Shown one piece after another: positions 1 to 47,149 of a stretch of 47,149 bases of DNA. This stretch comes from Escherichia phage JeanPiccard: sequence record MZ501080; one strand, written 5' to 3'. The stretch's first letter is position 1, and the number at the start of each line of letters is the position of its first letter. Made by a program: the position numbers and the translations under genes. The notes below the pieces were generated by a model. That model was not told where the DNA came from and did not search any database. It was given only the letters and a program-made list of their open reading frames with translations.

Positions 1-507
1 ATGAGCAAAGCAGCATTAAAGATGGGTGAGGGAAATTTCAAGGCACTCTACAACAAGAAGTATGGCGATATTGCTATGGTGGCAATCAACCGTAAGTATA
101 CGCCTGAGGAGGTTTTCGATTTCGCAGTGAGATACTTCTCCTGGGCTGAGGGTGAGGCAATTAAAGCCATTGAGACGGCGGCATTCCGGGGTGTGGTTAG
201 TGAGAGCTTAGTGCACAAGCCTAGAGTGTTCACATTAACCGGCCTGGCACTATTCATGGGTGTTAACATCAATAGATTCGCTCGTTGGCGTGCTGAGGCT
301 GGATACTCTGACGTGATGGAATTCATTGATAACGTAATCTACGAACAGAAATATCAGCTCTGCGTTGCAGGCATTATCAACTCCACCATTGTTGGTAAAG
401 AGCTTGGCATTGATAAGCCGCAGGAGATCACCATTAGCAACAACTCCACAGCCAACGACGTTGATAGCATGAAGGAAGCGCTTGAGTCTGTTATTGGTAA
501 GTTGTAG
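1..507 (+). CDS. terminase small subunit (may be 5'-truncated by window edge)
   Basis: ORF directly upstream of large terminase; HTH-like segment LTGLALFMGVNINRFARW; position in packaging module. Confidence 0.6.
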   Translation: MSKAALKMGEGNFKALYNKKYGDIAMVAINRKYTPEEVFDFAVRYFSWAEGEAIKAIETAAFRGVVSESLVHKPRVFTLTGLALFMGVNINRFARWRAEAGYSDVMEFIDNVIYEQKYQLCVAGIINSTIVGKELGIDKPQEITISNNSTANDVDSMKEALESVIGKL

Positions 508-522
508 CACTTATTGTTAAAA
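505..522 (+). promoter_or_regulatory. dyad motif TAGCACttatTGTTAAAA (family copy a); TAG is the terS stop codon
   Basis: member of repeated TAGCAC-N5-TTG(C/T)TAAA family; followed about 22 nt later by TGaGATAAT -10-like element. Confidence 0.4.
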
Positions 523-575
523 GAAGAGCCCCAATCAGTGAGATAATGGTCCCAATAAACTAACGAGGTGATGAT

Positions 576-1052
576 ATGGATTGGGGTGATTTTTTCTATT
601 TAAGCAGCGAATCTCCTAGTGGTCTAAAATGGAAAGTTGACAAAGGGAGGGTAAGGGCTGGCGATAACGCTATAACGGCAATTGGTAATGGCTATTACAA
701 GGGCAGGTTAAACCAGGTGACTGTTTATGCCCACAGGGTAGTTTATTTTCTTGCGTACGGAGTAAAGCCAGAGGTAATAGATCACATTGATGGTGATGGC
801 CTTAATAACTCAATAGACAATCTTCGAGACGGAACAACAAGGCAGAATATGCAAAACAGAGCGTGTAAGGGCTACAGCTACAACAAAAGGGATGACGTTT
901 ATTACGCGCAGATAACAAAGAATGGGGTGACTAGACATATTGGGTCTTTCTCCACAAAGGAATCAGCCATAGCTGCATACCTAAGAGAGAAGTCTTTAGT
1001 TCATGAGTTTTATAATGAGGAAAGAGATATATGCTCATCTGGGAAGAAATGA
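576..1052 (+). CDS. HNH homing endonuclease with AP2-like DNA-binding domain
   Basis: HIDGDGLNNSIDNLR HNH motif; C-terminal AP2-like segment; inserted between terS and terL; paralog at 13303..13779. Confidence 0.8.
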   Translation: MDWGDFFYLSSESPSGLKWKVDKGRVRAGDNAITAIGNGYYKGRLNQVTVYAHRVVYFLAYGVKPEVIDHIDGDGLNNSIDNLRDGTTRQNMQNRACKGYSYNKRDDVYYAQITKNGVTRHIGSFSTKESAIAAYLREKSLVHEFYNEERDICSSGKK

Positions 1053-2593
1053 CAAGTCAGGAGAAGCTAGCCGTTAAGGCCATCTCAGAGCATAGTTTTG
1101 AGGGCTTTTTAAGGTGTTGGTTTTCAATAACGCAAGGAGAGCGATACATCCCCAATTGGCATCACAAGTACTTGTGCAGAATTATCGACGAGATTATTGC
1201 CGGAGAGCGGAAAGACACCATCATTAACATAGCTCCGGGTAGCGGAAAGACAGAAATTACATCAATCCACTTCCCGGTTTACTCGATGCTAAAGCTAAAG
1301 AAGGTTCGCAACCTGAACATCTCGTTCGCCGACTCAAACGTGAAGCGAAACTCAAAGCGCGTCCGTGACTTGATATCATCAAAGGAGTTCCAGGAGCTAT
1401 GGCCTTGCAAGTTCGGGACAAATAAAGATGACGAGATTCAGATCGTTGATGACAATGGAAAGGTTAGATTCGAGTCCATATCAGCATCAAAAGGAGGTAG
1501 GATTACTGGCACGCGTGGTGGGTATATTACCGACACATACAGTGGCGCGGTAATGCTGGATGACTTCGATAAACCCGACGAGATGTTTTCATCTGTATAC
1601 AGAGCCAAGAGTCACACGCTGCTTGGTAATACCATTCGTTCGCGTCGAGCAAGCTCGGTAAAGGGGAAGGCAACTCCAATTATCCAGATTCAGCAGAGAC
1701 TTCACGTCAATGACTCAACATGGTTCATGCTTAGCGGCGGCATGGGGATTGATTTTGATTTGGTTAAGATACCAGCACTGGTTACTGAAGATTACGCCGA
1801 TACATTACCTGACTGGATTAAGCAGCAATTTATTGATGATGTATTATCAAGCGAATATGTTGAGCGTGATGGGGTGAGGTATTATAGCTACTTTCCAGGA
1901 AAGGAGTCTGTGCATGACCTGGTTGCGATGTGGGATAGTGACCCGTACACGTTCCTTAGCCAGTATCAACAGGAACCCGTAGCGCTCGGCGGCAATCTGA
2001 TTAACGTGGACTGGTTCCAGCGAATCAGTGATACATTCAGACCTCCAGCTAAGTACGATTACCGATTCATCACATGCGATACTGCAATGACTACAAAGAG
2101 TTATAGTGACTTCTCTGTACTTCAGCTGTGGGGCTATAAGGATGCTAAGATTTACCTGATAGACCAGCGTAGAGGTAAGTGGGAGGCACCAGAGTTGGAG
2201 GCTGAGCTTCTGGATTTTGAGAAGAAATCAAGGGCAACCAGTCAGACGGATGGCATCCTTCGAAAGATTATCATCGAGAAGAAAGCCTCTGGCATAGGCT
2301 TGATTCAATCGGCGGGTAGAGTTATGCGAACACCGATAGAGCCATACGTACCGGATAACGACAAGCTTACTCGCGTAATGAGCGCATTACCACAGATTAA
2401 GACTGGTAACGTCGTTCTTCCAGAGTCAGCGACATGGCTAAATGGATTGCTTACTGAGGTTGCGGCTTTTACCGCAGACGACTCACATAAGCACGATGAC
2501 CAAATTGACTGTCTAACAATGGCAGTAAACCTTGTTCTCAATATCGCAGATGATCCTAAGTCCAGATTAATGCGCATAGCGGGAATTAAATAG
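1049..2593 (+). CDS. terminase large subunit
   Basis: about 515 aa; Walker A-like PGSGKTE; C-terminal nuclease-like region; ATGA overlap with upstream stop, GGGAAG RBS (alternative ATG at 1031). Confidence 0.9.
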   Translation: MTSQEKLAVKAISEHSFEGFLRCWFSITQGERYIPNWHHKYLCRIIDEIIAGERKDTIINIAPGSGKTEITSIHFPVYSMLKLKKVRNLNISFADSNVKRNSKRVRDLISSKEFQELWPCKFGTNKDDEIQIVDDNGKVRFESISASKGGRITGTRGGYITDTYSGAVMLDDFDKPDEMFSSVYRAKSHTLLGNTIRSRRASSVKGKATPIIQIQQRLHVNDSTWFMLSGGMGIDFDLVKIPALVTEDYADTLPDWIKQQFIDDVLSSEYVERDGVRYYSYFPGKESVHDLVAMWDSDPYTFLSQYQQEPVALGGNLINVDWFQRISDTFRPPAKYDYRFITCDTAMTTKSYSDFSVLQLWGYKDAKIYLIDQRRGKWEAPELEAELLDFEKKSRATSQTDGILRKIIIEKKASGIGLIQSAGRVMRTPIEPYVPDNDKLTRVMSALPQIKTGNVVLPESATWLNGLLTEVAAFTADDSHKHDDQIDCLTMAVNLVLNIADDPKSRLMRIAGIK

Positions 2594-2605
2594 CCGTGAT
2601 AAACT

Positions 2606-2628
2606 AGCCCCTACATGGGGCTTTTTTA
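2606..2628 (+). terminator. rho-independent terminator
   Basis: hairpin AGCCCCtacaTGGGGCT followed by T6. Confidence 0.6.
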
Positions 2629-2640
2629 TTGGAGAAAAAC

Positions 2641-3906
2641 ATGGTCAAGACAGACAGCTACGCCAATATCTTTCTAGGCGGCAGTGATGGCAGTGAGATT
2701 TACGGAAGTTTACAGAATCAGGCGCCTACAATTCTGGCTTCGCTTTATGCGGATAATGCACTGGTGCGTCGAATTATAGACACAATCCCTGAAACGGCAT
2801 TGGCGGCAGGATTCCACATTGATGGTATTGATGACGAACCTGCATTCTGGTCACGCTGGGATGACCTGGAAATGACACAGAATATTAACGATGCCTGGTC
2901 ATGGGCGAGATTATTCGGTGGAGCGGCAATTGTCGCTATCGTTAAGGACAATAGAGCGCTAACAAGTCCGGTAAGGGAAGGTGCCGAGCTTGAAACTGTT
3001 CGCGTTTACGACCGTACTCAAGTAAAAGTGCAGACACGCGAGGAGAATCCCCGCAACGCACGTTTTGGCAAGCCTCTGACCTATCGGATCACTACTAATG
3101 AGAGCGATATGTTCTACGATGTGCACTACAGCCGAATTCACATCATTGACGGAGAGCGAGTACCTAACGTAATGCGTCGACAGAATGATGGCTGGGGCCG
3201 TAGCGTTCTTTCCATTGACATCCTTGACTCAATTAAGGATTACACCAAATGCGAACAACTGGCAACTCAGTTGCTGAAGCGTAAGCAGCAAGCGGTCTGG
3301 AAAGTAAAAGATTTAGCCTTGTTGTGTGATGATAGCGAAGGGGTTGGTGCTGCCAGATTGCGACTTGCCCAGGTAGATAACAATAGCGGCGTTGGTCAGG
3401 CGATTGGCATTGACGCTGAATCTGAAGATTACAGCATTCTAAACTCTGATATTGGCGGGATTGATGCGTTCCTGGATAAGAAGTTTGATAGAATCGTTGC
3501 TCTGAGCGGCATTCATGAAATCATCTTGAAGAACAAGAACGTTGGCGGCGTATCATCAAGCCAGAACACAGCACTTGAGACATTCCACAAGCTGGTTGAC
3601 CGCAAGCGCAACTCTGAACTTCTTCCGATTCTTGAGTTCTTAATCCCGTTCATCGTTAACGTTGACGAATGGTCAGTTGAGTTTAATCCTTTAGCTCAGG
3701 AATCAAGCAAGGACAAAGCAGAGATTCTGGAGAAGAACGTAAACAGCATTGCGGCGCTAATTGCAGCTGGCGCTATGGATACTAACGAGGCACGTGATAC
3801 ACTACGAACTATCGCGCCAGAGATTAAGATTTCAGATGGCGATATTGACGCTCAACAACAAGAACCACCAGAGGAGGATGTAATTAATGAGCAAAATCCG
3901 CTATGA
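2641..3906 (+). CDS. portal protein
   Basis: about 420 aa ORF immediately after terL; GGAG RBS before ATG 2641 (track start 2629 is TTG); acidic C-terminus. Confidence 0.8.
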   Translation: MVKTDSYANIFLGGSDGSEIYGSLQNQAPTILASLYADNALVRRIIDTIPETALAAGFHIDGIDDEPAFWSRWDDLEMTQNINDAWSWARLFGGAAIVAIVKDNRALTSPVREGAELETVRVYDRTQVKVQTREENPRNARFGKPLTYRITTNESDMFYDVHYSRIHIIDGERVPNVMRRQNDGWGRSVLSIDILDSIKDYTKCEQLATQLLKRKQQAVWKVKDLALLCDDSEGVGAARLRLAQVDNNSGVGQAIGIDAESEDYSILNSDIGGIDAFLDKKFDRIVALSGIHEIILKNKNVGGVSSSQNTALETFHKLVDRKRNSELLPILEFLIPFIVNVDEWSVEFNPLAQESSKDKAEILEKNVNSIAALIAAGAMDTNEARDTLRTIAPEIKISDGDIDAQQQEPPEEDVINEQNPL

Positions 3907-4978
3907 CAGCGCAAAGGTGAAAGCCAGATTTGATGAAAACGGCTTTCTGGTTGATACCCCGATTGTTGCTCGCGTCGGGGTGCAAACATACTACCTTCCG
4001 GACGGCACAGAACGCAGAGAATTTAGACCAGCCTCAGAGGTCTTTAAACCTGATTCTCTGGCTAGTTATCAGGGAAAGCCAATTACCTTAGGTCATGTGT
4101 TTGTTAACGCAGATAATGCTAAAGAGGTCGTTGTAGGTTCGGTATCTGGCTCGGCAATGCGTGAAGATTCAAATGTGATTGTTCCGCTAACTGTTTACGA
4201 CAAGGAATCAATCGAGAAGGCCAAGAATGGCATCGCTGGTGAGTTGTCAGTAGGCTACCATACTGTTGATATTGAGTCTAAGGGCTGGGGTAGCAACGAA
4301 ACCGGTGAGTATAAGCTGGATGGAGAGTATCAATCACAAGATGAGATTCCTACTGACTGGGTTAGATTTGATGCCCTGCAAACTGAAATTAAGGTAAACC
4401 ACGTCGCCCTGGTATATAAAGGTCGCGCTGGTGTGGCCAAACTTAACTTTGACGCTCAACAGGAAAACCCGTATACTACTGACGTTGATATCAATAAAGA
4501 GGATAAACAGGAAATGACAGTTAAAATTAAACTCGACGGCGCGCAGGAATTCGAAGTTGCCACGGAAATCGCTTCTCACATCGAAGCACTGAACGCAAAG
4601 GCTGACACCGCAATCGCAGAGCGTGATGCGCTGAAAGCTAAAGTAGATGCAATTCCCTCTGAAATCGAGGCAGCCGTAGCTAAAGCTAAAGCTGATGCTG
4701 ACGCCCTGGCGGCACTAGTTGCTGTTGCTGCTGAAGCTGGCGTTAAGGCTGATGGTATGGATGCTAAAGGCATTAAAGTTGCTTACGTTAAAGAAGTCTC
4801 CGGCCTTGATGTTTCTGAGAAATCCGACGCATACATCGACGCAGCGTTCGACATTGCCAAAGAATCTGATAAAATGGCTGAAGTACGTAAAGCGACTACC
4901 GCTTCCGACAAATCTGACAGCGCCAATGAGCCTAAGAAATTAGACCCGCGTGCTCGTTTAGCTAAAATCAAGAAATAA
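3887..4978 (+). CDS. head morphogenesis / scaffold-like protein (possible prohead protease-scaffold fusion)
   Basis: position between portal and capsid genes; Ala/Lys-rich coiled-coil C-terminal half typical of scaffolds; GAGGAGG RBS. Confidence 0.55.
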   Translation: MSKIRYDSAKVKARFDENGFLVDTPIVARVGVQTYYLPDGTERREFRPASEVFKPDSLASYQGKPITLGHVFVNADNAKEVVVGSVSGSAMREDSNVIVPLTVYDKESIEKAKNGIAGELSVGYHTVDIESKGWGSNETGEYKLDGEYQSQDEIPTDWVRFDALQTEIKVNHVALVYKGRAGVAKLNFDAQQENPYTTDVDINKEDKQEMTVKIKLDGAQEFEVATEIASHIEALNAKADTAIAERDALKAKVDAIPSEIEAAVAKAKADADALAALVAVAAEAGVKADGMDAKGIKVAYVKEVSGLDVSEKSDAYIDAAFDIAKESDKMAEVRKATTASDKSDSANEPKKLDPRARLAKIKK

Positions 4979-4990
4979 GGAGTTATAAAC

Positions 4991-5485
4991 ATGGCAATTC
5001 GTTCTGTAGCACTCGCTGGTATGATTTCTGATACCTCTCTGTATAACATCGACGGCGCTTGTGTGGTTGGCGGCGCGACTGCAATTCCAGCTGGGACCGC
5101 GGTTTCTGTTACCTCAGCCCAGCCGGTTGATGGTCACAAGATTGTTACTGCTGCTAACGTAGCGGCGGACCCGGCAACCGGCGCAGGCGCTCTCGGCGTT
5201 GTAGTTCGCTCTCATTATGATACTCCTGACGGCACCGCGCGAGTAAATGAGGCAGTGAACGTTCTCACTGCTGGCAGAATCTGGATGCGAACCACGCTTT
5301 CTTCAGCACCCACCTTTGGAGCTTCAGTGTTGATTAACGAAGCTGGTGTCGTGGCAGCTGGTGGCGTAGCAACTGGCTGGACATTCGCAGGTGGATTTGT
5401 GACTGGTTACACTGGTACTGACCCAATTCAACCTGGCCAATCAGTTGATGGCGCGCTTGTTGAAGTCCAGGTTAAGCAGAAGTAA
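4991..5485 (+). CDS. putative capsid decoration / head structural protein
   Basis: Gly/Ala/Thr/Val-rich beta-type composition; strong RBS AAGGAG; strong terminator downstream; lambda-like order (decoration before major capsid). Confidence 0.45.
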   Translation: MAIRSVALAGMISDTSLYNIDGACVVGGATAIPAGTAVSVTSAQPVDGHKIVTAANVAADPATGAGALGVVVRSHYDTPDGTARVNEAVNVLTAGRIWMRTTLSSAPTFGASVLINEAGVVAAGGVATGWTFAGGFVTGYTGTDPIQPGQSVDGALVEVQVKQK

Positions 5486-5504
5486 TTGAGTAAAATATAA
5501 ACCA

Positions 5505-5529
5505 ACCTCCTTCGGGAGGTTTTTTTTTA
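5505..5529 (+). terminator. rho-independent terminator
   Basis: hairpin ACCTCCttcgGGAGGT followed by T9. Confidence 0.7.
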
Positions 5530-5534
5530 CACCA

Positions 5535-5562
5535 TTGCGTGGGCTAAAAACTCGTGTATAAT
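5535..5562 (+). promoter_or_regulatory. sigma70-like promoter for major capsid gene
   Basis: TTGCGT, 16-nt spacer, TATAAT with upstream TG. Confidence 0.5.
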
Positions 5563-5600
5563 GAATCCGTAGACACCTAACTGAAAAGGAACAATAAAGA

Positions 5601-6545
5601 ATGGCCATTAAATTTGATGCAGAACAAGCAAAAATCACCGCTCACCTCGAGCAAATGGGCGTAGAGAAGGCCGATGCCGCCGGTATCTGGACCGTCAATC
5701 AGCTGACCGCCGCTCTGAATCGTGCTTACGAAAAAGAATATGCAGACAATTCTGTTGTTAATATCTTCCCGGTAACCAATGAAATTCCTGGTCACGCTAA
5801 GTATTTCGAATATCCAGAATTTGATGGCGTTGGTATTGCTCAGATTATCGCTGATTACTCTGACGACCTGCCGCTGGTTGATGCTTTCATGACCGAGAAA
5901 CAAGGTAAAGTGTTCCGTTTCGGTAACGCATTCCTGATTTCTACTGATGAAATTAAGGCTGGGGCTGCAACTGGTCAGTCGCTATCAACTCGCAAACAAG
6001 CACTGGCTTTCGAGGCGCACGACAACCTGCTGGATAAACTGGTTTGGTCTGGCTCCACTCCGCACGGTATCGTGAGCGTGTTCGACCAGCCGAACATCAA
6101 CAACGTTGTTGCGACGCCAGACTGGAGTGAACCTCTGAACGCAATCAATGACGTCACTGCGATGATTGATGCAGTTGAGACTTCAACTCATGGTGTCCAT
6201 CATGTGACTGACATTCTGCTTCCGGCATCAGCTCGCCGAGTAATGCAGCGCCTGGTTCCGAACACCACCCTGAGCTACGGTGAGTTGTTCACTCGTAACA
6301 ACCCAGGTCTGACAATTCGTTTCTTGCAGTTCCTGGATAACTACGATGGTGCTGGTGGTAAAGCTGCCCTGGCGTTTGAAAAGAACCCGTTGAACATGTC
6401 TATCGAGATTCCAGAAGCTACCAACGTACTTCCTGGTCAACCGAAAGATTTGCACTTTAAGTACCCAGTAACTTCTAAAGCGACCGGTCTGATTGTTTAT
6501 CGCCCTCTGACGATGGCAGTAATCAAAGGCATTACCTTCGCGTAA
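5601..6545 (+). CDS. major capsid protein
   Basis: 314 aa; position and size; own promoter and strong flanking terminators consistent with very high expression. Confidence 0.8.
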   Translation: MAIKFDAEQAKITAHLEQMGVEKADAAGIWTVNQLTAALNRAYEKEYADNSVVNIFPVTNEIPGHAKYFEYPEFDGVGIAQIIADYSDDLPLVDAFMTEKQGKVFRFGNAFLISTDEIKAGAATGQSLSTRKQALAFEAHDNLLDKLVWSGSTPHGIVSVFDQPNINNVVATPDWSEPLNAINDVTAMIDAVETSTHGVHHVTDILLPASARRVMQRLVPNTTLSYGELFTRNNPGLTIRFLQFLDNYDGAGGKAALAFEKNPLNMSIEIPEATNVLPGQPKDLHFKYPVTSKATGLIVYRPLTMAVIKGITFA

Positions 6546-6551
6546 TAAATC

Positions 6552-6573
6552 GCCCTCTTCGGAGGGCTTTTTT
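6552..6573 (+). terminator. rho-independent terminator
   Basis: hairpin GCCCTCttcgGAGGGC followed by T6, then conserved ACGTCTG. Confidence 0.7.
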
Positions 6574-6637
6574 ACGTCTGTACCAAATGGATTTGTTGGG
6601 TTATAATCACCAAATCAGATAAACAAAGGAGACAAAA

Positions 6638-6883
6638 ATGATTCGCTTAGAACACACTGGCGCCTGCCTAATCGTTTACAAGGGTGAGAAATATTTGCCT
6701 GGTGACACTTTCGAGGTTGATGCCATTTGCGACGGTCTTAAGCGTTTAATCGCAGAGGGTAAGCTCACGATTGAGGGTGACGCCAAAACAACCAAGCAGA
6801 TCGCGCAAGAAATTGTTAGCAAGAAAAAGCGCAAAGAACCGAAAACCATCTCCGAGGCTGAGGCTGGCAACGAGTACAAATAA
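6638..6883 (+). CDS. hypothetical small protein (Lys-rich C-terminus)
   Basis: 81 aa ORF with AAAGGAG RBS, bracketed by two terminators and preceded by TATAAT. Confidence 0.5.
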   Translation: MIRLEHTGACLIVYKGEKYLPGDTFEVDAICDGLKRLIAEGKLTIEGDAKTTKQIAQEIVSKKKRKEPKTISEAEAGNEYK

Positions 6884-6888
6884 CAAAC

Positions 6889-6910
6889 AGGGCGCTTCGG
6901 CGTCCTTTAT
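6889..6910 (+). terminator. weak rho-independent terminator
   Basis: imperfect hairpin GGGCGCttcgGCGTCC followed by TTTATT. Confidence 0.35.
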
Positions 6911-6924
6911 TGTATGGAGCTAAT

Positions 6925-7323
6925 ATGAATGATGCAATTTTGGCATTTATGCGATCGCTTGTACCTGCGCTCAAGGCAGTGGATGACGAATCAATTAATG
7001 TGTGGATCGATTTGGCACGTCTCTACGTATGTGAGGGTAAGTTTGGTAATGATGCAGATCGCGCTGTGGGCCTTTATGCACTACACCTGATGCTTGCTGA
7101 TGGCGCATTTAAGGGTGAGAGTGAAGGGCTGGAAACATACAGTCGCAGAATGGCAAGTTACGCACTGAGCGGTGAATTCTCTATCACTTATGATAACCAG
7201 TCGGCAATCCAGGGTGACTTATCATCTTCATCGTGGGGCCGTATGTATAAGGCACTCCTCCGCAAGAAAGGTGGAGGCTTTGGGTTGATTACTTCCGCTC
7301 GTGGCGGTGGGTGCGGTTGCTGA
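6925..7323 (+). CDS. putative head-tail connector / head completion protein
   Basis: position after capsid gene; GGAG RBS before ATG 6925; ATGA-coupled to next gene. Confidence 0.5.
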   Translation: MNDAILAFMRSLVPALKAVDDESINVWIDLARLYVCEGKFGNDADRAVGLYALHLMLADGAFKGESEGLETYSRRMASYALSGEFSITYDNQSAIQGDLSSSSWGRMYKALLRKKGGGFGLITSARGGGCGC

Positions 7324-7694
7324 TGAACTACAACGAAATCGAATCAATCACTCGCGCTGGCATTAACTTCTTTAGTGATTCTAATGGCGTTTACGAGATG
7401 AGTACAGGCGCTGGATATGTTGAAGTCGTTAACGGTGTTGAGGTTAATATTCCAGCAAGAATATTCCAGCTAAAGGGCTTGGTGAGAGAAATCAAGACGC
7501 GCGATATCGATGGCGATTTTATCCAGTTTGGCGATAAGCGTGGAATATTCACAGCTCAGGTGGAAATCAAGCAGGGTTATCAGATCAAAGTTGATGGCGA
7601 GACTTTTGTTGTTGTTGACCCGCGCCCCGTTAAACCAACAGGTACAGTGGTTGGTTATAGACCAATCCTTCGTAGGGTGGCTACTTATGGCTAG
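7323..7694 (+). CDS. putative head-tail joining protein
   Basis: 124 aa; translationally coupled in neck gene block. Confidence 0.45.
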   Translation: MNYNEIESITRAGINFFSDSNGVYEMSTGAGYVEVVNGVEVNIPARIFQLKGLVREIKTRDIDGDFIQFGDKRGIFTAQVEIKQGYQIKVDGETFVVVDPRPVKPTGTVVGYRPILRRVATYG

Positions 7695-8124
7695 AAATAT
7701 TGGAAGCGTGGCTACCTTTGAGAAATCTATTGCTGACTGGATTGACAGGGCTGATAAAGGTTTCGATATTGTAGTGGCTAATACTGTCATTAAGACAGCT
7801 AACGCAATTGTAGACCTTTCCCCTGTCGACACAGGTAGGTTCAAAGCTAACTGGCAAATCACCGCAAATTCACCAGCCCAGCAATCATTGAATGAGTACG
7901 ATCAGACTGGTGGGCAGACGAAAACATATCTCGCCAGACAGGCTAGGGCAGTCGCCAACTCAAAAGCCACTAGTGTTATTTATATCACCAACCGACTTGA
8001 TTACGCAGCAGACCTTGAGTACGGGGCTTCAAATCAGGCTCCGGCTGGCGTTCTTGGTGTGGTGCAAGCAAGGTTGGGCAGGTATTTCCAGGAAGCGGTA
8101 GAGGAGGCTCGTCGTGCAATATGA
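7687..8124 (+). CDS. putative neck / tail completion protein (HK97 gp10-like)
   Basis: 145 aa from ATG 7687 with AGGGTGG RBS; segment DTGRFKANW reminiscent of HK97 gp10-type neck proteins. Confidence 0.5.
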   Translation: MARNIGSVATFEKSIADWIDRADKGFDIVVANTVIKTANAIVDLSPVDTGRFKANWQITANSPAQQSLNEYDQTGGQTKTYLARQARAVANSKATSVIYITNRLDYAADLEYGASNQAPAGVLGVVQARLGRYFQEAVEEARRAI

Positions 8125-8515
8125 ATTATCATTAGCAGCAAGGAAATTCGTCAACGATTTGTTGGTAAATGAATTTCCGGTCAGGTATCCAGTTGCGTGG
8201 GAGAATGCTGCATTCACTCCTCCGGCTGATGGCTCAATCTGGCTTAAGTACGACTACACAGAAGCTGACACGGTAACCTATGGCCTGAGCAGGAAGTGCA
8301 AATACTACTTAGGCATGGTCCAGATTTCTGTTTTCTTCAGCCCGGGCACTGGAGTTGATAAGCCTAGGCAAATCGCTAATCAATTGGCAGAATCTATCGT
8401 TGATGGTACAATGCTTGACAGCGGGACCATTTATGAGTCTGGAGTTGTTAACCCGGTTATCAAATCCAAATCTGGGTGGTTTATCCCGGTTCGTTTTTAT
8501 GTTCGTCTAGACTAA
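8114..8515 (+). CDS. putative tail terminator protein
   Basis: GTG start with GAGGAGG RBS 7 nt upstream; immediately precedes major tail protein gene. Confidence 0.5.
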   Translation: MQYELSLAARKFVNDLLVNEFPVRYPVAWENAAFTPPADGSIWLKYDYTEADTVTYGLSRKCKYYLGMVQISVFFSPGTGVDKPRQIANQLAESIVDGTMLDSGTIYESGVVNPVIKSKSGWFIPVRFYVRLD

Positions 8516-8530
8516 CAAAAGGAAAAATAC

Positions 8531-9187
8531 ATGGCTCATTTATCAAACGGCACTCAGGTGTTCGTAGAAGGCTCTCGCGGAGCTGCAATTGACGTAACTG
8601 CAATCTCTAACGCAGTTACCCCTGTTTTAACTGTATCTGACGCATCCGGATTGGTTGTTGGTGATTATCTGCTTTTCACCTCCTCAGCCTCCACGCTTCT
8701 GGCTGATAAGCAAGTTCGCGTAACTGCAATCACTGGCACGTCAGTAACTGTTGAGGGTATTGATACCTCCAGCACCACCAAGTTCCCGGCTGGCTTAACT
8801 GGTGAAGTTGTTAAGATTACTTCCTGGTTCGAAGTTCCGTGCGTTCAGGACGTATCTACTGATGGCGGCGAACAGCAGTTCGTTAACTTCCAGTGTCTTT
8901 CTGATGACCGTGAACAGCAGATTCCGACTTACAAGTCTGCCGTAACAAACACCTTTACCTTTGCTCACGAGTACACTAACCCGGTTTACCCGGTTCTGCG
9001 TAACTATGATGAGTCTGGTCAGGTTGTTGCAATTCGTCTGTTCGTACCTCGCGCTCAGGAAATGCGCTTGCAGTCCGGAACCATCGCTTTCAACGACACC
9101 CCTACCATTGGTGTTAACGAAATCGAGACGGTATCCATCGCAGTATCCATTCGTGGTCGCCTGTCATCTGTGGCAGCTGAAGTTTAA
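8531..9187 (+). CDS. major tail (tube) protein
   Basis: 218 aa; position before chaperone/tape-measure genes; strong terminator downstream. Confidence 0.75.
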   Translation: MAHLSNGTQVFVEGSRGAAIDVTAISNAVTPVLTVSDASGLVVGDYLLFTSSASTLLADKQVRVTAITGTSVTVEGIDTSSTTKFPAGLTGEVVKITSWFEVPCVQDVSTDGGEQQFVNFQCLSDDREQQIPTYKSAVTNTFTFAHEYTNPVYPVLRNYDESGQVVAIRLFVPRAQEMRLQSGTIAFNDTPTIGVNEIETVSIAVSIRGRLSSVAAEV

Positions 9188-9194
9188 AACACAA

Positions 9195-9216
9195 ACCCTC
9201 TTCGGAGGGTTTTTTA
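9195..9216 (+). terminator. rho-independent terminator
   Basis: hairpin AACCCTCttcgGAGGGTT followed by T5. Confidence 0.7.
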
Positions 9217-9221
9217 TTGCA

Positions 9222-9239
9222 TAGCACTTTTTGATAAAG
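9222..9239 (+). promoter_or_regulatory. dyad motif TAGCACttttTGATAAAG (family copy b)
   Basis: motif family member; followed by TATAGTTAACTCATCTAAACGAA leader. Confidence 0.4.
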
Positions 9240-9297
9240 CGTTAATTCAATCTTCCTGTATAGTTAACTCATCTAAACGAAATGAGAGATTAAAGAA

Positions 9298-9546
9298 ATG
9301 AATAACGTTAAAAACATCATCAAACTTACTGCGGTTCTTGTTGCTTTTTATGCAGTGGTTCAGATTGTTAACCCAACTAGCGAGGCTGATGCCAGCAGCA
9401 AGGTAAATAAATATACTGTTGAATTTGCTAAGGCTGAGAGAGCATGTCAGGAGCTTGTAGGAGGAAAAGTTGACCAAATCATGAAATATGGCAAAGAGGT
9501 TTGTAAGGACTCGGCTGCTAAGATTGCAAAAGAAAACACTAAGTAA
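9298..9546 (+). CDS. small secreted/membrane protein (moron-like)
   Basis: 82 aa; N-terminal hydrophobic signal-like segment IIKLTAVLVAFYAVVQIV; own motif-promoter inside tail module. Confidence 0.5.
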   Translation: MNNVKNIIKLTAVLVAFYAVVQIVNPTSEADASSKVNKYTVEFAKAERACQELVGGKVDQIMKYGKEVCKDSAAKIAKENTK

Positions 9547-9585
9547 TAGAATACATACTCACAAACAATAAGAGGATTAACTAAG

Positions 9586-9900
9586 ATGGCAAAGTTCAAA
9601 CTTTCACTGGCGGCACTGCCAGACTTCAAGCTACCAGTAAAATTCAAACTGGCTAACGACCAGGATGTAGAGGTTATTTTTACAGTTAAGCACAAGAAGA
9701 CCTCTGAGCTTCAGGAGTTACTACAGAAAGAAGACCTGAGTACTAAAGAATTGATTATGGCAATCGCCTCTGATTGGGACTTGGAAGAGGAATACAACGA
9801 AGATAACGTCAATGAGTTCTCCGACCTGTTCCCTGCTTCAACTGTAGCGCTAACTACCGCTTACATGCAGGCGCTTGCTGGTCAGCGAGTAAAAAACTAA
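9586..9900 (+). CDS. tail assembly chaperone (lambda G-like)
   Basis: 104 aa acidic protein before tape measure; ends at slippery A AAA AAC. Confidence 0.7.
   Translation: MAKFKLSLAALPDFKLPVKFKLANDQDVEVIFTVKHKKTSELQELLQKEDLSTKELIMAIASDWDLEEEYNEDNVNEFSDLFPASTVALTTAYMQALAGQRVKN
9891..9897 (+). other. programmed -1 ribosomal frameshift slippery heptamer A_AAA_AAC
   Basis: last two sense codons of G-like ORF; the -1 frame is open from here through 10208. Confidence 0.6.
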
Positions 9901-9908
9901 AACGAGCG

Positions 9909-10208
9909 GTGTATCTTCAGTACCAGTCAGAGCCAACAGATGCCGAACTGGAAGCTATTGGGATGCGCCGCTCTGATTACGAAGGTGAAGAGCCTGAAGT
10001 TTTACACTTCGATGACAACATGATGAAGGCGTGGGACATTTATTGTTCAATGGCTACACAGTGGCGAGTCGGAGTTAACGGAGCTACAGGACTTGATTAC
10101 AACGTGCTAAATTTCCTCTTTAGAGTGTATAATGTTTCTGAAGAAGAATTGGTGCTCAGCGATTTACGCATCCTTGAAGCTAAGGCTCTTGAGATGATGA
10201 AAACCTGA
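9909..10208 (+). CDS. tail assembly chaperone frameshift extension (lambda GT-like); expressed as a 9586..10208 fusion
   Basis: ORF in -1 frame relative to G-like gene with no independent ATG or RBS (first codon GTG); classic G/GT arrangement. Confidence 0.65.
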   Translation: MYLQYQSEPTDAELEAIGMRRSDYEGEEPEVLHFDDNMMKAWDIYCSMATQWRVGVNGATGLDYNVLNFLFRVYNVSEEELVLSDLRILEAKALEMMKT

Positions 10209-10218
10209 GAAAAAAAAT

Positions 10219-10241
10219 AACCCGCTTCGGCGGGTTTTCTA
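10219..10241 (+). terminator. rho-independent terminator
   Basis: hairpin AACCCGCttcgGCGGGTT followed by TTTCT; A-run upstream. Confidence 0.6.
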
Positions 10242-10255
10242 TTATGGAGGCTTAG

Positions 10256-13231
10256 ATGGCAACAAATGAATTAGCCGGAATCACGCTAGCCGTAGACGTA
10301 TCGCAGGTAGATAGGGGAACGCAATCCCTACAGAAGTTCAGGCAGGCTAACCAACAGGCCGCTTCCGGGATTAGTGAATTCATAAACGCTGAGCAGGTTG
10401 CTAAAAACCAGGCGAGAGATACAGCTCGCGCACTTGCTGAGCAACAGGCATCACTGGCTAAGCTGCAAACTGCGATTGATCCAACTGCGGCAAAGTTCCG
10501 TAAGCTGCAAGAGGCGGCCGTAGGTCTTGATAAGGCGTTCGCTGCTGGCGTAGTTCCTGATGAGGAATTTTTCCGATTAGGTGAGGCTCTTGAAACGCAG
10601 AATGCAAAACTTGCGCGTTCACGCGCAGCTTTAACCGAGGAGGGGAGGGCGGCGGCTCAAGCGGCAAAGGAGAAAGCGGCAGCAAAAGCAGCAGCGGATA
10701 GATTTATCGCATCACTTGAGCGACAAGCTCAAGCTGCGACGCTGACTCGTGAGGAGTACTTAAAGCTACAGGCTGCACAGCTTGGTGTTAGTTCTCAGGC
10801 TGCGCCTATTATTGACAGAATCGCTGAGGCTTCAGAGCGAGCAAATGTTCAATTAGCAAACCAAAGCAAGGCTTTTCAGAAGTCCGGGCTAAGTGCCGGG
10901 CAATACAAGAACGCCATTAGCCAACTGCCAGCACAGATTACAGATATTGGAACATCACTTGCTGGTGGCATTCCGATTTGGCTTATTGCAATTCAGCAGG
11001 GCGGACAAATTAAGGATGCATTCGGAGGTATTGGTAACACATTTAGATTCGCGCTGGCTGCACTAAACCATTTTAATGTTGCTGTTGGCGTTTTGGGAGG
11101 CGCACTCGTCGCTCTCGGTATTGGCGCGGCTCAGGCTGAAAGTGAATTCAGGGCATTGAACTCTGCCATTGCATTCTCAAACAACTCGACAATCACTTCA
11201 ATCTCGCAAATTAGACAGTTGGTTAGCTCTGTTTCTGACGCTACCGGCGCCACCAGAGGACTGGTAACCAGCATCGCAACAAGCCTTGTTGAGCAAGGAA
11301 ACCTTACGCTAACGCAGATTGATAAGATTACTAAATCAACAGCAAGATGGGCGCAGTTGACAGGTAAGGATGCAAAGGAGATTACTGGTTACTACAACCA
11401 GATTGCAAGCGACCCAATCCAGGGTTTAGTTGACTTGGATAAGCGCTTTAACTTCCTCACACAGGGGCAGCTGACGACAATCGAAAACCTGAGAAAGACA
11501 AAGGGGGAGGTCGAGGCCGTTACCGCCGCGATTGATATTTTCAGCAAGTCGCAGGAAGCCAACCTTAACGACATTGCAGCTCAATTAACTCCACTTGAGT
11601 TAGCATGGAATGACTTCAAGAAGTACATCTCTGATGTCTGGGATGCAATTAGCCGTAGAACACTAGGTGCTTTAAACCTGTTTGTTGACGTAATAGCAGG
11701 AACAATTGAGCAAATCAGGGTCTTCCTTAACCAGGGTGACGTTCTGATTGGTGAATTCGTAATCAGCGCAACTCAGGCATTGCAGAACATACCTGGCCTT
11801 GATGGTGTTGGTGATGATGTTATCAAGGGGCAGCAGAAGATTATCGATGCCGCCAAGAAGCAAAACCTTGAGCTAGAGAAGTCCATCAGGGAGCGAGATG
11901 CCAGAATCAGAGAGGGAGAGCTTGGTTACGTTAATCGCAGAGAGAATCAGAATACCAATGAGCAATCAGGGACCGATGAGGAATTCGCAAAAAGGAAGAA
12001 GGCACTTCAGGATGAGCTTGACGCGATCAAGAAAAACAGGAAAGAGGAAAATGGGAGGGTTAATGAGCAAAGGGATTTAACAATAGGTTATGAATCTGGC
12101 GTTCTGGCACTTCAGGCTCAACTCAAGGTTCTTCAGGAAAATCGGGATATTGGCGCAGTAATAAGCAATGAGCGCAAGCAGTATCTTCAGGAGGAGGCTA
12201 AATTCAGGATCCTTGAGCAGAGGCAGCTTGATGGCTCGATTACCAAAGAGCAAGCGAGACTTATCGTTGAAAAGGACAAAGTTCTTGAGTTGGCCAAGCA
12301 GAAGGCTGAACTAGGTGATCAGATTGTTTTGCAGGAGCGCGCCAATAAGTTAGCTGAAGATAACCGCAAGAAGATTCTTCAGATTAACAATGAGGCAAAT
12401 AACATTGATTTAGGCGCTGGATTGTCATCTCGAGAGCAGCAGAGAGCCAAAGAGATTCAGGCCCTCCAGTCCAATCAGGTTAATGCTGGTGGCGCACTTG
12501 ATGACGTGGATTTTCAGCAACTCCTCGAAGCAAGACGCAACTTTTACGCTCAGGAGGATGCGCTACGTGAAAACTGGCTCGCTGGCGTGAATCAATCCTT
12601 TGCCAATTGGGCTGAGAGCGCTAAGGATGCATTCTCAATTGCTGGAAGTTTAACCACAACAGTCTTTGAGGGCATTACCGACCAGATTACAAACCTTGTA
12701 ACAACTGGCGAGACAAACTTCAGGGAGTTTACTGTAAGCATCCTTAAGCAGATTGCTAAGATTGCGGCTCAGCTTCTTGTTGTCAAGGCAATTGAGTCTA
12801 GCTTAAGTAGCTTCGGTGGCACTGGTGGCGCTATTGGTTCAATTGCCTCAGCTATAGGTTTTGCTGGTGGCGGCTACACTGGTGATGGCGGGAAGTATCA
12901 GCCAGCAGGAACCGTACACCGCGGTGAGTTTGTATTCACAAAAGAAGCAACAAGCCGAATTGGTGTTAAGAACCTTTACGCGCTAATGAAGGGATACGCA
13001 AACGGTGGCGCTGTAGGTGGTCCATCTGGTTATGCTAATGGCGGTTTGGTTTCTGGTGGGTCAGATGTTAATGTTAGTGGCATCACCGTTAACGTTAATG
13101 GTGGCGTTGGTAGCGACCCAGAACAGGCCAAGGCATTGCAGAGTGGCGTTAAGGCTATCGTTGCGGAAGAAATTGCTCAGTCTTTCCAGCAGGGTGGAAA
13201 AGCGTATGCCTACCTGAGGGGCTTTAACTAA
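10256..13231 (+). CDS. tail tape measure protein
   Basis: 991 aa, Ala/Gln/Glu-rich coiled-coil composition, Gly-rich C-terminus; located after G/GT chaperones. Confidence 0.9.
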
Positions 13232-13249
13232 TAGCACTAAATGGTAAAG
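13232..13249 (+). promoter_or_regulatory. degenerate dyad motif TAGCACtaaaTGGTAAAG (family copy c)
   Basis: motif family member with one half-site altered; followed by TATAAT. Confidence 0.3.
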
Positions 13250-13302
13250 CCAAAAGGATTTGGCTTGCTATAATCAACTCATTAAAACTGTGAGGTGATA
13301 AA

Positions 13303-13779
13303 ATGAACTGGAATGATATTTTCGATTATAGGGATGGTGTTCTTTATTGGAAGATAAGTCCGAGGTCAAGAACCCCAATCGGATCAGTTGCCGGACATTT
13401 ATCAAAGGCTGGCTATATAACAACGTCATACATGAAGAGGGCTCTTCTTGCCCATAGGGTTGTGTGGGAAATGCATAACGGACCAATACCAGAAGGAATG
13501 CAGATAGACCACATAAATCACAACAGAAGTGATAACAGGATTTGCAATTTAAGACTTGCTACTGTTTTTGATAACAATCAAAACATGAGCAGAGGTAAGG
13601 GAAATAGAAGTGGCGTTGTTGGTGTTAGCTGGCATAAGAGCGCAAAAAAGTGGTGCGCTGAGATTCATGCGAATGGCAAAAAGAAATACCTCGGCGTGTT
13701 TGATAGTTTTGATGATGCGGTTCTCGCTAGAAAGAGCGCAGAGTTACATTTTGGTTTTCATGAAAATCACGGAGCATAA
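13303..13779 (+). CDS. HNH homing endonuclease with AP2-like domain (second copy)
   Basis: IDHINHNRSDNRICNLR HNH motif; AP2-like C-terminal part; inserted between tape measure and tail tip genes. Confidence 0.8.
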   Translation: MNWNDIFDYRDGVLYWKISPRSRTPIGSVAGHLSKAGYITTSYMKRALLAHRVVWEMHNGPIPEGMQIDHINHNRSDNRICNLRLATVFDNNQNMSRGKGNRSGVVGVSWHKSAKKWCAEIHANGKKKYLGVFDSFDDAVLARKSAELHFGFHENHGA

Positions 13780-13781
13780 AA

Positions 13782-14132
13782 ATGGCAATAGACAGTTTTA
13801 ACTGGTGCACTCAGATACAAAATGGAGGAGCCGCATTTTCCAACACGAACAATGTGCGAATCGTTAGCTTTGGTAATGGCTACGAGGCTAGAGGAACGGG
13901 AGGCTACCGCAGCAACAAGCGCAGTTACCAGATGACCTACACCAACAAGGACTGGCGGGATGTGATGGATTTCTGCTTCAACCACATCATTACACCGTTC
14001 TTCTGGACTACTCCGCAGGGAGATACATCAATGTTCGTTATCCAGCAAGATAGCATTAGCGTTACACCACTCAGTAAGGAAGTTCAGACTGTGAATATGC
14101 AATTCGTGGAAGTCTTTAGCTCAATGCGTTAA
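13782..14132 (+). CDS. minor tail protein (lambda M-like)
   Basis: 116 aa; first gene of M-L-K-I-J-like block. Confidence 0.7.
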   Translation: MAIDSFNWCTQIQNGGAAFSNTNNVRIVSFGNGYEARGTGGYRSNKRSYQMTYTNKDWRDVMDFCFNHIITPFFWTTPQGDTSMFVIQQDSISVTPLSKEVQTVNMQFVEVFSSMR

Positions 14133-14136
14133 ACTA

Positions 14137-14159
14137 AGCCCCATTAGGGGCTTTTTTTA
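14137..14159 (+). terminator. rho-independent terminator (internal, probably partial)
   Basis: hairpin AGCCCCattaGGGGCT followed by T7. Confidence 0.55.
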
Positions 14160-14171
14160 TTGGAGAAATGT

Positions 14172-14927
14172 ATGTTAAGTCCAAAGTTTGAAAATCAGTT
14201 ACAAAGCCTTTTTCCTGGCGAGATTGTTACTCTAATCCAGGTGGACGGGACCTCGTTTGGTTCTAACGTTTATTCGTTCCACAATGAGAACATTTCATAC
14301 ACGCCAGAAGAAATCATGCTAGCCCAAATGAACGGCGAGCCACTGCCAGAAAAGACAATTACATTTCGTGGTGAAGAGTACGGCCCAAGACCATTTGGAA
14401 TCTCGGGTATCAATATGACCTCTGACGGCAAGGCCAACAAGGTTACGCTAACGGTATCAAACGTAGACCAGAGAATTAGCGCGCTTATCCGCACCTACAA
14501 TGGATTGGTTAAGGCAAAGGTTACTATCTGGATTACTACGCGCGATAACATCAATGAGGATGGAAGCATTGCTGACGGGGACTATCGCAGATTCGTTTAC
14601 TTTATTGAGCGACCGAAGCAGGTTGATTACAAGACGGCATCATTTGAGCTTAGCTCACCTATGGATATGGATGGAATTTACATCCCTGCGAGACTTGTTC
14701 AGTCGGTTTGCTATTGGGCGTCAAGGGGTTGGTATCGTAGCGGTAATGGTTGCGACTATTCAGGCAATAGATACTTCGATAAAGACGACAACCCGGTCAG
14801 CGATCCTTCCTTAGACTTCTGTGCTGGTACTGTTAACAGTTGCAAGATTAGATTCGGCGAGAATAACCAGCTTTCATTTGGTGGATGCGCGGCTGCAAGC
14901 CTGCAAGCCAAAGCGAATCAGAGCTAA
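14172..14927 (+). CDS. minor tail protein (lambda L-like)
   Basis: C-terminal Cys cluster (CYW..C..C..C) as in gpL Fe-S proteins; GGAG RBS before ATG 14172. Confidence 0.75.
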   Translation: MLSPKFENQLQSLFPGEIVTLIQVDGTSFGSNVYSFHNENISYTPEEIMLAQMNGEPLPEKTITFRGEEYGPRPFGISGINMTSDGKANKVTLTVSNVDQRISALIRTYNGLVKAKVTIWITTRDNINEDGSIADGDYRRFVYFIERPKQVDYKTASFELSSPMDMDGIYIPARLVQSVCYWASRGWYRSGNGCDYSGNRYFDKDDNPVSDPSLDFCAGTVNSCKIRFGENNQLSFGGCAAASLQAKANQS

Positions 14928-14937
14928 GGGGAAATAA

Positions 14938-15696
14938 ATGTTAACACCGAAAGTTAAACTGGAAATATTCCAGCACGCAAAAGAAGTTTACCCGCACGAA
15001 TGCTGCGGGGTTGTCACACAGAAGGGGCGGGCGCAGAAATATCACAGAATCACTAACGCCAGCAAAGACCCTGAAAATGAGTTTATCCTTGATTCAAATG
15101 AGTATGGTGAAATTGTTTTCAGTCTGGCTTATAACGAATCAATTGTTTATGTAGTTCACTCTCACACTGGTGACGGAGCGACAACAAGACCGAGCCCCGC
15201 GGATATCTGTAGCTGCAACGAGTGCGAGATTCCTTACGTTATCGTAAGCATCCCAGAGGGAGATATGCGAATTCTTGAGCCATCAACCATGCCGCTGATT
15301 GGTCGCCCCTGGGGTCTTGGTGGCTTCGATTGCTGGGAGCTGGTGATGGCATTTCACAAGAAATACGGCGTCAAACTGAATGACTACCGTGTTAATTACC
15401 CGTGGTGGGAGAAGCGGTACAATGAAAATATCTATGACGACAACTGGGTTAAGGAAGGCTTTGAGCTGTTAAAAACTTCAGATATTCCGATTGGTTCCAT
15501 GATTATGATGCAAGTGCAAAGTGAGGTGACAAACCACGCCGGAATCTACATTGGCAATAACAGATTCATCCACCATCTCTATGGTAAAATGAGCTCTGTT
15601 GATATCTACTCCGATTACTGGCGAGAGCGCACAGTGCGAATCGTTCGCCATAAGGATTTACCAGAGGACGTGATTTATGACCCAGAAACTGATTGA
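14938..15696 (+). CDS. tail tip protein (lambda K-like: JAB/MPN plus NlpC/P60 domains)
   Basis: ECCG..HSHTGDGATTRPSPADI JAB-type motif; C-terminal DCWELV..H..Y NlpC/P60-like segment. Confidence 0.8.
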   Translation: MLTPKVKLEIFQHAKEVYPHECCGVVTQKGRAQKYHRITNASKDPENEFILDSNEYGEIVFSLAYNESIVYVVHSHTGDGATTRPSPADICSCNECEIPYVIVSIPEGDMRILEPSTMPLIGRPWGLGGFDCWELVMAFHKKYGVKLNDYRVNYPWWEKRYNENIYDDNWVKEGFELLKTSDIPIGSMIMMQVQSEVTNHAGIYIGNNRFIHHLYGKMSSVDIYSDYWRERTVRIVRHKDLPEDVIYDPETD

Positions 15697-16249
15697 TATT
15701 AAGTTAGGCCTATCTCTAGGCCGAAAGTTTGGCAAGATTCACCAAATGGCTGTGAGTAGCGTGCCAGAGGCAATGAGAGCACTTTGTTCTCAGATCCCAG
15801 CCTTCAAGGAGTTCATGAATAGCCATGTAGGTCAAAACACAAGGTACGCCGTGTTCGTTGATGGTAAAAATGTGAACGAGCATCGAATCTCTGATTTTAG
15901 CGCCGTTCAGGAGATACGCATCTTACCAATTCCCCAGGGTCGTAAGTCTGGCGGTTTGTTTCAGACAATTTTAGGTGCCGCTCTTATCACGGTTGGCATC
16001 TTTACTGGTCAGATTTATCTTGTTGGCGCTGGTGTGTCTTTAGCTGCTGGTGGTATTGCGCAATTACTTTCACCACAAGCAACAGGATTAAAGACTCAGG
16101 ACAACAAAACAAGCAACAGAGCATCTTACGCATTTGGTTCAGCTGTGAACACGGTGGCTGCTGGTTATCCAATCTGTCTCCCGTATGGCTATAGAACGGT
16201 TGGCGGTTCTGTGTTTAGTGCCGGCAGTTATTCCGAAGACATTGCTTAA
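15677..16249 (+). CDS. tail assembly protein (lambda I-like)
   Basis: 190 aa; Gly/Ala-rich hydrophobic C-terminal half; overlaps K-like gene. Confidence 0.75.
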   Translation: MTQKLIDIKLGLSLGRKFGKIHQMAVSSVPEAMRALCSQIPAFKEFMNSHVGQNTRYAVFVDGKNVNEHRISDFSAVQEIRILPIPQGRKSGGLFQTILGAALITVGIFTGQIYLVGAGVSLAAGGIAQLLSPQATGLKTQDNKTSNRASYAFGSAVNTVAAGYPICLPYGYRTVGGSVFSAGSYSEDIA

Positions 16250-16256
16250 ATATCAT

Positions 16257-16280
16257 ACCCGCCTAGTGCGGGTTTTTTAT
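16257..16280 (+). terminator. rho-independent terminator
   Basis: hairpin CCCGCctagtGCGGG followed by T7. Confidence 0.6.
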
Positions 16281-16329
16281 TTAGTGTAGAATGGCACAAA
16301 TGATCAAAACAAACGTGAGGCTTTGTGAT

Positions 16330-19300
16330 ATGGCTGAAGAGATTAAGATTTATGGTGCTAAAGGCGGTAGCCAGAAGCAGCATCAACCAGTGGAGCAGGA
16401 AGATAACCTTATTTCACTTAACAAGGTTAAGGTATTGCTTGCGGTTGCTGACGGAGAGGTGGATCCAAACTTCTCAATGAAGGATTTATACCTTGCTGAC
16501 GTTCCGGTGCAAAACCAGGATGGTAGCTACAACTACGAAGGTGTTCGCGCTGAGTTCCGTGCTGGCACGCAGTATCAGGACTATATCGCTGGCCTTGATG
16601 GTGCAAACTCAGAGATTCAGGCATCCAGAGAAATCACGAACGATACCCCGTATATCATCGCGGTTAACAATACTCAGCTATCAGCAATTCGAGTTAAGCT
16701 ATTTTGGCCTCGACTAGTTAAGCAAGAAAGTAACGGCGACCTGAACGGTACGACATGTGAGTATGCAATTGACCTATCTGTTAATGGTGGAGTATATCAG
16801 GAATACACTCGCGGAGTTGCTAACGGTAAGACAACTACAGGTTACGACCGCAGCATTCGTGTCAACCTTCCGGCAGAGTTTGATAGCGCACTGGTTCGAA
16901 TCCGTAAGATTACGCCAGACTCAACTAGTAGCACGCTGGTCAACGGAATGCAGATTACAACCTATCAGGAAGTAATCGACGCTAAATTCCGCTATCCGCT
17001 TACCGCCCTGGTTTATGTTGAGTTTGGCTCTGACTTGTTCCCTAACGGAATCCCAACAATTTCTATAAAGAAGCGCTGGAAGTTGATTCAGGTACCGACA
17101 AACTACGACCCGGAGACGAGAACTTACAGCGGGACATGGAATGGACTGTTCAAAATGGCATGGTCAAACAACCCAGCTTGGGTTCTTTATGACTTAGTGA
17201 CAAACCGCCGATATGGTCTTGACCAGCGAGAACTAGGTGTAGAGATTGATAAGTGGGGTCTTTACGAGGCTGCGCAATTCTGCGACCAGATGGTGCCGGA
17301 TGGTAAGGGTGGTTTAGAGCCTCGTTATCTTTGCGATATGGTTGTACAGAACAAGGTTGAGGCCTACACGCTAATTCGTGATATCTGTTCAATCTTCCGT
17401 GGTCTGACTTTCTATGATGGAGAAAAGATTGGCATCGTAGTTGATAAGCCTCGTAATCCATCATACATCTTCACGAATGATAACGTTGTAAACGGATTGT
17501 TCAGCCGCACCTTTGCCAGTGATAAGAGTCTTTACACCACTGCAAACGTTCAGTTTGATGATGTTGAGAACAACTATCAGCAGGATGTTGAGCCAGTTTT
17601 TGAACTCGAGGCTACTCGAAGATTTGGCTTTAACCCTGTTGACCTCACGGCTATTGGCTGTACTCGCAGAAGTGAGGCAAACAGGCGCGGCAGGTGGCTC
17701 CTAAAAACCAACCTGAGAAGCGAAACTATCAGCTTCACTACCGGGTTGGAAGGTATGATTCCGATGGTTGGCGAGGTAATTGCGGTCAATGACGCTGCAT
17801 GGTCGAGCAACTATCAGTTAAACCTTTCTGGTCGCATTGAATCAGTTCAGGGATTGCAGGTTTTCACCCCTTTTAAAGTTGACGCAGCGCCTGGTGACAG
17901 AATTCTTCTGAACAAGCCAGACGGAAGTCCAGAGGCAAGAACTATTGCCAGCGTTTCGGAGGATGGAAGAACAATCAACCTTAACACTGCTTTTAGTTTT
18001 GTAGCTCAACCTGACACTGTTTTCGCAATCGATAAGGATAATATCGCGCTTCAACAGTATGTTGTGACCGGGATTCAAAAAGCAGACTCTGATGGTTCGG
18101 ATTCATTTCAGTATACGATTACAGCAGTAGAGTATGACCCGAACAAGTATGACGAGATTGACTACGGGGTTAACATTGTTGACCGTCCAACTTCAATTGT
18201 GGAACCTGACAGATTGTCGCCGCCCGAGAACTTAACAGTATCAAGCTACAGTAAGGTTGTTCAGGGTTTGTCGGTTGAGACGATGGTTATCGGATGGGAT
18301 AAAGCGCCATACGCTAAAACATACAATGTTCAGTGGAGAAAAGAAAATGGCAACTGGATTAACGTACCCAGAACAGCAAGTACAGAGGTTGATATTGAGG
18401 GCATTTACGCAGGAATCTATGACGTTAGGGTTCGCAGCGTATCAGATACTGAAAACGTATCTGCCTGGTCTGACATTGTAACGGTATCGCTAACTGGCAA
18501 GATTGGTCGCCCATCTGCGCCTACGGTTATCACGGCTTCAACTGATGAGGTATTTGGAATTCGTGTTAAGTGGGGTTTCCCTGAAGGATCCGGTGACACT
18601 GCTTACACTGAACTTCAGCAGGTCGCTGATAATGGTGACGGCACTTACAATCCTGATAACGCAAGTTTGCTTACGTTACTGCCGTACCCAGCATATGAAT
18701 ACTGGCACACGCCAATTCAGCCAGGAAAGGTTATCTGGTATCGCGCTAGATTGATCGACAGAATAGGTAATACCTCTGATTGGTCTGACTTTGCTAGAGG
18801 TATGAGCACTGACGATGCCAACATCATCAACGATTACATCAAAGTTGATATTGAAGGCTCAGAAGGATTCAAATATCTCGAGCAGAATGCGATTCAAAAG
18901 AATCAGGACATTCAGAATCAAGCTGAGGCAATTATCGAGAACGCATTAGCTAATGACACTGATGTTCGTCGCATGACTAAGGAGAACGGAAAACGTAAGG
19001 CTGAATATGTTCAGGCAGTGAATCTCATAGCTGATGAAACTCAGGCGCGTGTGGAGGCTCTCACGGCCCTTAAAGCACAGATAGATGATGAGATTGTTGG
19101 TCAGATTACGACTATTGAAACGGCGCTGGCTACAGAGACTGAAGCTAGAGCTACGGCTGACACTCAGCTATCAGCAAGGATTGGTGATAACGAGGCGGCG
19201 CTAAACCAGAAGCTAGACGCTTTTGCTAACGCTGAGTCAACTGGAGTTCAGTATGGGATTAGTTTGGGCCTTAACTATAATGGTCAGACTTATTCATCCG

Positions 19301-19701
19301 GCATGAGCATGGAGCTAGTTGGTACTGGTGGTAATGTTCGTAGTCAGTTCATCTTTGACGCAAACAGATTCGCTATCAGTAACGGTATTGGTTCTGGTTC
19401 CGGTCAGTGGCAGCTGCCCTTTGTTGTCGAGAACGGAAACGTAATCATCCAGAGCGCAGTAATCGGTGACGGTTCAATCAGTAACGCTAAGATTGGTAAC
19501 TTTATTCAGTCTAACAACTACGTAGCAGGAACTACAGGTTGGAGGATTGATAAGTCTGGAAACGCCGAGATTCACGGAAGGCTGTACGCCAACAGTGGGG
19601 AGTTCGCTTTTAATGGAACAAACAACACAGTACAGATTAACGGTAACGGAATCACAGTAAACTTACCTGGAGGTGGAAGAGTTGTGGTAGGTACGTTCTA
19701 A
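16330..19701 (+). CDS. central tail fiber / host specificity protein (lambda J-like)
   Basis: clear similarity to lambda J by eye (PTNYDPETRTYSGTWNGLFKMAWSNNPAWVLYDLVTNRRYG versus lambda PSNYNPQTRQYSGIWDGTFKPAYSNNMAWCLWDMLTHPRYG); alternative ATG at 16291. Confidence 0.9.
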   Translation: MAEEIKIYGAKGGSQKQHQPVEQEDNLISLNKVKVLLAVADGEVDPNFSMKDLYLADVPVQNQDGSYNYEGVRAEFRAGTQYQDYIAGLDGANSEIQASREITNDTPYIIAVNNTQLSAIRVKLFWPRLVKQESNGDLNGTTCEYAIDLSVNGGVYQEYTRGVANGKTTTGYDRSIRVNLPAEFDSALVRIRKITPDSTSSTLVNGMQITTYQEVIDAKFRYPLTALVYVEFGSDLFPNGIPTISIKKRWKLIQVPTNYDPETRTYSGTWNGLFKMAWSNNPAWVLYDLVTNRRYGLDQRELGVEIDKWGLYEAAQFCDQMVPDGKGGLEPRYLCDMVVQNKVEAYTLIRDICSIFRGLTFYDGEKIGIVVDKPRNPSYIFTNDNVVNGLFSRTFASDKSLYTTANVQFDDVENNYQQDVEPVFELEATRRFGFNPVDLTAIGCTRRSEANRRGRWLLKTNLRSETISFTTGLEGMIPMVGEVIAVNDAAWSSNYQLNLSGRIESVQGLQVFTPFKVDAAPGDRILLNKPDGSPEARTIASVSEDGRTINLNTAFSFVAQPDTVFAIDKDNIALQQYVVTGIQKADSDGSDSFQYTITAVEYDPNKYDEIDYGVNIVDRPTSIVEPDRLSPPENLTVSSYSKVVQGLSVETMVIGWDKAPYAKTYNVQWRKENGNWINVPRTASTEVDIEGIYAGIYDVRVRSVSDTENVSAWSDIVTVSLTGKIGRPSAPTVITASTDEVFGIRVKWGFPEGSGDTAYTELQQVADNGDGTYNPDNASLLTLLPYPAYEYWHTPIQPGKVIWYRARLIDRIGNTSDWSDFARGMSTDDANIINDYIKVDIEGSEGFKYLEQNAIQKNQDIQNQAEAIIENALANDTDVRRMTKENGKRKAEYVQAVNLIADETQARVEALTALKAQIDDEIVGQITTIETALATETEARATADTQLSARIGDNEAALNQKLDAFANAESTGVQYGISLGLNYNGQTYSSGMSMELVGTGGNVRSQFIFDANRFAISNGIGSGSGQWQLPFVVENGNVIIQSAVIGDGSISNAKIGNFIQSNNYVAGTTGWRIDKSGNAEIHGRLYANSGEFAFNGTNNTVQINGNGITVNLPGGGRVVVGTF

Positions 19702-19706
19702 AATAA

Positions 19707-19725
19707 AAGCCCCGAAAGGGGCTTT
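19707..19725. terminator. bidirectional terminator between convergent J and minus-strand operon
   Basis: hairpin AAAGCCCCgaaaGGGGCTTT flanked by A-run and T-run. Confidence 0.6.
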
Positions 19726-19729
19726 GTCT

Positions 19730-20662
19730 TTAATACATGTCTGGAAGGTAAGGCAATGGAGTGGATATTGTTACGTCAGGTCTGTTTCCAATCTCATATC
19801 TTACAATCCTTGATCCAGTTCCCGATCGAACATAACCATTACTCATTACGATTCCTTTGTTTCTTAACTCCTTGTAAGCTGGAATTGCCCTGGTGTTAAA
19901 TCCGCATCTTAATATTGGGAAGTAGGATTCGCCAATATACTGATTGCTACCTGATAGGTTTATGAATCCAGAAACAACCAACGGCCTTGTAACGGTTGAT
20001 AAAGTGCAAACACCATTAGAGTTAAATATGTTCAATCCGGGTCCTGGTATTGGCGCAACCATCTGAAAAATAATCAAGTCCATAGTGACACTTCCAGGAG
20101 TGTCTCCAGTATCTTCAGTGTTTATGTTTGTGCATATCAGTTGATTGCTCCCGTTGTATTCAACCGAGACGCCGGAGTTATTCCACTTTCCAAATGGTAT
20201 CCCATAAATTGGCAGCGTGTATGTGTTGGTGAAAGATATCCTCTGAGCAAACTTGCACACCAACAACCTGTCAGTGGTGGTTATCGAAGTAAAATCTGTG
20301 CTATTGGCAACATAAATACCCTGACCAGTAGATGCTCTTAGTACCTCAACAACAGTACCAGAAAATTGAGTTATACGGTCAGAATATCCATTCTCATAGC
20401 CAATCGATATTGTTCCGCTTGATGCTGTTGATGAGAATCCATTTATGTAGTAAACCTCAACGCCCCTATCAAGTTCGAATGAGTAGGCACCATTATTAGG
20501 GATTAGGAACCTTGACGCTCCTTCATTACCCTGGATTGAAAAAGTTTTGCTAAATCCACCACTAGAAACGTTGAAGTTGCCAGCAAAGTTCAAGGCACGC
20601 ATCCCTGCGGTTATTGTCATTGGCTTTCTTCCGTCATTGAGGTCTATATAAATACCTTGAGC
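19730..20662 (-). CDS. hypothetical beta-rich protein co-transcribed with lipoprotein (possible receptor-binding or exclusion partner)
   Basis: 310 aa from ATG 20662 (AAGGAG RBS, TAATG overlap with upstream gene); Gly/Ser/Thr/Asn-rich. Confidence 0.45.
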   Translation of the reverse strand, partial: AQGIYIDLNDGRKPMTITAGMRALNFAGNFNVSSGGFSKTFSIQGNEGASRFLIPNNGAYSFELDRGVEVYYINGFSSTASSGTISIGYENGYSDRITQFSGTVVEVLRASTGQGIYVANSTDFTSITTTDRLLVCKFAQRISFTNTYTLPIYGIPFGKWNNSGVSVEYNGSNQLICTNINTEDTGDTPGSVTMDLIIFQMVAPIPGPGLNIFNSNGVCTLSTVTRPLVVSGFINLSGSNQYIGESYFPILRCGFNTRAIPAYKELRNKGIVMSNGYVRSGTGSRIVRYEIGNRPDVTISTPLPYLPDMY

Positions 20663-20664
20663 CA

Positions 20665-20895
20665 TTAATTCCACTCCTTAGAACCATAATCACGAACGGA
20701 CCCACTGGAGCCTTTAATTCCATCGTAGCGAATATCAATTTCACCAGCCGGAACAATTACGCCGCTTTTCCATTTAGCTACGCACACTCCGTTTGAGGAT
20801 GTAGCGCACCAACCATCTGGGCGAGGACCAGATGAGCAGCCTACCATCATGATTGCTGCTGCGGAGATGATTACTGATTTGATGAAGTTATTCAT
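20665..20895 (-). CDS. lipoprotein, Cor-like superinfection exclusion candidate
   Basis: signal peptide [19 protein letters not shown] followed by Cys (lipobox MVGC); about 76 aa; adjacent to tail genes. Confidence 0.55.
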
Positions 20896-20960
20896 TTTTA
20901 AGTCCTTATTAAGTTTTCTCGTTTCGATGTGGTAATGATAACTCATCCCTGCGGATTGTC

Positions 20961-20978
20961 TTTAGCAATTCGTGCTAT
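20961..20978 (-). promoter_or_regulatory. dyad motif (minus orientation, copy d) overlapping methyltransferase stop codon
   Basis: TTTAGCAATTCGTGCTAT is the reverse complement of ATAGCACGAATTGCTAAA. Confidence 0.4.
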
Positions 20979-21651
20979 TTGCAATGAAAACCGCCCTTGC
21001 GAATCCTCTCGGTGTAAGACTGCGGACTACCTTCGTTTTCTTACTCTTACCGCCTAGCTTCTTGTATTGGTCTGAGAATCCGTCATTAACAGGCACGGGA
21101 ATAGCATCAGGCCATTTAAACCCATTGCCAGACCAAATACATGTCTTCTTAGGATATGCGTCGCGAGGCTTTATTAGGTCGCTAAAAAACGGGTGTAAAT
21201 CATCTTCCGGCAAATAGCCTCCGTATTCGTAAGGGTGGAAAGTGTTATCAGGCTTTCGCCAAAGTGATGAAAGTACGCTTATCGGGTTCTCAATCATGTA
21301 TGGCACTTGGTACTTATTAGCCAGGTTAAAGGCAACTTTACACGCTTCAGCAGCTTCAATTTGGAAATTGGGGTTAGCAAGGCGCTTGCGCTCAAAGTGT
21401 CTTGACCCGCTCACCGCTAAATCCGTACAGGGCGGGAATGCCAAAATGAAATCAGGCTTCACATTAAAATCGAAGTCAGCATCTATCCATGCGTTAACAT
21501 AGGTGATGTTGTGATGCTCAACCTTTGCATTTAAGTCACCGTAGCTCCCATGGTCAGAATCATCAAAGTTGAAACAGTAGCAAGTGTGACCAGCTTCAGC
21601 CCAATCTTTCACCGCAAGACCAGAGCCATCAAATAAAGACCAGATAACCAT
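20962..21651 (-). CDS. DNA C5-cytosine methyltransferase (short Dcm-like)
   Basis: motif I-like LFDGSG, PC motif FPPCTDLAVSG, ENV-like MIENPIS. Confidence 0.65.
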   Translation of the reverse strand: MVIWSLFDGSGLAVKDWAEAGHTCYCFNFDDSDHGSYGDLNAKVEHHNITYVNAWIDADFDFNVKPDFILAFPPCTDLAVSGSRHFERKRLANPNFQIEAAEACKVAFNLANKYQVPYMIENPISVLSSLWRKPDNTFHPYEYGGYLPEDDLHPFFSDLIKPRDAYPKKTCIWSGNGFKWPDAIPVPVNDGFSDQYKKLGGKSKKTKVVRSLTPRGFARAVFIANSTNC

Positions 21652-22034
21652 TTTACAATCCTCTCTCGTTGTTTGTGCGACTAACTATACCAGGTTTTGC
21701 GTCTGAGTTTTAGCTATTCGTGCTATTGCATACACGTAACAGATGTAACTTGATGTATACAATCTAATCCGCGGAAAATGATATACGCCAAGTTACGCAT
21801 GGTTACGCTATATTTACATTAAAATATCTATATATATCAACCATTTACTCTTATTATTATTATTATATATATTACTGTGTATATCATGTAACTACCTCTA
21901 TAGAGTGTTCCGGTTGCAATTTTAATATCATGTGGATTTATACAGTGTTGCACGGTGCTATACCAATGCACCCTCAGCAATAAATGATATACACGATATA
22001 CACACTAGTTACATTGAGCTATAGCTGATCTGAG
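21652..22034. promoter_or_regulatory. AT-rich divergent control region 1 (iteron-like repeats; candidate early promoters or origin)
   Basis: no ORFs; (ATT)n tract, GATATACAC tandem repeat, GTAAC/GTTAC and GTATAC repeats, TACACGTAAC; about 75 bp homologous to 40887..40960. Confidence 0.45.
21708..21726 (-). promoter_or_regulatory. dyad motif (minus orientation, copy e) upstream of methyltransferase gene
   Basis: TTTAGCTATTCGTGCTAT; followed on minus strand by TATAGT and leader before ATG 21651. Confidence 0.4.
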
Positions 22035-22379
22035 GTGCCAGAAAACGTAACTAGTGGCAATGCATACATGGAATTACAAGAATTCACACGTAAACTTAAT
22101 AAATTGATAGGCACAAACGATTGGATTCCAGCAAGCCACGCGGATATAGTTAACCCATCGAAAGCAAGCAACCAAATAGATACGAAAATGGGAAAGAAAA
22201 TAGATAGATACTCAGCTCACACCGTAATACTACCCAGCTATGCTCCGGTTTTTATTGGTGTAACTTACGAAGTGGCTCTTAGATTATGCGAGTCATCATA
22301 TGGTAAAGACTGGAAAAACAAATCAATTAGAATAGAGAAGACAACTAGAGAACATATCAAAATCATCGCGGGGGTATAA
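22035..22379 (+). CDS. hypothetical protein (start uncertain)
   Basis: 114-aa ORF with GTG start and no clear RBS; in-frame ATG at 22068. Confidence 0.35.
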   Translation: MPENVTSGNAYMELQEFTRKLNKLIGTNDWIPASHADIVNPSKASNQIDTKMGKKIDRYSAHTVILPSYAPVFIGVTYEVALRLCESSYGKDWKNKSIRIEKTTREHIKIIAGV

Positions 22380-22380
22380 A

Positions 22381-22575
22381 ATGACTTACTACATTATCAA
22401 AGAGAAAAACAACGCGTTGTTCGGAGACTGCTACTTTGGCGGCCCAGCTGGATACACCACAGATAAGAACGAGGCCGACAGATTCGAGACTAAAGAAGAG
22501 GCTAGAGATGTACTGACCGGGTACTTCACTGAAGAAGATTTGAAGTCTGTTAAAGTTGTTAAAGTGAAGGAATAG
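22381..22575 (+). CDS. hypothetical protein
   Basis: 64 aa ORF tightly packed before nuclease gene. Confidence 0.45.
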   Translation: MTYYIIKEKNNALFGDCYFGGPAGYTTDKNEADRFETKEEARDVLTGYFTEEDLKSVKVVKVKE

Positions 22576-22578
22576 AAT

Positions 22579-23544
22579 ATGAGCTTTAAAGTTTTTACGA
22601 GAGAGGAACTAAGCAACGAGGCTTACCACGCTGAAACTGACCACATCTCAGGCTCCTCACTTGTTGAGATTATCCAGGGTTCACCAGCCAAGTGGAAGTT
22701 CAAGCAGCGCAATGGCGATAGCAAGGCTCTTAAATTCGGCACGCTGAGTCACACTTACATCCTGGAAGGTGACATGTTTGATAAAGAATACCTTCGCGCA
22801 ACCGACCTTGACGCGATTGAAGGCTTAATTACAAGCCAGACCGGATTAGCAGCAGCACTTAAAAAAGTCGGTGTGGCTGGTACGTCAGGGAAGGGCTATA
22901 GCGAGCTAGTAGAGATGATGTATCGTTCAGGTGAGGATTGGCCTGTTAAATGGCTAATTGAGCAGCAGGAGAGCGCTCAGGCGCTTTTGGAGGGTAAGCA
23001 GCTAGTTAGCGCAGCAGACTATGACAAAGTGGTGGCAATGCGTGAAGTTCTTTGCAATATCCCGGCATACAATGCAATCGTGAATAGCGACACCGCACAG
23101 AAAGAGCTATCAATCTTCGGTGAGATTCTCGGTGTCGGAGTAAAGATTCGAATCGACCATGTTGACGTTGTTGATGGAGTGGTCCGCATTACAGATTATA
23201 AAACCACAGCGGACGCAAGCCCTGAAGGATTCGGTAAGTCTGCATTCTCTCACGGATACCTTGCAAAAATGGCTCTTCAGCGCGATCTGCTTGTGAAGGC
23301 GTTCAACGAGAAGCGAAAGGTTGTTGTGGGTTTGCTGGCGCAGGAGAAGGTGGAGCCATACTTACCAATGCTGTATACCCTAACTGACGAGCAGCTACGA
23401 ATTGGCCGACTCCAGTATCTTGAGGCGCTAGCAAATTACAAGAAGTGCAGGGAGCTAGATATCTGGCCTGGCTACTCGAATGGCATTACAGAGCAAGAAT
23501 TGATGATTCCTGAGTGGGCAATTAAACAATATAGAGAGATATAA
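22579..23544 (+). CDS. PD-(D/E)XK exonuclease (RecE/RecB-family-like)
   Basis: IDHVDVVDG ... ITDYK motif pattern (D..D/E.K); co-located with annealing protein and SSB genes. Confidence 0.65.
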   Translation: MSFKVFTREELSNEAYHAETDHISGSSLVEIIQGSPAKWKFKQRNGDSKALKFGTLSHTYILEGDMFDKEYLRATDLDAIEGLITSQTGLAAALKKVGVAGTSGKGYSELVEMMYRSGEDWPVKWLIEQQESAQALLEGKQLVSAADYDKVVAMREVLCNIPAYNAIVNSDTAQKELSIFGEILGVGVKIRIDHVDVVDGVVRITDYKTTADASPEGFGKSAFSHGYLAKMALQRDLLVKAFNEKRKVVVGLLAQEKVEPYLPMLYTLTDEQLRIGRLQYLEALANYKKCRELDIWPGYSNGITEQELMIPEWAIKQYREI

Positions 23545-23545
23545 A

Positions 23546-24010
23546 ATGAACAAAGATTGCTGGCAGACTCCTTTAGAGTTATTTAAACCAATAGATGAAA
23601 AATACAACTTCGAGGTTGACGTATGTGCCAGTCCAGAGAACGCGCTTTGTGAATACTTCTGGACCGTAGATGATGACTGCTTGCAACAGGATTGGGGTGA
23701 TGATGGCGGTTTCGTTTGGTGTAATCCACCATATAGCAATCCATTACCATTTGTTGAAAAGTGCCAGCAATACGGATATGCAGTCATGCTATTGAATCAG
23801 GATACGTCAACAAAATGGGCTAAGATAGTCTTTGAAAAAGCATCAAAGGTTATACTTTTATCAGACAGGGTTAGATTTATAAATCCAGTAACACTTGAGG
23901 TTGGCAAGTCAAACCCAAAATGCCAGATGATTGTTGTTTTCGACAAGAGCAGTAATACTGGTGTTGATATACGCTGGTGCTCAATAAAAGAAATTCATAA
24001 GCACATATAA
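23546..24010 (+). CDS. dam: phage-type DNA N6-adenine methyltransferase (Dam-like)
   Basis: WQTP N-terminus and catalytic NPPY motif (WCNPPYS); about 154 aa, typical of the small phage Dam family. Confidence 0.8.
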   Translation: MNKDCWQTPLELFKPIDEKYNFEVDVCASPENALCEYFWTVDDDCLQQDWGDDGGFVWCNPPYSNPLPFVEKCQQYGYAVMLLNQDTSTKWAKIVFEKASKVILLSDRVRFINPVTLEVGKSNPKCQMIVVFDKSSNTGVDIRWCSIKEIHKHI

Positions 24011-24011
24011 A

Positions 24012-24029
24012 TAGCACTTTTTGTTAAAA
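24012..24029 (+). promoter_or_regulatory. dyad motif TAGCACttttTGTTAAAA (family copy f)
   Basis: directly after dam stop; followed by TATAGTTAAAG. Confidence 0.4.
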
Positions 24030-24086
24030 CGAAATTAATGTTTTTCGTTATAGTTAAAGAACACAAGAAAACAATGGGGGTTAGTC

Positions 24087-24302
24087 ATGTTAAAATTAGA
24101 ATGCATCAATTTTCCAATCACGTTTAACAGCAATGGGAATGGTGAAATCACTTTCAACACAAAAGATAATGGGGTGTGGGAAGACGATGAAGTTTCCACT
24201 ATTGGCCTGGATCATTTCATTGAACAACACAACATAAAGAACCCTAAGAACTCAAGCAAAAAAGATTACTATTACTACAGTATGGGTAACGAACGAGGTT
24301 AA
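24087..24302 (+). CDS. hypothetical protein
   Basis: 71 aa ORF downstream of motif-promoter. Confidence 0.45.
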   Translation: MLKLECINFPITFNSNGNGEITFNTKDNGVWEDDEVSTIGLDHFIEQHNIKNPKNSSKKDYYYYSMGNERG

Positions 24303-24306
24303 AAAC

Positions 24307-24381
24307 ATGAATCTTCACCCGCTTACATATATACACATTATCGCCTGGATCGGTTTATTCATTTACTTATTCAATCTATAA
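24307..24381 (+). CDS. possible small hydrophobic peptide (24 aa)
   Basis: ATG after GAGGT; sequence MNLHPLTYIHIIAWIGLFIYLFNL has one hydrophobic helix. Confidence 0.25.
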   Translation: MNLHPLTYIHIIAWIGLFIYLFNL

Positions 24382-24392
24382 GGATTCATATA

Positions 24393-25043
24393 ATGCAAAT
24401 TTCAGAATCATTCAAGTCCATTTTAAGTGCGCTTCACAGAGCTAAATCGATGTTTGCTAAAGCTGAGAGATCGCAGCAAAACTCACATCTTAAGAACAGA
24501 TACGCTAAATTAGAAGATGTTTTAGCGGCAGTTGAGCCCGGGCTTGATGAGTGCGGATTAGTGATGTTCCAAAGCGTAATTGACGATGAATCAACTAACC
24601 GATTAAAGGTTGAGACAAAAATCTTCCACGCGGAATCTGGAGAGTGGGTTAGCTTCTTAATGATTGTTCCAATCAGCAAGCAAGACGCTCAAGGTTACGG
24701 ATCCGCACTTACATATGCTCGACGATATGGCATTACATCGGCTTTAGGGCTTAGCCAGGCTGATGATGATGGCAATCTCGCAGCTAAAGGCGTCAAGGAC
24801 TTTAAACGAGAGCTTGAGAAGTGCAATACTCTTGATGAGCTTCGTAATGTATGGAAGGAGGCTAAGCAGTCACTTGATGCAGCAGGATGGAAGGTTTTCG
24901 AACCTCACATTATAGAGCGAAAAGCTGAAATCGAAGCAAACGCAGCAACTGGATTCAACCCAGCCACACCCAAGAAAGTTGCAGAAAAAAGTAGTGATAA
25001 AGAAAAGATTGAAGTAGAATCTCAACAAATCGACACATTCTAA
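24393..25043 (+). CDS. single-strand annealing protein (Erf-like)
   Basis: GSALTYARRYG segment as I recall from ERF-family recombinases; located between nuclease and SSB genes. Confidence 0.6.
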   Translation: MQISESFKSILSALHRAKSMFAKAERSQQNSHLKNRYAKLEDVLAAVEPGLDECGLVMFQSVIDDESTNRLKVETKIFHAESGEWVSFLMIVPISKQDAQGYGSALTYARRYGITSALGLSQADDDGNLAAKGVKDFKRELEKCNTLDELRNVWKEAKQSLDAAGWKVFEPHIIERKAEIEANAATGFNPATPKKVAEKSSDKEKIEVESQQIDTF

Positions 25044-25083
25044 ATTTAACGGGGCTACGTCCCCAACAATAGAGAGATAAAAA

Positions 25084-25512
25084 ATGCACGTAATTACTGG
25101 TCAGATTCGCCGCGCTCCGTTCACTAAAGAAGGTCAAAACGCCAATGGTACATGGAAAATGTTTGCTGTTGATTTGAGTGAGAGATACAAGGATAAAGAT
25201 GGGCAGACTCAGTATAGTAACTATCGCGCAGTCTTCTTCGCGAAAGAGTCTATGCTGGATTGGTATAACGAGGCATTTCAAGAAGGTAAAGTTGTTAGCG
25301 TTAGCGCAGATACTCTTTCTGTTGATGTTCGTGATAAAGATGGTAAGACTTACGTAACAATCAACATGAACAACCCTAGACTTGAGTTTAGTCAGCGAGG
25401 TGAAAGTGGTGTTCAGCAGCAACAGCCAAGACAACAGCAGCAACAACCGCAAGCACAACAGCAGAAGCTTCAGCCGCAGCAGCAGCAATTTGATGACTCC
25501 ATTCCATTCTAA
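25084..25512 (+). CDS. single-stranded DNA-binding protein
   Basis: Gln/Pro-rich linker and acidic C-terminal tail DDSIPF (E. coli SSB ends DDDIPF). Confidence 0.75.
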   Translation: MHVITGQIRRAPFTKEGQNANGTWKMFAVDLSERYKDKDGQTQYSNYRAVFFAKESMLDWYNEAFQEGKVVSVSADTLSVDVRDKDGKTYVTINMNNPRLEFSQRGESGVQQQQPRQQQQQPQAQQQKLQPQQQQFDDSIPF

Positions 25513-25520
25513 TAAAAGAT

Positions 25521-25544
25521 AAAGCCCCTTTCGGGGCTTTTTTA
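25521..25544. terminator. bidirectional terminator (convergent SSB operon and tail fiber gene)
   Basis: hairpin AAAGCCCCtttcGGGGCTTT flanked by A-run and T-run. Confidence 0.65.
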
Positions 25545-28073
25545 TTAACCTATCTTAGTATAAGTCCATTGGTATGTTGCAGCGCCCTGTGCAGTTATCC
25601 CGACAGTTCTTCCGCTTACATCCATTGAAGTGAAAACGCCAGTTTTTGTAATTGTTATTGATGATGTTGTACCATCAAAAAGTACATCAGCAATTACACT
25701 ATAGTTAGCCCCGGCCCCAGTAACCCAGGTCGAAACCTTGTATAAACCTGCGTTGTTTGGCAACTCAAAAAGACCAGTTGAAACATTAGCCTGAACAGCC
25801 ATAGCGCCCTTTCCGGTGTATACACCGTCAGTTTTAAGTCCTAATGATGAATACGTTTGCTTATAACCGCCAACGATCATGCCACCCATTGGTTCAGTAA
25901 ACCAGTTCACATTACCCTGACTAACAACCGATATAGCAGGAGAGCCACCTTTAGCTGACTGGAACCTACCGCTCAAAACGTCAATTCTAGATGTTGAATC
26001 CTGGGCGTAGATAGTTACAGGATACCCACCAGAACCAGTGTAAACCAAGCCGTTATCATTAATATCATCTTCAGATGAGTCAATGATTACATGGGAAGTT
26101 CCAGACGCCTTGATGTACGAAACAACACCACCGGAACCAGCGCCTGTTGTTCTAACTTCATTCTTCCATGATGTTAGGCCTGAAATCCTGCCATTTGAGT
26201 TATTAAACCTAATCAGGCAACAATCCTGAGAACCGTTCGTGTCAATAATGTTACCTTCGACGTCCATTCCCAGTATGTTTACGCTATGACTGTTAATAAA
26301 GTTAATTCCAGCACCACCGTAAGAACCAGATGTTGATGATATATTGCTGGCATCCATTGCGCAGTTAATCATCGTCACGCTCATCACTGAACCAAATTCA
26401 TAAGGTGAAATGCAATCTGATGCGTAACAAGTCTCAAGCAATATTGTCGTCCCAGTCGCCTTGATGAATCCCGTCCTGCAATTCCTGGCCCAAACATTCT
26501 GTAACTTAGTTTGGTATGTTCCAGTGGTATCCGTGTAACAGCCCCACGCTCCATGTACCGTGCAATCTTTGATGCATGAATTTTCCAGACCAGTTGCAGA
26601 ACCAACATTAGAAACGAAGTTAAATGCTATCTTTTGATCATTCCCTGGTGCTGAGGTAGGCGTAGTGCCTGGGTTATAAAAAATGTAAAGTCCCTCAATA
26701 AACACTTGATACATTCTTATGTTTTGCGCATCACCCTGAACCAGGGCAAACAGGTTAATGTTCCCATCAACTGAGATAAATGCTTGCGCCCTGTTAATTT
26801 GGTCTGTCCCCTCCCCAATAATTCTTGTGCTGTTCCCAATCCTTACCGTCCTGTTAATAAACATAAAACCTTTTGGTATGTATACAGTTTTACCGGTATT
26901 AACTGCCGCCTGAAGCGCAACTGAGTCAAGTGACTCATTAAGGTTTGATGCAAATGGATAAACAGCCCGTGCAGCCTCAATTGTAGAGAATTTAGATGAC
27001 AGCGGAACTAAAGTGCCATTGTTTGTAGCACCAAAATCCATGACGTTAACAAAGTCACCAAGTTTACTTTCCTTGCTCCTTTCTACAGATGAGGTCAATG
27101 TCGATTTGTAATTCATCGAACTGAATCGTGATTGAGCCTCAGTCGTTGAATAAACATCAAGCAGACCCCTTACCCTTAAGGCGCTGGATCCACCAGTAGC
27201 TCCATCTCCACCAGGAACGCTTAGAAGTTCCCTTACATAAAAATTCCTAGAACCAGTAGCTCCAGTAATGGTAATTTCCGCAACCCTAAAAACGGCGTTT
27301 GAGGTTGTAGAAGGAGAAATTCTTACTACGTTACTTCCATTAACACCACGCGTCGCAAGAACATCAATACAAATAGTAGTGTTTGTCGCCGGGAACATTG
27401 AACTTAAGGCTGACGGAATGTTAACCATGTTTGCAATTTTGCACTGGTAGCTACCACCTGAATAAAATTGCATTGTCTGCCAGTCAAGGGATGTAAGCAG
27501 TGGTGTTGTAGTACTTCCTATGCCGTGTTCTGCAAAGTAAGCCACTGCGGCCGTATTCCCAGCTGCATTTATTGCGTTAACGGTTCTGTTGTATGAGTTC
27601 AGTGCATTATTGCTAGCACCAACGGCAGTTGATGCACTTTCTGCGGCAGAAATTTGACTAGCAAGTGCCTCTGCAGCTCCGGTAGTTGACTGAGTTGCTA
27701 ACTGTTCAAATCGAGGCCAATCGAAGGTGTCTTGACCAATAAATTGCAGCAATCCTTCGATGGATGTCTCCTTTGACTGATAGTAACGCAGAGTCTCAGC
27801 AACATTCTGAGCTAAACCCGGAGCGGTAATCCCATCGTGCGCAAGAATCGCGTAACCAGTTCCGGCAGGAACAGTTTCAGAGTTAGGGTTATAAACATTA
27901 ATCTTAGTGTCGCTGACAATTTCCGAGATGGCGTAGATCTTTATCGGGTTAGTTTTGAAAATGATAGTAGCACCTACGCGAATCAGTGTAAGCGGTGCTT
28001 TCCATGTTGTACCAACACCAGTTACCTCTCCATTCGCGGCTAGTGACGCTGTTCCTAAGTCATAAATTGCCAT
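25545..28073 (-). CDS. tail fiber / tailspike with beta-helix (pectate-lyase-like) domain
   Basis: 842 aa from ATG 28073; conserved fiber N-terminus MAIYDLGTASLAANGEVTG; central VMDFGATNNG plus repetitive Gly/Asn/Ser/Thr beta-helix-like region. Confidence 0.75.
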   Translation of the reverse strand: MAIYDLGTASLAANGEVTGVGTTWKAPLTLIRVGATIIFKTNPIKIYAISEIVSDTKINVYNPNSETVPAGTGYAILAHDGITAPGLAQNVAETLRYYQSKETSIEGLLQFIGQDTFDWPRFEQLATQSTTGAAEALASQISAAESASTAVGASNNALNSYNRTVNAINAAGNTAAVAYFAEHGIGSTTTPLLTSLDWQTMQFYSGGSYQCKIANMVNIPSALSSMFPATNTTICIDVLATRGVNGSNVVRISPSTTSNAVFRVAEITITGATGSRNFYVRELLSVPGGDGATGGSSALRVRGLLDVYSTTEAQSRFSSMNYKSTLTSSVERSKESKLGDFVNVMDFGATNNGTLVPLSSKFSTIEAARAVYPFASNLNESLDSVALQAAVNTGKTVYIPKGFMFINRTVRIGNSTRIIGEGTDQINRAQAFISVDGNINLFALVQGDAQNIRMYQVFIEGLYIFYNPGTTPTSAPGNDQKIAFNFVSNVGSATGLENSCIKDCTVHGAWGCYTDTTGTYQTKLQNVWARNCRTGFIKATGTTILLETCYASDCISPYEFGSVMSVTMINCAMDASNISSTSGSYGGAGINFINSHSVNILGMDVEGNIIDTNGSQDCCLIRFNNSNGRISGLTSWKNEVRTTGAGSGGVVSYIKASGTSHVIIDSSEDDINDNGLVYTGSGGYPVTIYAQDSTSRIDVLSGRFQSAKGGSPAISVVSQGNVNWFTEPMGGMIVGGYKQTYSSLGLKTDGVYTGKGAMAVQANVSTGLFELPNNAGLYKVSTWVTGAGANYSVIADVLFDGTTSSITITKTGVFTSMDVSGRTVGITAQGAATYQWTYTKIG

Positions 28074-28097
28074 TGTGTAAAGTCTCCATTTGTAAAA

Positions 28098-28115
28098 TAG
28101 CACGATTTGCTAAAG
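28098..28115 (+). promoter_or_regulatory. dyad motif TAGCACgattTGCTAAAG (family copy g)
   Basis: located between tail fiber start and primase terminator, plus orientation. Confidence 0.3.
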
Positions 28116-28138
28116 TTGATTGTAGCATCTTTAGGGCA

Positions 28139-28162
28139 TAAAAAAACCTCCCGAAGGAGGTT
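28139..28162 (-). terminator. rho-independent terminator for primase operon
   Basis: on minus strand: hairpin AACCTCCttcgGGAGGTT followed by T7. Confidence 0.6.
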
Positions 28163-29084
28163 AGTCTAGTAATTCGCTTGCTTTATATATTCTCTTCCTT
28201 ATGCCTGACTTGAAAAAATTATCATCATTTGGGATTACAACATCAAGATTGCGATCATCAGCAACAGCGAGTAAATCAAAAGCGTGGCGAGTACAAGCGA
28301 TGCGTAACTTGTAGTTTCTAAGCGCGTAAGCAACCATTTCCATGTTGTAACTGGAGTGGCAAACAAGCACGCAGCGGTTGCCAGTAGCAATATTGACGCG
28401 AACACCATCAATCCAATTATCGACCAGATAAGCGTACTCATCATCCTTAAAGGAACCAATAACAGAAACAGATTGGCGAGTATAATCTTTTGCAGCATAA
28501 CTAACATTTCCCTCTTCATTGATAAACATTACATTGCACATTTCTTCTGATATACCTTCACTATAAGCCATAAAGCACGGTACTGCGTGGATTAGTTCGC
28601 CTGACTTTGCCCTGCCAACATCAAAACCGAACTCACTATAAATACCCTCGTATGTACTTAGCGGCGTTGATTCTACTCTTTCCGTCCTTTCCATTATCTC
28701 TAGGCATCTTTCGTGGTCAATCTGAGCGCCCATCTTGTAGAGCTGGGTTCTTGATGCTTGCTTATTTGCCTTATTAACAACTTCTACAGGGATAAGGTTT
28801 AGCCACTCACCGAGAACGTCGATACATTCACTGAATGACTGCCCTCTCATTTTTTGAACCCAGACAATTCCATCTCCCGAGCCGCACTGGTTGCAGATAA
28901 TTCCACCGTCACCATCTACACTAACCTTGTTTGTCCACCTTGCCCTATCGTGACCTCCACAATAAATACATGGCTGGTGCTTCTTGGTCTGGAAGAACTT
29001 TGGGTCAGCGCCGCAGATATTGATAAGCGCCTTATCCCACAGGCCGCGCATTCTGGGTAAAACCTCTTTCTTATCGTGGTGCAT
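28161..29084 (-). CDS. putative DNA primase (zinc-ribbon type)
   Basis: CxxC..CxxC zinc ribbon CIYCGGHDRARW...CNQCGSGDG resembling primase-helicase Zn-binding domains; adjacent to helicase. Confidence 0.6.
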   Translation of the reverse strand: MHHDKKEVLPRMRGLWDKALINICGADPKFFQTKKHQPCIYCGGHDRARWTNKVSVDGDGGIICNQCGSGDGIVWVQKMRGQSFSECIDVLGEWLNLIPVEVVNKANKQASRTQLYKMGAQIDHERCLEIMERTERVESTPLSTYEGIYSEFGFDVGRAKSGELIHAVPCFMAYSEGISEEMCNVMFINEEGNVSYAAKDYTRQSVSVIGSFKDDEYAYLVDNWIDGVRVNIATGNRCVLVCHSSYNMEMVAYALRNYKLRIACTRHAFDLLAVADDRNLDVVIPNDDNFFKSGIRKRIYKASELLD

Positions 29085-29142
29085 ATCAGTCTATCTCTTA
29101 ACAAATAAAAAAGGATGTACCGATTATGGCACATCCAATTCT

Positions 29143-29616
29143 TTACTCTTTAGCTTTTCGTGCTGCTTCGTTGGCGGCCTTGATCTTGCGCCATGATCGA
29201 CACTCTGGCTTGGTGGCTAATTCAGCCTCAGTAACAACGCGCAGCATGTGACGTTTTTTGCATCGTAGTGTAAGCGGTTTTCCGTTACCGTCGAATTGCA
29301 GGTCCGGTCGACAGAATGTAGCGCGAAAACCTTCCCCAGTTCGTTTGTAGTAGTTATGCGACAGTTGAGCGCCACGTGCAGAAATCATACCACGCTTAAA
29401 CCATTCTTCCACGGCCTGAGGAGTTACCTTTAGCTGCTTTGCGATATTCGCCTTTGTGCCGAAGAAATCAAGTAGCATCTCAAGCCGCGCACGTAGCCCT
29501 GCCCTTACTTCATCTTTTAAAACGTAGTAGCCTGAAGGTCGTTTGCGCTTCTTTTTGTCTTCAGTGCGGACGGTTCCGTTATTCCCGTTAATGGTTCGCT
29601 TGTCTACTGCATTCAT
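29143..29616 (-). CDS. HTH DNA-binding protein (putative transcriptional regulator)
   Basis: helix-turn-helix-like segment ANIAKQLKVTPQAVEEWFKRG; basic termini. Confidence 0.55.
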   Translation of the reverse strand: MNAVDKRTINGNNGTVRTEDKKKRKRPSGYYVLKDEVRAGLRARLEMLLDFFGTKANIAKQLKVTPQAVEEWFKRGMISARGAQLSHNYYKRTGEGFRATFCRPDLQFDGNGKPLTLRCKKRHMLRVVTEAELATKPECRSWRKIKAANEAARKAKE

Positions 29617-29629
29617 TTCATCACCTCAA

Positions 29630-29648
29630 TAGCATTTTTTGTTAAAAG
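29630..29648 (+). promoter_or_regulatory. dyad motif TAGCATttttTGTTAAAAG (family copy h) in divergent intergenic region
   Basis: one mismatch from family consensus; upstream of helicase gene. Confidence 0.35.
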
Positions 29649-29717
29649 TCATTCTGGTTTAATGGTATTATTGTAATCAATTAAACGCTACAAGACAATT
29701 TTTATAGGAATTTAGAT

Positions 29718-31712
29718 ATGTTACCTATCGAGAAGCTGGTTGCAAACTTTGATAAAGAAAGAATTAAACAGATTCAGAAAGATTACCAGTTTGGCGAGAT
29801 AACCCCTTACGAGTTCCAGTGCGTTACATTTGATGCAATTGGGAAGGCTATTGGCAAGTATGAGGCCCCATTTATCGCAGATCTTTCTGTGTCTGCTGGT
29901 AAGACAATCATTCTTGCCATGATTGGTAAGCGCATGGAGCAATTGGGATTGCCTTACATGGTTCTATCTCGCCAGTCAGAGATAATCAGCCAGAACTCAG
30001 AGGAACTTCGTAACTTCGGCATCCGTAACAGCGTATATTGCGCCGGCCTTAACGTTAAATCAGTTTATTACCCAACCATAGTTGCTAGTGAGGGCACGGC
30101 AGCCAACGGCTTGTTTAAGGGGCTTGGTGACTACGTCCCTGCAGTTATCGCAATAGACGAATGTCACATGGTCGATCACATGGATATTGTAGAAGCTGAG
30201 GAGAACGAAGAAACATTTGAGCAAATGAGCACAAAGAAAGGAGAAATGGTATTTAAAGATGGCGTTAATACCGGATTGCTTGGCACTGGTCGTGCGCAGT
30301 ACACGCTAATCATCACCGAAATGAAAAGGCGATGCCGCGAGAAGTACGGTCGCGAGCTTAGAATTTTTGGCCTAACTGGCAGCCCGTATCGAAATAACGA
30401 TCACATAGTGGTTAGCAATCCAAATGTTCGTGGATTCTGGCGCAAGACAGTGATTCAGGTGCCAACTAATTACCTTGTTGATTTGGGATTTGTTGTGCCT
30501 ACTGTTTATGGCGAGGTTGGCGATTTGGGTTACGATCTTAGTGAGTTTGTGCCCGATGGGAACGATGGCGTGAAGGACTTTGGCAAGAAAGAAATGGATG
30601 CAATGGAAGAGAAAATCCACCAAAGCCAATCCATGACGCAAAAGATTATGCAATTTGCTGCAAAGTTCATGGAGACTCGTAACTCGGCTCTTGTGACATG
30701 TTCTGGTAAGCGTCACTGCGAGGAAGCGGCAGCGTCGCTTCCTGATGGTGTGACATGGGCTATAGTAACTGACTCTACAGGTGAGAAAAAGCGCCGTGAG
30801 ATTCTGGCTGATGCATATGAAGGTAAGTATAAATTCATATTTCAGATAGGTTGCCTCACAACCGGCGTTAACGTTCCACCATGGGATACATCAATCATTC
30901 TGCGCAAAGTTGGTAGTATCACGCTTCTTATTCAGCTTTTGGGTAGAGGAATGCGAATTCTTAAGAAGAAGCATAAGGAAATGGGAATGGTTAAGGATGA
31001 TCACGTGGTGCTTGACTTTGCTGGTACTCTTGATGACATGGCAGAATTGTACTTTGACCCAATCATAGAAGAAGTTCAGGACCAGAAGTTCAAATCGTCA
31101 CGAAAAAGTGGCGACAATCCAAGGGTATGTCCTGCCTGCGGCTATGAGAACTCTCCTTTTGCTCGTCGCTGCAATAACGTAATTGATGGGAAACGTTGTG
31201 AGCATTTTTTTAAATTTCGCTTGTGCGAAGACATAGAGGACCAGCAGACAAAAGTTACTATTAAGAAAGGTTGTGGTGAGAAGAATGATATTGCCGCTAA
31301 AAACTGCAGGTGCTGTGGCGAGATGCTTATTGACCCTAACGCAAAGTTGTCTGGAAAGATGTATCGACAAGGGGATTGGTTGAGAGTTTACGGATTCAGT
31401 ATTGGGTTAACTAAAAACCAAACCGGAATCGTTGCTCGATATGAAATCATGGCTCACAGCGGGGATAGGTTTGTTGCTTACGAAACTTTCTTTCCAGAGA
31501 GTGATCATCGCGTCTGCTCTGTAAAGTGGAAGGCGTTTTGCCAAACCCACATCGCCAACAAAACAGAAGCATTTCGCATCGGAAGACTTCGAAACACTAA
31601 AATGATTATGACCAATGCAAGTCAATTCCGTGAACCTATGAGAGTGACGCACAGAAAAAACCAGAAAGGTCAGGATATTATCGCAAATAAATCTTTTACT
31701 ATGGAGGATTGA
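29718..31712 (+). CDS. ATP-dependent DNA helicase (SF2-like) with C-terminal zinc-ribbon region
   Basis: Walker A SAGKT, Walker B/DExH-like IDECH; C-terminal CPACG..C..CRCCG cysteine clusters. Confidence 0.75.
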   Translation: MLPIEKLVANFDKERIKQIQKDYQFGEITPYEFQCVTFDAIGKAIGKYEAPFIADLSVSAGKTIILAMIGKRMEQLGLPYMVLSRQSEIISQNSEELRNFGIRNSVYCAGLNVKSVYYPTIVASEGTAANGLFKGLGDYVPAVIAIDECHMVDHMDIVEAEENEETFEQMSTKKGEMVFKDGVNTGLLGTGRAQYTLIITEMKRRCREKYGRELRIFGLTGSPYRNNDHIVVSNPNVRGFWRKTVIQVPTNYLVDLGFVVPTVYGEVGDLGYDLSEFVPDGNDGVKDFGKKEMDAMEEKIHQSQSMTQKIMQFAAKFMETRNSALVTCSGKRHCEEAAASLPDGVTWAIVTDSTGEKKRREILADAYEGKYKFIFQIGCLTTGVNVPPWDTSIILRKVGSITLLIQLLGRGMRILKKKHKEMGMVKDDHVVLDFAGTLDDMAELYFDPIIEEVQDQKFKSSRKSGDNPRVCPACGYENSPFARRCNNVIDGKRCEHFFKFRLCEDIEDQQTKVTIKKGCGEKNDIAAKNCRCCGEMLIDPNAKLSGKMYRQGDWLRVYGFSIGLTKNQTGIVARYEIMAHSGDRFVAYETFFPESDHRVCSVKWKAFCQTHIANKTEAFRIGRLRNTKMIMTNASQFREPMRVTHRKNQKGQDIIANKSFTMED

Positions 31713-31713
31713 T

Positions 31714-32133
31714 ATGAAAATTACAGATAAGGTTGATTACATTGAGTTTTACCCAGGCCCTGTTAATTCATGCCCTAAAGAGGATGACGAACAAATCTTT
31801 TGCTCTGATTGGGTTAAGTATAACTATCCAGACATGGTGTTTTTCCACTGCGTGAATGAGGGTAAGAAAACAATTGGACAAGCAAGAAAAGACCAGGCTA
31901 AGGGTTTATTGAAGGGCGTATCTGACTGCATGTTTCTGATACCTGAATCTATCCGAGGCAAATACCCTTTCGGAGCCATAGAGCTAAAGAGGGCAGGAAA
32001 AACACAGGCAAGCCCAGTCAGTGACGAACAGAAGTCCTTCCTGAAAAGCGTAAGAGAATCAGGCGGCTTCGCGGCTGTAGCCTATGGTCGCGAGGGTTTT
32101 CTGGCAGCATTCAAAGAAATGATTTCAAAATAG
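31714..32133 (+). CDS. VRR-NUC domain nuclease
   Basis: 139 aa; segment GAIELKRAGKTQASPVSDEQKSFLKSV typical of VRR-NUC proteins; coupled to helicase. Confidence 0.6.
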   Translation: MKITDKVDYIEFYPGPVNSCPKEDDEQIFCSDWVKYNYPDMVFFHCVNEGKKTIGQARKDQAKGLLKGVSDCMFLIPESIRGKYPFGAIELKRAGKTQASPVSDEQKSFLKSVRESGGFAAVAYGREGFLAAFKEMISK

Positions 32134-32148
32134 CACGAATTGCTAAAG
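32131..32148 (+). promoter_or_regulatory. dyad motif TAGCACGAATTGCTAAAG (family copy i); TAG is the VRR-NUC stop
   Basis: exact 17-mer TAGCACGAATTGCTAAA shared with copies j, p, q. Confidence 0.45.
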
Positions 32149-32211
32149 GTATTTCGCAGGGATGCGATATAGTTACCCCATCGAAACGAAACACTAAAAG
32201 AGAGAAACAAA

Positions 32212-32415
32212 ATGGCCACTATCTACACCACTAAGAAATACATTTCACGTAAAACTGGTTACGAGTATAACCTGGTTCTTGATGACTCGCTCGGCATGCT
32301 TCTCGCTGACGCTGAAGATGCTGAATACTGCTTTGAAGTTAGCTCGACTTACAAAGATGATTTAGAAACTGTTAAAAACGTATTCGGCGAAAAATTTGAT
32401 GAGGTGTCAGAATGA
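32212..32415 (+). CDS. hypothetical small acidic protein (paralog A)
   Basis: 67 aa; C-terminal 23 aa identical to paralog B (YKDDLETVKNVFGEKFDEVSE). Confidence 0.55.
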   Translation: MATIYTTKKYISRKTGYEYNLVLDDSLGMLLADAEDAEYCFEVSSTYKDDLETVKNVFGEKFDEVSE

Positions 32416-32453
32416 GAGTGGTAGTTGTAAACTGGAAAACTGGAGAGGATTCA
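32347..32453 (+). repeat. 107-bp direct repeat, copy 1
   Basis: differs at 3 positions from 32658..32764. Confidence 0.85.
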
Positions 32454-32459
32454 AAATAG
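32412..32459 (+). pseudogene. truncated 5' remnant (15 codons) of small ORF duplicated at 32723..32881
   Basis: MRVVVVNWKTGEDS then premature TAG supplied by the dyad motif. Confidence 0.5.
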
Positions 32460-32474
32460 CACGAATTGCTAAAC
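32457..32474 (+). promoter_or_regulatory. dyad motif TAGCACGAATTGCTAAAC (family copy j)
   Basis: sits exactly at the junction where the duplicated segment ends. Confidence 0.45.
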
Positions 32475-32531
32475 TATGACGCATGGAAGCGTGTATTATC
32501 AACTCATCGAAAAGAAACTAGGAGAGAAAAA

Positions 32532-32726
32532 ATGAATACTATCTATACTGCTAAATTCTACGAATCACGCAAAACCGGTTACCAGTATGAATTAGTAATT
32601 ACAGATGACGGTTATTTTCTTGATGATGGTGAGGGGTACTCATTCGAAGTTAGCCCAACCTACAAGGATGATTTAGAGACTGTTAAAAACGTATTCGGCG
32701 AAAAATTTGATGAGGTGTCAGAATGA
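32532..32726 (+). CDS. hypothetical small acidic protein (paralog B)
   Basis: 64 aa from ATG 32532 (GGAGAG RBS); paralog of 32212..32415. Confidence 0.55.
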   Translation: MNTIYTAKFYESRKTGYQYELVITDDGYFLDDGEGYSFEVSPTYKDDLETVKNVFGEKFDEVSE

Positions 32727-32764
32727 GAGTGGTAGTTGTAAACTGGAAAACTGGAGAGGATTCA
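32658..32764 (+). repeat. 107-bp direct repeat, copy 2
   Basis: near-identical to 32347..32453. Confidence 0.85.
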
Positions 32765-32881
32765 GAATTCTTCTTCAATACATTCTCGCAATACATTGAT
32801 AAGTATGTTTTCGTTATTGATGGTGAGTGTGAGGTTGTTGTTCCTATTAAGCTAATTGATGGATTGGGAGTATCAGGATAA
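32723..32881 (+). CDS. hypothetical small protein (full-length copy of truncated ORF)
   Basis: 52 aa; ATGA overlap upstream and TAATG overlap downstream. Confidence 0.45.
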   Translation: MRVVVVNWKTGEDSEFFFNTFSQYIDKYVFVIDGECEVVVPIKLIDGLGVSG

Positions 32882-33102
32882 TGGCAATTTTTACATTTGA
32901 GAATCAATGGGAAGCATTTAAGGTAATGGCAGCGGAGGAATTATACAAGGCATATTATAAGCGTGATTTATGGGGATTGGTGCATTGCCTGGATATGAGC
33001 TTTGAAGAAGACTACCTGAACACCGATATCGAAACATGGCGAGACAGGATGGTTGCTGATATCGAAGAGATGAAAAAAGATTGCCCGGAGGATTTTTTAT
33101 GA
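32881..33102 (+). CDS. hypothetical protein
   Basis: 73 aa ORF, translationally coupled. Confidence 0.45.
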   Translation: MAIFTFENQWEAFKVMAAEELYKAYYKRDLWGLVHCLDMSFEEDYLNTDIETWRDRMVADIEEMKKDCPEDFL

Positions 33103-33284
33103 TTGGCATCTGCGTAAAAACGAATGGGCAATTTACACTACTCGAGGATTACGAAATCAACTCTCATTCAGATGAGGTAACAGTGTTTAGCGATGATGGA
33201 TGCTATTGGTTCCTTAGTTATCAAGGTGATGGCTACTACGGATGCATTGATTCAAACGGAAAAGAAGTTAGTTTCTTAGTCTAA
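33099..33284 (+). CDS. hypothetical protein
   Basis: 61 aa from ATG 33099 (GGAGG RBS). Confidence 0.45.
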   Translation: MIGICVKTNGQFTLLEDYEINSHSDEVTVFSDDGCYWFLSYQGDGYYGCIDSNGKEVSFLV

Positions 33285-33303
33285 TAGCACTTTTTGTTAA
33301 AAC
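33285..33303 (+). promoter_or_regulatory. dyad motif TAGCACttttTGTTAAAAC (family copy k)
   Basis: immediately after stop codon of upstream gene. Confidence 0.4.
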
Positions 33304-33359
33304 TAAAATCCACGGATGGATTATATTAAGCACATAAACAACGCAGAGGATTTTGAATA

Positions 33360-33488
33360 ATGAAAATCGTAGACAAAGAAATGTTTGAAATTGCACAGAC
33401 TTATGCAAATGAAGCAGTTAAAACCGGCTCATATTTCTACTGGATGTGCGCTAAAGAATACCTGAAAATGGCTTACGGGTTATGATAA
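33360..33488 (+). CDS. hypothetical small protein (42 aa)
   Basis: ATG after AGAGGA RBS; ATGA-coupled to next ORF. Confidence 0.35.
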
Positions 33489-33730
33489 TTGAAACTGGGC
33501 GCGAAGCTGTATGGGCGCATTGCGGGGAGGCTGGATTGCAAGATGACATTAAGCAGATATCCCGCTTCTTTGAAATAAAAGATATCAGCGTTGTCTTTAA
33601 TGGTAAATTCTCATACATGGATGAGCGACCAAGAAAATACGTAAGAGTTAAGCCAGGTGTCAGGATTGATGTTAATGAATTCCTTAAATCTGAGGGATTC
33701 AAGTTTAAGATAACGAAGTCTAAGGATTAA
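33482..33730 (+). CDS. hypothetical protein
   Basis: 82 aa ORF. Confidence 0.45.
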   Translation: MIIETGREAVWAHCGEAGLQDDIKQISRFFEIKDISVVFNGKFSYMDERPRKYVRVKPGVRIDVNEFLKSEGFKFKITKSKD

Positions 33731-33732
33731 GT

Positions 33733-33984
33733 ATGTTGGGTTTAGATTTTCAGCCAGAGCATTATGATTTAGTGTATGGGCAAAGTGGATCGAAGTTTAG
33801 AGCGATACCTATTGCTGACTGGTTCCCTCCTGACTATGTTGATGTGAACGCAAAAACTAAAGAAGGAAAGTGGGTACAGATTTACTACTCCCCAGCATGC
33901 GGAAACCTTTGCATGACTGACCTTGATCAGAAATTAGCAATTAGTGCGGAAGTGATAGACTACTGGTTGAAAGAAGTTGAATGA
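33733..33984 (+). CDS. hypothetical protein
   Basis: 83 aa ORF with AAGGA RBS. Confidence 0.45.
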   Translation: MLGLDFQPEHYDLVYGQSGSKFRAIPIADWFPPDYVDVNAKTKEGKWVQIYYSPACGNLCMTDLDQKLAISAEVIDYWLKEVE

Positions 33985-34067
33985 CGAGCCTAATACTAGT
34001 AGCATCGTTACCACTGTTTAGCTTTACTATCTTATACTTTATCGTAATGAATTAAGGAACTTTTATA

Positions 34068-35198
34068 ATGGCAACCGCAAAAATCACCAACGAACAATTG
34101 CGCGAAGAGTTAGCAAATGGCATGACCAACAAGGCAATCGCAGAGAAGTACGGAATGAACATTCGCAACGTTGAATTGCGTCGCAGTAAATTAGCTAAAC
34201 AAGGCGAAGGGCATGGTCGCGATGTAAGCAACTTAATCCCTCAGGGCTATGCAGTTAAAGGCGTCTCCAGCTTAATTGGTGCTGATGGCGAGATTAAGCA
34301 ACAGTGGGTTAAATCAGATATCGACAAGGAGAAGCAAGAAGAGATGATGCTTCAGGCAATTCAGGCCCTAACTGATGAGTTGCCGCGTGAGAAAGCTAAA
34401 GCTTTAAGGGTTGGTTTATGGGAAGATACTTTAAGCCTTTACCCCGTGTTCGACCTCCACATTGGAGCAATGGCTCATCATGCTGAGTGTGGTGAGAACT
34501 ATAGTACTGAAATCGCTGAGAGAGTTCTTAATGATTACTTTGATTACGCGGTTGCAAAGGCCCCCAACTCCAAGAAAGCTGTATTGCTGATTGGGGGTGA
34601 CTTCCTTCACTCTGACGGAATGGAAGCGGTAACACCAACCAGTCGTCATGTTCTTGATCAAGATAGCCGTTATCACAAACTTGTTTACGTAGCAGTGCGA
34701 GCGACACGTCGAGCAATTAGCCGTATGCTTGATAAGCACGCCGAGGTTGAGGTTCAGATTATTCCAGGTAACCACGATCTCTCAGGTATGATTTGGCTTC
34801 GTGCTGCAATGGCAGCTTTCTATATGGATGAGCCTCGAGTTAATGTTGATGCGTCCCCCGCTGCGCTTCACGTAACGCAATTTGGGAAGACGCTGCTTGG
34901 TTACTGCCATGGGCACGAACTCAAAAAGCCTGATACCCGACTATCAGCACTGGCTCGTGACCATCGCAAAGCATTTGGTGAATCAGAGTATGTTTACACC
35001 CATTCAGGCCACTATCACCATCAAACTATTACGGAAGGAAATCTGGGTATTGATGAATCACACGGCCAGCTTGGAGCGAAAGATGCGTACAGTGCTAACG
35101 GAGGTTATCGCTCTTACCGACAGGCTTCGGTGATAATTTATAGTCCTGAGTTTGGTGAGATTGGACGATTTACTTGCCGCCCGGAAATGTTTAGTTAA
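34068..35198 (+). CDS. calcineurin-like metallophosphoesterase with N-terminal HTH-like domain
   Basis: phosphoesterase motifs GDFLHSD and GNHD plus His-rich C-terminal HSGHYHH; N-terminal GMTNKAIAEKYGMNIRNV resembles an HTH. Confidence 0.65.
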   Translation: MATAKITNEQLREELANGMTNKAIAEKYGMNIRNVELRRSKLAKQGEGHGRDVSNLIPQGYAVKGVSSLIGADGEIKQQWVKSDIDKEKQEEMMLQAIQALTDELPREKAKALRVGLWEDTLSLYPVFDLHIGAMAHHAECGENYSTEIAERVLNDYFDYAVAKAPNSKKAVLLIGGDFLHSDGMEAVTPTSRHVLDQDSRYHKLVYVAVRATRRAISRMLDKHAEVEVQIIPGNHDLSGMIWLRAAMAAFYMDEPRVNVDASPAALHVTQFGKTLLGYCHGHELKKPDTRLSALARDHRKAFGESEYVYTHSGHYHHQTITEGNLGIDESHGQLGAKDAYSANGGYRSYRQASVIIYSPEFGEIGRFTCRPEMFS

Positions 35199-35216
35199 TA
35201 GCACTTTTTGCCTAAC
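35199..35216 (+). promoter_or_regulatory. degenerate dyad motif TAGCACttttTGCCTAAC (family copy l)
   Basis: directly after stop of phosphoesterase gene; followed by ATAATTACCACATCGAAACGAA leader. Confidence 0.3.
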
Positions 35217-35282
35217 GCATGCCGTAGAAATGCGGCATAATTACCACATCGAAACGAAATGAACTAAACGAGGAAACACAAA

Positions 35283-35459
35283 ATGACTAAAATGATTTAT
35301 TGCACCAAAAACAACTCCAAGACGCTACCATTTACAGTTAACCAGCCGTACAATGCAGAGTACCAGGGTGATGGATATTACAAGATTTACGGCGACGATA
35401 TGACGTGGATTTTAGCGCCGATTGAAGGTTCACTGGTTGAATTCATTATCGCTGACTAG
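35283..35459 (+). CDS. hypothetical small protein (58 aa)
   Basis: ATG with ACGAGGAAA RBS downstream of motif and leader. Confidence 0.4.
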   Translation: MTKMIYCTKNNSKTLPFTVNQPYNAEYQGDGYYKIYGDDMTWILAPIEGSLVEFIIAD

Positions 35460-35485
35460 CACAGAAAAAACATAGCGTTACGAAC

Positions 35486-35511
35486 GGGGAGCCTTTTGGC
35501 TCCCTTTTTTT
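35486..35511 (+). terminator. rho-independent terminator
   Basis: hairpin GGGGAGCCttttGGCTCCC followed by T8. Confidence 0.65.
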
Positions 35512-35589
35512 GTGCTTCTTTTACGAGCAGGGCTAATGTATCATTCTTTTACTAACTTAAACATTGACAAATACATAAAGGTGGATCAC

Positions 35590-35805
35590 ATGAGGGAAGT
35601 AATTAACGCCGCTACGGCATCAACTGGCGGTGCCGCGGTAACTGGCGCAGCAACTGGTCAAATGACCATAGCAATAATCAGTCTTATCGCTCTTATCATT
35701 TTTGGTGCGTGGGGGGCTTACTGGAAGTATAAGGACAGCCAGGCGATTCGCAGAGCACTTGAGTCGGGAGATTTAAAGACAGCAATCAAGATAAGGAGCA
35801 AATAA
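35590..35805 (+). CDS. holin (single-TM, pinholin-like)
   Basis: 71 aa from ATG 35590 (AAAGGTGG RBS); one TM segment MTIAIISLIALIIFGAWGAYW; charged C-terminus; precedes endolysin. Confidence 0.6.
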   Translation: MREVINAATASTGGAAVTGAATGQMTIAIISLIALIIFGAWGAYWKYKDSQAIRRALESGDLKTAIKIRSK

Positions 35806-36291
35806 ATGAAGCAGAAGCTGCTAATTAGCGCGGCTACGGCTGCGGCAATATACATCGCAGCACCGCTTATTGAGCTCGTTGAGGGTGTGGAGAACGAGAC
35901 TTACATAGACATTGCCGGGGTGAAAACCGTATGCGCAGGTGTCACTGGCCCTGACGTGGTTTGGGGTAAAACATACAGCAACAGTGAATGCCGGAAGCTG
36001 CTGGAGAAACACATTCAAATTCACGCAAAGCATGTTCAGAATGCAGTTACCCACCCAATTGCACCGCAGACAATGGCGGCTTTAATCAGTTTTAGCTACA
36101 ACGTTGGCGGTCATGCCATGAAGAATTCAACGGCAATCCGACTAATCAATCAGGGTAAAGTGGAGCAGGGTTGCAAGGCTCTCGGGATGTGGACAAAGGC
36201 TACCGTTAATGGCAAGAAGGTTGTCGTTAAGGGGTTAGTGAATCGCAGGAATGAGGAGATTAAGTTATGCTTAAGTGGGTTGCAGCGTTAG
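35806..36291 (+). CDS. endolysin, lysozyme-like with N-terminal SAR (signal-anchor-release) domain
   Basis: weakly hydrophobic Ala/Gly-rich N-terminus LLISAATAAAIYIAAPLI followed by lysozyme catalytic region ENETYID...T. Confidence 0.8.
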   Translation: MKQKLLISAATAAAIYIAAPLIELVEGVENETYIDIAGVKTVCAGVTGPDVVWGKTYSNSECRKLLEKHIQIHAKHVQNAVTHPIAPQTMAALISFSYNVGGHAMKNSTAIRLINQGKVEQGCKALGMWTKATVNGKKVVVKGLVNRRNEEIKLCLSGLQR

Positions 36292-36656
36292 TAATGTGCG
36301 TATCTTTATCTGGATGTTCAGCGACTGATGCACTGACCGGATTGATTGGCAGTAAGCCGGAAATTAGTGCGCAGGCTGGTGCAGAGAATAACAAGGTTGG
36401 AGTTGGGTTAACGAATAAGGTTGACTCAAGTAACTCCAGCGAAGCCACTGTGAAAGACTCTAAAGTTGGCTCGCTAGATAGCTCAAGCGGGAAAAAGACT
36501 GCTGACAACTCTATTAAGGCATCTACAATCACCGCGGAAAAGATTGAGATTACCAACAACGAATCATCCGCACTTCCGTGGATTGGAACTGGAGCAATGG
36601 GGTTGCTGGTTCTGATTCTCATGGCATTAATCTTAAGACGTAAAAAAGCCTCCTAA
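36267..36656 (+). CDS. unimolecular spanin (u-spanin, T1 gp11-like)
   Basis: N-terminal lipoprotein signal with lipobox LSGC, Ser/Thr-rich periplasmic region, C-terminal TM GAMGLLVLILMALIL then RRKKAS. Confidence 0.7.
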   Translation: MLKWVAALVMCVSLSGCSATDALTGLIGSKPEISAQAGAENNKVGVGLTNKVDSSNSSEATVKDSKVGSLDSSSGKKTADNSIKASTITAEKIEITNNESSALPWIGTGAMGLLVLILMALILRRKKAS

Positions 36657-36668
36657 TGGAGGCTATAT
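36645..36668. terminator. bidirectional terminator
   Basis: hairpin GCCTCCtaatGGAGGC with flanking A-run and T-rich tail. Confidence 0.5.
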
Positions 36669-36670
36669 TT

Positions 36671-37006
36671 TTAGCTAAATAACTCGTCGTCAGTCATTGT
36701 TCCTATATTCATCATCTCTTTTATGTACTTGCTTTGATACCCGTTAAGCGCCTCGAAGTTAAACTCAAATGGCCTCTTCAAGCTACCCTTGCTAGCAAAC
36801 TCACCGCACTTACCATCAATGTATCCCATGCTAAGCATCTTCGCGCAGAACTCCTTTGAAGCGGCGCTGCAAAATTCTCTGTGAGATAATCCTGCTGCTT
36901 TGCTAAATCTCTCAGAGTCCTTGTGTTGGTAGATGAATCGCGCCAAATGCTGGCGCGTAAAGTATGAATACGACTCACAGAAGCGGTATAAATCCAAAAT
37001 GAACAT
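36671..37006 (-). CDS. hypothetical Cys-rich protein co-transcribed with ATPase
   Basis: 111 aa; four Cys (possible metal site); ATG 4 nt after ATPase stop. Confidence 0.45.
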   Translation of the reverse strand: MFILDLYRFCESYSYFTRQHLARFIYQHKDSERFSKAAGLSHREFCSAASKEFCAKMLSMGYIDGKCGEFASKGSLKRPFEFNFEALNGYQSKYIKEMMNIGTMTDDELFS

Positions 37007-37009
37007 TCA

Positions 37010-38593
37010 TCACCCCAGCAATCTCGGATTAATATAAACTTTATCACCAATCAGGCACGTATAGTTTTTCTCATCAAGCATTGGCAGTAAGTGATCTTTA
37101 ATCTTCGTCATCACCCCAGCCTGAGCCTCGAACGGCTTAACCTTGCGCGCTGCCTCATACAATGAACGAACACCAACAACTCCCTTACCGTTTTTGCCTT
37201 GCTTGATCAGGATATCAATAAGCTTATTCATCTCGGCATTGTCTCCAGCGTGACCCGCAGCGTTGGCAGATGATAGATACGTCTTGCTCAGCTCCTGGAA
37301 CATAATTACTGCCTCTTGCATGGTGTCTAGCTCAATCTCTCTTGACTTCTGTGGACTTCCACCGTTAGGGTTGAACCAGTTACGCACAGTGTGAAGAACC
37401 GCTGCAATCCTGATGGCCTGTTTATCGAACTTCCCCAACGCGCCGCGCAACATTGTGTGGGAATACTTACCGCCGTCAGCAAGGTGAGGTTCCATTTCCT
37501 GACGAGCGCGGTTTAGGTATTTCATTGCTGAATTACTCACTGTCAACTTTACTTCTTGCTCGTTCATTATTTCGTGAACCAATCGGAAGTAGTCAGCCTT
37601 CAACCCGCCATCAATTGGTTCATAAGTCGATTCGCCATTTTCATCAACGAATACACGCTCACCCAGGAATGACTTTTCACGAACCAAAAGGAAACGTTCA
37701 GATACACCGATACCGCGCGCACCAGCATTCATGATTGCGTTAATTGTTTCGTCTTGCGCAATTACAGAGATGCAGCCCATAGCAACGAAGCTCATGTTGT
37801 TCTCTGCGTTCGCACGGGCGATAGATACGTTACCAGCATCCCATGCTTTAAGCACAAGCTCGCTGTTCGTTTTCTTTGAGCCATCGCCATACGTCATGCC
37901 AAGAAGTGAATTCACGCTCGTTGCTTCATCCGAGATTACTGCGAAGTTTCCCTGGCGGTTGTTTATTCGGGCCAAGCCTTCAGGCGTAGTGTCTGATACG
38001 GGGAAAACGATATCGCAAAGTTTCTCGAGCTTCTCCTCTAAATCTTCTTTTTCCTCAAATAGTGAAGCCATCTCTGACGGAGATTTTTCCTGCTTCATCT
38101 CTTTGGATAATGCAGATAGTTTGGCCATGATCTTTTTACGCTCACGCTTTCGCACTTCATTCAGTCGCTCAGTCTCGGCAATCATTGGAGCAATTGAAAG
38201 TGAGTTAATAGCTGATTTACCAGTAGATGGTGGCTGGCTTGTTACGACGTAAAGCGACGTGGGCTGCTGAGTTCCGTGATACTCTACAGTGAATCGACCA
38301 AGCATAGCAGCGGAAATACACCCCAGGAAGTGCATGTAAGCTGAAGATTCAGGGAACTGAACCGAACGAGCAATGTTGGCTGACAGTTTACCAACAACAT
38401 CAATATCATTTCCTAGTGAGATTACAGGATACTTGTCATTGGCAGCGTCAATCTCTACTGGCGCCTTCCAGAATGATTGGGACTGTCGATAGCCATTAGC
38501 ATTGATGGCGACACGCAAAGGCGGGAGGTTGTCTGCGGCAGCGATTGCCATAACCTGTTCAACAGATAGTTTATCTTCGTTGAAATCAAACAT
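37010..38593 (-). CDS. P-loop NTPase (possible SF3-like helicase/ATPase)
   Basis: Walker A TSQPPSTGKS, Walker B FAVISDE; N- and C-terminal regions paralogous to 41779..42306. Confidence 0.65.
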   Translation of the reverse strand: MFDFNEDKLSVEQVMAIAAADNLPPLRVAINANGYRQSQSFWKAPVEIDAANDKYPVISLGNDIDVVGKLSANIARSVQFPESSAYMHFLGCISAAMLGRFTVEYHGTQQPTSLYVVTSQPPSTGKSAINSLSIAPMIAETERLNEVRKRERKKIMAKLSALSKEMKQEKSPSEMASLFEEKEDLEEKLEKLCDIVFPVSDTTPEGLARINNRQGNFAVISDEATSVNSLLGMTYGDGSKKTNSELVLKAWDAGNVSIARANAENNMSFVAMGCISVIAQDETINAIMNAGARGIGVSERFLLVREKSFLGERVFVDENGESTYEPIDGGLKADYFRLVHEIMNEQEVKLTVSNSAMKYLNRARQEMEPHLADGGKYSHTMLRGALGKFDKQAIRIAAVLHTVRNWFNPNGGSPQKSREIELDTMQEAVIMFQELSKTYLSSANAAGHAGDNAEMNKLIDILIKQGKNGKGVVGVRSLYEAARKVKPFEAQAGVMTKIKDHLLPMLDEKNYTCLIGDKVYINPRLLG

Positions 38594-38667
38594 TACTTCT
38601 CTCCGTATTGTTTTTGAGAGGCCATTATATCAACGACCTCTTATAAAGCATTATCAATTTGTGCTAT

Positions 38668-39021
38668 TTACAGGTATTGAGCTTCAAATAAGTAAGTCTG
38701 GCAAAGAGTGTAAAAACCAACGTCCTCGCTGCGGTAAAGCTGCCAGGCATTACCATCTTCATCGTAAATGTAACCGGCAGACTGACCAAGGCCAGCATGA
38801 AGTGCCACCTGATAGCGCTTCCCTTCTTTAAAGTCTTTTTTAACACCTGATTTGTGGTTAACCCTTGTGCAGTAAAGCGTCTTAGTCTTGATGTACTTAC
38901 CGCGTTCTTCAAGGTTAATCCATTTTCCACCTTTCTTGATCTGCTCTACACCATCTTTAACGCGAGCTTTGTAGAGTACGTTTTCTTTGCTGATGAAGTT
39001 TTTAGTCAGTGTAGTAGTCAT
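38668..39021 (-). CDS. hypothetical protein
   Basis: 117 aa basic ORF on minus strand. Confidence 0.45.
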   Translation of the reverse strand: MTTTLTKNFISKENVLYKARVKDGVEQIKKGGKWINLEERGKYIKTKTLYCTRVNHKSGVKKDFKEGKRYQVALHAGLGQSAGYIYDEDGNAWQLYRSEDVGFYTLCQTYLFEAQYL

Positions 39022-39184
39022 TTTTTACTCTCTTCGTTGTCCACATGAATTTGTTAGGTACTGACTTGCGCACGATACGCACAACAATCTTGTCAACCTT
39101 CTGAACTAAGCCGTAAATCTTTCCATCAAGTGATGCTCTATAGGTGGCCTCTTCCATTGCGTCATTGAAGTTGTCGAACATTTT

Positions 39185-39376
39185 CTATCTCTTTGTTGCG
39201 TAAGTAATGTTGCTTGCTGGAGTTGAGCATATGATATCAAGTGGTTTGCTATTGTGCTTAATTGTCTTGCTTTGTTCTCTAGCTGCCAAAATTGAATCAA
39301 TAATCCTTTGAATGATAACCTTATCTCGCTTGCTTGACAGCTTGTGGCGTCTCATTAAAGTTTTGATGTCTTGCAT
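39185..39376 (-). CDS. hypothetical small basic protein
   Basis: 63 aa; strong RBS GGGAGGGG; preceded on minus strand by dyad motif and CATCGAAACG leader. Confidence 0.5.
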   Translation of the reverse strand: MQDIKTLMRRHKLSSKRDKVIIQRIIDSILAAREQSKTIKHNSKPLDIICSTPASNITYATKR

Positions 39377-39416
39377 TTTTCGTACCCCTCCCGTTTCGAT
39401 GAGATTAATATACAGG

Positions 39417-39435
39417 AAAAGCCCCTAAGGGCTTT
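39417..39435 (-). terminator. terminator hairpin (minus-strand operon)
   Basis: hairpin AAAGCCCttaGGGGCTTT with flanking T/A runs. Confidence 0.45.
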
Positions 39436-39450
39436 AGCAATTCGTGCTAT
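39433..39450 (-). promoter_or_regulatory. dyad motif (minus orientation, copy n)
   Basis: TTTAGCAATTCGTGCTAT is the reverse complement of ATAGCACGAATTGCTAAA. Confidence 0.4.
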
Positions 39451-39594
39451 TTTGTGCCTTTTCTATCGCCTTGAGCATAATTTCATGACTCTCAAGCAAG
39501 TCTTCTCGGAACCAGTCTCCGCAAGGCCAACCCTTTCCGCTGTAGGCACTTATGACCTCAAGATCAAAATAATTTATCTCAGATGGTAATAGCA

Positions 39595-39834
39595 TCATTT
39601 CACCTCGTCAAAAGTTGCAATACCAGGGATAAACATTCCAACCTTCCAGCGCGCAATGGCAATCCACCCAGAATCGTGCTTGTGAGGTCGCTCAGCGCCA
39701 TTAATCAACCACTCGTTCGGGATTGTCTTGCCGTTAATGATTAGCGGCTCAGCGTCGTATACACAGCCTTTAACGAATGGCGTTAAGACTTTTTTGTCGG
39801 TGCTGGTAATAACATTGGTGCAGCGAATTTTCAT
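39595..39834 (-). CDS. hypothetical protein
   Basis: 79 aa; GAGGTGG RBS. Confidence 0.45.
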   Translation of the reverse strand: MKIRCTNVITSTDKKVLTPFVKGCVYDAEPLIINGKTIPNEWLINGAERPHKHDSGWIAIARWKVGMFIPGIATFDEVK

Positions 39835-40004
39835 TGCACCACCTCAAACTCATCAGGGTGAATAACAAGTGGCTTACCACTCCCATCAATAATTACCACT
39901 CTACCATCGCCACACTCATTTAATACCGCGTAGACTCCACCAATCTCAATCCCGTAATAACATGGCGTGTAAATCGTATCAAACTTAACTAACTTAATTT
40001 TCAT
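39831..40004 (-). CDS. hypothetical small protein (57 aa)
   Basis: manual translation MKIKLVKFDTIYTPCYYG...EFEVVQ; ATGA overlap with downstream gene. Confidence 0.4.
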   Translation of the reverse strand: MKIKLVKFDTIYTPCYYGIEIGGVYAVLNECGDGRVVIIDGSGKPLVIHPDEFEVVQ

Positions 40005-40014
40005 ATCTCAATCC

Positions 40015-40188
40015 TCAAAATGGTAAGCATTCAGTGCAGCCGAGGCCGTCACAACAGAAAAACTCATCCTCTGACTGGAATTGCTTGGCTAAATCTATAT
40101 CCAGTTTTCCACGAACCACAAGGTCGGTGTAATCTTCATTAAGCCCAATCAGTGCACATTCGTGGCGTAGCACGTCTTTTCTGTTCAT
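40015..40188 (-). CDS. hypothetical small Cys-containing protein (57 aa)
   Basis: manual translation MNRKDVLRHECALIG...FFCCDGLGCTECLPF; GGAG RBS; ATGA overlap with upstream gene. Confidence 0.4.
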   Translation of the reverse strand: MNRKDVLRHECALIGLNEDYTDLVVRGKLDIDLAKQFQSEDEFFCCDGLGCTECLPF

Positions 40189-40523
40189 CATTTTTTCAAC
40201 TCCGCTTTCTGAACACTTGAAATCTCACCTTTGCTTAACAACCGCCCTTTACTGAACCGATGACAAATGAACTTAACGGAAAAGTAGTCACTCGGATCGA
40301 GCGCCACACGCTTTTCCATGAAGACCTTGCGGCTTGAGGCCAGAAATACTTTGCTGCCTTTCTTACCCACTCTTGATCGCAACAGCTCATAGGTTGAATC
40401 GACAAACTGATACTTAAAGCGCCAGGCTCCGTAAGCCCACAAATACATCCGGCCAGACGGAGTCATGAACCTGGTCTTTCCGTCAGTTGCGTCCTTCCAG
40501 ACAACTCCGTAAACAATGCTCAT
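40188..40523 (-). CDS. hypothetical protein
   Basis: 111 aa; AAGGAG RBS; first gene of minus-strand operon. Confidence 0.5.
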   Translation of the reverse strand: MSIVYGVVWKDATDGKTRFMTPSGRMYLWAYGAWRFKYQFVDSTYELLRSRVGKKGSKVFLASSRKVFMEKRVALDPSDYFSVKFICHRFSKGRLLSKGEISSVQKAELKK

Positions 40524-41230
40524 TTATTTCTCCTTTCCTCTCGTTTCTAGGACTGAATCATAGCAACCAACCACTGATAGGTCATTAGCAAAAAGTGCTA
40601 TTCGTTAGATTTATGGATTGTTGCAGATATTGAAATTATTATCATGATTATTGCACATATAGCAATATTGCTTCAGATGCAATGATGTTTTTGATTGTTG
40701 CGGATTGAGCAATGAAGTGGTGGGGGAGTGAATGAAAGATGGATGGACTAACATACAAGTTGATTTTGACTCCCGATAACCTATCCTGTGGTATACACGT
40801 AACCGCCGTATACTCAGTGTCGTCACAAAAGTTAGTGGACACTAACCTACGTTTTTTACGCCAATATACACTCGATATACAATATAATATCTATATATAT
40901 CAACCTTTTACTTTATTATTATTATTATTATTATATATATGTATACCGTGTATACCGGTCATGGATGGAATAGTTGATATGTTCCGCGCAGATATTCTGA
41001 CACTTGTCAGAAAGGGATGACATTGTAGGAATAAAAAGGCACATATATAGGAAATATCCTCAAAAATCTGTACACAGTGGATACGGCAGGTTTACAACCA
41101 GTGCCGGAGCGGGCTTGAGAGGCAAAATGCGTATCCATGATAAAATATACTAAAATATACATTGACCGACACGTAAATAGGTGGCAATATAGCAATCACT
41201 GAAACGAAGTAAACCAAACGAGGTATTAAC
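40524..41230. promoter_or_regulatory. AT-rich divergent control region 2 (homologous to region 1)
   Basis: no credible ORFs; shares ATATCTATATATATCAACC(A/T)TTTACT(C/T)TTATTATTATT core, TACACGTAAC and GTATAC repeats with 21652..22034. Confidence 0.45.
40585..40601 (-). promoter_or_regulatory. dyad motif (minus orientation, copy o)
   Basis: TTAGCAAAAAGTGCTAT is the reverse complement of ATAGCACTTTTTGCTAA. Confidence 0.35.
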
Positions 41231-41779
41231 ATGCAGAAAGTAACACTAGGTGAAGTTATCCGCGAGATGGTTCGTAACGCGATGGCGTCTGATGGTGGTG
41301 AATTCAAAGTTCCGGTTAGCCAGATATTCAAGCTGGTTCGCGGGAAAGAATACCCTGAGATGCGGTATGATGAGGATACCAGTGAGATCCTAAACCTTGC
41401 AGATAGGGCGATGCCGGAACTAAAGAACTCATACATTTATAATACGGTTTCGAGAATGACCGAGCTTCGAGATGCAAACAAGCGAGCGCGCTATAAGTTC
41501 ATCTGGATTGATGAGGATGGCGAGCAGGTAAGCCCTGGTAGCTTCGATGGTGATGGCGCCGATAAATACCTGGTAATATACATTGAGGACGGCGCGCACT
41601 GGACTGGAAGTCGCGAGAAGAAAAAGCAGGAATCGGAGAGGGAGGCAGCAACCATTGAAAGGTTTAAATCTCGATTGCTCAAGCTGTCACCTAGCGTCGC
41701 TGGGCTGGAAGGTGATGAACTTAAGGGTGCTGTTGCAATGATTAATGCTTATCAGGAAATGATTAAGGAAACCAAATAA
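41231..41779 (+). CDS. hypothetical protein
   Basis: 182 aa; ACGAGG RBS; first gene of plus-strand operon leaving control region 2. Confidence 0.5.
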   Translation: MQKVTLGEVIREMVRNAMASDGGEFKVPVSQIFKLVRGKEYPEMRYDEDTSEILNLADRAMPELKNSYIYNTVSRMTELRDANKRARYKFIWIDEDGEQVSPGSFDGDGADKYLVIYIEDGAHWTGSREKKKQESEREAATIERFKSRLLKLSPSVAGLEGDELKGAVAMINAYQEMIKETK

Positions 41780-42306
41780 TGTTTGATTTCAACGAAGAAA
41801 AGCTGACAGATGAGCAGGTCATGAGTATTGCGAAGCAGGATGGGATTCCCCCGCTACGGGTTGCAATCAATGCAAACGGGTATCGTCATGTTCAACACCT
41901 CTGGAGTCATCCTGATGCGTCATCAATCCACAAGGGTGAGGCTGTTGAGGTTCTGCTGACAGCGATAAGGACTGAATCTATAGCTCGCAGGGGAGTTGTT
42001 GGCTTACAGAAGTCTTATGACCTAATTAGGAAGCTAAAGAGGTTTAAAGGTGACAATGACGGGCTAATGGAGAGGATTAAGGACGAAATGATTCCAGAGC
42101 TAGAGAAAGCGAATCTCGTTTGCCTCATTGGAGATAAGATTTATGTCCACCCGGCTATCATTGAGGAGTCCTGGCAACCCAACTTCAAAACTTACGAAGG
42201 TGATCACACTAGTAGACTACCATACCACTTGCGGTACAGTGAGGCGGAGGTGGAAGAGGCTATTGAGTTCTACCGGAAGACTAAATCACTCCTGAATGGC
42301 GAATAG
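41779..42306 (+). CDS. domain-deleted paralog of the P-loop ATPase (N- and C-terminal modules only)
   Basis: MFDFNEEKLTDEQVMSIA..PPLRVAINANGYR and CLIGDKIYVHP match the ends of 37010..38593; no Walker motifs. Confidence 0.55.
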   Translation: MFDFNEEKLTDEQVMSIAKQDGIPPLRVAINANGYRHVQHLWSHPDASSIHKGEAVEVLLTAIRTESIARRGVVGLQKSYDLIRKLKRFKGDNDGLMERIKDEMIPELEKANLVCLIGDKIYVHPAIIEESWQPNFKTYEGDHTSRLPYHLRYSEAEVEEAIEFYRKTKSLLNGE

Positions 42307-42321
42307 CACGAATTGCTAAAC
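42304..42321 (+). promoter_or_regulatory. dyad motif TAGCACGAATTGCTAAAC (family copy p); TAG is the stop codon
   Basis: exact consensus copy. Confidence 0.45.
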
Positions 42322-42376
42322 AATGGATCGGGTAGTCAGCTATGATTACCCTATCAACAACGAAGAGGAAATGAAG

Positions 42377-42586
42377 ATGGAAGCTGTAATTATCGAAGAT
42401 TTCGCAGGTGACAGCACGGAGGTGTCGACTTCAGTATATTACGACGGCATCGTGAGCATTGACATTGACCTGGATAACTTAGGCGATAGATACACGCTCG
42501 CCCACTATACACCAGAGGCGGCCCGCAAATTGGCGGCGGCATTAATCCTGGCGGCGGACGAGGCGGACGAGGTGGAGAAAAAATGA
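42377..42586 (+). CDS. hypothetical acidic protein (start uncertain)
   Basis: GAGGAA RBS before ATG 42377; track ORF starts at 42323. Confidence 0.4.
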   Translation: MEAVIIEDFAGDSTEVSTSVYYDGIVSIDIDLDNLGDRYTLAHYTPEAARKLAAALILAADEADEVEKK

Positions 42587-42846
42587 AACGTTTAATGACA
42601 TGCATGACCATTATTGCGGCAATTATTGCTCTTACTGGTTGCGAGAAAGCACCGGAGGTTCAGATTCAGTCAGGTGAATTCAATGTGGAGCGTCTATTCA
42701 CAGTGGATGGATGTACCGCCTACCGATTCCGAGATAGCGGTAAAGCCGTCTACTACACAAATTGCCATGGCAGTACGCAGAGTGAGTACAAGTCCGGCAA
42801 GGTCACGAAACAAGAAATAGTTCAGACAAATCGCACGAATTGGTAA
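42583..42846 (+). CDS. lipoprotein
   Basis: signal peptide MKRLMTCMTIIAAIIALTG followed by Cys (lipobox LTGC); 87 aa. Confidence 0.55.
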   Translation: MKRLMTCMTIIAAIIALTGCEKAPEVQIQSGEFNVERLFTVDGCTAYRFRDSGKAVYYTNCHGSTQSEYKSGKVTKQEIVQTNRTNW

Positions 42847-43028
42847 AAGGGGATTCATCCTGACTGGTATAATCCAACGCATCAACCAAATGAATGGAAG
42901 TTAAGTGACGATATACGAACATAAATTCAGTAGCAGGGGTATTGATATGCTCCTGCACTATGTAGACGAAAAATACGCAAAGCTAATGCTTAAGACGCAT
43001 GGCGGCACAATAACGAGGATTAACATAA

Positions 43029-43646
43029 ATGGCTAAAATAATCATTCTTAATGGACCTGCTTCTATTGGTAAGGACACTATCGGTAACGCGCTTGTGAAA
43101 GATTACAATTGCATCCCGACAAGCTTTAAGCTTCCTATTTTTGAGATCGCAGCTTCAGTCCTTGGCACTCGGGCGTTCAGTAAGTTCATCACGGCTTATA
43201 ATGACCGAGATCAGAAAGAGATGCCTCATGATTTTCTCGGTGGGAAAACGTGTCGAGAGTTCATGATCTGGATTAGCGAGTCGGTGGTCAAGCCGCTATT
43301 TGGCAATCAGCACTTCGGTAAGCTGACGAGCGAGCGTATCCAGCTTTGTGACGAGGGATTTAGCTTTGTTTGCACTGATGGCGGTTTTCCTGATGAGGTT
43401 ATACGCCTGGTGGAAGATGGTCACTATGTTACCGTTGTGCGCCTGTTCATGGATGGCAAGACCTTCGCGGGAGATAGCCGTGATTATATCCGCATCAAGG
43501 AATCGCACTTCCCTGATTATAGGCAATATAACGAGCATGATGTACATCTGGTGAATGGTGATATTGACGGCGGCGTCATGGCAGTGGTTCGCGCCTGCGG
43601 TATCCGTCCTGCAATCGACGAGTGGGCCGACGATATTCCCTGGTAA
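43029..43646 (+). CDS. P-loop kinase (deoxynucleoside monophosphate kinase-like)
   Basis: Walker A GPASIGKDT at N-terminus (the GKDT form recalled from phage dNMP kinases). Confidence 0.55.
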   Translation: MAKIIILNGPASIGKDTIGNALVKDYNCIPTSFKLPIFEIAASVLGTRAFSKFITAYNDRDQKEMPHDFLGGKTCREFMIWISESVVKPLFGNQHFGKLTSERIQLCDEGFSFVCTDGGFPDEVIRLVEDGHYVTVVRLFMDGKTFAGDSRDYIRIKESHFPDYRQYNEHDVHLVNGDIDGGVMAVVRACGIRPAIDEWADDIPW

Positions 43647-43647
43647 A

Positions 43648-43665
43648 TAGCACGAATTGCTAAAC
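43648..43665 (+). promoter_or_regulatory. dyad motif TAGCACGAATTGCTAAAC (family copy q)
   Basis: exact consensus copy directly after kinase stop. Confidence 0.45.
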
Positions 43666-43719
43666 CAGCTCCGGCGGGTTCTGTTATAGTTAGTTCACAC
43701 CAAACGAGAGGAAAGATAA

Positions 43720-43911
43720 ATGATTACGATTAACCTATCAGAAGAAATGGCCGCTGACCTTATTGATTCACTAAGCCTGGTTAAAATTCGATATGGAACT
43801 TACCACATGAGCGAATCAGTAAAGGAAGTGGTAAAGCAAGTTAAGCAGCAGGTCGGAGCTACCAAAATCGAATTGCAGAACACCCCATACGATTTTAATA
43901 AAGGTGAATAA
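43720..43911 (+). CDS. hypothetical protein (MITINLS paralog 1)
   Basis: 63 aa; N-terminus MITINLSEEMAADL. Confidence 0.45.
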   Translation: MITINLSEEMAADLIDSLSLVKIRYGTYHMSESVKEVVKQVKQQVGATKIELQNTPYDFNKGE

Positions 43912-43912
43912 G

Positions 43913-44140
43913 ATGATTACAATCAACCTGTCAGACAAGCAGGCGGCAGAACTCAAGTCCATGATGAACTCTTTCATGCCAACGCGCTGCGACGGTCAGC
44001 GTAATGTGGTAGATGAGGTTAGAGACCAAATCAACAATCAGCAATTCGACGTCAGTGACTTCGAGTCATCACGTCAGTACGAGGCGCTTAGCGTTAATGC
44101 TGCATACCTGGCTAACTGGGATAAGGCAACGAAGAAATGA
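43913..44140 (+). CDS. hypothetical protein (MITINLS paralog 2)
   Basis: 75 aa from ATG 43913 (AAAGGTG RBS); N-terminus MITINLSDKQAAEL. Confidence 0.45.
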   Translation: MITINLSDKQAAELKSMMNSFMPTRCDGQRNVVDEVRDQINNQQFDVSDFESSRQYEALSVNAAYLANWDKATKK

Positions 44141-44283
44141 TTTACATCCACACTTACTACACTGGCAAGTTCAATAGCGTTAAGCACGTTCGGGTTTATG
44201 AGGATTTTAAAGAAGCATTCAAGCAGCAGGAGGTTCTTGGTGGAGTTGTCCAGGAATGTGAAATTCTAGAAGAATACAAATAG
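44137..44283 (+). CDS. hypothetical small protein (48 aa)
   Basis: ATGA overlap with upstream stop; stop TAG supplied by dyad motif. Confidence 0.35.
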   Translation: MIYIHTYYTGKFNSVKHVRVYEDFKEAFKQQEVLGGVVQECEILEEYK

Positions 44284-44299
44284 CACTAATTGTTAAAAC
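44281..44299 (+). promoter_or_regulatory. dyad motif TAGCACtaatTGTTAAAAC (family copy r)
   Basis: followed by hairpin TGGGGTAA..TTACCCCA enclosing TGATATAGT and CATCGAAACGAA leader. Confidence 0.4.
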
Positions 44300-44353
44300 A
44301 ACATTGGGGTAATTTGATATAGTTACCCCATCGAAACGAATGAGGACAAACAG

Positions 44354-44599
44354 ATGGATAAAGACCCAATATTTGACATGATGATGAGTCAGTGTGAGGC
44401 AGTGGGTAAAGAAATGGCAATGCGGTTCCACCAATCAGAGCCCAAGCTACAGGCCAACCACTTCGACGGCTACGCAACATTCATCATTGCCCAGGCGTGC
44501 GGTATGCGTGAAGAGCCACAGGTTCACAGCATTCACTTGACCGAAGAACAGGCTAGAGAACTGGCTTACGAAATTCTAGAGCAACTTAATAAAATTTGA
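44354..44599 (+). CDS. hypothetical protein
   Basis: 81 aa ORF downstream of motif and leader. Confidence 0.45.
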   Translation: MDKDPIFDMMMSQCEAVGKEMAMRFHQSEPKLQANHFDGYATFIIAQACGMREEPQVHSIHLTEEQARELAYEILEQLNKI

Positions 44600-44608
44600 G
44601 GTTACAAA

Positions 44609-44764
44609 ATGGCTACTTGGGTTCTTGTTATAATGATTTACAATGCTGGAGTTGAGAGCATTGAGATGGATAGTAAGCAAACCTGCATAGAGGCAGTGGA
44701 AATTATAATGGATAATAAGGTGTCATCTCAAACAAAGGCTGTTTGCATCAGGAAAAAAGAATAA
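44609..44764 (+). CDS. hypothetical small membrane protein (51 aa)
   Basis: TGAGG RBS; hydrophobic N-terminus MATWVLVIMIYNAGV. Confidence 0.35.
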   Translation: MATWVLVIMIYNAGVESIEMDSKQTCIEAVEIIMDNKVSSQTKAVCIRKKE

Positions 44765-44809
44765 CAACACGCATTCTAACTAACAATAATTTAAGCAAGG
44801 TGATTCATC

Positions 44810-44941
44810 ATGAAAGTGCAAGAAAGCCCAGTGGAGTGGTGTAAGCGAATGCAGGACAAAGCCGAGACTGGTGAAGAGGCGATGGCTTATTACGAGCTGG
44901 CGCAAATGTGGATGGAACGGGAGAAGAAGAGCGATGATTAA
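44810..44941 (+). CDS. hypothetical small protein (43 aa)
   Basis: AAGGTG RBS; ATGA overlap with next ORF. Confidence 0.3.
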   Translation: MKVQESPVEWCKRMQDKAETGEEAMAYYELAQMWMEREKKSDD

Positions 44942-45086
44942 CACTTGTATATTTTTCTATGGCCATGAATTTATTGATGACCTAATCTACTTTCATGAAA
45001 AGTATGGTGACACATTCGAGTGTGACGGCGACAAAATTGAGGTGCTAGCGGTGTTTTATAGAGGTGGCAAAAATGAGCTTCACTGA
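44934..45086 (+). CDS. hypothetical small protein (50 aa)
   Basis: translationally coupled chain of small ORFs. Confidence 0.3.
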   Translation: MINTCIFFYGHEFIDDLIYFHEKYGDTFECDGDKIEVLAVFYRGGKNELH

Positions 45087-45225
45087 ATACGTTATCGCAT
45101 GTGAACGACTGGTCTTTGATATGAAGACTTTTCACTGGTTCATCATTAAGGATTTGATTAAGCCTTATAAGCAGGGTGTGACACCTGAGGCATTTATCAA
45201 GAACTTCTATAGCACTAAAAGCTAA
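45073..45225 (+). CDS. hypothetical small protein (50 aa)
   Basis: ATGA overlap with upstream ORF. Confidence 0.3.
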   Translation: MSFTEYVIACERLVFDMKTFHWFIIKDLIKPYKQGVTPEAFIKNFYSTKS

Positions 45226-45282
45226 ACGCAGTCGCCAGGGATGGCATATAATTACCCCATCAACACAACGAGAGACTGAGAA

Positions 45283-45522
45283 ATGTTCGGACTAAATGAA
45301 GCGATGTTCAATGCGGTAAAGCGCCAGGCTAAAAAGCTCAACGATAAGTATGAGTCACTAAGCAAGCTGGACCGCAAGAATGATAAGTTGGTTGCTGGTA
45401 TCATAACTGAGATTTGGCAGCCTGTTTCCACAGTTATCAGTAGGGATCGATTTGTGTGGGTATCTGGTTATCTTAAGGGTCGCGTTGGTCATGACGAGAA
45501 TGGGAATAGTCTTTATGAGTGA
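45283..45522 (+). CDS. hypothetical protein
   Basis: 79 aa; ACGAGAG RBS region; preceded by TATAATTACCCCATCAACACAACGAGAG leader. Confidence 0.45.
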   Translation: MFGLNEAMFNAVKRQAKKLNDKYESLSKLDRKNDKLVAGIITEIWQPVSTVISRDRFVWVSGYLKGRVGHDENGNSLYE

Positions 45523-45579
45523 GTTGACAATCTGGTTTATTGCTGGGCTTATTACTTGGGCTTACTTTGGGGTATTGGC

Positions 45580-45807
45580 ATGAGAACATTGAGACAGATT
45601 TTACACGGTTGTAAGAAGCATCATTATGTTTACTTTCGTGATATTAAGTGGTTCGAGGATGCTCACTTTTTAGATGGCTACAAGACAAAGTTAGTATGCA
45701 AGAAATGCATGCACGTGGAGAACAGCATGGTGGATATGATGATTTGCCGCAGCACACTAGACTACATTGCGTATGGAAAGCTCAAACATCCACCAGTTAA
45801 ACCGTAA
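45580..45807 (+). CDS. hypothetical Cys/His-rich protein (possible zinc finger)
   Basis: ORF with CKKHH...CKKCMH...C pattern; start uncertain (track start 45556). Confidence 0.35.
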   Translation: MRTLRQILHGCKKHHYVYFRDIKWFEDAHFLDGYKTKLVCKKCMHVENSMVDMMICRSTLDYIAYGKLKHPPVKP

Positions 45808-46077
45808 TTTTTAGAAAGAGCTTGCATCACTGACTGGAACCATCTAAAATTAACCACGTAGACAAACGAGGCCACCAATTGGCAACGGCGCACGGAGCGC
45901 GCTACAAGGTAAGTCCGTTGCTCATTAAGTAGCGTATGCGGCACATAAGGCCAGTGAGGATAAGGCGAAAACCTCGATAAGTCGGCCCCAAGTCGAATAG
46001 TACGAGTCGATGTAAGGTTGCAGAATACAACCGGTCGTTTCAGCCGACCCCGGAGCCGTAACCGGGACTCATTCAAA

Positions 46078-46155
46078 GCTCTGCTAGCTCAACAGGACAG
46101 CAGCAACGACCTTCTAAGTCGTAGGTTACTGGTTCGAATCCAGTGCGGAGCGCCA
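46078..46155 (+). tRNA. tRNA-Arg(TCT): tRNA-Arg (anticodon UCU), CCA encoded
   Basis: manual cloverleaf: acceptor GCTCTGC/GCGGAGC (one G-U pair), anticodon stem ACGAC/GTCGT with loop CTTCTAA, T-arm ACTGG-TTCGAAT-CCAGT, discriminator G, then CCA. Confidence 0.7.
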
Positions 46156-46186
46156 GATTTAACCAATAACTCTAGGGAGTTTAATT

Positions 46187-46408
46187 ATGAAAACTGTAAC
46201 AATCATCGTAAAAGATTCAGAAACCGGAACCATTCAGAAGTTTAACGCAAAACTCGACTTTGAGCATCAGTGCTTAAAGGGCGTAATCGGTGGCGTATCA
46301 GTAAATGCAAATATTTACGGCTGGCTAATGAATTCAAATAACAAAGATGAAGTCTCTTTGGCTGGTAAAAAATTCGAATTTAAAGAAGCGGCCAATGACG
46401 ACGAGTAG
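46187..46408 (+). CDS. hypothetical protein
   Basis: 73 aa; GGGAG RBS. Confidence 0.45.
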   Translation: MKTVTIIVKDSETGTIQKFNAKLDFEHQCLKGVIGGVSVNANIYGWLMNSNNKDEVSLAGKKFEFKEAANDDE

Positions 46409-46592
46409 ACTGTGGAACGTCAAACTTTCAATCAGATTGATGGGCCGCTCGTGCAAAAATTGCACTCAAGATTATATCGCGTCAGTTGCCGCAACCAGCG
46501 CTGAGGATGCGGTAGCGAAAGTAAAAGAGATGTCGGGTGCTGACCCTGACACTCACAAATTCCTGGTAGCTTACGTTCGTGAGCGAAAGTAA
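46395..46592 (+). CDS. hypothetical protein (start uncertain)
   Basis: ATGA overlap with upstream stop; track start 46347. Confidence 0.4.
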   Translation: MTTSRLWNVKLSIRLMGRSCKNCTQDYIASVAATSAEDAVAKVKEMSGADPDTHKFLVAYVRERK

Positions 46593-46635
46593 AAAGTGTT
46601 ATACCCTCGTTAAGTTTCGTTTCTCTCGTTGTTTT

Positions 46636-46660
46636 AGCCCTCGCTTGAGGGCTTTTTTTC
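46636..46660 (+). terminator. rho-independent terminator
   Basis: hairpin AGCCCTCgcttGAGGGCT followed by T7 and conserved CGTCTGTA. Confidence 0.65.
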
Positions 46661-46739
46661 GTCTGTATGTTGACAATAATATATAGGTGCATTAGTATTA
46701 ACTCATCGGGGCGACCCACTAACCAGAAGGAGATTCAAA

Positions 46740-46979
46740 ATGATTACATTAAAAGCAATTCACAAAGATGGTAGCGAGCAGGTTTTTGAAGTTAAGAACT
46801 TCGGCCACAGAGCAATGCAGAACCGGATTGATGCTGTTGATTGTGATCGCGAGCCATTCAGTATTTACCTTAATGATGACTCGGTTGTCGTTGTGTACGC
46901 AATGAATTCGGCGGGTTCAACTGTTGGCAAGTACTTTTATTTTGATTCAGCAGGAGCCCGAGAAGATTACATATCTTAA
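46740..46979 (+). CDS. hypothetical protein
   Basis: 79 aa; strong RBS AAGGAG; preceded by TTGACA-like and TATAGG elements. Confidence 0.5.
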   Translation: MITLKAIHKDGSEQVFEVKNFGHRAMQNRIDAVDCDREPFSIYLNDDSVVVVYAMNSAGSTVGKYFYFDSAGAREDYIS

Positions 46980-46984
46980 AGCAT

Positions 46985-47008
46985 AGCCCCTTAATTGGGG
47001 CTTTTTTA
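46985..47008 (+). terminator. rho-independent terminator
   Basis: hairpin AGCCCCttaattGGGGCT followed by T6 and conserved ACGTCTG. Confidence 0.65.
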
Positions 47009-47052
47009 CGTCTGCAGTATGGTATAATCTGACCTCAAGAAAGGAGGATTTA

Positions 47053-47145
47053 ATGCATAATATTATTGCTACAATTATCTTTGGTGCCACTTGCCTATCA
47101 TTTATCCTTGGCGTGGTATGGTTACTAACTTTATTGGGGTTTTAA
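47053..47145 (+). CDS. possible small hydrophobic peptide (30 aa)
   Basis: strong RBS AAGGAGG; TATAAT upstream; single TM-like sequence. Confidence 0.3.
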   Translation: MHNIIATIIFGATCLSFILGVVWLLTLLGF

Positions 47146-47149
47146 TGAC

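Follow-up and report, generated by a model that had tools for sequence, protein, structure and literature searches.

The window analysed here is a stretch of 47,149 nucleotides from Escherichia phage JeanPiccard (record MZ501080), a T1-like phage (Drexlerviridae), and carries 20 strong copies of a 20-bp motif plus one weaker promoter-type copy (29147-29166, minus strand), compared to about 0.03 expected by chance. When the whole window was searched with ATAGCACGAATTGCTAAA allowing up to three mismatches, 13 matches were found against 0.03 expected, and a position matrix gave 20 sites above 20 bits, while the top scores in 20 shuffled sequences were about 15–16 bits, with one at 20.3. The motif family described in an earlier note on this DNA is thus real and far above chance, with several details revised. 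The spacing in the note's title, TAGCAC-N5-TTGYTAAA, has zero matches, the true element being TAGCAC-N3-TTGnTAAA; the half-sites TAGCA-N5-TGCTA were correctly spaced. Where about 17 copies had been counted, four of them exact and four on the minus strand, we found 20 strong and one weaker, including six exact 18-mers (20961(-), 32130, 32456, 39433(-), 42303 and 43647) and five strong minus-strand copies (20961, 21709, 38650, 39433 and 40584), and the family does not end at 44299, as a further copy lies at 45209-45228. The copies are listed below; each is a marbox-type 20-mer (see below), TGn denotes an extended -10, and ATG the downstream start codon.

504..523, plus strand: GTAGCACTTATTGTTAAAAG; -10 GATAAT 542-547 (TGn); candidate promoter of the HNH gene starting at 576; the motif-plus-HNH unit is absent in T145P1 (break at 500/501)
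9221..9240, plus: -10 TATAGT 9259-9264; ATG 9298; preceded by a terminator hairpin
13231..13250, plus: -10 TATAAT 13269-13274 (TGn); hairpin in spacer; candidate promoter of the HNH gene at 13303; the motif-plus-HNH unit (13233-13781) is absent in Rtp and T145P1
20959..20978, minus: exact 18-mer; -10 TATCAT 20935-20940; candidate promoter of a lipoprotein gene (ATG 20895; Pfam Phage_lipoprotein match from residue 18)
21707..21726, minus: -10 TATAGT 21684-21689 (gap 17, TGn); candidate promoter of gene 21651..20962
24011..24030, plus: -10 TATAGT 24049-24054; ATG 24087; break against T145P1 at 24038, within the spacer
28097..28116, plus: orphan with no usable -10; both flanking genes on the minus strand, in opposite orientation; on that strand 4 nt downstream of TGcTACAAT and 24 nt upstream of the tail-fibre ATG
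29147..29166, minus: weaker copy GCAGCACGAAAAGCTAAAGA, within the 3' end of the HTH-regulator gene; -10 CATAAT 29123-29128, in the loop of terminator hairpin 29136-29113; candidate promoter of the primase gene (ATG 29084)
29629..29648, plus: -10 TATTAT 29666-29671 (gap 17, TGn); candidate promoter of the helicase gene (ATG 29718)
32130..32149, plus: exact 18-mer; -10 TATAGT 32168-32173; ATG 32212; follows the VRR-NUC ORF
32456..32475, plus: exact 18-mer; -10 TATTAT 32494-32499; ATG 32532; unit is a tandem duplicate of the 32130 unit
33284..33303, plus: -10 TATATT 33322-33327; ATG 33360
35198..35217, plus: -10 CATAAT 35236-35241, partly within a hairpin; ATG 35283
38648..38667, minus: -10 TATAAT 38624-38629 (TGn), flanked by an inverted repeat; ATG 38593
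39431..39450, minus: exact 18-mer; -10 TATATT 39407-39412; terminator-like hairpin in spacer; ATG 39376
40582..40601, minus: -10 TATGAT 40557-40562 (gap 19, TGn); ATG 40523
42303..42322, plus: exact 18-mer; -10 TATGAT 42341-42346, flanked by GGGTA/TACCC; ATG at about 42371-42377
42830..42849, plus: ATCGCACGAATTGGTAAAAG; -10 TATAAT 42868-42873 (TGn)
43647..43666, plus: exact 18-mer; -10 TATAGT 43685-43690 (TGn); ATG 43720
44280..44299, plus: -10 TATAGT 44318-44323, flanked by GGGGTAA/TTACCCC; ATG 44354
45209..45228, plus: -10 TATAAT 45247-45252; ATG 45283

Placement and family conservation

Most motif-bearing cassettes start where the preceding gene ends, at its stop codon. The motif's own TAG was confirmed from the ORF ends as the stop of ORFs 1..507, 31714..32133 (VRR-NUC), 41779..42306 and 44137..44283, the stop at the minus-strand copies 20961 and 39433 is the TAA within the motif's ...CTAAA, and the motif closes two of the three reading frames. 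The -10 box and conserved leader noticed earlier were borne out for 19 of the 20 strong copies as well as the weaker one: a TATAnT-like hexamer starts 17–19 nt past the 20-mer in 20/21 copies, at 18 nt in 17 of these and at 17 or 19 nt in three. The "about 22 nt" given previously is the same distance counted from TTGCTA. Behind the -10 come a conserved leader (tA.c.CAtc.AAAc), a Shine-Dalgarno sequence and, 68–89 nt from the start of the motif, a start codon; every promoter-type copy is co-oriented with its downstream gene. The -35 position reads AAANNn, 10/21 copies have an extended -10 (TGn), and canonical -35/-10 pairs were not enriched in the window (41, compared to 37.4 in shuffles). In some cassettes, a terminator hairpin lies within the spacer or around the -10.

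Both sequence and geometry of the motif are kept, identically, across eight Drexlerviridae genomes, one of them a Klebsiella phage, and the exact 18-mer is common to E. coli and Klebsiella phages with large terminases only about 52% identical. The listed hosts of motif-bearing phages (1,095 records) are all Enterobacterales, except for 21 records labelled Campylobacter. The reader of the motif thus appears to be conserved. The T1 site at 36444 lies just upstream of the annotated helicase gene (start 36525), T1 has an orphan equivalent to 28097 in the same place (34902, located with the T1 annotation), and Klebsiella phage KLPN3 (unannotated record) has a similar orphan at 12049, followed by a terminator. 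With the fixed distance of 18±1 nt to the -10, the conserved leader and the co-orientation found in the window and seven relatives, the suggested role as a promoter element is supported.

The repeat itself has already been published: a 21-nt direct repeat, aaATAGCACnnnTTGnTAAAA, was described in phage TLS in 2024 and noted also in T1, Rtp and Rogue1. The authors found only three sigma-70-like promoters and did not settle on a function for the repeat, proposing a stoperator, an enhancer site or an UP element (PMC11447400). JeanPiccard carries this sequence with the A/T/G subgroups of its central triplet, its orientation and its distance of about 76 nt to the start codons all unchanged, and on this likeness is another member of the TLS-repeat family. 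The TLS paper related the repeat neither to the marbox nor to a fixed -10 distance.

The motif as a marbox

In sequence, the motif comes close to the consensus marbox, an asymmetric site at which the activators MarA, SoxS and Rob (RamA in Klebsiella) bind as monomers. The phage consensus meets all 13 positions specified by the marbox consensus AYNGCACNNWNNRYYAAAYN (PMC2064960) within the 18-mer and every position of gcannwwntgnnaaa (PMC12052159), and 14 of 15 positions are identical to the MarA ChIP-seq consensus gcactaattgctaaa (PMC5684230), the exact 15-mer of which occurs at T1 site 39976 and Klebsiella-phage site 34431. In a conservation profile of 108 distinct sites from seven genomes, 81 match gcannwwntgnnaaa perfectly, positions 9–10 are A or T in all 108, positions 8 and 14 are free, and position 3 is A in 104, with the A just upstream likewise conserved.

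The same profile leaves the earlier idea of a dyad bound by a dimeric protein without support. G4 occurs in every site (108/108), but the position that mirrors it, 14, is free (C 67, T 24, A 12, G 5), and C7 and T11 are both conserved, yet non-complementary. This asymmetry makes binding of a dimer to a dyad unlikely, and the pattern of conserved and free positions is instead that of the marbox, the asymmetric site of monomeric MarA-type activators.

An independent matrix, built from 33 E. coli MarA ChIP-seq sites only, gave 22 matches of at least 14 bits in the window compared to 1.4 in shuffles. Among these are the weaker copy (16.9 bits) and 18 strong copies, the two remaining strong ones scoring 13.7 and 14.0 bits. 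The strong copies range from 13.7 to 19.8 bits, the top match being the 15-mer GCACTAATTGTTAAA in copy 44280..44299, while the median of the host sites is 13.1; the phage motif is more narrowly constrained than the host consensus, and its sites are far nearer to consensus than most host sites. Site density is 3.2–5.3 per 10 kb in the eight Drexlerviridae genomes and 0.3 in 31.5 kb of E. coli DNA. At about 20 per 47 kb, the phage sites have roughly 15 times the host density and lie in a virulent phage genome rather than a host chromosome.

The geometry is also that of known host promoters. In E. coli K-12 micF, inaA and nfo, read directly, the marbox is in forward orientation with 18 nt to the -10, as it is in fumC with 18–19 nt; 99 of 129 sites from seven phage genomes have 18 nt. 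Like the phage copies, these four host promoters have an asymmetric 20-bp site with GCAC and YAAA elements 7 bp apart, and E. coli class II marboxes share the forward orientation, the overlap of the -35 position, the 18–19 bp to the -10 and the lack of a good -35, with the inaA -10 (TATAGT) recurring in phage copies. The phage site would be centred at about -41, in agreement with RamA at micF, centred at about -41 (PMC8811837), and with the class II window of -36 to -55 (PMC12052159). The phage cassettes differ from host marbox promoters in their common leader, their frequent terminator hairpin and a dependence on MarA/SoxS/Rob that is only putative.

The fixed geometry bears on another explanation, in which polymerase alone uses these promoters through the -10 or extended -10 and A/T-rich, UP-like DNA, and the marboxes soak up Rob/MarA/SoxS or block read-through. 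The TGn in 10/21 copies, the presence in each genome of about 20 very strong sites, which surpass most host sites and would outnumber the activators after replication, the stoperator and UP-element readings of the TLS authors (PMC11447400), and the conserved orphan at 28097, placed where a bound protein would block rather than activate, all fit it. Neither a decoy nor a roadblock, however, needs a fixed distance or orientation, whereas the strict 18±1 nt and single orientation to the -10 in more than 100 sites are what class II activation requires. About half of the copies have neither a -35 nor TGn and would be weak promoters alone, and UP elements consist of A/T tracts rather than a GCAC...TGnTAAA pattern. 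We consider this explanation improbable.

Mosaic breaks and comparable phage elements

The motif was also proposed to be a recombination linker and hotspot, and the motif does mark module boundaries. Compared to five relatives, 39 of 147 breaks fall in cassettes, which make up 4% of the genome, and some insertions and duplications of a motif with its gene break exactly at motif copies. The copies at 21707-21726 and 20959-20978 lie on either side of an inserted gene; Rtp and T145P1 have just one copy at this place, with HSPs overlapping by 18–19 nt. The 32130 and 32456 units both map to one region in Rtp, and likewise in T145P1, and at 43647 the cassette alone (43640/43644-43723) aligns to these two phages, with unrelated genes on either side. 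The enrichment holds genome-wide but not against other gene junctions: after normalisation for length, motif junctions are hit no more often (44/103 observed, 38.5% expected, p=0.22), and a hotspot role of the motif itself is thus unsupported. That the motif serves mainly as a linker through which homologous recombination exchanges modules, without a specific part in transcription, is very improbable even though the phage encodes an Erf/exonuclease VIII-type recombination system, as a linker needs no fixed -10 distance, no orientation towards the downstream gene and no marbox pattern of fixed and free positions.

The promoter-early stem-loop (PeSL) elements of T4-like phages and the lambdoid boundary sequences, to which the motif had been likened, are repeated intergenic elements that contain promoters and are found beside small, variable genes and at mosaic junctions, with hairpins associated with the promoter. 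The phage cassettes resemble them in all these respects, but their conserved part is a putative activator site upstream of a -10 rather than a -35/-10 pair with a stem-loop, their hairpins occur within the spacer or around the -10, and no hotspot effect beyond that of a gene junction was found here. In T4 middle promoters, a MotA box centred near -30 acts together with sigma appropriation by AsiA; as with the phage motif, a TGCT-containing activator box replaces the -35 and is combined with a normal -10. The phage motif, by contrast, would lie at -50 to -31, with TTGnTAAA at -40 to -33.

Candidate readers of the motif

Among the non-structural proteins of the window, Pfam returned no AraC-type domain and no MotA or AsiA homologue, and a phmmer search with MarA in all six frames, including the structural genes, found no MarA homologue (best E-value 3). 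The sole predicted phage regulator is a 157-aa protein (29143..29616, homologous to T1 gp23) with a single Cro-like HTH and a weak Pfam P22_Cro match below the cut-off; identity to its counterparts is 53% for T1 and 63% for the Klebsiella phage, and the recognition helix varies between the phages while the motif is unchanged.

The tightness of the motif could reflect either selection for the highest affinity or a reader of greater specificity. The HTH regulator, or an uncharacterised early protein, might read the motif and activate or repress these promoters, the marbox likeness then being convergence or mimicry of the same RNA polymerase position. A nearly invariant ATA at positions 1–3 and T11 would suit such a reader, as would the conservation of the HTH regulator across the phage family and the many small early proteins without known function, and a dedicated factor would account for efficient growth when host MarA and SoxS are scarce. 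We nevertheless regard it as unlikely: nothing in the window resembles a two-HTH MarA-type protein, the one predicted regulator has a helix that varies under an identical motif, and the conservation lacks the dyad symmetry of a dimer site. A chance fit to all marbox positions, the class II distance and the orientation is very unlikely; for just the 13 specified positions we estimate it at about 5e-7, with no correction for offsets, strands or the number of factors considered.

We therefore favour, with a probability of about 0.62, the reading in which host MarA, SoxS or Rob bind each copy to activate a class II sigma-70 promoter. One activator molecule (Rob, MarA or SoxS in E. coli, also RamA in Klebsiella) would bind each 20-mer at about -50 to -31, given a start about 7 nt after the -10, covering the place of the -35, with the GCAC end facing away from the -10 and the AAA end facing it. 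The bound activator would contact sigma region 4 and the alpha-CTD of RNA polymerase, as in the solved RamA, SoxS and Rob complexes, and set the polymerase on the TATAnT -10 18 bp downstream; about half of the copies also have an extended -10. Transcription would start at the conserved CA of the leader CATCGAAACGA, giving a short leader with a ribosome-binding site. As most cassettes begin at a stop codon and some carry a terminator hairpin, each would close one transcription unit and open the next, and promoter plus gene would form a self-contained unit open to insertion, duplication and swapping.

We infer host binding, activation and the transcription start positions from these sequence features; the searchable literature holds no experimental evidence of binding, activation or transcription starts for any T1-like phage. 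MarA and SoxS are present at low levels in unstressed cells, where most Rob is kept inactive (PMC5684230). T1-like phages nonetheless grow fast in ordinary medium, which speaks against a host activator. To our knowledge, classical selections for T1 resistance recovered receptor genes and not rob, marA or soxS, although redundancy among the three could mask an effect. An extended -10 can function with no activator, and as 10/21 copies have one, the marbox may only modulate expression. With the host activator as reader, some 20 phage genes would appear to be under the control of a host regulator of stress and antibiotic resistance.

The repeat and its putative promoter cassette

The earlier note had described a genome-wide family of a dyad motif, TAGCAC-N5-TTGYTAAA, at gene boundaries. 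The family itself was confirmed: ATAGCACGAATTGCTAAA occurs 13 times in the window with at most three mismatches (0.03 expected), and a position matrix returned 20 sites above 20 bits, compared to top scores of about 15–16 bits in 20 shuffled controls, one of which reached 20.3. A weaker additional copy is located at 29147-29166 on the minus strand. The N5 spacing was found to have no match in the window, the actual element being TAGCAC-N3-TTGnTAAA; exact 18-mers number six instead of four, and strong minus-strand copies five instead of four. The proposed sharing of stop codons was upheld, with the TAG of the motif terminating four ORFs and the TAA within ...CTAAA terminating two more on the minus strand, and two of the three reading frames are closed by the motif.

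All aligned copies except one share a common layout. The 20-mer starts at or adjoins the stop codon of the preceding gene in most copies and is followed by an unconserved spacer, 18 nt in length (17 nt in two copies and 19 nt in one). Behind it, as had been noticed, lie a -10 and a leader: a TATAnT hexamer and then a conserved tA.c.CAtc.AAAc, succeeded by a Shine-Dalgarno sequence and a start codon 68–89 nt from the motif start (median about 75). All promoter-type copies are co-oriented with the following gene, and the -10 is of the extended type (TGn) in 10 of 21 copies, where about one would be expected by chance. The sequence at the true -35 position reads AAANNn. The TTGnTA of the motif stands 22 nt from the -10 and is thus unable to act as a normal -35; an ordinary -35 was further rejected as no -10-like hexamer is found 17 nt downstream of TTGCTA. 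The early and middle region showed no enrichment of canonical -35/-10 pairs (41, compared to 37.4 in shuffled sequence).

The 2024 re-annotation of phage TLS reported a 21-nt direct repeat, aaATAGCACnnnTTGnTAAAA, in 21 copies that run co-directionally with transcription, precede start codons by about 76 nt, fall into A, T and G subgroups of the central triplet, and have similar counterparts in T1, Rtp and Rogue1 (PMC11447400). The motif of the window agrees with this repeat in consensus, copy number (about 18–21), co-directionality and distance (about 76 nt). For the family, then, the repeat had been described before; its role was left open by the TLS authors, who found only three sigma-70-like promoters and suggested a stoperator, an enhancer-binding site or an UP element (PMC11447400). 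In the literature searched, which did not include the T1 (2004) and Rtp (2006) genome papers, no link of a marbox, MarA, SoxS or Rob to T1-like phages and no mapping of transcription starts in these phages was found.

The motif was also located in six relatives.

Motif sites in relatives of the window, all with the same geometry
T1: 23 sites
Rtp: 20 sites
T145P1: 19 sites
25988V: 18 sites
IME542: 16 sites
Klebsiella Webervirus KLPN3: 13 sites

The window is the genome of a T1-like siphovirus (Drexlerviridae). Within the phage collection it is closest to Veterinaerplatzvirus T145P1 (~92% identity in the segment tested), with Rtp at about 85% identity, and the large terminase of KLPN3 is only about 52% identical to that of the window. 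Across the collection, the motif is found at 4,414 places in 1,095 records, and the records with several copies are genomes of 44–52 kb. The host names of motif-bearing records are all from the Enterobacterales (Klebsiella, Escherichia, Salmonella, Shigella, Citrobacter, Enterobacter, Cronobacter and Pantoea), except for 21 records labelled Campylobacter.

Comparison with marboxes and class II promoters of the host

We put a probability of roughly 60% on the copies being class II marbox promoters, i.e. promoters built on the binding site of the MarA family and read by host Rob, MarA or SoxS. The MarA/SoxS/Rob site has been given as AYNGCACNNWNNRYYAAAYN (PMC2064960), in an alternative form as gcannwwntgnnaaa (PMC12052159), and as the MarA ChIP-seq consensus gcactaattgctaaa (PMC5684230). 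The phage consensus agrees with these published consensuses at all positions that they specify within the 18-mer, and differs from the ChIP-seq 15-mer at a single position, which is free in the degenerate form; the exact 15-mer is present inside T1 site 39976 and Klebsiella-phage site 34431. Among 108 distinct sites from seven genomes, 81 match gcannwwntgnnaaa perfectly and 26 with one mismatch. GCAC, TG and AAA are nearly invariant, positions 9–10 are A or T in every site, and positions 8 and 14 are free.

An independent matrix, built solely from 33 E. coli MarA ChIP-seq sites and run over the window, gave 22 matches of at least 14 bits, compared to 1.4 in shuffles. Among them are the weaker copy and 18 of the 20 strong ones, the other two strong ones reaching 13.7 and 14.0 bits. 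The range for the strong phage copies is thus 13.7–19.8 bits, and the median of the host sites against their own matrix is 13.1. Match density amounts to 3.2–5.3 per 10 kb in eight Drexlerviridae genomes and to 0.3 per 10 kb in the 31.5 kb of E. coli chromosome scanned, a cut-off at which the latter figure excludes the genuine fumC, inaA and nfo sites since these score below 14 bits.

In class II promoters, a forward marbox overlaps the -35 and is centred between -36 and -55 (PMC12052159), and in the solved RamA complex on micF the activator sits at about -41 (PMC8811837). The phage site overlaps the -35 position with its centre at ~-41, if transcription is assumed to begin about 7 nt beyond the -10. 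For comparison, the sequences of four E. coli K-12 promoters were read directly.

Marbox promoters of E. coli K-12
micF: marbox ACAGCACTGAATGTCAAAAC, gap to -10 18 nt, -10 TAGAAT with the annotated RNA start 7 nt on
inaA: marbox ACGACACGTTTCATTAAGAT, gap to -10 18 nt, -10 TATAGT
nfo: marbox ATCGCATAAACCACTACATC, gap to -10 18 nt, -10 TATCAT
fumC: marbox ATGGCACGAAAGACCAAACA, gap to -10 18–19 nt, -10 ATAATA or TAATAA

The 18-nt gap is found in 17 of the 21 window copies, with 17 or 19 nt in three more, and in 99 of 129 sites over seven genomes. The promoter-type copies are all forward marboxes, whose GCAC lies distal and whose AAA lies proximal to the -10, as is the case in micF, inaA, nfo and fumC.

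The consensus does contain TAGCA-N5-TGCTA, the dyad from which binding by a dimeric protein had been proposed. Its half-sites are, however, not conserved symmetrically: G4 is present in 108 of 108 sites, yet its mirror, position 14, varies freely; at C7 and T11, both of them conserved, the bases are not complementary; and A1 has no mirror partner. Selection thus ignores the symmetry, which speaks against a dimer on the dyad, and the asymmetry argues for a monomer that would read the site with two different heads, as in MarA.

Other site types were considered and rejected. A sigma-54 promoter (TGGCAC-N5-TTGC, with GG and GC one helical turn apart) does not agree with the real N3 spacing, N5 giving 0 matches; moreover, AG is found where GG is needed, and a sigma-70-type -10 stands at a fixed distance instead. 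For a middle promoter of the T4 MotA-box type the box is wrongly positioned, and no MotA or AsiA homologue was found. Stoperators of the mycobacteriophage L5 type are asymmetric sites for a temperate phage's own immunity repressor; a Pfam search of the non-structural proteins gave no integrase and no CI-type immunity repressor domain, and the sites of the window stand at a fixed promoter distance from the -10. The consensus sites of IHF, CRP, FNR, LexA and Fur do not fit the motif.

Some observations count against host activators. The phage motif is tighter than the host consensus, and unstressed cells contain little MarA or SoxS, with Rob for the most part inactive (PMC5684230). Half of the copies, having an extended -10, may also fire unaided. 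Such firing would be in line with activator-independent promoters whose marboxes serve as a decoy or roadblock, which we regard as quite improbable beside the class II geometry of the copies.

Reading of the motif by a phage-encoded protein is likewise considered unlikely. A MarA-like protein of the phage was rejected, as Pfam on the non-structural proteins gave no MarA-family member and phmmer on six frames of the window with MarA (query checked against PDB entry 1BL0) gave a best E-value of 3. The sole regulator predicted among the non-structural proteins is a 157-aa protein (29143..29616) with a single weak Cro-like HTH, for which no relative with a solved structure was found and which PHROGs labels merely as 'transcriptional regulator'. 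This protein shares 53% identity with its T1 counterpart and 63% with that of the Klebsiella phage; the recognition helix is not the same in these phages, whereas the DNA motif is unchanged. MarA-family regulators are generally known from the enteric genera concerned (see also PMC5684230), and since the HTH regulator diverges while the motif stays constant, a reader that is highly conserved among enteric hosts appears to fit better than a diverging phage protein. Separately, the N-terminal stretch LANGMTNKAIAEKYGMNIRNVELRRSKL of an Mre11-like 'DNA repair exonuclease' (Pfam Metallophos, weak) resembles an HTH (window 34068-34200, plus strand); it matches no Pfam HTH family, and PHROGs gives only the exonuclease family.

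Taken to the whole group, the reading would mean that most early and middle genes and mobile 'extra' genes of T1-like phages have promoters dependent on host MarA, SoxS, Rob or RamA, which we put forward tentatively and at somewhat less than even odds.

Hairpins, leaders and mosaic breaks

The region from the spacer to the -10 forms more stable folds than shuffled sequence does (mean z -1.6, 19 copies), and two kinds of hairpin were distinguished.

Hairpins and inverted repeats
39413-39432: nested terminator hairpin
13251-13268: nested terminator hairpin
29113-29136 (-): nested terminator hairpin
44300-44335: inverted repeat at the -10 (example)
42323-42352: inverted repeat at the -10 (example)
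38612-38647: inverted repeat at the -10 (example)
35218-35245: inverted repeat at the -10 (example)
T1 sites 1450, 3535, 4344, 4864 and 47616: inverted repeats at the -10

In the first kind, a stem rich in GC occupies the spacer or surrounds the -10, with the T-rich -10 region as terminator tail, and the annotated T1 terminators 38973-39001, 39998-40024 and 41980-42007 coincide with the spacers of sites 38953, 39976 and 41956. Such a stem can be understood as a terminator lodged within the promoter that follows, so that a single 90-nt cassette would end the upstream unit and start the next. In the second kind, an inverted repeat whose sequence differs from copy to copy (GGGGTA/TACCCC, GGCC/GGCC, GGGGA/TCCCC, GGGAGT/ACTCCC) flanks the -10 and thereby places it in a hairpin loop; most of these have no T run behind them and are thus not ordinary terminators. 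By permutation, such repeats are significant in T1 (p=0.0005) and weak or absent in other genomes, the same test giving p=0.19 in the window; they are treated here as a side observation, separate from the proposed mechanism.

The predicted transcript starts (7–20 nt after the -10; e.g. 32180-32192 and 44330-44342) carry the conserved sequence CATCGAAACGA and variants of it. Conservation of the leader spans copies and phages and exceeds the needs of a start site; it may have a role in translation or RNA processing. A tRNA was the sole Rfam family returned for the window, and the conserved leader thus corresponds to none of the described RNA families. The tRNA gene lies at 46078-46152 (+) among small early genes (RF00005, 55.5 bits), and for the relative CEB_EC3a a tRNA-Arg(tct) is annotated, also in the midst of small early genes.

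One strong marbox, at 28097-28116 (+), lacks a -10 and is opposed in orientation to the genes on either side. It is situated just after the primase terminator; read on the minus strand, an extended -10, TGcTACAAT (28119-28127), precedes it by 4 nt, and the tail-fibre start codon (28073) follows it at 24 nt. A protein bound here would cover the start of the tail-fibre transcript, a repressing and not an activating position. The same arrangement is seen at T1 34902 (TGaTAAAAT, 3 nt, reverse marbox), and at 12049 of the Klebsiella phage, in an unannotated record, an orphan copy is followed by a terminator.

Comparison with relatives revealed differences located at the motif.

Mosaic features of the window
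501-1039: unit of motif and HNH gene
13233-13781: unit of motif and HNH gene
20962-21651 (-): gene with a motif copy on each side
32130-32726: tandemly duplicated unit, marbox promoter and small gene
43644-43723: cassette aligning alone

The two HNH units are specific to the window and start at the motif, as compared to Rtp and T145P1; both genes are missing at these positions in T145P1 and the second also in Rtp, which has an HNH gene of its own behind terS. Both units resemble mobile elements made up of a gene and its promoter. The HNH endonuclease genes (576-1052 and 13303-13779) lie within the late structural operon, each with its own marbox promoter. A motif copy stands on either side of the gene at 20962..21651, where relatives have just one copy, and the alignments around this gene overlap by exactly the 18–19 nt of the motif. 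The product of the gene contains FDGSG and PPC motifs, typical of C5-cytosine DNA methyltransferases, and had no Pfam match at E<=0.01. The unit at 32130 is repeated at 32456, while relatives possess it only once; TKKYISRKTGYEYNLVLDD... / TAKFYESRKTGYQYELVITDD... is common to both products, whose C-termini are identical. The cassette at 43644-43723 aligns to Rtp and T145P1 with unrelated genes on both sides, and several insertions specific to relatives are located at the start-codon end of a cassette.

Breaks were counted between the window and five relatives, with genomes kept separate and each location counted once. Of 147 breaks, 39 fall inside cassettes, which make up 4% of the genome, and these concentrate at the 5' edge of the motif (15) and at the start codon (12). 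Motif junctions hold 44 of 103 junction breaks, more than the 26% predicted from the number of junctions (p=1e-4) but not significantly more than the 38.5% predicted from their length (p=0.22; five relatives). The suggestion that the motif is a recombination linker agrees with individual breaks and insertions, which lie exactly at motifs; a hotspot role of the motif itself is a possibility at most, and a pure recombination linker is highly improbable. In our reading of these alignments, the unit of exchange would be promoter plus gene.

Implications for T1-like phages

Ever since the sequencing of the T1 genome, it has been an open question how transcription is organised in T1-like phages. To our knowledge, these phages have no RNA polymerase or sigma factor of their own, and few ordinary promoters have been found. 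The class II marbox reading provides a concrete hypothesis for a repeat that was published without a function. The predicted promoter is a known kind of element; new are its setting and its unusual density and strength. The cassettes, as deduced from sequence, are compact and portable promoter-terminator units of possible use in engineering.

If true, this would be an unusual case, as far as known, of a virulent phage with promoters built around a host stress regulator, and phage development would be coupled to the regulon for bile, oxidant and multidrug tolerance in enteric bacteria. Conditions or mutations that induce the regulon, such as gut bile salts, salicylate, or the marR and ramR mutations of clinical multidrug-resistant isolates, would then boost the phage. 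Drexlerviridae, especially the Klebsiella Webervirus group, are common phage-therapy candidates, and over-expression of MarA or RamA is a frequent route to multidrug resistance, so that resistant strains may prove to be the better hosts; there might also be joint action of some drugs or bile with the phage. As the phage DNA replicates, its very strong marboxes, then numbering in the hundreds to thousands, would in addition titrate the activators away from host promoters, and the conserved reverse marbox over the tail-fibre start could exploit this drain as an early-to-late timer.

What the first reader, a model, noticed from the sequence alone, without database searches (positions are those of the whole stretch)
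576..1052. HNH-AP2 homing endonuclease inserted between terS and terL
A free-standing HNH endonuclease gene separates the small and large terminase genes and overlaps the terL start (ATGA). Insertion at the terminase junction is a classic homing site and may influence packaging gene expression or act in DNA cleavage during packaging.
Basis: partly seen in the sequence, partly recalled or inferred. Interest (0 to 1): 0.45.

Follow-up and report, generated by a model that had tools for sequence, protein, structure and literature searches.

The report
Mobile HNH-AP2 nuclease gene between terminase genes
A T1/Rtp-like coliphage carries an intact, selfish-type HNH-AP2 nuclease gene with its own promoter-like leader between its two DNA-packaging genes. 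This site is empty in most relatives and holds different nuclease genes in others, so it is an ordinary homing-endonuclease insertion and not a packaging component.

Summary

One detail needs correcting. terL most likely starts at ATG 1031, giving a 22-nt overlap, not at the ATGA at 1049.

Of the 60 best-matching phage records, 38 have a 20-28-nt terS-terL junction, 7 have a small ORF, and 15 have an HNH gene from at least five lineages. The gene is therefore dispensable and sporadic. A metagenomic relative shares the cassette plus about 120 nt of terL at two- to six-fold lower synonymous divergence than the flanks. HNH pN/pS is 0.047, so the gene is functional and was exchanged more recently than its surroundings.

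It lacks the CxxC zinc sites of cos-packaging HNH proteins, and T1-like phages are reported to have circularly permuted, terminally redundant genomes.

Verdict: a free-standing homing-endonuclease cassette, a new member of a well-known kind. Interest is low. The cassette's leader is one copy of a promoter-like module repeated 16 times in the genome.

The parts
1..507 (+). terS (small terminase), the upstream flank. Its TAG stop codon (505-507) is also the first 3 nt of the cassette's promoter-like module.
   Evidence: Pfam GP3_package 4.8e-12 and PHROG 606 1.7e-55. All HNH-occupied Braunvirinae/Rogunavirinae junctions examined end terS with TAG followed by CAC/CAA; empty junctions end with TAA followed by CAAT.
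505..547 (+). Promoter-like module at the left end of the cassette: TAGCACTTATTGTTAAAA (505-522; imperfect palindrome TAGCA-N5-TGTTA), 19 nt, then the -10-like hexamer GATAAT (542-547).
   Evidence: It is one of 16 copies of the same module in the window. A looser pattern finds 19 sites in the window against a mean of 0.84 in shuffles, and 19 sites in Rtp, including upstream of rtp20 and rtp40. It is 85-89% identical to the leaders of the unrelated rtp20-type HNH genes. Promoter function is inferred, not shown. The generic sigma-70 scan did not call it.
565..572 (+). Shine-Dalgarno sequence GAGGTGAT of the HNH gene.
   Evidence: Read directly from the sequence. The GAGG core (565-568) lies 7 nt upstream of ATG 576.
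576..1052 (+). HNH-AP2 endonuclease gene (158 aa).
   Evidence: pN/pS is 0.047 against the 98%-identical metagenomic orthologue.
576..728 (+). N-terminal beta-strand region (aa 1-51), I-HmuI-like.
723..854 (+). HNH (beta-beta-alpha-metal) nuclease motif, aa 50-93, with D69, H70, N78, N82 and N91.
   Evidence: Pfam HNH_3 covers aa 50-93. H53, D69, H70, N78, N82 and N91 are invariant in 62 homologues. D69/H70, N82 and N91 align with D74/H75, N87 and N96 of I-HmuI.
867..1004 (+). AP2-like DNA-binding domain (aa ~98-143): three strands plus a helix.
1017..1052 (+). Right end of the cassette: terL RBS (GAGG 1017-1020), terL start ATG 1031, and the 22-nt HNH/terL overlap (1031-1052).
   Evidence: Phages carrying the window-type HNH all begin terL with M-L-(I/V)-(I/V)-W. 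Phages without it begin MSLVW, MANLIW or MSxLIVW, so the cassette supplies terL's initiation region.
1031..2593 (+). terL (large terminase), the downstream flank. Its first ~120 nt share the low divergence of the cassette in the comparison with metagenomic contig L015.
   Evidence: PHROG 38 6e-107 and Terminase_6C 4.6e-7. pS is 0.13 for 1031-1150, against 0.53 and 0.82 further downstream.

Best explanation
Positions 505-~1036 are a free-standing homing-endonuclease gene cassette lodged in the terS-terL spacer of an Rtp-like (Drexlerviridae, Braunvirinae) coliphage. It has three parts: a copy of the phage's own promoter-like module, a 158-aa endonuclease ORF, and a 3' end that provides terL's ribosome-binding site and first codons. 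The endonuclease has an I-HmuI-like N-terminal beta region, an HNH_3 nuclease motif and a C-terminal AP2 DNA-binding domain. Proposed mechanism (inferred): during mixed infection with a relative that lacks the gene, the enzyme binds a long asymmetric site near the empty junction or in the first ~100 nt of terL. Binding is through the AP2 and N-terminal domains, and the HNH site nicks or cuts there. Recombinational repair from the HNH-bearing genome then copies the cassette, together with roughly 100 nt of adjacent terL, into the recipient. Its own allele is protected because the insertion and the altered terL 5' end disrupt the site. The gene is not needed for packaging. Its only likely effect on the host phage is extra transcription entering terL. 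Shown here: gene, domains, intact catalytic residues, purifying selection, presence/absence polymorphism, multiple independent occupants of the site, and a younger cassette-plus-flank block. Inferred: nuclease activity, target site, homing itself and promoter activity.
Against: No cleavage site is known, and nothing here demonstrates nuclease activity or super-Mendelian inheritance. The co-conversion-like gradient rests on one independent relative (L015 and L016 are the same variant) and could reflect ordinary homologous recombination without endonuclease involvement. Against ES, the cassette and flanks are about equally diverged at the DNA level (about 75%), so there is no sign of recent transfer from that lineage. 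The strong purifying selection could also mean the protein benefits the phage rather than being purely selfish. I-HmuI-type enzymes nick one strand, so the exact way a break initiates conversion is uncertain.
Confidence: 0.76

Rival explanations
1. Packaging accessory nuclease. The HNH protein works with terminase to cut concatemeric DNA, as HK97 gp74 and related HNH proteins do in cos phages.
For: The gene sits directly between terS and terL and overlaps terL. HNH proteins next to terminase genes are known packaging components in cos phages (PMC3592412; discussed in PMC10448857).
Against: 45 of the 60 best-matching phage records have no HNH gene at this junction, including characterised viable phages ACG-M12 and DTL with 17-19-nt spacers (PMC5816109). 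The protein is HNH_3, with only two cysteines and no CxxC pairs, and gets no PF01844 hit at E<=10. Cos-associated HNH proteins carry a [CxxC]2 zinc site (PMC3592412). T1-like phages are described as circularly permuted and terminally redundant, not cos (PMC4070988). terL has its own RNaseH-like nuclease domain. In BEK2 the junction HNH has lost the catalytic His (DRINH), although BEK2 is a deposited complete-genome isolate.
Confidence: 0.04
2. Domesticated or beneficial nuclease. The protein is kept because it helps the phage, for example by excluding competing Drexlerviridae genomes in co-infection (marker exclusion) or attacking satellite or host DNA, rather than for its own spread.
For: Very low pN/pS (0.047). 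The gene has its own promoter-like module. HEG-derived nucleases are known to be co-opted in phage conflicts (PMC10448857).
Against: This is not really separable from homing, because marker exclusion is the population-level face of homing. The patchy distribution, the turnover of lineages at one site and a catalytically dead copy in BEK2 fit a gain-decay-loss cycle better than a maintained beneficial function.
Confidence: 0.12
3. Passive mosaic module. The ORF moves only by ordinary homologous recombination between the repeated promoter-like modules and conserved terL 5' ends. The nuclease plays no part in its own transfer, or is inactive.
For: The leader is 85-89% identical between otherwise unrelated HNH alleles, and the switch from Rtp-like to ES-like sequence lies at about nt 595, at the end of that shared leader. 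This pattern is expected if the module serves as a recombination anchor.
Against: All catalytic residues are intact and under purifying selection. The Tempevirinae orthologue (BEK12A) occupies the same junction without any promoter module, with its ATG overlapping the terS stop, so the module is not required for site-specific residence.
Confidence: 0.08

Closest known systems
HNH endonuclease of Escherichia phages ES (WNO47585.1) and AN_ECEAS
   Same: Orthologue with the same 158-aa length and the same terS-HNH-terL position. It has the same 22-nt overlap with terL and the same M-L-x-x-W terL start.
   Different: Only 75-76% aa and about 75% nt identity. The terS next to it is only 67% identical to the window's, so the two phages are mosaic relative to each other.
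rtp20 of phage Rtp and the other junction HNH genes of Braunvirinae/Rogunavirinae (BEK2, FP, 2725-N35, TR1-3, phiEB49)
   Same: Same insertion site and same HNH-AP2-like architecture, at 158-170 aa. In the Braunvirinae members (Rtp, FP, BEK2, 2725-N35, TR2) the promoter-like leader is also the same, 85-89% identical in DNA. phiEB49 shares only the first ~15 nt of that leader.
   Different: The coding sequence is only 30-37% identical in protein. These genes belong to the MNWHD...HENHG clade, which also occupies other sites (rtp40, window 13303..13779).
I-HmuI (phage SPO1 intron-encoded HNH homing endonuclease, PDB 1U3E)
   Different: I-HmuI is intron-encoded, whereas this gene is free-standing with no intron detected. 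From my own knowledge of the published structure, I-HmuI ends in helical/HTH DNA-binding modules rather than an AP2 domain, and it is a strand-specific nickase. Whether this enzyme nicks or cuts both strands is unknown.
HNH-AP2 homing endonuclease family (the 'IPA-HNH' and earlier-described HNH+AP2 HEGs of phages, cyanobacteria and protists; PMC10448857)
   Same: N-terminal HNH plus C-terminal AP2 architecture. Typical location next to essential genes, including terminase, and at boundaries of genetic exchange.
   Different: The ICP1 IPA-HNH proteins are too divergent for the Pfam HNH_3 profile (PMC10448857), whereas this protein is a clear HNH_3 member.
HK97 gp74-type packaging HNH proteins
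   Same: HNH superfamily and adjacency to terminase genes.
   Different: Those proteins are conserved across their phage group, lie by the cos site, and carry zinc-binding CxxC pairs (PMC3592412). This one is sporadic, lacks those cysteines, and sits in a phage group reported as circularly permuted and terminally redundant (PMC4070988).
Free-standing Seg/Mob homing endonuclease genes of T4-like phages
   Same: From established knowledge: intergenic location between conserved genes, own promoters, and spread by double-strand-break repair with co-conversion of flanking markers. The pattern seen here (own promoter-like module, younger cassette plus ~120 nt of flank) fits this.
   Different: Different nuclease and DNA-binding domain families and a different phage lineage. 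Homing has been shown experimentally for those genes but not for this one.

Membership tests
HNH_3 / I-HmuI-like HNH endonucleases (PF13392) | Sequence matches the family profile above the curated threshold | tested here: met
   48.1 bits against a cutoff of 24.8, E 8.7e-13, aa 50-93 covering the full 46-position profile. PHROG 99 at 4.4e-46.
HNH_3 / I-HmuI-like HNH endonucleases (PF13392) | Catalytic and metal-binding residues of the beta-beta-alpha-metal motif are present (D-H ... N ... N) | tested here: met
   D69, H70, N78, N82 and N91 are invariant in 62 homologues. They align with D74/H75, N87 and N96 of I-HmuI. The roles of the I-HmuI residues are taken from my knowledge of the published structure.
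HNH_3 / I-HmuI-like HNH endonucleases (PF13392) | Fold resembles a solved family member | tested here: met
HNH_3 / I-HmuI-like HNH endonucleases (PF13392) | Site-specific DNA nicking or cleavage activity | not testable with these tools
   Requires purified protein and substrate DNA.
AP2 DNA-binding domain (PF00847) | The protein's own sequence matches the Pfam AP2 profile | tested here: not met
   No AP2 hit for the full protein or for aa 96-158 alone, even at E<=10.
AP2 DNA-binding domain (PF00847) | Homologues aligned over the same C-terminal region match the AP2 profile | tested here: met
   29 of 62 members of alignment A1 match PF00847 at E<=0.01, best 4.1e-9.
AP2 DNA-binding domain (PF00847) | Three-stranded antiparallel sheet packed against one helix, superposable on solved AP2/ERF domains | tested here: met
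Free-standing homing endonuclease gene (HEG) | Presence/absence polymorphism at one locus among otherwise collinear relatives | tested here: met
   38 empty, 7 small-ORF and 15 HNH-occupied junctions among the 60 best records. Boundaries were mapped to the terS stop codon and terL codons 1-3.
Free-standing homing endonuclease gene (HEG) | Evolutionary history differs from that of the flanking genes (lateral spread, co-conversion of adjacent sequence) | tested here: met
   The terS, HNH and terL identities are incongruent between Rtp, ES and BEK12A. pS is 0.13-0.18 for the cassette plus terL nt 1-120, against 0.375 to 0.82 in the flanks, relative to L015. This rests on a single independent comparison.
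Free-standing homing endonuclease gene (HEG) | The enzyme cuts the HEG-less allele near the insertion site and is over-transmitted in mixed infection | not testable with these tools
   Needs cleavage assays and phage crosses.
Packaging-associated HNH (HK97 gp74 type) | Conserved at this position throughout the phage group | tested here: not met
   No HNH gene is present at the junction in 45 of the 60 best-matching records.
Packaging-associated HNH (HK97 gp74 type) | HNH domain with a [CxxC]2 zinc site (PMC3592412) | tested here: not met
   Only two cysteines (C97, C152) and no CxxC (sequence). No PF01844 hit at E<=10.
Packaging-associated HNH (HK97 gp74 type) | The host phage packages from a cos site | not tested
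   Genome ends cannot be read from the window. The literature describes T1-like phages as terminally redundant and circularly permuted (PMC4070988).

The most novel reading that the evidence does not exclude
The ~60-nt promoter-like modules repeated through the genome (a TAGCA-N5-TGCTA palindrome centred about 42 nt upstream of the presumed start site, plus a TATAGT-type -10) may be more than promoters. They could act as portable homology anchors that let different HNH ORFs be swapped in and out of the same slots. In that case the terS-terL cassette would also place terL under an extra, regulator-dependent promoter, making the selfish element a regulatory part of the packaging operon.
Probability: 0.15. 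Interest if true: 0.4.

Novelty: new member of a known kind. Interest (0 to 1): 0.18.

Why it matters
The finding mainly affects annotation. The gene should be labelled a free-standing HNH-AP2 homing endonuclease, not a terminase accessory, and terL should start at 1031. It adds one more documented case in which the terS-terL spacer of Drexlerviridae is a hot spot, invaded repeatedly by different HNH lineages. It also shows a small co-conversion-like block reaching into terL. That matters for anyone using terL or terS as phylogenetic markers in this family, because the first ~120 nt of terL can travel with the nuclease gene. It does not open a new biological question.

Tried and rejected
1. 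An RNA hairpin sequestering the HNH start. CCCCAATC (529-536) can pair with GATTGGGG (579-586), but the fold is not unusual (z = -1.37; 19 of 200 shuffles fold as well). The pairing is also not preserved in the Rtp or ES leaders. Rejected.

2. A canonical sigma-70 promoter in the leader. The generic scan found none on the + strand upstream of the gene. The leader was instead recognised as a copy of the phage-specific repeated module.

3. The small ORFs at the BEK6, AugustePiccard and PCEc3 junctions as decayed HNH-AP2 remnants. An HMM built from the 62-sequence alignment scored about 0 bits on all three forward frames of those junctions. There is no evidence either way.

4. A direct Pfam AP2 hit on the protein or on its C-terminal 63 aa. 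None was found, so the question was settled through homologues and structure instead.

5. An intron or ribozyme context. There were no Rfam matches at E<=1 in 1-3000.

6. A near-identical GenBank phage with or without the gene. None exists in the collection. The best terL match is BEK6 at 88.7%, and the single '>=99%' record is a 38-nt chance match in a Vibrio phage.

7. The word-index homologue search gave only 9 hits. The exhaustive HMMER search was needed to build a usable alignment.

Full report
**What the window is**

The window is a complete-looking, 47-kb genome of an Rtp-like coliphage (Drexlerviridae, Braunvirinae), oriented to begin at terS. The best GenBank matches for the first 3 kb are phages BEK6 (89%) and vB_EcoS_UALMA_PCEc3 (88%). 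For 3-27 kb the best matches are Veterinaerplatzvirus T145P1 records at 88%. No near-identical record is in the phage collection.

**Observation**

- ORF 576..1052 (+) encodes 158 aa. It has an ATG start and a TGA stop, an in-frame TAA at 561-563, and a strong Shine-Dalgarno sequence, GAGGTGAT, at 565-572.
- The upstream gene 1..507 is terS (Pfam GP3_package, PHROG 606).
- The downstream gene is terL (PHROG 38, Terminase_6C), followed by portal at 2629..3906.
- The ORF matches Pfam HNH_3 at twice the gathering score, and PHROG 99 at 4e-46.

So the gene, its position and its HNH nature are confirmed.

**AP2**

The window protein does not match Pfam AP2 even at E<=10. I therefore tested the claim in two other ways.

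First, an exhaustive HMMER search found 43,878 relatives at E<=0.001. I aligned 62 of them, mostly single-domain proteins of similar length. All 62 match HNH_3, and 29 match AP2 over the aligned C-terminal region, best E 4.1e-9.

The architecture is therefore an I-HmuI-like N-terminal beta region, then HNH_3, then AP2. H53, D69, H70, N78, N82 and N91 are invariant in the family. D69/H70, N82 and N91 align with D74/H75, N87 and N96 of I-HmuI. The active site looks intact.

**terL start**

The residues encoded just upstream of it (L-I-W-E-E) are conserved in every relative examined. The codon at 1049 is CTG, TTG, TTA or CTA in Rtp, BEK12A, phiEB49 and DTL.

terL therefore most likely starts at ATG 1031, with GAGG at 1017-1020. 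The HNH/terL overlap is 22 nt. This is the same arrangement as annotated in phage ES.

**Is the gene universal or sporadic?**

I estimated junction length in the 60 best-matching phage records from the spans of their terS and terL matches. I then read 13 of the junctions directly.

| Junction type | Records | Length | Examples |
|---|---|---|---|
| Empty spacer | 38 | 20-28 nt | ACG-M12, DTL, Msk, T145P1, IME253, the vB_EcoS series |
| Small unrelated ORF | 7 | 107-172 nt | BEK6, AugustePiccard, PCEc3 |
| HNH gene | 15 | 520-586 nt | see lineages below |

Empty junctions read TAA-CAATACGAGGGTATAAC-ATG (ACG-M12; DTL is nearly the same), where that ATG or GTG is the terL start.

The HNH occupants fall into at least five lineages:
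- the window type (ES and AN_ECEAS at 75-76% aa; BEK12A at 58%; tblastn also places BEK26 and EC147 here at ~61%);
- rtp20;
- FP/BEK2/2725-N35;
- TR1-3;
- phiEB49.

The last four belong to a separate MNWHD...HENHG clade. That clade also occupies other genomic sites, and it is only 30-37% identical to the window protein.

The gene is thus dispensable. The site has been invaded repeatedly, and window-type orthologues keep to this junction in two subfamilies examined, Braunvirinae and Tempevirinae.

**Mosaicism and age**

| Compared with | terS aa identity | HNH aa identity | terL aa identity |
|---|---|---|---|
| Rtp | 94% | 30% | 82% |
| ES | 67% | 75% | 87.5% |

In a sliding comparison the sequence switches from Rtp-like to ES-like near nt 595. 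It becomes AugustePiccard-like (92-94%) from about 1050, and the BLAST match to AugustePiccard resumes at window 1037.

Two metagenomic contigs (L015 and L016, the same variant) carry a 98%-identical protein in the same context. Synonymous divergence (pS) against L015 is as follows.

| Segment | pS |
|---|---|
| terS | 0.375 |
| HNH | 0.18 |
| terL nt 1-120 | 0.13 |
| terL nt 121-270 | 0.53 |
| terL nt 271-456 | 0.82 |

Mismatch rates in the cassette block differ from both flanks, at P=6e-4 and P=3e-16. HNH pN/pS is 0.047.

The cassette plus about 120 nt of terL is therefore a younger, co-inherited block under purifying selection. This is what homing with co-conversion predicts, but it is a single comparison, and plain recombination could produce the same pattern. 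GC3 of the gene (40.9%) is well below that of terS (55.6%) and terL (50.7%).

**The leader**

The 68-nt leader and the first ~20 nt of the ORF are 85-89% identical to those of the rtp20-type genes, although the coding sequences are unrelated.

The reason is that 505-547 is one copy of a module present 16 times in the window. The module reads AATAGCAC-N3-TTG(C/T)TAAA, then 19 nt, then TATAGT or TATAAT, then TAnCnCATCGAAACGA, then an RBS and ATG. A looser pattern gives 19 sites in the window against 0.84 in shuffles, and 19 sites in Rtp.

TAGCA-N5-TGCTA is a 5-bp inverted repeat. It lies 22 nt upstream of the -10-like hexamer, too far to serve as a -35 box. That puts it roughly at -42, where class II activators bind (inference).

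The TAG of the module doubles as the terS stop codon. This explains why the occupied junctions that carry the module end in TAG and empty ones in TAA.

The window's second HNH gene (13303..13779) and Rtp's rtp20 and rtp40 are each directly preceded by such a module. In Braunvirinae each HNH cassette therefore consists of a promoter-like module plus an ORF. BEK12A (Tempevirinae) has the orthologous HNH gene without any module, with its ATG overlapping the terS stop.

**Packaging role**

This is unlikely, for five reasons:
- Most relatives lack any HNH gene at the junction.
- The protein has two cysteines and no CxxC pair, and gets no PF01844 hit. Cos-associated HNH proteins carry a [CxxC]2 zinc site (PMC3592412).
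- T1-like genomes are described as terminally redundant and circularly permuted (PMC4070988).
- terL has its own nuclease domain.
- The BEK2 junction HNH has lost its catalytic His.

**Literature context**

HNH plus AP2 is a recognised homing-endonuclease family. HEGs cluster beside essential genes, including terminase, and mark recombination boundaries (PMC10448857). Sporadic, repositioned HNH genes are already noted for Drexlerviridae (PMC13164509). Phage DTL has six HNH or homing endonuclease genes, none of them at this junction (PMC5816109). rtp20 is annotated as an HNH endonuclease at this very site in the Rtp records.

**Verdict**

It is an ordinary, already familiar kind of element, and specifically a new allele: 76% identical to the nearest GenBank protein and 98% identical to a metagenomic one. 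Interest is low.

The modestly useful additions are:
- the corrected terL start;
- the structural proof of the AP2 domain;
- the catalogue of at least five lineages at one junction;
- the co-conversion-like block in terL;
- the recognition that the cassette's leader is a copy of a genome-wide promoter-like module.

Noticed in passing
window + strand: 505, 9222, 13232, 24012, 29630, 32131, 32457, 33285, 42304, 42831, 43648, 44281; - strand: 40600, 39449, 21725, 20977: Sixteen copies of a conserved ~60-nt promoter-like module: AATAGCAC-N3-TTG(C/T)TAAA, 19 nt, TATAGT/TATAAT, TAnCnCATCGAAACGA, RBS, ATG. It contains the inverted repeat TAGCA-N5-TGCTA, spaced a fixed 22 nt from the -10-like hexamer. 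That is too far for a -35 box and suggests an operator for a dimeric phage regulator centred near -42. Rtp has 19 sites matching a looser pattern. I found no description of it in the papers searched.
   Followed up: partly
window 13303..13779 (+): A second HNH-AP2 gene, also 158 aa and 30% identical to the first. It belongs to the MNWHD...HENHG clade and lies between the 991-aa ORF 10256..13231 (probably the tape measure protein, by position and size) and ORF 13782..14132. A promoter-like module at 13232 directly precedes it.
   Followed up: partly
L007 (phage BEK2) 576..1088: The junction HNH gene of BEK2 reads DRINH where its 96-98% identical relatives FP and 2725-N35 read DHINH. The catalytic histidine is replaced by arginine, which looks like a decaying homing endonuclease gene.
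   Followed up: no
window 2594..2628; L002 3188..3544; L005 2321..3168; L004 2550..3032: The terL-portal spacer is a second polymorphic slot. It is 35 nt and empty in the window. Rtp has rtp22 there, behind its own promoter-like module. AugustePiccard has a homing endonuclease plus a hypothetical gene, and BEK12A has another HNH gene.
   Followed up: no
L001 526..675 (BEK6), L005 526..621 (AugustePiccard), L012 526..627 (PCEc3): In phages without an HNH gene but with a 107-172-nt junction, a small ORF (31-49 aa) starts at what is terL's RBS and ATG in empty junctions (CAATAnGAnGGTATAACA-ATG), so these inserts took over terL's initiation region. No similarity to HNH-AP2 was detectable.
   Followed up: partly
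phage records PP134917.1 (Pseudomonas phage PsgS01F) and MG065688.1 (Campylobacter phage A110b): Two records labelled as Pseudomonas and Campylobacter phages are ordinary Rtp-like coliphage genomes. PsgS01F gives the same match statistics and record length as Escherichia phage UALMA_PCEc3. The host labels look doubtful.
   Followed up: no
window 529..536 and 579..586: An 8-bp complementarity (CCCCAATC / GATTGGGG) between the leader and codons 2-4 of the HNH gene. It is not statistically unusual and not conserved in the Rtp or ES leaders.
   Followed up: yes

What the first reader, a model, noticed from the sequence alone, without database searches (positions are those of the whole stretch)
9222..9546. 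Moron-like small secreted protein gene inserted in the tail module with its own motif-promoter
Between the major tail protein terminator and the chaperone genes lies a dyad motif, a TATAGT leader and an 82-aa ORF with an N-terminal signal-like hydrophobic segment and two Cys. Independent transcription signals inside a late operon are typical of morons that modify the host cell surface or periplasm.
Basis: partly seen in the sequence, partly recalled or inferred. Interest (0 to 1): 0.45.

Follow-up and report, generated by a model that had tools for sequence, protein, structure and literature searches.

The report
Exported mini-protein cassette in tail operon
A T1-like virulent coliphage carries, between its tail-tube gene and its tail-chaperone genes, an extra self-promoted gene for an 82-residue protein that is most likely exported to the periplasm; it is a real but uncharacterised accessory gene, and it may block re-infection of the infected cell.

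Summary
Window 9193-9546 holds the major-tail-protein terminator, a dyad motif (9222-9237), a TATAGT -10 box (9259-9264) and an 82-aa ORF (9298-9546). The ORF has a Sec-type N-terminus and two conserved Cys. The phage is a Braunvirinae (Rtp/Guelphvirus-like) member of the T1 family.

The gene is under purifying selection (dN/dS 0.07-0.26). It is an ORFan: 81 phage records, 39 protein clusters, and no remote homologue among 1.84 billion representatives. T1, Rogunavirinae, Tempevirinae and Klebsiella relatives have no gene at this position. Rtp-type phages carry an unrelated lipoprotein there, behind the same promoter.

The promoter is not foreign. It is one of 20 copies (0.96 expected) of the phage's own stereotyped promoter, which also drives the Cor-like lipoprotein gene and two HNH genes. 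There is no terminator after the ORF, so transcription runs on into the chaperone genes.

The type of gene in the slot follows the type of the tape-measure protein's central segment in all ten lineages examined. It does not follow the chaperone or receptor-binding types.

Best reading: an exported accessory protein. Its function is inferred, at roughly 0.3-0.4, to be superinfection exclusion at the DNA-injection step, as with HK97 gp15. It is a new member of a known kind, of moderate interest.

The parts
9193..9218 (+). Intrinsic terminator of the major tail protein gene (stem 9193-9212, then a T run). It forms the left border of the slot.
   Evidence: The same sequence is found in Rtp, ACG-M12, 12210I, CY1 and TR1.
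9222..9237 (+). Dyad promoter motif TAGCACTTTTTGATAA (half-sites TAGCA / TGATA). Its centre lies about 42 nt upstream of the inferred transcription start.
   Evidence: (20 copies against 0.96 expected). Conserved in relatives while the spacer varies.
9259..9264 (+). -10 hexamer TATAGT, 21 nt after the motif. It is followed by the shared leader (TAACTCATCTAAACGAAATGAGAGA).
   Evidence: One search shows the same spacing in 18 of 20 copies. Searches show the shared leader.
9284..9289 (+). Shine-Dalgarno-like GAGAGA, 8 nt before the ATG.
   Evidence: Sequence. The same element occurs in the other motif-promoter leaders.
9298..9546 (+). 82-aa ORF (phrog_22925). Codons 1-30/32 (9298-9393) encode the signal-peptide-like segment. 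Codons 31/33-82 encode the predicted periplasmic helix, with Cys50 (9445-9447) and Cys69 (9502-9504).
9524..9552 (+). Sigma-70-like promoter TTGCAA-17-TAGAAT. It overlaps the 3' end of the ORF and serves the chaperone genes. The TAGAAT box corresponds to the TATAAT that follows the terminator in relatives lacking the ORF.
   Evidence: phiSITE promoter annotated at the same place in EC3a. Comparison with L004/L005.
9553..9585 (+). Ancestral chaperone leader (ACATACTCACAAACAATAAGAGGATTAACTAAG). It forms the right border of the insertion.
   Evidence: homologous to the leader in Rogunavirinae, where it directly follows the MTP terminator.
9586..10208 (+). Tail assembly chaperone genes (G-like 9586-9900, T-like 9909-10208). 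They are co-transcribed with the ORF because no terminator intervenes.
10219..10236 (+). Next intrinsic terminator, which ends the ORF82-chaperone transcription unit.
10256..13231 (+). Tape measure protein (TMP). The type of its central segment (about aa 260-600) co-varies with the type of gene in the slot.

Best explanation
This is a lineage-specific accessory cassette of Braunvirinae, a subfamily of the T1-like phages.

Architecture. Directly after the major-tail-protein terminator sits a copy of the phage family's own stereotyped promoter: a dyad TAGCA-N5-TGNTA centred near -42, no -35 box, and TATAGT at -10. It transcribes an 82-aa ORFan preprotein and, by read-through, the chaperone genes.

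Likely fate of the protein. The N-terminus has two Lys, a 15-residue hydrophobic core, and NPT followed by SEA/ADA. It should direct Sec export with N-in/C-out topology and probably cleavage after Ala30 or Ala32. This would release, or if uncleaved anchor, a Lys-rich amphipathic helix of about 50 residues with two Cys in the periplasm.

Likely function. I infer that it acts on the envelope of the already infected cell as a post-adsorption superinfection-exclusion factor. It would interfere with the step at which an incoming tape measure protein crosses the periplasm and inner membrane. HK97 gp15 works this way, and the T4 proteins Imm and Sp act at comparable post-adsorption steps (from my own knowledge).

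What is shown and what is inferred.
- Shown: the gene is real and under constraint, it is inserted, it has a recurrent promoter in front, and it has export-signal features.
- Inferred: actual export and cleavage, the timing of expression, and the function.

My confidence is about 0.8 for the architecture and export, and about 0.3-0.4 for the exclusion mechanism. The single score given here (0.4) refers to the whole statement, mechanism included.
For: The gene is real and constrained.
- dN/dS is 0.07-0.26.
- Both Cys and a stripe of residues (Y39, F43, C50, K57, Q60, C69, I76) are conserved down to alleles about 50% identical.

It is an insertion or accessory gene.
- It is absent from T1, Rogunavirinae, Tempevirinae and Klebsiella relatives.
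- It is found in only 81 phage records and 39 protein clusters.
- A profile search of 1.84e9 representatives found only its own cluster.
- Its G+C is low.
- In ACG-M12 the allele is 52% identical while all flanking tail proteins are 92-98% identical, which indicates allele replacement.

The promoter is genuine.
- There are 20 copies against 0.96 expected, with fixed geometry.
- The conserved boxes with a variable spacer are seen in relatives.
- The same promoter type precedes the Cor-like exclusion lipoprotein gene at 20977(-).

The protein looks exported.
- The sequence features fit a Sec signal.
- SignalP 4.1 was positive for the 94%-identical MSK_000011 (PMC8421802).
- The targeting segment is conserved (82-88% nt identity) while the periplasmic part diverges fast (51-55%).
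- AlphaFold2 models the mature part as one helix, pLDDT 85.

The slot holds envelope-targeted genes in relatives.
- Rtp34 is a 128-aa protein with the lipobox LLAGC. TR1 has a 126-aa lipoprotein with LTGC. CY1 has an extra 46-aa hydrophobic ORF. All sit behind the same terminator, promoter and leader.

There is a link to the tape measure protein.
- In all 10 lineages examined, the ORF82 family goes with the W-type TMP centre and the lipoprotein family with the R-type centre.
- This holds across three chaperone-gene types, and the chaperone genes lie between the slot and the TMP gene.
- It is independent of the receptor-binding protein and Cor type.

Precedent: the HK97 gp15 moron lies in the tail operon next to the TMP gene, encodes a small inner-membrane protein, and blocks DNA entry in a tail-dependent way (PMC3594210).
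Against: - No experiment bears on export, cleavage, expression timing or function.
- There is no sequence or fold similarity to any known exclusion protein: Pfam, NCBIfam, PADLOC and PDB sequence searches were all empty.
- The association between slot gene and TMP type may simply reflect common descent, with the chaperone genes replaced by a double crossover. The number of independent events is small (at least 2).
- TR1's lipoprotein is only 31% identical to rtp34 although its TMP centre is 95% identical to Rtp's. The two loci therefore do not co-diverge.
- A single 50-residue helix is not a self-sufficient fold, and the full-length model has low confidence (pLDDT 64).
- The phage already has a receptor-level exclusion lipoprotein (Cor/Rtp45-like), so a second exclusion layer is plausible but not required.
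- The promoter also feeds essential chaperone genes, so part of the conservation of the cassette could come from that role.
Confidence: 0.4

Rival explanations
1. It is an uncleaved, inner-membrane-anchored regulator of the phage's own lysis or envelope programme. An example would be an antiholin-like or lysis-timing factor of the T4 RI type, which has an N-terminal signal anchor and a small periplasmic helical domain.
For: - The overall architecture fits: an N-terminal hydrophobic segment plus a roughly 50-aa helical periplasmic part.
- TMHMM called a transmembrane segment in the MSK homologue.
- The N-terminal segment is more conserved than the rest, as expected if it works in the membrane.
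Against: - The gene is not in the lysis cassette, and that cassette is complete: holin, endolysin and spanin at 35584-36653.
- The hydrophobic core is only 15 residues and is followed by N-P and small residues at -3/-1, which fits a cleaved signal better.
- Most Drexlerviridae with the same lysis genes lack the ORF.
- An unrelated lipoprotein replaces it in Rtp.
Confidence: 0.13
2. It is an exported factor aimed at something other than the phage's own kind. It might exclude unrelated phages or colicins, or counter a host envelope-associated defence.
For: - The same export and accessory evidence applies.
- The periplasmic part evolves fast and alleles are replaced, which suggests an arms-race interface.
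- The slot is exchangeable and holds different envelope proteins in relatives.
Against: - No similarity to known anti-defence or defence proteins.
- The perfect association with the phage's own TMP type points to a self-related target rather than a foreign one.
Confidence: 0.2
3. It is a tail or virion assembly component, such as a small structural protein or assembly factor. On this view the hydrophobic N-terminus is not an export signal.
For: - It lies between the tail tube and chaperone genes and is co-transcribed with the chaperones.
- It co-varies with the TMP type, which a TMP-binding assembly factor would also do.
Against: - It is absent from most Drexlerviridae that have homologous tails.
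- It is replaced by a bona fide lipoprotein in Rtp-type phages with 94-97% identical tail proteins.
- It has signal-peptide features and a SignalP call.
- No virion-proteome report was found. The MSK study gives only SDS-PAGE band sizes and does not list it.
Confidence: 0.06
4. It is a passenger or leader ORF with no function of its own. On this view it is kept only because the promoter and its translation help express the downstream chaperone and TMP genes.
For: - There is no terminator between the ORF and the chaperones.
- In Rtp the slot gene is followed by only 18 nt before the chaperone start, so the motif promoter is the chaperones' only visible promoter.
Against: - Purifying selection acts on the mature part, with invariant Cys and a conserved residue stripe.
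- A separate sigma-70-like promoter for the chaperones is retained at 9524-9552.
- Relatives without any ORF express the chaperones from a short leader.
Confidence: 0.05

Closest known systems
HK97 gp15 moron (Cumby et al. 2012; reviewed in PMC3594210)
   Same: - It is an extra small gene inside the tail operon, next to the chaperone and tape-measure genes.
- It has its own promoter and a G+C content unlike its neighbours.
- Its product goes to the cell envelope.
- It blocks DNA entry in a way that depends on the incoming phage's tail region.
   Different: - There is no sequence similarity: gp15 belongs to the YebO family, and ORF82 has no Pfam hit.
- gp15 sits between the chaperone and TMP genes, whereas ORF82 sits between the MTP and chaperone genes.
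- gp15 has its own terminator and is expressed from a prophage.
- ORF82 has no terminator, uses the phage's standard promoter and belongs to a virulent phage.
- The function of ORF82 is untested.
T1 Cor / T5 Llp / Rtp45 superinfection-exclusion lipoproteins
   Same: - They are small exported phage proteins made in the infected cell that act on the envelope.
- In this window the Cor/Rtp45-like gene (20668-20895, minus strand) is driven by the same dyad promoter type.
- The alternative occupant of the slot in Rtp and TR1 is also a lipoprotein.
   Different: - ORF82 has no lipobox: there is no Cys before residue 50.
- It is not linked to the receptor-binding gene, and it does not follow the receptor-binding or Cor type.
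- Cor, Llp and Rtp45 act on the outer-membrane receptor (PMC12685063, PMC9586334).
T4 Spackle (Sp) and Imm (from my own knowledge; not tested here beyond family searches)
   Same: They are small proteins of a virulent phage carrying an N-terminal signal or anchor. They act in the periplasm or inner membrane to stop a superinfecting phage after adsorption.
   Different: - There is no detectable sequence relationship: the Pfam and PDB sequence searches were empty.
- Sp targets a tail lysozyme, which T1-like phages are not known to carry.
- Their genomic context is different.
Lambdoid morons in general (lom, bor; Juhala et al. 2000 definition as given in PMC3594210)
   Same: It is an add-on gene absent from close relatives at the same position, with deviating G+C and its own promoter, and it encodes an envelope protein.
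   Different: It has no terminator of its own, it is not expressed from a prophage, and its promoter is native to the phage family.

Membership tests
Moron in the strict sense (Juhala/Hendrix definition, PMC3594210) | Extra gene present in some phages and absent at the same position in related phages | tested here: met
   Absent in T1, Rogunavirinae, Tempevirinae and Klebsiella relatives. Replaced by an unrelated gene in Rtp.
Moron in the strict sense (Juhala/Hendrix definition, PMC3594210) | Own promoter | tested here: met
   Met at sequence level only. The dyad plus TATAGT architecture is shared with 18-20 other sites. Transcription has not been measured.
Moron in the strict sense (Juhala/Hendrix definition, PMC3594210) | Own downstream terminator (an autonomous transcription unit) | tested here: not met
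   No terminator-like site between 9546 and 9586. The next one is at 10219-10236, after the chaperone genes.
Moron in the strict sense (Juhala/Hendrix definition, PMC3594210) | G+C content different from the surrounding genes | tested here: met
   ORF 0.39 (GC3 0.36) against flanks of 0.44-0.49 (GC3 0.45-0.50). The sample is small, at 249 nt.
Moron in the strict sense (Juhala/Hendrix definition, PMC3594210) | Expressed from the repressed prophage, to the benefit of the lysogen | tested here: not met
   The window is a Drexlerviridae genome, a virulent family by established knowledge. No integrase or repressor appears in the gene map.
Sec-type cleavable signal peptide | Positively charged n-region, hydrophobic h-region of about 10-15 residues, and a polar c-region with small residues at -3/-1 | tested here: met
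   K5 and K9; L10-V24; N25-P26; S28-E-A30 and A30-D-A32. These features are kept in divergent alleles, including the rewritten N-terminus of ACG-M12. SignalP 4.1 was positive for the MSK homologue.
Sec-type cleavable signal peptide | Actual export and cleavage | not testable with these tools
   Needs PhoA or Bla fusions, fractionation, or N-terminal mass spectrometry.
Bacterial or phage lipoprotein (Cor/Llp/Rtp45-like) | Lipobox [LVI][ASTVI][GAS]C at the end of the signal peptide | tested here: not met
   The first Cys is residue 50. By contrast, rtp34 has LLAGC, TR1 has LTGC, and the window's Cor-like protein has MVGC.
HK97 gp15 / YebO family | Sequence similarity to YebO/gp15 | tested here: not met
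   No Pfam family at E<=10. The profile search of 1.84e9 proteins found only its own cluster.
Known anti-phage defence or exclusion protein families (PADLOC, NCBIfam) | Profile match | tested here: not met
   No PADLOC hit. The only NCBIfam match is a chance one, far below its cutoff.
PHROG 22925 (unknown function) | Full-length profile match | tested here: met
   E=1.1e-52, residues 1-82 matched to profile positions 1-82 of 82.

The most novel reading that the evidence does not exclude
The space between the MTP and chaperone genes of Braunvirinae may be a dedicated cassette site for post-adsorption superinfection exclusion proteins. On this reading the proteins are specific to the tape-measure type. 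Two unrelated exported families would each neutralise the incoming tape measure protein of their own type in the periplasm or inner membrane: the 82-aa helical protein with the W-type TMP centre, and the rtp34 lipoproteins with the R-type centre. That would give virulent T1-like phages a second exclusion layer at the injection step, beside the receptor-level Cor/Rtp45 layer.
Probability: 0.25. Interest if true: 0.65.

Novelty: new member of a known kind. Interest (0 to 1): 0.4.

Why it matters
If the inference holds, T1-like virulent phages carry a second, exchangeable exclusion system that works at the DNA-injection step and is matched to the tape measure protein.

- It would give a simple genetic handle for asking which part of a siphophage tape measure protein contacts the periplasm and inner membrane during genome delivery. 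Two natural cargo/TMP pairs exist, and each cargo type occurs on both major chaperone backgrounds.
- These phages are frequent fermentation and laboratory contaminants and are candidates for therapy. Exclusion determinants affect how phage cocktails are designed.

If the function turns out otherwise, the finding is still an ordinary example of a small accessory envelope protein of unknown role.

Tried and rejected
- Canonical sigma-70 promoter upstream of the ORF: none found. TTGATA (9231-9236) is 22 nt from TATAGT, too far to serve as a -35 box.
- Sigma-54 reading of the motif (TGGCAC-N5-TTGC): rejected by inspection. The AG-to-GC spacing is 2 nt too short, and a fixed -10 box follows.
- Known RNA family in 8000-11000: none.
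- Pfam, NCBIfam, PADLOC and PDB sequence searches for the ORF: empty.
- Exhaustive profile search: found only its own cluster.
- AlphaFold2, full length: low confidence (pLDDT 64). The mature part is modelled as one long helix. I did not run a fold search, because a single helix has no discriminating fold.
- Lipoprotein reading of ORF82: rejected, because there is no lipobox.
- Association of the slot gene with receptor type: rejected. The window has an Rtp-like RBP and Cor (80% and 84%) but carries ORF82. G8 and ACG-M12 have a different RBP (40%) and also carry ORF82. OzMSK (ORF82) and Rtp and AugustePiccard (lipoprotein) all use LptD.
- Broad survey of the slot through IMG/VR with the chaperone protein: only 14 loci, mostly phages already seen.
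- Literature: no paper on ORF82, rtp34 or the dyad promoter was found. The Rtp genome paper is not held. The MSK 'proteome' is only SDS-PAGE band sizes.

Full report
**Context.** The window is an almost complete genome of a virulent T1-like siphophage of E. coli.
- It belongs to Drexlerviridae, subfamily Braunvirinae, close to Guelphvirus, Veterinaerplatzvirus and Rtpvirus.
- It is 90-93% identical at nucleotide level to vB_Ec-G8, EC3a, IME253 and MSK.
- Mapping the G8 proteins onto the window gives a standard late operon. TerS lies at 1-504. The tail terminator is at 8114-8512, the major tail protein (MTP) at 8531-9187, the finding's ORF at 9298-9546, and the chaperones at 9586-9900 and 9909-10208. 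The tape measure protein (TMP) is at 10256-13231, followed by the minor tail proteins and a J-like protein.
- On the minus strand lie a receptor-binding protein (RBP, 19733-20665) and a Cor/Rtp45-like lipoprotein (20668-20895).

**The observation.**
- The terminator has its stem at 9193-9212, followed by a T run.
- The motif TAGCACTTTTTGATAA lies at 9222-9237.
- TATAGT lies at 9259-9264.
- An SD-like GAGAGA lies at 9284-9289.
- The 82-aa ORF reads MNNVKNIIK-LTAVLVAFYAVVQIV-NPTSEADA-SSK..., with Cys50 and Cys69.
- The generic sigma-70 scan finds no -35/-10 pair here.

**The promoter is real but native to the phage.**
- The 16-mer TAGCACNNNNTGNTAA, with at most 1 mismatch, occurs 20 times in the window against 0.96 expected.
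- In 18 of the 20 copies a TATAGT/TATAAT-like hexamer lies exactly 21 nt downstream, and an ATG lies 67-88 nt from the motif start.
- The half-sites TAGCA/TGCTA form a dyad centred about 42 nt upstream of the inferred start, where a -35 box would otherwise be.
- In relatives the dyad, the -10 box and the leader are conserved while the spacer sequence varies.
- T1 has 22 copies and Rtp 21. This is the family's standard promoter, not an imported one.
- In the window it precedes the early-looking small genes, replication genes, the gene just upstream of the lysis cassette, and the Cor-like lipoprotein gene (20977, minus strand).
- Within the structural block it precedes only three non-structural inserts: two 158-aa HNH genes (starts at 576 and 13303) and this ORF.

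**The ORF is a real, constrained, lineage-restricted gene.**
- dN/dS against six relatives is 0.07-0.26.
- It matches phrog_22925 (function unknown) over its full length. It matches nothing in Pfam, NCBIfam, PADLOC or PDB sequences.
- tblastn finds it in 81 phage records, all Braunvirinae-like, whereas the neighbouring MTP has homologues in 1140 records.
- A word-indexed search of 5.8e9 proteins found 39 clusters, mostly on phage-sized or short contigs.
- An exhaustive profile search of 1.84e9 representatives found only its own cluster.

**It is an insertion into an exchangeable slot.**
- In Rogunavirinae (Sadiya, phiKP26), Tempevirinae (orkinos), a Klebsiella relative and T1, the MTP terminator is followed after 45-100 nt by the chaperone start.
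- The Rogunavirinae leader, TATAAT-TTCAACTCAAACAAACACGAGAGGATTA, is still recognisable in the window downstream of the ORF (TAGAAT-ACATACTCACAAACAATAAGAGGATTA, 9547-9585). It sits there with a sigma-70-like promoter, TTGCAA-17-TAGAAT (9524-9552).
- The inserted block is therefore roughly 9219-9546, that is, promoter plus ORF.
- Its G+C is 0.39 (GC3 0.36) against 0.44-0.49 for the flanking genes.
- In ACG-M12 the tail proteins are 92-98% identical to the window's, but this protein is only 52% identical.
- In Rtp, AugustePiccard, MM01 and RobRod40 the same terminator, dyad, -10 box, leader and SD are followed by an unrelated 128-aa gene, rtp34. Its N-terminus MKAIIAIMATLLLAGC is a classic lipobox.
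- TR1 has a homologue 31% identical to rtp34, with LTGC.
- CY1 has an additional 46-aa hydrophobic (two-transmembrane-like) ORF ahead of its ORF82 allele.
- The slot thus collects small envelope-targeted proteins.

**Export.**
- The N-terminus has the n-, h- and c-regions of a Sec signal. The charge distribution (K5 and K9 before the core, E29 and D31 after it) predicts N-in/C-out topology.
- These features persist in the ACG-M12 allele although the sequence there is rewritten.
- In the MSK genome paper, gene numbering places MSK_000011 between the MTP (000010) and the TMP (000014). It is the 94%-identical homologue, and it is one of only two SignalP-positive proteins of that phage. The other is the Cor-like lipoprotein (PMC8421802).
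- Codons 1-26 are 82-88% identical at nucleotide level in the divergent alleles, against 51-55% for codons 27-82. The targeting segment is conserved and the periplasmic part evolves fast.
- AlphaFold2 gives low confidence for the full length. It models the mature 52 residues as one long helix, pLDDT 85. The helix has a moderate hydrophobic moment and an i/i+3/i+4 stripe that includes the conserved residues.
- That is compatible with an oligomeric or partner-bound helix. I could not decide whether the two Cys form a disulfide.

**A functional clue.** The slot gene's family follows the type of the TMP's central segment.
- The window and Rtp TMPs are 92-98% identical over most of the first 250 residues, 14-24% identical over about residues 300-600, and similar again in the C-terminal third.
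- The divergent part starts inside the TMP_2 domain, at its second hydrophobic segment.
- The window, G8, ACG-M12, CY1 and two metagenomic contigs (L034, L035) carry ORF82 alleles and the W-type centre (56-96% identity).
- Rtp, TR1 and two metagenomic contigs (L032, L033) carry rtp34-family lipoproteins and the R-type centre (73-95% identity).
- The chaperone genes lie between the slot and the TMP gene and come in at least three types. Two of these (win/Rtp-like and CY1/TR1-like) occur with both combinations.
- The RBP and Cor type does not follow the slot gene. Both kinds of phage use LptD (PMC13035648, PMC12685063).
- This association is suggestive, not proof. It may reflect descent plus replacement of the chaperone genes by a double crossover. 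The number of independent events is small. TR1's lipoprotein is far more diverged than its TMP centre.

**Mechanism proposed.**
- A periplasmic protein made in the infected cell can meet a tape measure protein only when another virion injects, because progeny TMP stays in the cytoplasm. This step is my inference.
- The precedent is HK97 gp15: a small envelope protein encoded next to the TMP gene that blocks DNA entry in a tail-dependent way (PMC3594210).
- The gene also shares its promoter type with the known exclusion lipoprotein gene.
- Taken together, the most economical reading is a post-adsorption superinfection-exclusion factor.
- I put this at about 0.3-0.4. The underlying architecture (an accessory, self-promoted, exported mini-protein) I put at about 0.8.
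- The rivals, each weighed in its own section of this report, are a membrane-anchored lysis or envelope regulator, a factor aimed at other phages or host defences, an assembly component, and a functionless leader ORF.

**Comparison with known systems.**
- It works like a moron in that it is an add-on envelope gene with its own promoter and deviating G+C.
- It fails two defining features of the strict definition. It has no terminator of its own, and there is no prophage expression because the family is virulent.
- Its promoter is native to the phage and also feeds essential downstream genes.
- It is not a lipoprotein, not a YebO/gp15 relative, and not a member of any catalogued defence or exclusion family.

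**Verdict.** This is a new member of a known kind (a small accessory envelope protein of a phage), its function is inferred only, and it is of moderate interest. The most novel reading still open is a TMP-type-matched exclusion cassette site.

Noticed in passing
window 505, 9222, 13232, 24012, 28098, 29630, 32131, 32457, 33285, 42304, 42831, 43648, 44281, 45210 (+); 20977, 21725, 38666, 39449, 40600 (-): A stereotyped promoter recurs about 20 times: the dyad TAGCAC-N4-TG-N-TAA, then 21 nt, then a TATAGT-like -10 box, then a shared leader (..CCATCGAAACGA..GAGAGG..) and an ATG about 75 nt from the motif. There is no -35 box. The dyad centre lies near -42, the position of a class II activator site. 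T1 has 22 copies and Rtp 21. I found no description of it in the papers I could search. The factor that reads the dyad is unknown; the phage HTH regulator at 29146-29652 (minus strand) is a candidate.
   Followed up: partly
L036 (T1) 18834-18849 and L006 (orkinos) about 2232-2253: In T1 and in the Tempevirinae phage orkinos, the spacer between the MTP and chaperone genes carries the same dyad motif in reverse orientation. It points back into the MTP terminator, with a TAAGAT box at the usual distance in T1. It could give an antisense or short transcript. This is unexplained.
   Followed up: no
window 576-1052 and 13303-13779 (+): Two paralogous 158-aa ORFs are inserted in the late operon, one between TerS and TerL and one between the TMP and the minor tail protein. 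Each has its own dyad promoter. The 13303 copy is 41% identical to the G8 HNH endonuclease. The 576 copy occupies the position of Rtp's HNH gene rtp20, but I did not scan it against any family. Apart from the finding's ORF, they are the only genes with a motif promoter in the structural block.
   Followed up: partly
window 10256-13231 (TMP), residues about 260-600: The central segment of the tape measure protein exists in two non-alignable types. The W type is 990-1016 aa where the gene is complete, and the R type is 918-922 aa. The N-terminal part (about 250 aa) and the C-terminal third are largely conserved. The switch starts in the second hydrophobic segment of the TMP_2 domain.
   Followed up: partly
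L012 (Rtp) 16380-16766; L030 (TR1) 1109-1489; L009 (CY1) about 1042-1182: Other genes occupy the same slot. The rtp34 lipoprotein family has only 14 protein clusters in the protein database searched. TR1 has a lipoprotein 31% identical to rtp34. CY1 has an unannotated 46-aa hydrophobic ORF (MILIGMLTAFFYYATGLTFWVSLGAAIGTYFVSALLALIVRALRNR, phrog_16572).
   Followed up: partly
window 19733-20895 (-): The RBP (311 aa) and the Cor-like lipoprotein (76 aa, lipobox MVGC) are 80% and 84% identical to Rtp44 and Rtp45, but only 40% and 70-73% identical to those of the otherwise closest genomes (G8, ACG-M12). Rtp45 binds LptDE (PMC12685063), so this phage probably uses LptD as its receptor.
   Followed up: partly
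public records seen: Near-identical genomes are deposited as 'Campylobacter phage A110b', 'Pseudomonas phage PsgS01F' and a 46.7-kb contig of 'Nitratidesulfovibrio liaohensis' (P0036). These are probably contaminating coliphage or wrongly assigned hosts.
   Followed up: no
window 28098-28113 (+): One motif copy is not followed by a -10 box at the usual distance. Instead a terminator-like hairpin follows (AAAAAACCTCCCGAAGGAGGTT). It lies between the converging tail-fibre and primase genes, and its role is unclear.
   Followed up: no

Follow-up and report, generated by a model that had tools for sequence, protein, structure and literature searches.

The gene pair convergent on the J-like gene of Escherichia phage JeanPiccard is very probably an LptD-type receptor-binding protein locus

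Rtp45, the small lipoprotein of phage Rtp, is said to have been first proposed as Cor-like in the original Rtp genome paper of Wietzorrek et al. in 2006. In small siphoviruses, allelic variants of a locus downstream of gpJ have been matched to each terminal receptor, and the locus was proposed to encode both a dedicated receptor-binding protein (RBP), seated non-covalently on the J-like protein, and the exclusion protein that goes with it (Maffei et al. 2021, PMC8594841). AugustePiccard, JeanPiccard, TheodorHerzl, Oekolampad and others lost infectivity on spontaneous in-frame deletion mutants of lptD (PMC8594841), and the LptD-type RBP locus has been found in Drexlerviridae, Dhillonvirus and Queuovirinae (PMC8594841; PMC12685063). 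A screen of 255 phages linked this RBP family, at >30% identity, specifically to LptD (10.64898/2026.04.02.716166). The RBP of Oekolampad has been solved on the extracellular face of Shigella LptDE (PDB 9RPT, 9RPW and 9RQI; Dunbar et al. 2025, PMC12685063), where it inserts deep into an open state of the LptD barrel; in vitro the complex with LptDE formed slowly and only partially (PMC12685063). AlphaFold3 predictions of the complexes of these proteins with LptDE were reported to be wrong (PMC12685063). Cryo-EM placed Rtp45 on the periplasmic side of LptDE, between LptE and LptM (9RPS), with a disulfide joining Cys30 to Cys38, a hairpin extending up the LptD lumen, an interface of ~1,000 Å2 with LptDE, and a lipid anchor assigned to the three N-terminal residues unseen in the map (PMC12685063). 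In that position Rtp45 displaces extracellular loop 4 of LptD by up to 20 Å, which is incompatible with RBP binding (PMC12685063). The two systems are themselves diverged, the RBPs (RBP-Oeko and Rtp44) being 33% identical and the lipoproteins 35% (PMC12685063).

JeanPiccard was analysed over a stretch of 47,149 nucleotides (sequence record MZ501080; hereafter the window) and groups, as do Escherichia phages BEK3 and BEK2 and AugustePiccard (Bas01), within the subfamily Braunvirinae of the Drexlerviridae. Its nucleotide sequence is ~86% identical to BEK3 and BEK2 over ~90% of the first 25 kb, and slightly less so to AugustePiccard. The gene order common to these three relatives is J, then a convergent gene for 311 aa, a gene for 76 aa that overlaps it by 1 nt, and a Dcm-like methyltransferase gene. 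The corresponding features of JeanPiccard are as follows.

16291-19701, plus strand: gene of a J-like tail tip protein (1136 aa; PF24801, PF13550 and PF09327; phrog_31)
19706-19725, both strands: putative bidirectional intrinsic terminator hairpin (pattern match only)
19730-20665, minus strand: gene of a predicted receptor-binding protein (311 aa; DUF6453, PF20051; Rtp44 orthologue)
20663-20667, minus strand: TAATG stop/start overlap, seen in the sequence
20665-20895, minus strand: gene of a predicted superinfection-exclusion lipoprotein (76 aa; PF24052; Rtp45 orthologue)

The lipoprotein ORF opens with the ATG at 20895 and closes with a stop at 20667-20665, with a Shine-Dalgarno sequence (AAGGA) 6 nt 5' of the start; an alternative ATG at 20946 would yield a lipoprotein of 93 aa, but the homologues all use the start that gives 76 aa. 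The RBP ORF runs from the ATG at 20665 to a stop at 19732-19730 and is preceded at 8 nt by AAGGAG, within the lipoprotein gene; the GTG at 20674, which would make a 314-aa version, is unused by the homologues, all of which start M-x-x-G-I. With the RBP beginning at 20665, the TAATG is a one-base overlap of the two genes, an arrangement that allows translational coupling from the lipoprotein gene to the RBP gene. The layout thus agrees with the original prediction of a 76-aa lipoprotein with lipobox MVGC (20895..20665, minus strand, with Cys20 in M-V-G-C), of its TAATG junction with a partner gene, and of a partner downstream of and convergent with the J-like gene (28 nt between the two stops); the location and strand of the partner ORF were also as predicted, and only its length, given as 310 aa, becomes 311 aa. 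The spacer between the J-like and RBP genes contains a hairpin, AAAGCCCC-GAAA-GGGGCTTT, with an 8-bp stem that includes five GC pairs, a GAAA loop, and T-runs on either strand; as a pattern match only, it resembles a bidirectional terminator between the two genes. Relative to BEK3, at dS ~0.6, dN/dS was 0.03 for the RBP gene, 0.17 for the lipoprotein gene and 0.09 for the upstream methyltransferase gene (the lipoprotein rows of contigs L008 and L011, which were out of frame, were left out of the calculation). The ratios of 0.03 and 0.17, with the full-length Pfam matches described below, identify both ORFs as real genes and not chance ORFs.

The Dcm-like methyltransferase gene (phrog_757; 20962-21651, minus strand) lies directly upstream of the lipoprotein gene and is probably in the same transcript; a search for sigma-70 promoters 5' of the lipoprotein gene returned one 9/12 match (20962-20935), and the matches in this upstream region were fewer than the shuffle mean. 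In BEK3 and AugustePiccard the leftward genes continue upstream of the methyltransferase gene with a gene for a Roi-like DNA-binding protein, to which AugustePiccard adds two more small genes. A 383-bp AT-rich intergenic region (21652-22034) separates the leftward methyltransferase, lipoprotein and RBP genes from rightward recombination genes, and a second DNA methyltransferase gene (phrog_111; 23546-24010, plus strand) is found on the other flank of this divergent region. The intergenic region holds several inverted repeats (such as 21745-21759/21782-21796) and no ORF of at least 40 aa with a family match. A candidate operator motif within it, ATGTAACTNNNTNTATA, was dropped as not significant against shuffled sequence (four matches in the window versus 1.5 expected, with 5 of 100 shuffles reaching four).

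By inspection, residues 1-19 of the lipoprotein form a signal peptide, in which K6 is the sole basic residue of the n-region and residues 7-18 make up a 12-residue hydrophobic core (Kyte-Doolittle 2.5), ahead of the lipidation residue Cys20 in M-V-G-C; Ser21 rather than Asp occupies the +2 position, the sequence after Cys20 begins SSGP, and the C-terminus is KEWN. According to the +2 rule of Lol sorting, serine at +2 directs a lipoprotein to the outer membrane, and on account of Ser21 the protein is predicted to be sorted there. It matches PF24052 (Phage_lipoprotein) over its full length (E = 2.3e-36, 124 bits against a cut-off of 27 bits, with residues 1-75 on profile positions 1-80 of 80), and is identical to Rtp45 (chain 9rps_D of PDB 9RPS) at 64 of 76 positions (84%), or 50 of 57 (88%) within the mature part, and 82% identical to bas01_0029 of AugustePiccard. 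The MVGC box is the same as that of Rtp45, and Cys20, Cys30 and Cys38 are all kept. By these comparisons the 76-aa protein is classed as an orthologue of the exclusion lipoprotein Rtp45, and by analogy with Rtp45 it would exclude superinfecting phage in vivo; no in-vivo exclusion assay for Rtp45 itself was found in the literature searched, where this role is argued from structure and analogy.

The 311-aa protein, whose role the original prediction had left as unknown, can be assigned by both homology and fold. It matches PF20051 (DUF6453) over the full length of the profile (E = 4e-119, 397.7 bits against a cut-off of 25 bits, with residues 4-291 on profile positions 1-290 of 291), and is 80% identical to the RBP of AugustePiccard (bas01_0028) over 311 of 311 residues, 88% identical to the homologue in TheodorHerzl, 97% to that in BEK3 and 98% to that in P818. 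An LptD-type RBP was defined by identity of >30% at approximately full coverage to RBPs of experimentally LptD-dependent phages, and the values for AugustePiccard (80%) and TheodorHerzl (88%) are well above that threshold. The more distant Oekolampad RBP (chain 9rpt_C) was matched by phmmer with E = 1.6e-40. AlphaFold2, run on an alignment of 24 sequences, gave an all-beta model (pLDDT 82, pTM 0.83), and in a Foldseek search of the PDB the model's sole significant match was 9rpt_C (E = 5e-17, rmsd 2.2 Å, TM 0.89 as normalised to the target), the next match having E = 0.16. The 311-aa sequence lacks both a signal peptide and transmembrane segments (maximum Kyte-Doolittle value over 19 residues, 1.29), as expected for a virion protein. 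The idea of superinfection exclusion or receptor masking therefore carries over to the lipoprotein (84% identical to Rtp45) and not to its partner, which is predicted to bind LptD from a seat at the distal end of the J-like tail tip protein; since the partner is the receptor-binding protein itself, the cassette is read as an RBP with its cognate exclusion factor.

Conservation in the RBP family is greatest at the N terminus (M-x-x-G-I-x-I-x-x-x-D-G-R-x-x-M-x-I-T-x-G), at NSTDFT (residues 121-126) and at the C-terminal P-x-M-Y, and invariant residues have been mapped to the base of the protein (Black et al., PMC13035648). Because the conserved N terminus and residues 113-127 are also where the model has its lowest confidence, we infer that the base docks onto J and may become ordered only on assembly. 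PHROG 1265 lists the family as 'membrane protein; moron, auxiliary metabolic gene and host takeover', and GenBank records name the homologues 'membrane protein' or 'hypothetical protein'. With no hydrophobic segment in the protein and homology to a virion RBP, the PHROG 1265 label is unsupported; it appears to be a carried-over annotation, and a misleading one.

The pairing of the two genes extends beyond the close relatives of JeanPiccard. In an HMM search, a gene for a PF24052-type lipoprotein was found directly upstream of the DUF6453 gene in 19 of the 79 viral contigs that carry DUF6453, all 19 being 43-51 kb in length, and those that could be tied to named records are lytic small siphoviruses (L010, with the exact Rtp45 sequence; L014, DTL; L068, Shfl1). 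The spacing of the genes is nearly constant: of the 16 pairs measured, 14 overlap by 1 nt and the other two are 2 nt apart. A prophage in an E. coli chromosome has the same convergent arrangement of J, lipoprotein and DUF6453 genes, again with the 1-nt overlap. Approximately 60 prophage-type contigs (L021-L064, L069 and L071-L086; mostly genome-derived records) have no PF24052 homologue within 3 kb of their DUF6453 gene, the product of which begins MPEGI in every case, so that DUF6453 membership alone does not fix the receptor. One of these, L027, has J at 224-2992, the DUF6453 gene at 3001-3960 on the same strand immediately after it, and then a tail fibre gene from 3938, which, judging by its neighbours, is plainly a structural-gene context.

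In an intermediate group of pairs (L013-L020), the mature lipoprotein is 66-77% identical to that of JeanPiccard where the RBP is only 40-47% identical, which suggests that the periplasm-facing lipoprotein evolves more slowly than the surface-facing RBP and may confer broad cross-exclusion among LptD phages. From this difference in identity it may be conjectured that one lipoprotein could exclude many LptD-binding phages with widely differing RBPs, and from its translational coupling to a structural gene, that it may serve mainly late in infection, shielding progeny from debris that carries LptD, rather than in early exclusion; the conjecture is a tentative one, with the balance of likelihood against it.

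The closest described systems, rtp44/rtp45 of Rtp and bas01_0028/bas01_0029 of AugustePiccard, share with the JeanPiccard locus both Pfam families, their order, the 1-nt overlap, convergence on gpJ, the lengths of 311 and 76 aa, the Cys20 lipobox, and Cys30 and Cys38, the RBPs being 80% identical and the lipoproteins 82-84%. They differ from it in residues 33-35 of the lipoprotein, which are SSN in JeanPiccard versus QAS, within a strand reported to pair with residues 318-323 of LptD; in JeanPiccard, moreover, the methyltransferase gene is not preceded by a Roi-like DNA-binding gene. Oekolampad (Bas18) has an RBP of the same fold, family and receptor class, which is however only 22% identical to that of JeanPiccard over the Foldseek structural alignment, and the LptD-contacting Gln299 of RBP-Oeko aligns with Gly in JeanPiccard. 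The J-like protein, which matches phrog_31 (central tail fiber J) and is presumed to be the docking platform for the RBP, is 91% identical to the J protein of AugustePiccard (bas01_0027) and nearly identical to it in the last ~150 residues. It differs in lacking a 33-aa insert that AugustePiccard has after residue 929 (region 18970-19260, residues ~895-990), and the ~35 residues before the insert site have diverged. AugustePiccard is reported to need NupG as well as LptD, and the NupG-specific segment of its GpJ is in roughly this part of the protein (bioRxiv 10.64898/2026.04.02.716166); with the insert missing near that segment, JeanPiccard may be free of the NupG co-requirement. Elsewhere in the window, an 852-aa lateral tail fibre (25545-28103, minus strand), of which the N-terminal ~370 residues are conserved and the C-terminal part is distinct (phrog_8649), is probably the O-antigen or primary-receptor determinant. 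A lone tRNA-Arg gene (anticodon TCT) is located at 46078-46155 on the plus strand, as reported for related T1-like O157 phages, for which virion proteomics lists seven structural proteins (PMC4070988).

More distant parallels are functional. T5 pb5 and Llp are likewise a tail-tip RBP and a small periplasm-facing outer-membrane lipoprotein that binds the same receptor from the inside and keeps the RBP from binding, encoded by adjacent genes, but their receptor, FhuA, is a TonB-dependent transporter, and no sequence or fold kinship was detected: Llp and pb5 chains were absent from the PDB sequence matches of both proteins and from the 50 listed fold matches of the RBP model. The pb5 and Llp genes are transcribed divergently. 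The resemblance is a functional one only, and the mechanisms differ as well, with Llp acting by long-range allostery and Rtp45 by physical displacement of a loop (PMC12685063). Cor of T1, phi80 and N15 is a small outer-membrane lipoprotein encoded beside tail tip genes and acts in exclusion at the receptor, but belongs to another family and has FhuA as its target. The kinship with Cor and Llp that had been suggested for the JeanPiccard lipoprotein was not upheld: its match to phrog_1119 has E = 0.071 and covers residues 7-30, the signal peptide, alone, and there was no match to the Cor family in Pfam, NCBIfam or PADLOC, the last two of which gave no matches at all for either the lipoprotein or the RBP. 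FhuA or another TonB-dependent protein as the receptor fares no better, the RBP being 80-88% identical to those of LptD-dependent phages and Rtp45 having been seen on LptDE; the assay against FhuA-dependent phages and colicins that had been proposed would most likely give a negative result even if the idea of exclusion is right.

The gene structure, families, close orthology, fold, conserved pairing and purifying selection described above were observed directly in this analysis, and the locus is very probably the LptD-type 'bona fide RBP locus' of small siphoviruses, a pair of the rtp44/rtp45 kind. Points that count against this reading include the coupling of an exclusion gene, expected to be early, to a structural gene, expected to be late, and the additional requirement for NupG reported in AugustePiccard, the closest well-studied relative, besides the slow and partial formation of the Oekolampad RBP complex and the DUF6453 genes that have no PF24052 lipoprotein nearby. 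Three other explanations were weighed. The two proteins might jointly form a receptor-masking or exclusion module in the infected cell, the 311-aa protein being the membrane-associated partner of the lipoprotein, as the PHROG 1265 label and the translational coupling of the two genes would have it; this is very unlikely for a protein that has neither signal peptide nor hydrophobic segment and that matches, in sequence and fold, a phage RBP solved on the extracellular face of LptDE, and the prophage-type loci that have DUF6453 without a nearby lipoprotein gene, between J and a tail fibre gene in L027, argue in the same direction by placing the large protein in a structural context. The small lipoprotein, for its part, might serve in lysis as an o-spanin or in assembly of the RBP, being a small outer-membrane lipoprotein, as o-spanins are, and co-translated with a structural protein. 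The chance of this is negligible: the window has a complete cassette of holin, endolysin and Rz-like spanin genes at 35512-36656, 15 kb away, which rules out the spanin role, and there is no i-spanin partner at the lipoprotein locus; a lipoprotein in the periplasm cannot act as chaperone to a virion protein in the cytoplasm; and the orthologue Rtp45 binds LptDE stably (~1,000 Å2) and alters the RBP site.

The remaining alternative accepts an RBP and its exclusion partner but directs them elsewhere, to some other outer-membrane protein or to the LptD variant of another host. Horizontal exchange of RBP alleles at this locus has been reported, and the nucleotide identity between the RBP genes of JeanPiccard and AugustePiccard, 72% where flanking genes are at 83-87%, is consistent with it; one fifth of the RBP residues differ from those of verified LptD binders, and family membership alone, as in the prophage members of DUF6453, does not fix the receptor. 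Set against this, the 255-phage screen ties the RBP family, at >30% identity, specifically to LptD, the RBP is 80-88% identical to verified cases, and the mature lipoprotein is 88% identical to one seen on LptDE, so that another target is quite improbable. LptD as the terminal receptor of JeanPiccard, and attachment of its RBP to J, are accordingly carried over from these relatives as the expected condition.

If the locus of JeanPiccard works as an LptD-type RBP locus, the 311-aa virion protein would use its conserved N-terminal base to sit, non-covalently, on the C-terminal tip of the J-like protein, and its loop-bearing end would enter the extracellular face of LptD, the LPS translocon of the outer membrane; this insertion would constitute irreversible adsorption and lead to DNA ejection. 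In the infected cell, the lipoprotein and the RBP would be translated from one leftward mRNA ending at the bidirectional terminator. The 76-aa protein would be exported by the Sec pathway, lipidated on Cys20 and delivered to the inner leaflet of the outer membrane, from where it would bind the periplasmic side of LptDE and push a beta-hairpin up the LptD lumen. Extracellular loop 4 of LptD, held in a raised position by the lipoprotein, would then block RBP binding, and infected cells and their debris would no longer adsorb JeanPiccard or other LptD-binding phages.

The nature of this gene pair was already known, having been predicted in 2021 and given a structure in 2025, and current understanding is unchanged. 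In annotation, LptD-binding receptor-binding protein and LptDE-binding superinfection-exclusion lipoprotein can replace 'hypothetical protein' as names for the two products, and the PHROG label of the larger one should be dropped. The terminal receptor of JeanPiccard can be predicted to be LptD, an essential, conserved protein relevant to phage therapy and phage steering.

Follow-up and report, generated by a model that had tools for sequence, protein, structure and literature searches.

In Escherichia phage JeanPiccard (MZ501080), a cytosine methyltransferase gene preceded by its own putative promoter stands at the head of a leftward transcription unit, as an insertion/deletion bounded by two direct repeats. 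We consider it likely that this promoter-plus-gene unit is exchanged through short homology and that its product makes 5-methylcytosine (5mC). The stretch of DNA analysed here (47,149 nt, hereafter the window) is the complete genome of a T1-like phage (Drexlerviridae, Braunvirinae). Both the repeat and the gene annotation are already published, and repeat-based shuffling is known from the PeSL (promoter-early stem-loop) cassettes of T4; none of the individual parts is new alone, and the locus is an ordinary but clean example. What it provides is a base-resolved case of virulent T1-like phages gaining or losing putative counter-defence genes, where a single module of promoter and gene is exchanged between copies of a family-wide repeat.

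Organization of the locus and its promoter-associated repeat

Two minus-strand copies of the motif ATAGCACnnnTTGnTAAA, 20961-20978 and 21709-21726 (plus-strand letters TTTAGCAATTCGTGCTAT and TTTAGCTATTCGTGCTAT, respectively), flank the methyltransferase ORF; position 21708 is the additional A of ...TAAAA in the upstream copy. The two copies have identical orientation and lie 748 bp apart (Table 1). A preliminary description of this DNA had located them correctly, with the downstream one overlapping the stop codon of the gene, but had called them inverted copies of a dyad motif. Since both are on the minus strand they are direct repeats, inverted only with respect to the plus-strand copies found elsewhere. 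The dyad TAGCA-N5-TGCTA is perfect in the downstream copy only; four of its five pairs are kept in the upstream copy, it is imperfect in most copies, and the blocks conserved across the family, ATAGCAC and TAAA(A), are asymmetric.

Table 1. Features of the methyltransferase locus and of the leftward unit, in window coordinates
Feature	Position	Strand	Basis or remark
Upstream repeat copy ATAGCACGAATAGCTAAAA	21708..21726	-	Upstream element of the putative promoter of the methyltransferase gene; fits the TLS consensus
TGG-TATAGT, extended -10-like, 19 nt past the motif	21684..21692	-	TATAGT at 21689-21684; without a -35 at normal spacing
Leader; its Shine-Dalgarno GAGAGG (21665-21660) is 8 nt from the ATG	21652..21683	-	Sequence inspection
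Predicted compact C5-cytosine DNA methyltransferase, 229 aa, PHROG 757	20962..21651	-	ATG at 21651
Downstream repeat copy ATAGCACGAATTGCTAAA	20961..20978	-	Holds the final codons and stop of the ORF; putative lipoprotein promoter element
-10-like TATCAT of the putative lipoprotein promoter, 20 nt past the motif	20935..20940	-	
Rtp45-type phage lipoprotein gene, 76 aa from ATG 20895	20665..20895	-	Pfam PF24052
DUF6453 protein, Rtp44 homologue, final gene of the leftward unit	19730..20674	-	Pfam PF20051 (4e-119); synteny
Bidirectional intrinsic-terminator-like hairpin	19706..19725	.	Sole terminator-like site downstream of the methyltransferase gene
Divergent intergenic region, AT-rich (~30% GC), bounding the leftward unit	21727..22034	.	

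The methyltransferase gene is the first of a leftward unit that continues with the lipoprotein gene and the DUF6453 gene, and the two motif copies are, as read from the sequence, the putative promoter elements of the first two genes. The proposal of a cassette bracketed by motifs is right in that two copies flank the ORF, but the downstream copy belongs to the putative promoter of the next gene. The methyltransferase stop codon TAA (20964-20962) lies inside this copy, which is read as GCA AAT AGC ACG AAT TGC TAA (A N S T N C stop); a homologous ORF also ends within a motif copy at 21 of the 26 motif-bearing IMG/VR loci, in two registers. The spacer of the lipoprotein promoter contains a small hairpin, ATCC-gcag-GGAT, inside the CAGGGATG element. 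The longer lipoprotein ORF matches PF24052 at 4.7e-36 over its residues 18-92; Rtp45 is annotated as a 'putative phage lipoprotein' and the MM01 homologue as a superinfection exclusion protein, and the product probably acts in superinfection exclusion by blocking the receptor. On the other side of the locus, the divergent intergenic region is conserved in relatives from window position 21731 on.

Nearly every transcription unit in the window starts with ATAGCACnnnTTGnTAAA, followed about 20 nt further on by a -10-like hexamer. A search with TAGCWATTCGTGCTAT allowing at most two mismatches gave 12 matches in the window where 0.05 are expected (0/100 shuffles reach 12), and the looser published consensus gives about 20 copies, 19 of 20 being co-directional with the gene downstream. 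In the window as well as in Rtp and BEK3, nearly every copy stands 19-22 nt, mostly 20, from its -10. The -10 elements are of the TATAnT type and often TGn-extended, the start codons lie about 75 nt beyond the motif, and the copies precede units of every class. The upstream copy of the methyltransferase gene follows the architecture of the plus-strand copies, as had been proposed: a 19-nt spacer, TGG-TATAGT, GAGAGG and the ATG come in this order. The motif is positioned upstream of where a -35 would be; TTGCTA as a -35 hexamer was rejected, as it stands 22 nt from the -10 and no alternative -10 occurs at 17 nt. The spacers 3' of the motif in the window have a mean folding energy of -3.01 kcal/mol, compared with -1.09 kcal/mol for controls (0/500), and a few of them are terminator-like. 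The spacer of the methyltransferase gene itself contains no such hairpin (-0.8).

The window motif is the 21-nt direct repeat aaATAGCACnnnTTGnTAAAA published for phage TLS in 2024 and also present in T1, Rtp and Rogue1 (PMC11447400): its orientation to genes and its distance of about 76 nt to start codons agree. With respect to this consensus the upstream copy has one mismatch, its 5' end being 75 nt before the methyltransferase ATG, and the downstream copy has none, its 5' end being 83 nt before the lipoprotein ATG; each is co-oriented with its gene. The TLS authors leave the function of the repeat open between a stoperator, an enhancer site and an UP-like element (PMC11447400). The spacing of about 20 nt to the -10, the spacer hairpins and the role at indel boundaries are described here and are absent from that paper (PMC11447400). 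A conserved helix-turn-helix protein encoded at 29143-29616, homologous to Rtp52/T1 gp23, is a candidate for binding the motif. Nothing usable on transcription starts in the T1 family or on phage methylomes came from literature searches.

Distribution of the gene and exact breakpoints in relatives

The region is matched by 84 records, only three of which span it entirely. Most of the 84 are without the gene, a copy with at least 89% identity being found in only five (89-93%). Identities fall to 70-73% in Kagunavirus/Jerseyvirus-type phages, which are motif-less, and to 57-60% in other Drexlerviridae, where the gene occupies a different locus. At the protein level, the closest relatives outside the clade are Guernseyvirinae phages (~72%); that these are closer than the other Drexlerviridae fits horizontal acquisition. 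The cargo at this spot varies between relatives. Rtp, FP and AHP42 have none, whereas the window and A110b carry the methyltransferase gene only, and BEK2/3 and Bas01 carry it together with a Roi-like gene, with or without two small genes. The 12210I group and IME253 have an anti-repressor/KilA-type gene without the methyltransferase gene, and MM01 has a 5'-truncated methyltransferase gene. As the gene-less relatives hold a single repeat at this spot, the gene is best described as optional and swappable, and not as a new type of element.

In gene-less Rtp, vB_EcoS_FP and AHP42, one motif copy lies exactly at the junction. The window sequences ...20978/9 and 21709... both map onto this single copy (FP L003 2764-2781, Rtp L005 2763-2780 and AHP42 L007 3351-3368). 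The flank upstream of the upstream copy of the window is common to FP and Rtp (87-89% over 45 nt), with the A variant of this copy also found in FP, and the downstream flank in FP and Rtp is that of the downstream copy of the window. Moreover, the 12210I junction consists of the upstream flank of the BEK3 middle copy, the motif and the flank of the BEK3 downstream copy; judging from the aligned sequences, an indel from motif to motif has occurred here too, in a second context. Being direct repeats, the two window copies also delimit precisely an insertion/deletion of 748 bp, and the junction is compatible with either gain or loss. The synteny comparison suggested in the preliminary description thereby turns out as it expected, with the gene absent from most close relatives and the breakpoints inside motif copies (FP, Rtp and AHP42; 12210I versus BEK3); the nearest outside relatives in Guernseyvirinae are in keeping with horizontal shuffling.

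Over the whole genome, nine of the 78 ends of homology blocks with respect to Rtp and BEK3 fall at motif copies, compared with 0.9 under a uniform null, which is an enrichment. For the same two genomes an intergenic-only null predicts 8.2, with no enrichment, and five of 36 intergenic breakpoints are at motifs against a fraction of 0.10 (P = 0.31). The genes are so tightly packed against the motif copies that an indel of gene size can hardly be viable unless it ends close to one of them; given the lack of significance against the intergenic nulls, no claim of a general hot spot of recombination is made. Several events have other boundaries. One boundary between the window and BEK3 is downstream of the -10 and outside the motif. 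In the tandem duplication spanning 32130-32790, the copies are joined by a microhomology (GATTCA/GATTTCA) at a motif edge (32413-32456), and not motif against motif. The MM01 deletion joins 21602 to 23002, with endpoints unrelated to motifs.

Identity of the encoded methyltransferase

The Dcm-like identity proposed for the protein gave a mixed outcome in HMM searches. Pfam PF00145 matches residues 3-90 only (E 0.013), at 15.3 bits against a gathering cut-off of 22, and NCBIfam gave no match. PF00145 is matched by 25 of 47 relatives at E<=1 (best 1.3e-6), and no significant match was obtained with PDB phmmer or with a PDB profile search using the protein or the 47-member alignment. The identity is supported instead by the assignment to PHROG 757, by conserved motifs and by the predicted fold, which is that of AdoMet-dependent methyltransferases with C5-methyltransferase topology. 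F7-D-G-S-G11 (motif I, FxGxG), P74-C75 (motif IV, with the Cys nucleophile) and E121-N122-P123 (motif VI, with the ENV-type Glu) are invariant or nearly so in the 47 family members, and the C-terminal R-x-L-T-P-R and final Asn are as in canonical C5 methyltransferases. These three lines together identify the 229-aa ORF as a predicted orphan compact C5-cytosine DNA methyltransferase; in phage AugustePiccard/Bas01 the gene is named 'Dcm-like C5 cytosine methyltransferase'. The protein shares its fold and catalytic motifs I, IV and VI with Escherichia coli Dcm, M.HhaI and M.HaeIII (PF00145). However, it has only 229 residues, compared with 320-330 in the aligned M.HhaI and M.HaeIII chains, and the region in which a target-recognition domain would lie is very short, unlike that of canonical bacterial C5 methyltransferases. 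In fold the protein comes closest to the small catalytic domain of DNMT3, with DNMT3A/B as the top structural match.

The Dcm of K42/KarlJaspers (Bas06) is 60% identical to the window protein over its full length (E 5e-99). K42 Dcm makes 5mC, as measured by LC-MS, and triggers retron Ec86; residues C82/E128/K175/K176 were mutated in that study, and mutation of a CCWGG site abolishes the effect of the enzyme, the apparent target being CCWGG (bioRxiv 10.1101/2023.08.16.553469). The four residues correspond to C75/E121/K168/K169 in the window protein and all are conserved, so that the catalytic Cys, Glu and Lys-Lys are kept, and DNMT3A/B is the best structural match of both proteins. By analogy with this homologue, methylation of cytosine at C5 in phage DNA is the most likely activity of the window enzyme. 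The Bas06 dcm ORF likewise terminates inside a motif copy, but its locus differs: it is upstream of a helicase gene and last in a multi-gene motif-to-motif unit. A K42 escaper has lost 2,262 bp including dcm; the candidate motif pairs in KarlJaspers, taken in place of K42, are 1,867 and 2,543 bp apart and do not match this length.

Mechanism, competing readings and known cassette systems

The most likely mechanism would be short-homology recombination between motif or promoter copies. Within one genome it would result in loss or duplication of the gene, and between co-infecting T1-like phages in gain or replacement. It would probably be carried out by the exonuclease VIII and Erf-type annealing proteins of the phage, which are encoded next door. 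The single copy of gene-less relatives is a chimera of the two flanking copies. We put forward only tentatively the broader idea that T1-like phages across the family use the ATAGCAC...TAAA repeat as a site for exchanging cassettes as well, and that gain and loss of the methyltransferase track a trade-off between restriction escape and the triggering of retron Ec86-type defences. Promoter-plus-gene units with methyltransferases, anti-repressor-like genes and small ORFs would then be excised, deleted, duplicated and swapped between co-infecting phages by their own Erf/exonuclease VIII recombination via about 20 nt of homology. If the repeat does mediate exchange, shuffling of the PeSL type would reach beyond the T4-like myoviruses into an unrelated family of siphoviruses, and phage engineers would gain a naturally occurring site for insertions that comes with its own promoter. 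By analogy, the benefit of cytosine methylation, for which the preliminary description had proposed anti-restriction, may be the evasion of some restriction enzymes, and triggering of retron Ec86 as its cost would explain the patchy distribution of the gene; with a retron-triggering homologue at hand, this cost-benefit hypothesis is directly testable. In the BASEL study, restriction resistance within the phage family did not follow in any simple way from methyltransferase genes (PMC8594841), and repeat-mediated exchange would explain the patchy methyltransferases that it could not relate to restriction phenotypes. The occurrence of CCWGG and other C-containing sites showed no informative difference between genomes with and without the gene (CCWGG observed/expected 0.78-1.03).

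We may wonder whether the motif needs to recombine at all. The copies could merely be promoters of adjacent genes, with indel ends coinciding with them through selection on illegitimate or microhomology events. The absence of an excess over the intergenic null, the frequency of gene ends at or inside motif copies, and the duplication, the window-BEK3 boundary and the MM01 deletion described above are all in line with this. We nevertheless find it unlikely, because FP, Rtp, AHP42 and 12210I versus BEK3 each show one intact copy with flanks from two copies, the signature of exchange within the repeat, and because the same mechanism has experimental support for the PeSL of T4-like phages (PMC2839356). 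An element of the repressor or terminator type (a stoperator or operator dyad), insulating or silencing the gene, is very unlikely: although stoperators are among the options of the TLS authors (PMC11447400), the downstream copy has a perfect 5-bp dyad and the spacers after the motif often contain hairpins, some of them terminator-like, the conserved blocks are asymmetric and the dyad is mostly imperfect. Moreover, in all unit classes the motif is directed towards the gene, with a constant ~20 nt separating it from a well-formed -10 and ~75 nt from the start codon.

A different question is whether the gene arrived as a module. It could be ancestral in Braunvirinae/Rogunavirinae and have been repeatedly lost, since deletion between 18-21-nt direct repeats 748 bp apart yields the single chimeric copy observed, the gene is present in both Braunvirinae (window, BEK2/3, Bas01 and A110b) and Rogunavirinae (MM01), and it is decaying in MM01. 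This history is doubtful given that the allele is so rare among the region-matching records, that the MM01 and window genes share 82.7% DNA identity compared with ~72-77% for Rogunavirinae core regions, and that the Guernseyvirinae genes are closer than those of other Drexlerviridae. As for the enzyme, a main role other than protection from restriction, such as another C5 modification (carboxymethyl from Cx-SAM), a function in expression or packaging, or near-neutral cargo, appears quite unlikely in view of the 5mC product and CCWGG dependence of K42 Dcm and the conservation of its four mutated residues; 8yf3 is no more similar to the window protein than ordinary methyltransferases are (16% identity). 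We retain exchange of a promoter-plus-gene unit through short homology as the preferred reading.

The preliminary description had regarded the gene as an independently transcribed, moron-type module. Morons are known from lambdoid prophages (Juhala et al., 2000; Hendrix et al., 2000). The resemblance lies in an extra gene that some close relatives have and others lack at this position, that has a promoter-like element of its own and that is probably useful against host defences. Its layout of motif, TGG-TATAGT and leader may be that of a promoter of its own; a standard sigma-70 scan (-35/-10) makes no call. On the other hand, a scan between 20961 and the lipoprotein gene found no terminator, the sole site being that at 19706-19725, so that the transcript should continue into the lipoprotein and DUF6453 genes. 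GC content shows no anomaly, with 0.43-0.46 across the gene, 0.40-0.465 in windows over the genes to its left and ~0.445 for the genome. Lacking both a terminator of its own and compositional contrast, the unit is not a classical moron, and this reading was rejected; since the phage is virulent there is also no expression from a repressed prophage, unlike for lambdoid morons.

The PeSL cassettes of T4-like phages (Arbiol et al., 2010, PMC2839356; Comeau et al., 2014, PMC4122927) are related neither in sequence nor in phage family, and the window repeat differs in lying upstream of a -10 without a -35. In addition, the copy of the methyltransferase gene has no stem-loop, and exchange is read here from genome comparison, whereas it is experimentally supported for PeSL repeats (PMC2839356). 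Yet the two systems have in common a short repeat with promoter-like sequence before many non-essential genes, and some window copies join a terminator-like hairpin with a putative promoter. In both, close relatives differ by insertions, deletions and replacements whose ends lie in the repeats, and here the endpoints are inside the repeated putative promoter element in four comparisons.

The methyltransferase unit and its product

The genome is a complete T1-like siphovirus genome (Drexlerviridae, Braunvirinae), and its nearest records are BEK3/BEK2 (~86% identity over a 2.9 kb query region) and AugustePiccard/Bas01. The preliminary description placed a Dcm-like gene between two inverted motif copies. 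The upstream copy, the TATAGT hexamer and the leader are borne out by the sequence, but the two copies are not inverted: both lie on the minus strand and are thus direct repeats, 748 bp apart. The final codons of the ORF (GCA AAT AGC ACG AAT TGC TAA) read through the downstream copy, which therefore encodes the stop codon and the residues past the last invariant Asn. This copy is followed 20 nt on by TATCAT and then by a conserved leader, CATCGAAACGA.

Features of the methyltransferase unit and of other loci discussed in the text
Feature	Position	Strand	Remarks
Upstream motif copy ATAGCACGAATAGCTAAAA	21726-21708	minus	5′ of methyltransferase ORF
Spacer (19 nt), then TGG-TATAGT	21692-21684 (TGG-TATAGT)	minus	after upstream motif copy
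Leader, 32 nt	between TGG-TATAGT and ATG at 21651	minus	with GAGAGG
Methyltransferase ORF	20962-21651	minus	229 aa
Downstream motif copy ATAGCACGAATTGCTAAA	20978-20961	minus	end of methyltransferase ORF
Lipoprotein gene			after leader CATCGAAACGA; 76 aa; Pfam PF24052; Rtp45 homologue
DUF6453 gene			next after lipoprotein gene
Terminator-like hairpin	19706-19725		after DUF6453 gene; sole one in region
AT-rich repeat, 57 nt	21793-21849 and 40856-40912		79% identity; contains ATATCTATATATATCAACC
-10 plus leader-like sequence GATATAGTTAACCCATCGAAAGC	22143-22171		before in-frame ATG 22188
Insertion, 188 nt	22191-22378	plus	in rtp46 homologue
Exonuclease VIII gene	22579-23544
Dam gene	23546-24010	plus	154 aa; Pfam PF05869, 3.4e-39
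Motif copy after Dam gene	24011-24028
Opposed motif copy	28097-28114	plus	CATAAA at 22 nt
Helix-turn-helix protein gene	29143-29616	minus	157 aa; between primase and helicase
Tandem promoter-gene units	32120-32790	plus	motifs at 32130 and 32456; ORFs ~64-67 aa

The protein has no at-threshold match in Pfam or NCBIfam (PF00145 scores 15.3 bits, below the threshold of 22), and PDB sequence searches, one with a 47-sequence profile included, gave no match; PF00145 is found at E ≤ 1 in 25 of the 47 relatives, at best with 1.3e-6. The Dcm-like assignment is instead carried by other lines: PHROG 757 ('DNA methyltransferase') matches at 4e-84; the family alignment holds invariant F7xGxG11, P73-P74-C75, E121-N122-P123, K168, R210-S-L-T-P-R215 and N225; in both fold searches with an AlphaFold model (pLDDT 88.6) the top hits are all C5 DNA methyltransferases (Foldseek gives DNMT3A/3B at 2.5e-6, followed by DIM2 and DNMT1); and full-length identity to the Dcm of KarlJaspers/Bas06 is 60%. 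The protein is thus a compact, DNMT3-like C5 methyltransferase. The K42 variant of the KarlJaspers/Bas06 Dcm makes 5mC in the msDNA of retron Ec86 and sets off its defence, an effect lost on mutating a CCWGG site or C82/E128/K175/K176 (bioRxiv 10.1101/2023.08.16.553469); these residues are C75/E121/K168/K169 here, and by analogy with this characterized homologue C5 methylation of cytosine would be expected.

The repeat as a putative promoter element

The motif copies greatly exceed chance, with 12 near-exact matches against 0.05 expected; under the published degenerate consensus there are about 20 copies. It is the 21 nt direct repeat aaATAGCACnnnTTGnTAAAA known from phage TLS, where it runs with transcription ~76 nt 5′ of start codons; it is also present in T1, Rtp and Rogue1, and a stoperator, an enhancer site or a UP-like element were the roles considered (PMC11447400). 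In the window, Rtp and BEK3, the motif end is separated by a near-constant 20 nt (range 19-22) from a TATAnT hexamer, frequently preceded by TGn, and no -35 hexamer is found at the normal distance from the -10 after motif copies. With its TTG 22 nt from the -10, the motif falls upstream of the -35 position. Its orientation matches the downstream gene in 19 of 20 window copies, its conserved blocks ATAGCAC and TAAA are asymmetric, and its 5 bp dyad is perfect in some copies only. The best reading is a putative upstream element of family-specific promoters. The TLS paper contains neither the fixed spacing to the -10 nor hairpins in the spacer.

Such small hairpins are far commoner than chance in the ~20 nt spacers (e.g. 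at 13231, 20961, 24011, 32130, 33284, 39433 and 45209): mean folding energy in the window is -3.01 kcal/mol, compared with -1.09 kcal/mol for random genomic segments (0/500), and a similar excess occurs in Rtp and BEK3. One type, NNCA-(N)GGA-TGNN, adjoins the -10 and yields a semi-conserved CAnGGATG; the other, a GC stem with a T-run, looks like a terminator inside the promoter (39433 in the window; 37530, 39960 and 44154 in BEK3). The opposed motif copy faces flanking minus-strand genes (lateral tail fibre and primase) and has a poor -10; Rtp (33762) and BEK3 (29143) have a copy at the equivalent position. An antisense promoter and a regulatory site are possible roles for it. We speculate that the repeat is bound by the conserved helix-turn-helix protein, a homologue of Rtp52/T1 gp23 ('transcriptional regulator').

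Junctions in gene-bearing and gene-less relatives

The methyltransferase gene forms an optional unit; between genomes that have it and genomes that lack it, the difference ends, to the base, at the two direct copies of the family-wide promoter repeat. It is absent from vB_EcoS_FP (FP) and Rtp (Braunvirinae) and from AHP42 (Rogunavirinae), where the homology blocks up to 20978/9 and from 21709 overlap on a single motif copy. In FP and Rtp the sequence ahead of this copy corresponds to that preceding the window's upstream copy (87-89% identity, 45 nt), whose A variant (GAATAGCTAAA) also occurs in FP, and the sequence after it (GACATTCCGCA...) is the one that follows the window's downstream copy. 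The motif-to-motif result recurs in a second context: in BEK3 the unit is flanked by a Roi-like gene and by the lipoprotein promoter, and in 12210I the Roi-like (anti-repressor) gene joins that promoter directly via one copy. The cassette proposed earlier is thus upheld by exact indel ends and by synteny in these relatives. The locus carries nothing in Rtp, FP and AHP42; the methyltransferase alone in the window and A110b; the methyltransferase with a Roi-like gene, and in some cases two small genes as well, in BEK2/3 and Bas01; an anti-repressor/KilA-type gene without methyltransferase in the 12210I group and IME253; and a 5′-truncated methyltransferase in MM01. Of the 26 motif-bearing IMG/VR loci that encode a relative, 21 have its ORF stopping within the motif, at the TAG of ATAGCAC in 19 and at the TAA of GCTAAA, as in the window, in two. 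The window allele (at least 89% identity) is found in only five phage records; the next nearest (70-73%) belong to Kagunavirus/Jerseyvirus-type phages, adjoining a helicase gene without the motif, and other Drexlerviridae alleles (57-60%) lie at a different locus.

In MM01 (MK373793, 2463-2567) a 1.4 kb deletion joins the equivalents of 21602 and 23002. Lost with it are the promoter of the methyltransferase gene and its first 16 codons, the AT-rich region, and exonuclease VIII's 5′ half, so that this isolate appears able to do without either gene. Record MG065688, listed as 'Campylobacter phage A110b' (unverified), has a genome of Braunvirinae coliphage type that shares the window's methyltransferase architecture, and its host label looks doubtful.

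Exchange of the unit would most likely proceed through short-homology recombination at motif or promoter copies, either inside one genome or between co-infecting relatives, with exonuclease VIII and an Erf-type annealing protein further downstream as plausible agents. The proposal resembles the mechanism reported, mini-circle intermediates included, for the PeSL (promoter-early stem-loop) repeats of T4-like phages (PMC2839356, PMC4122927). Genome-wide, homology-block ends at motifs are in ten-fold excess over a uniform null but show no excess over an intergenic null. Since genes directly abut motif copies, selection for intact units could produce the same picture as exchange within the motif, and some boundaries do fall elsewhere in the promoter unit or at other microhomologies. 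The junction is consistent with gain or loss of the gene alike. The gene annotation (Bas01, 'Dcm-like C5 cytosine methyltransferase'), the motif (TLS) and promoter-repeat shuffling in T4-like phages were already known; we found no base-resolved motif-to-motif indel in the literature on T1-like phages.

Transcription, possible cost and other accessory features

The gene had been described as looking like an independently transcribed, moron-type module providing anti-restriction modification. It is optional and has its own putative promoter unit, but no terminator follows it and it shows no GC anomaly, so 'moron' fits only loosely, and transcription from it probably runs through the lipoprotein and DUF6453 genes. 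A putative anti-restriction role is plausible. In the BASEL collection most Drexlerviridae are restriction-sensitive, and no straightforward link with methyltransferase genes emerged (PMC8594841); genomes that carry the gene do not differ from those that lack it in CCWGG frequency. Retron triggering by the homologue suggests a cost, which could lie behind the patchy distribution.

The Dam gene, a second methyltransferase gene, is likewise accessory. Rtp, BEK3 and FP lack it and have a motif copy directly after exonuclease VIII; in the window it begins right behind the exonuclease stop and has no motif of its own. GATC is strongly depleted in the window (observed/expected 0.30), with 0.35 in Rtp and 0.32 in BEK3, but not in KarlJaspers (1.00). 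The tandem units are a diverged pair of which Rtp has one (rtp55); the first holds 42 nt of the downstream gene's 5′ end ahead of the second motif, which sets the duplication junction at the edge of the motif, in a GATTCA/GATTTCA microhomology. The 188 nt insertion, which Rtp, BEK3, FP and 12210I lack, splits one PHROG 35664 gene into ORFs of 114 and 64 aa, and the -10 plus leader-like sequence lies within the former. The AT-rich repeat occurs in both divergent intergenic regions and may belong to early bidirectional promoters or to an origin region.
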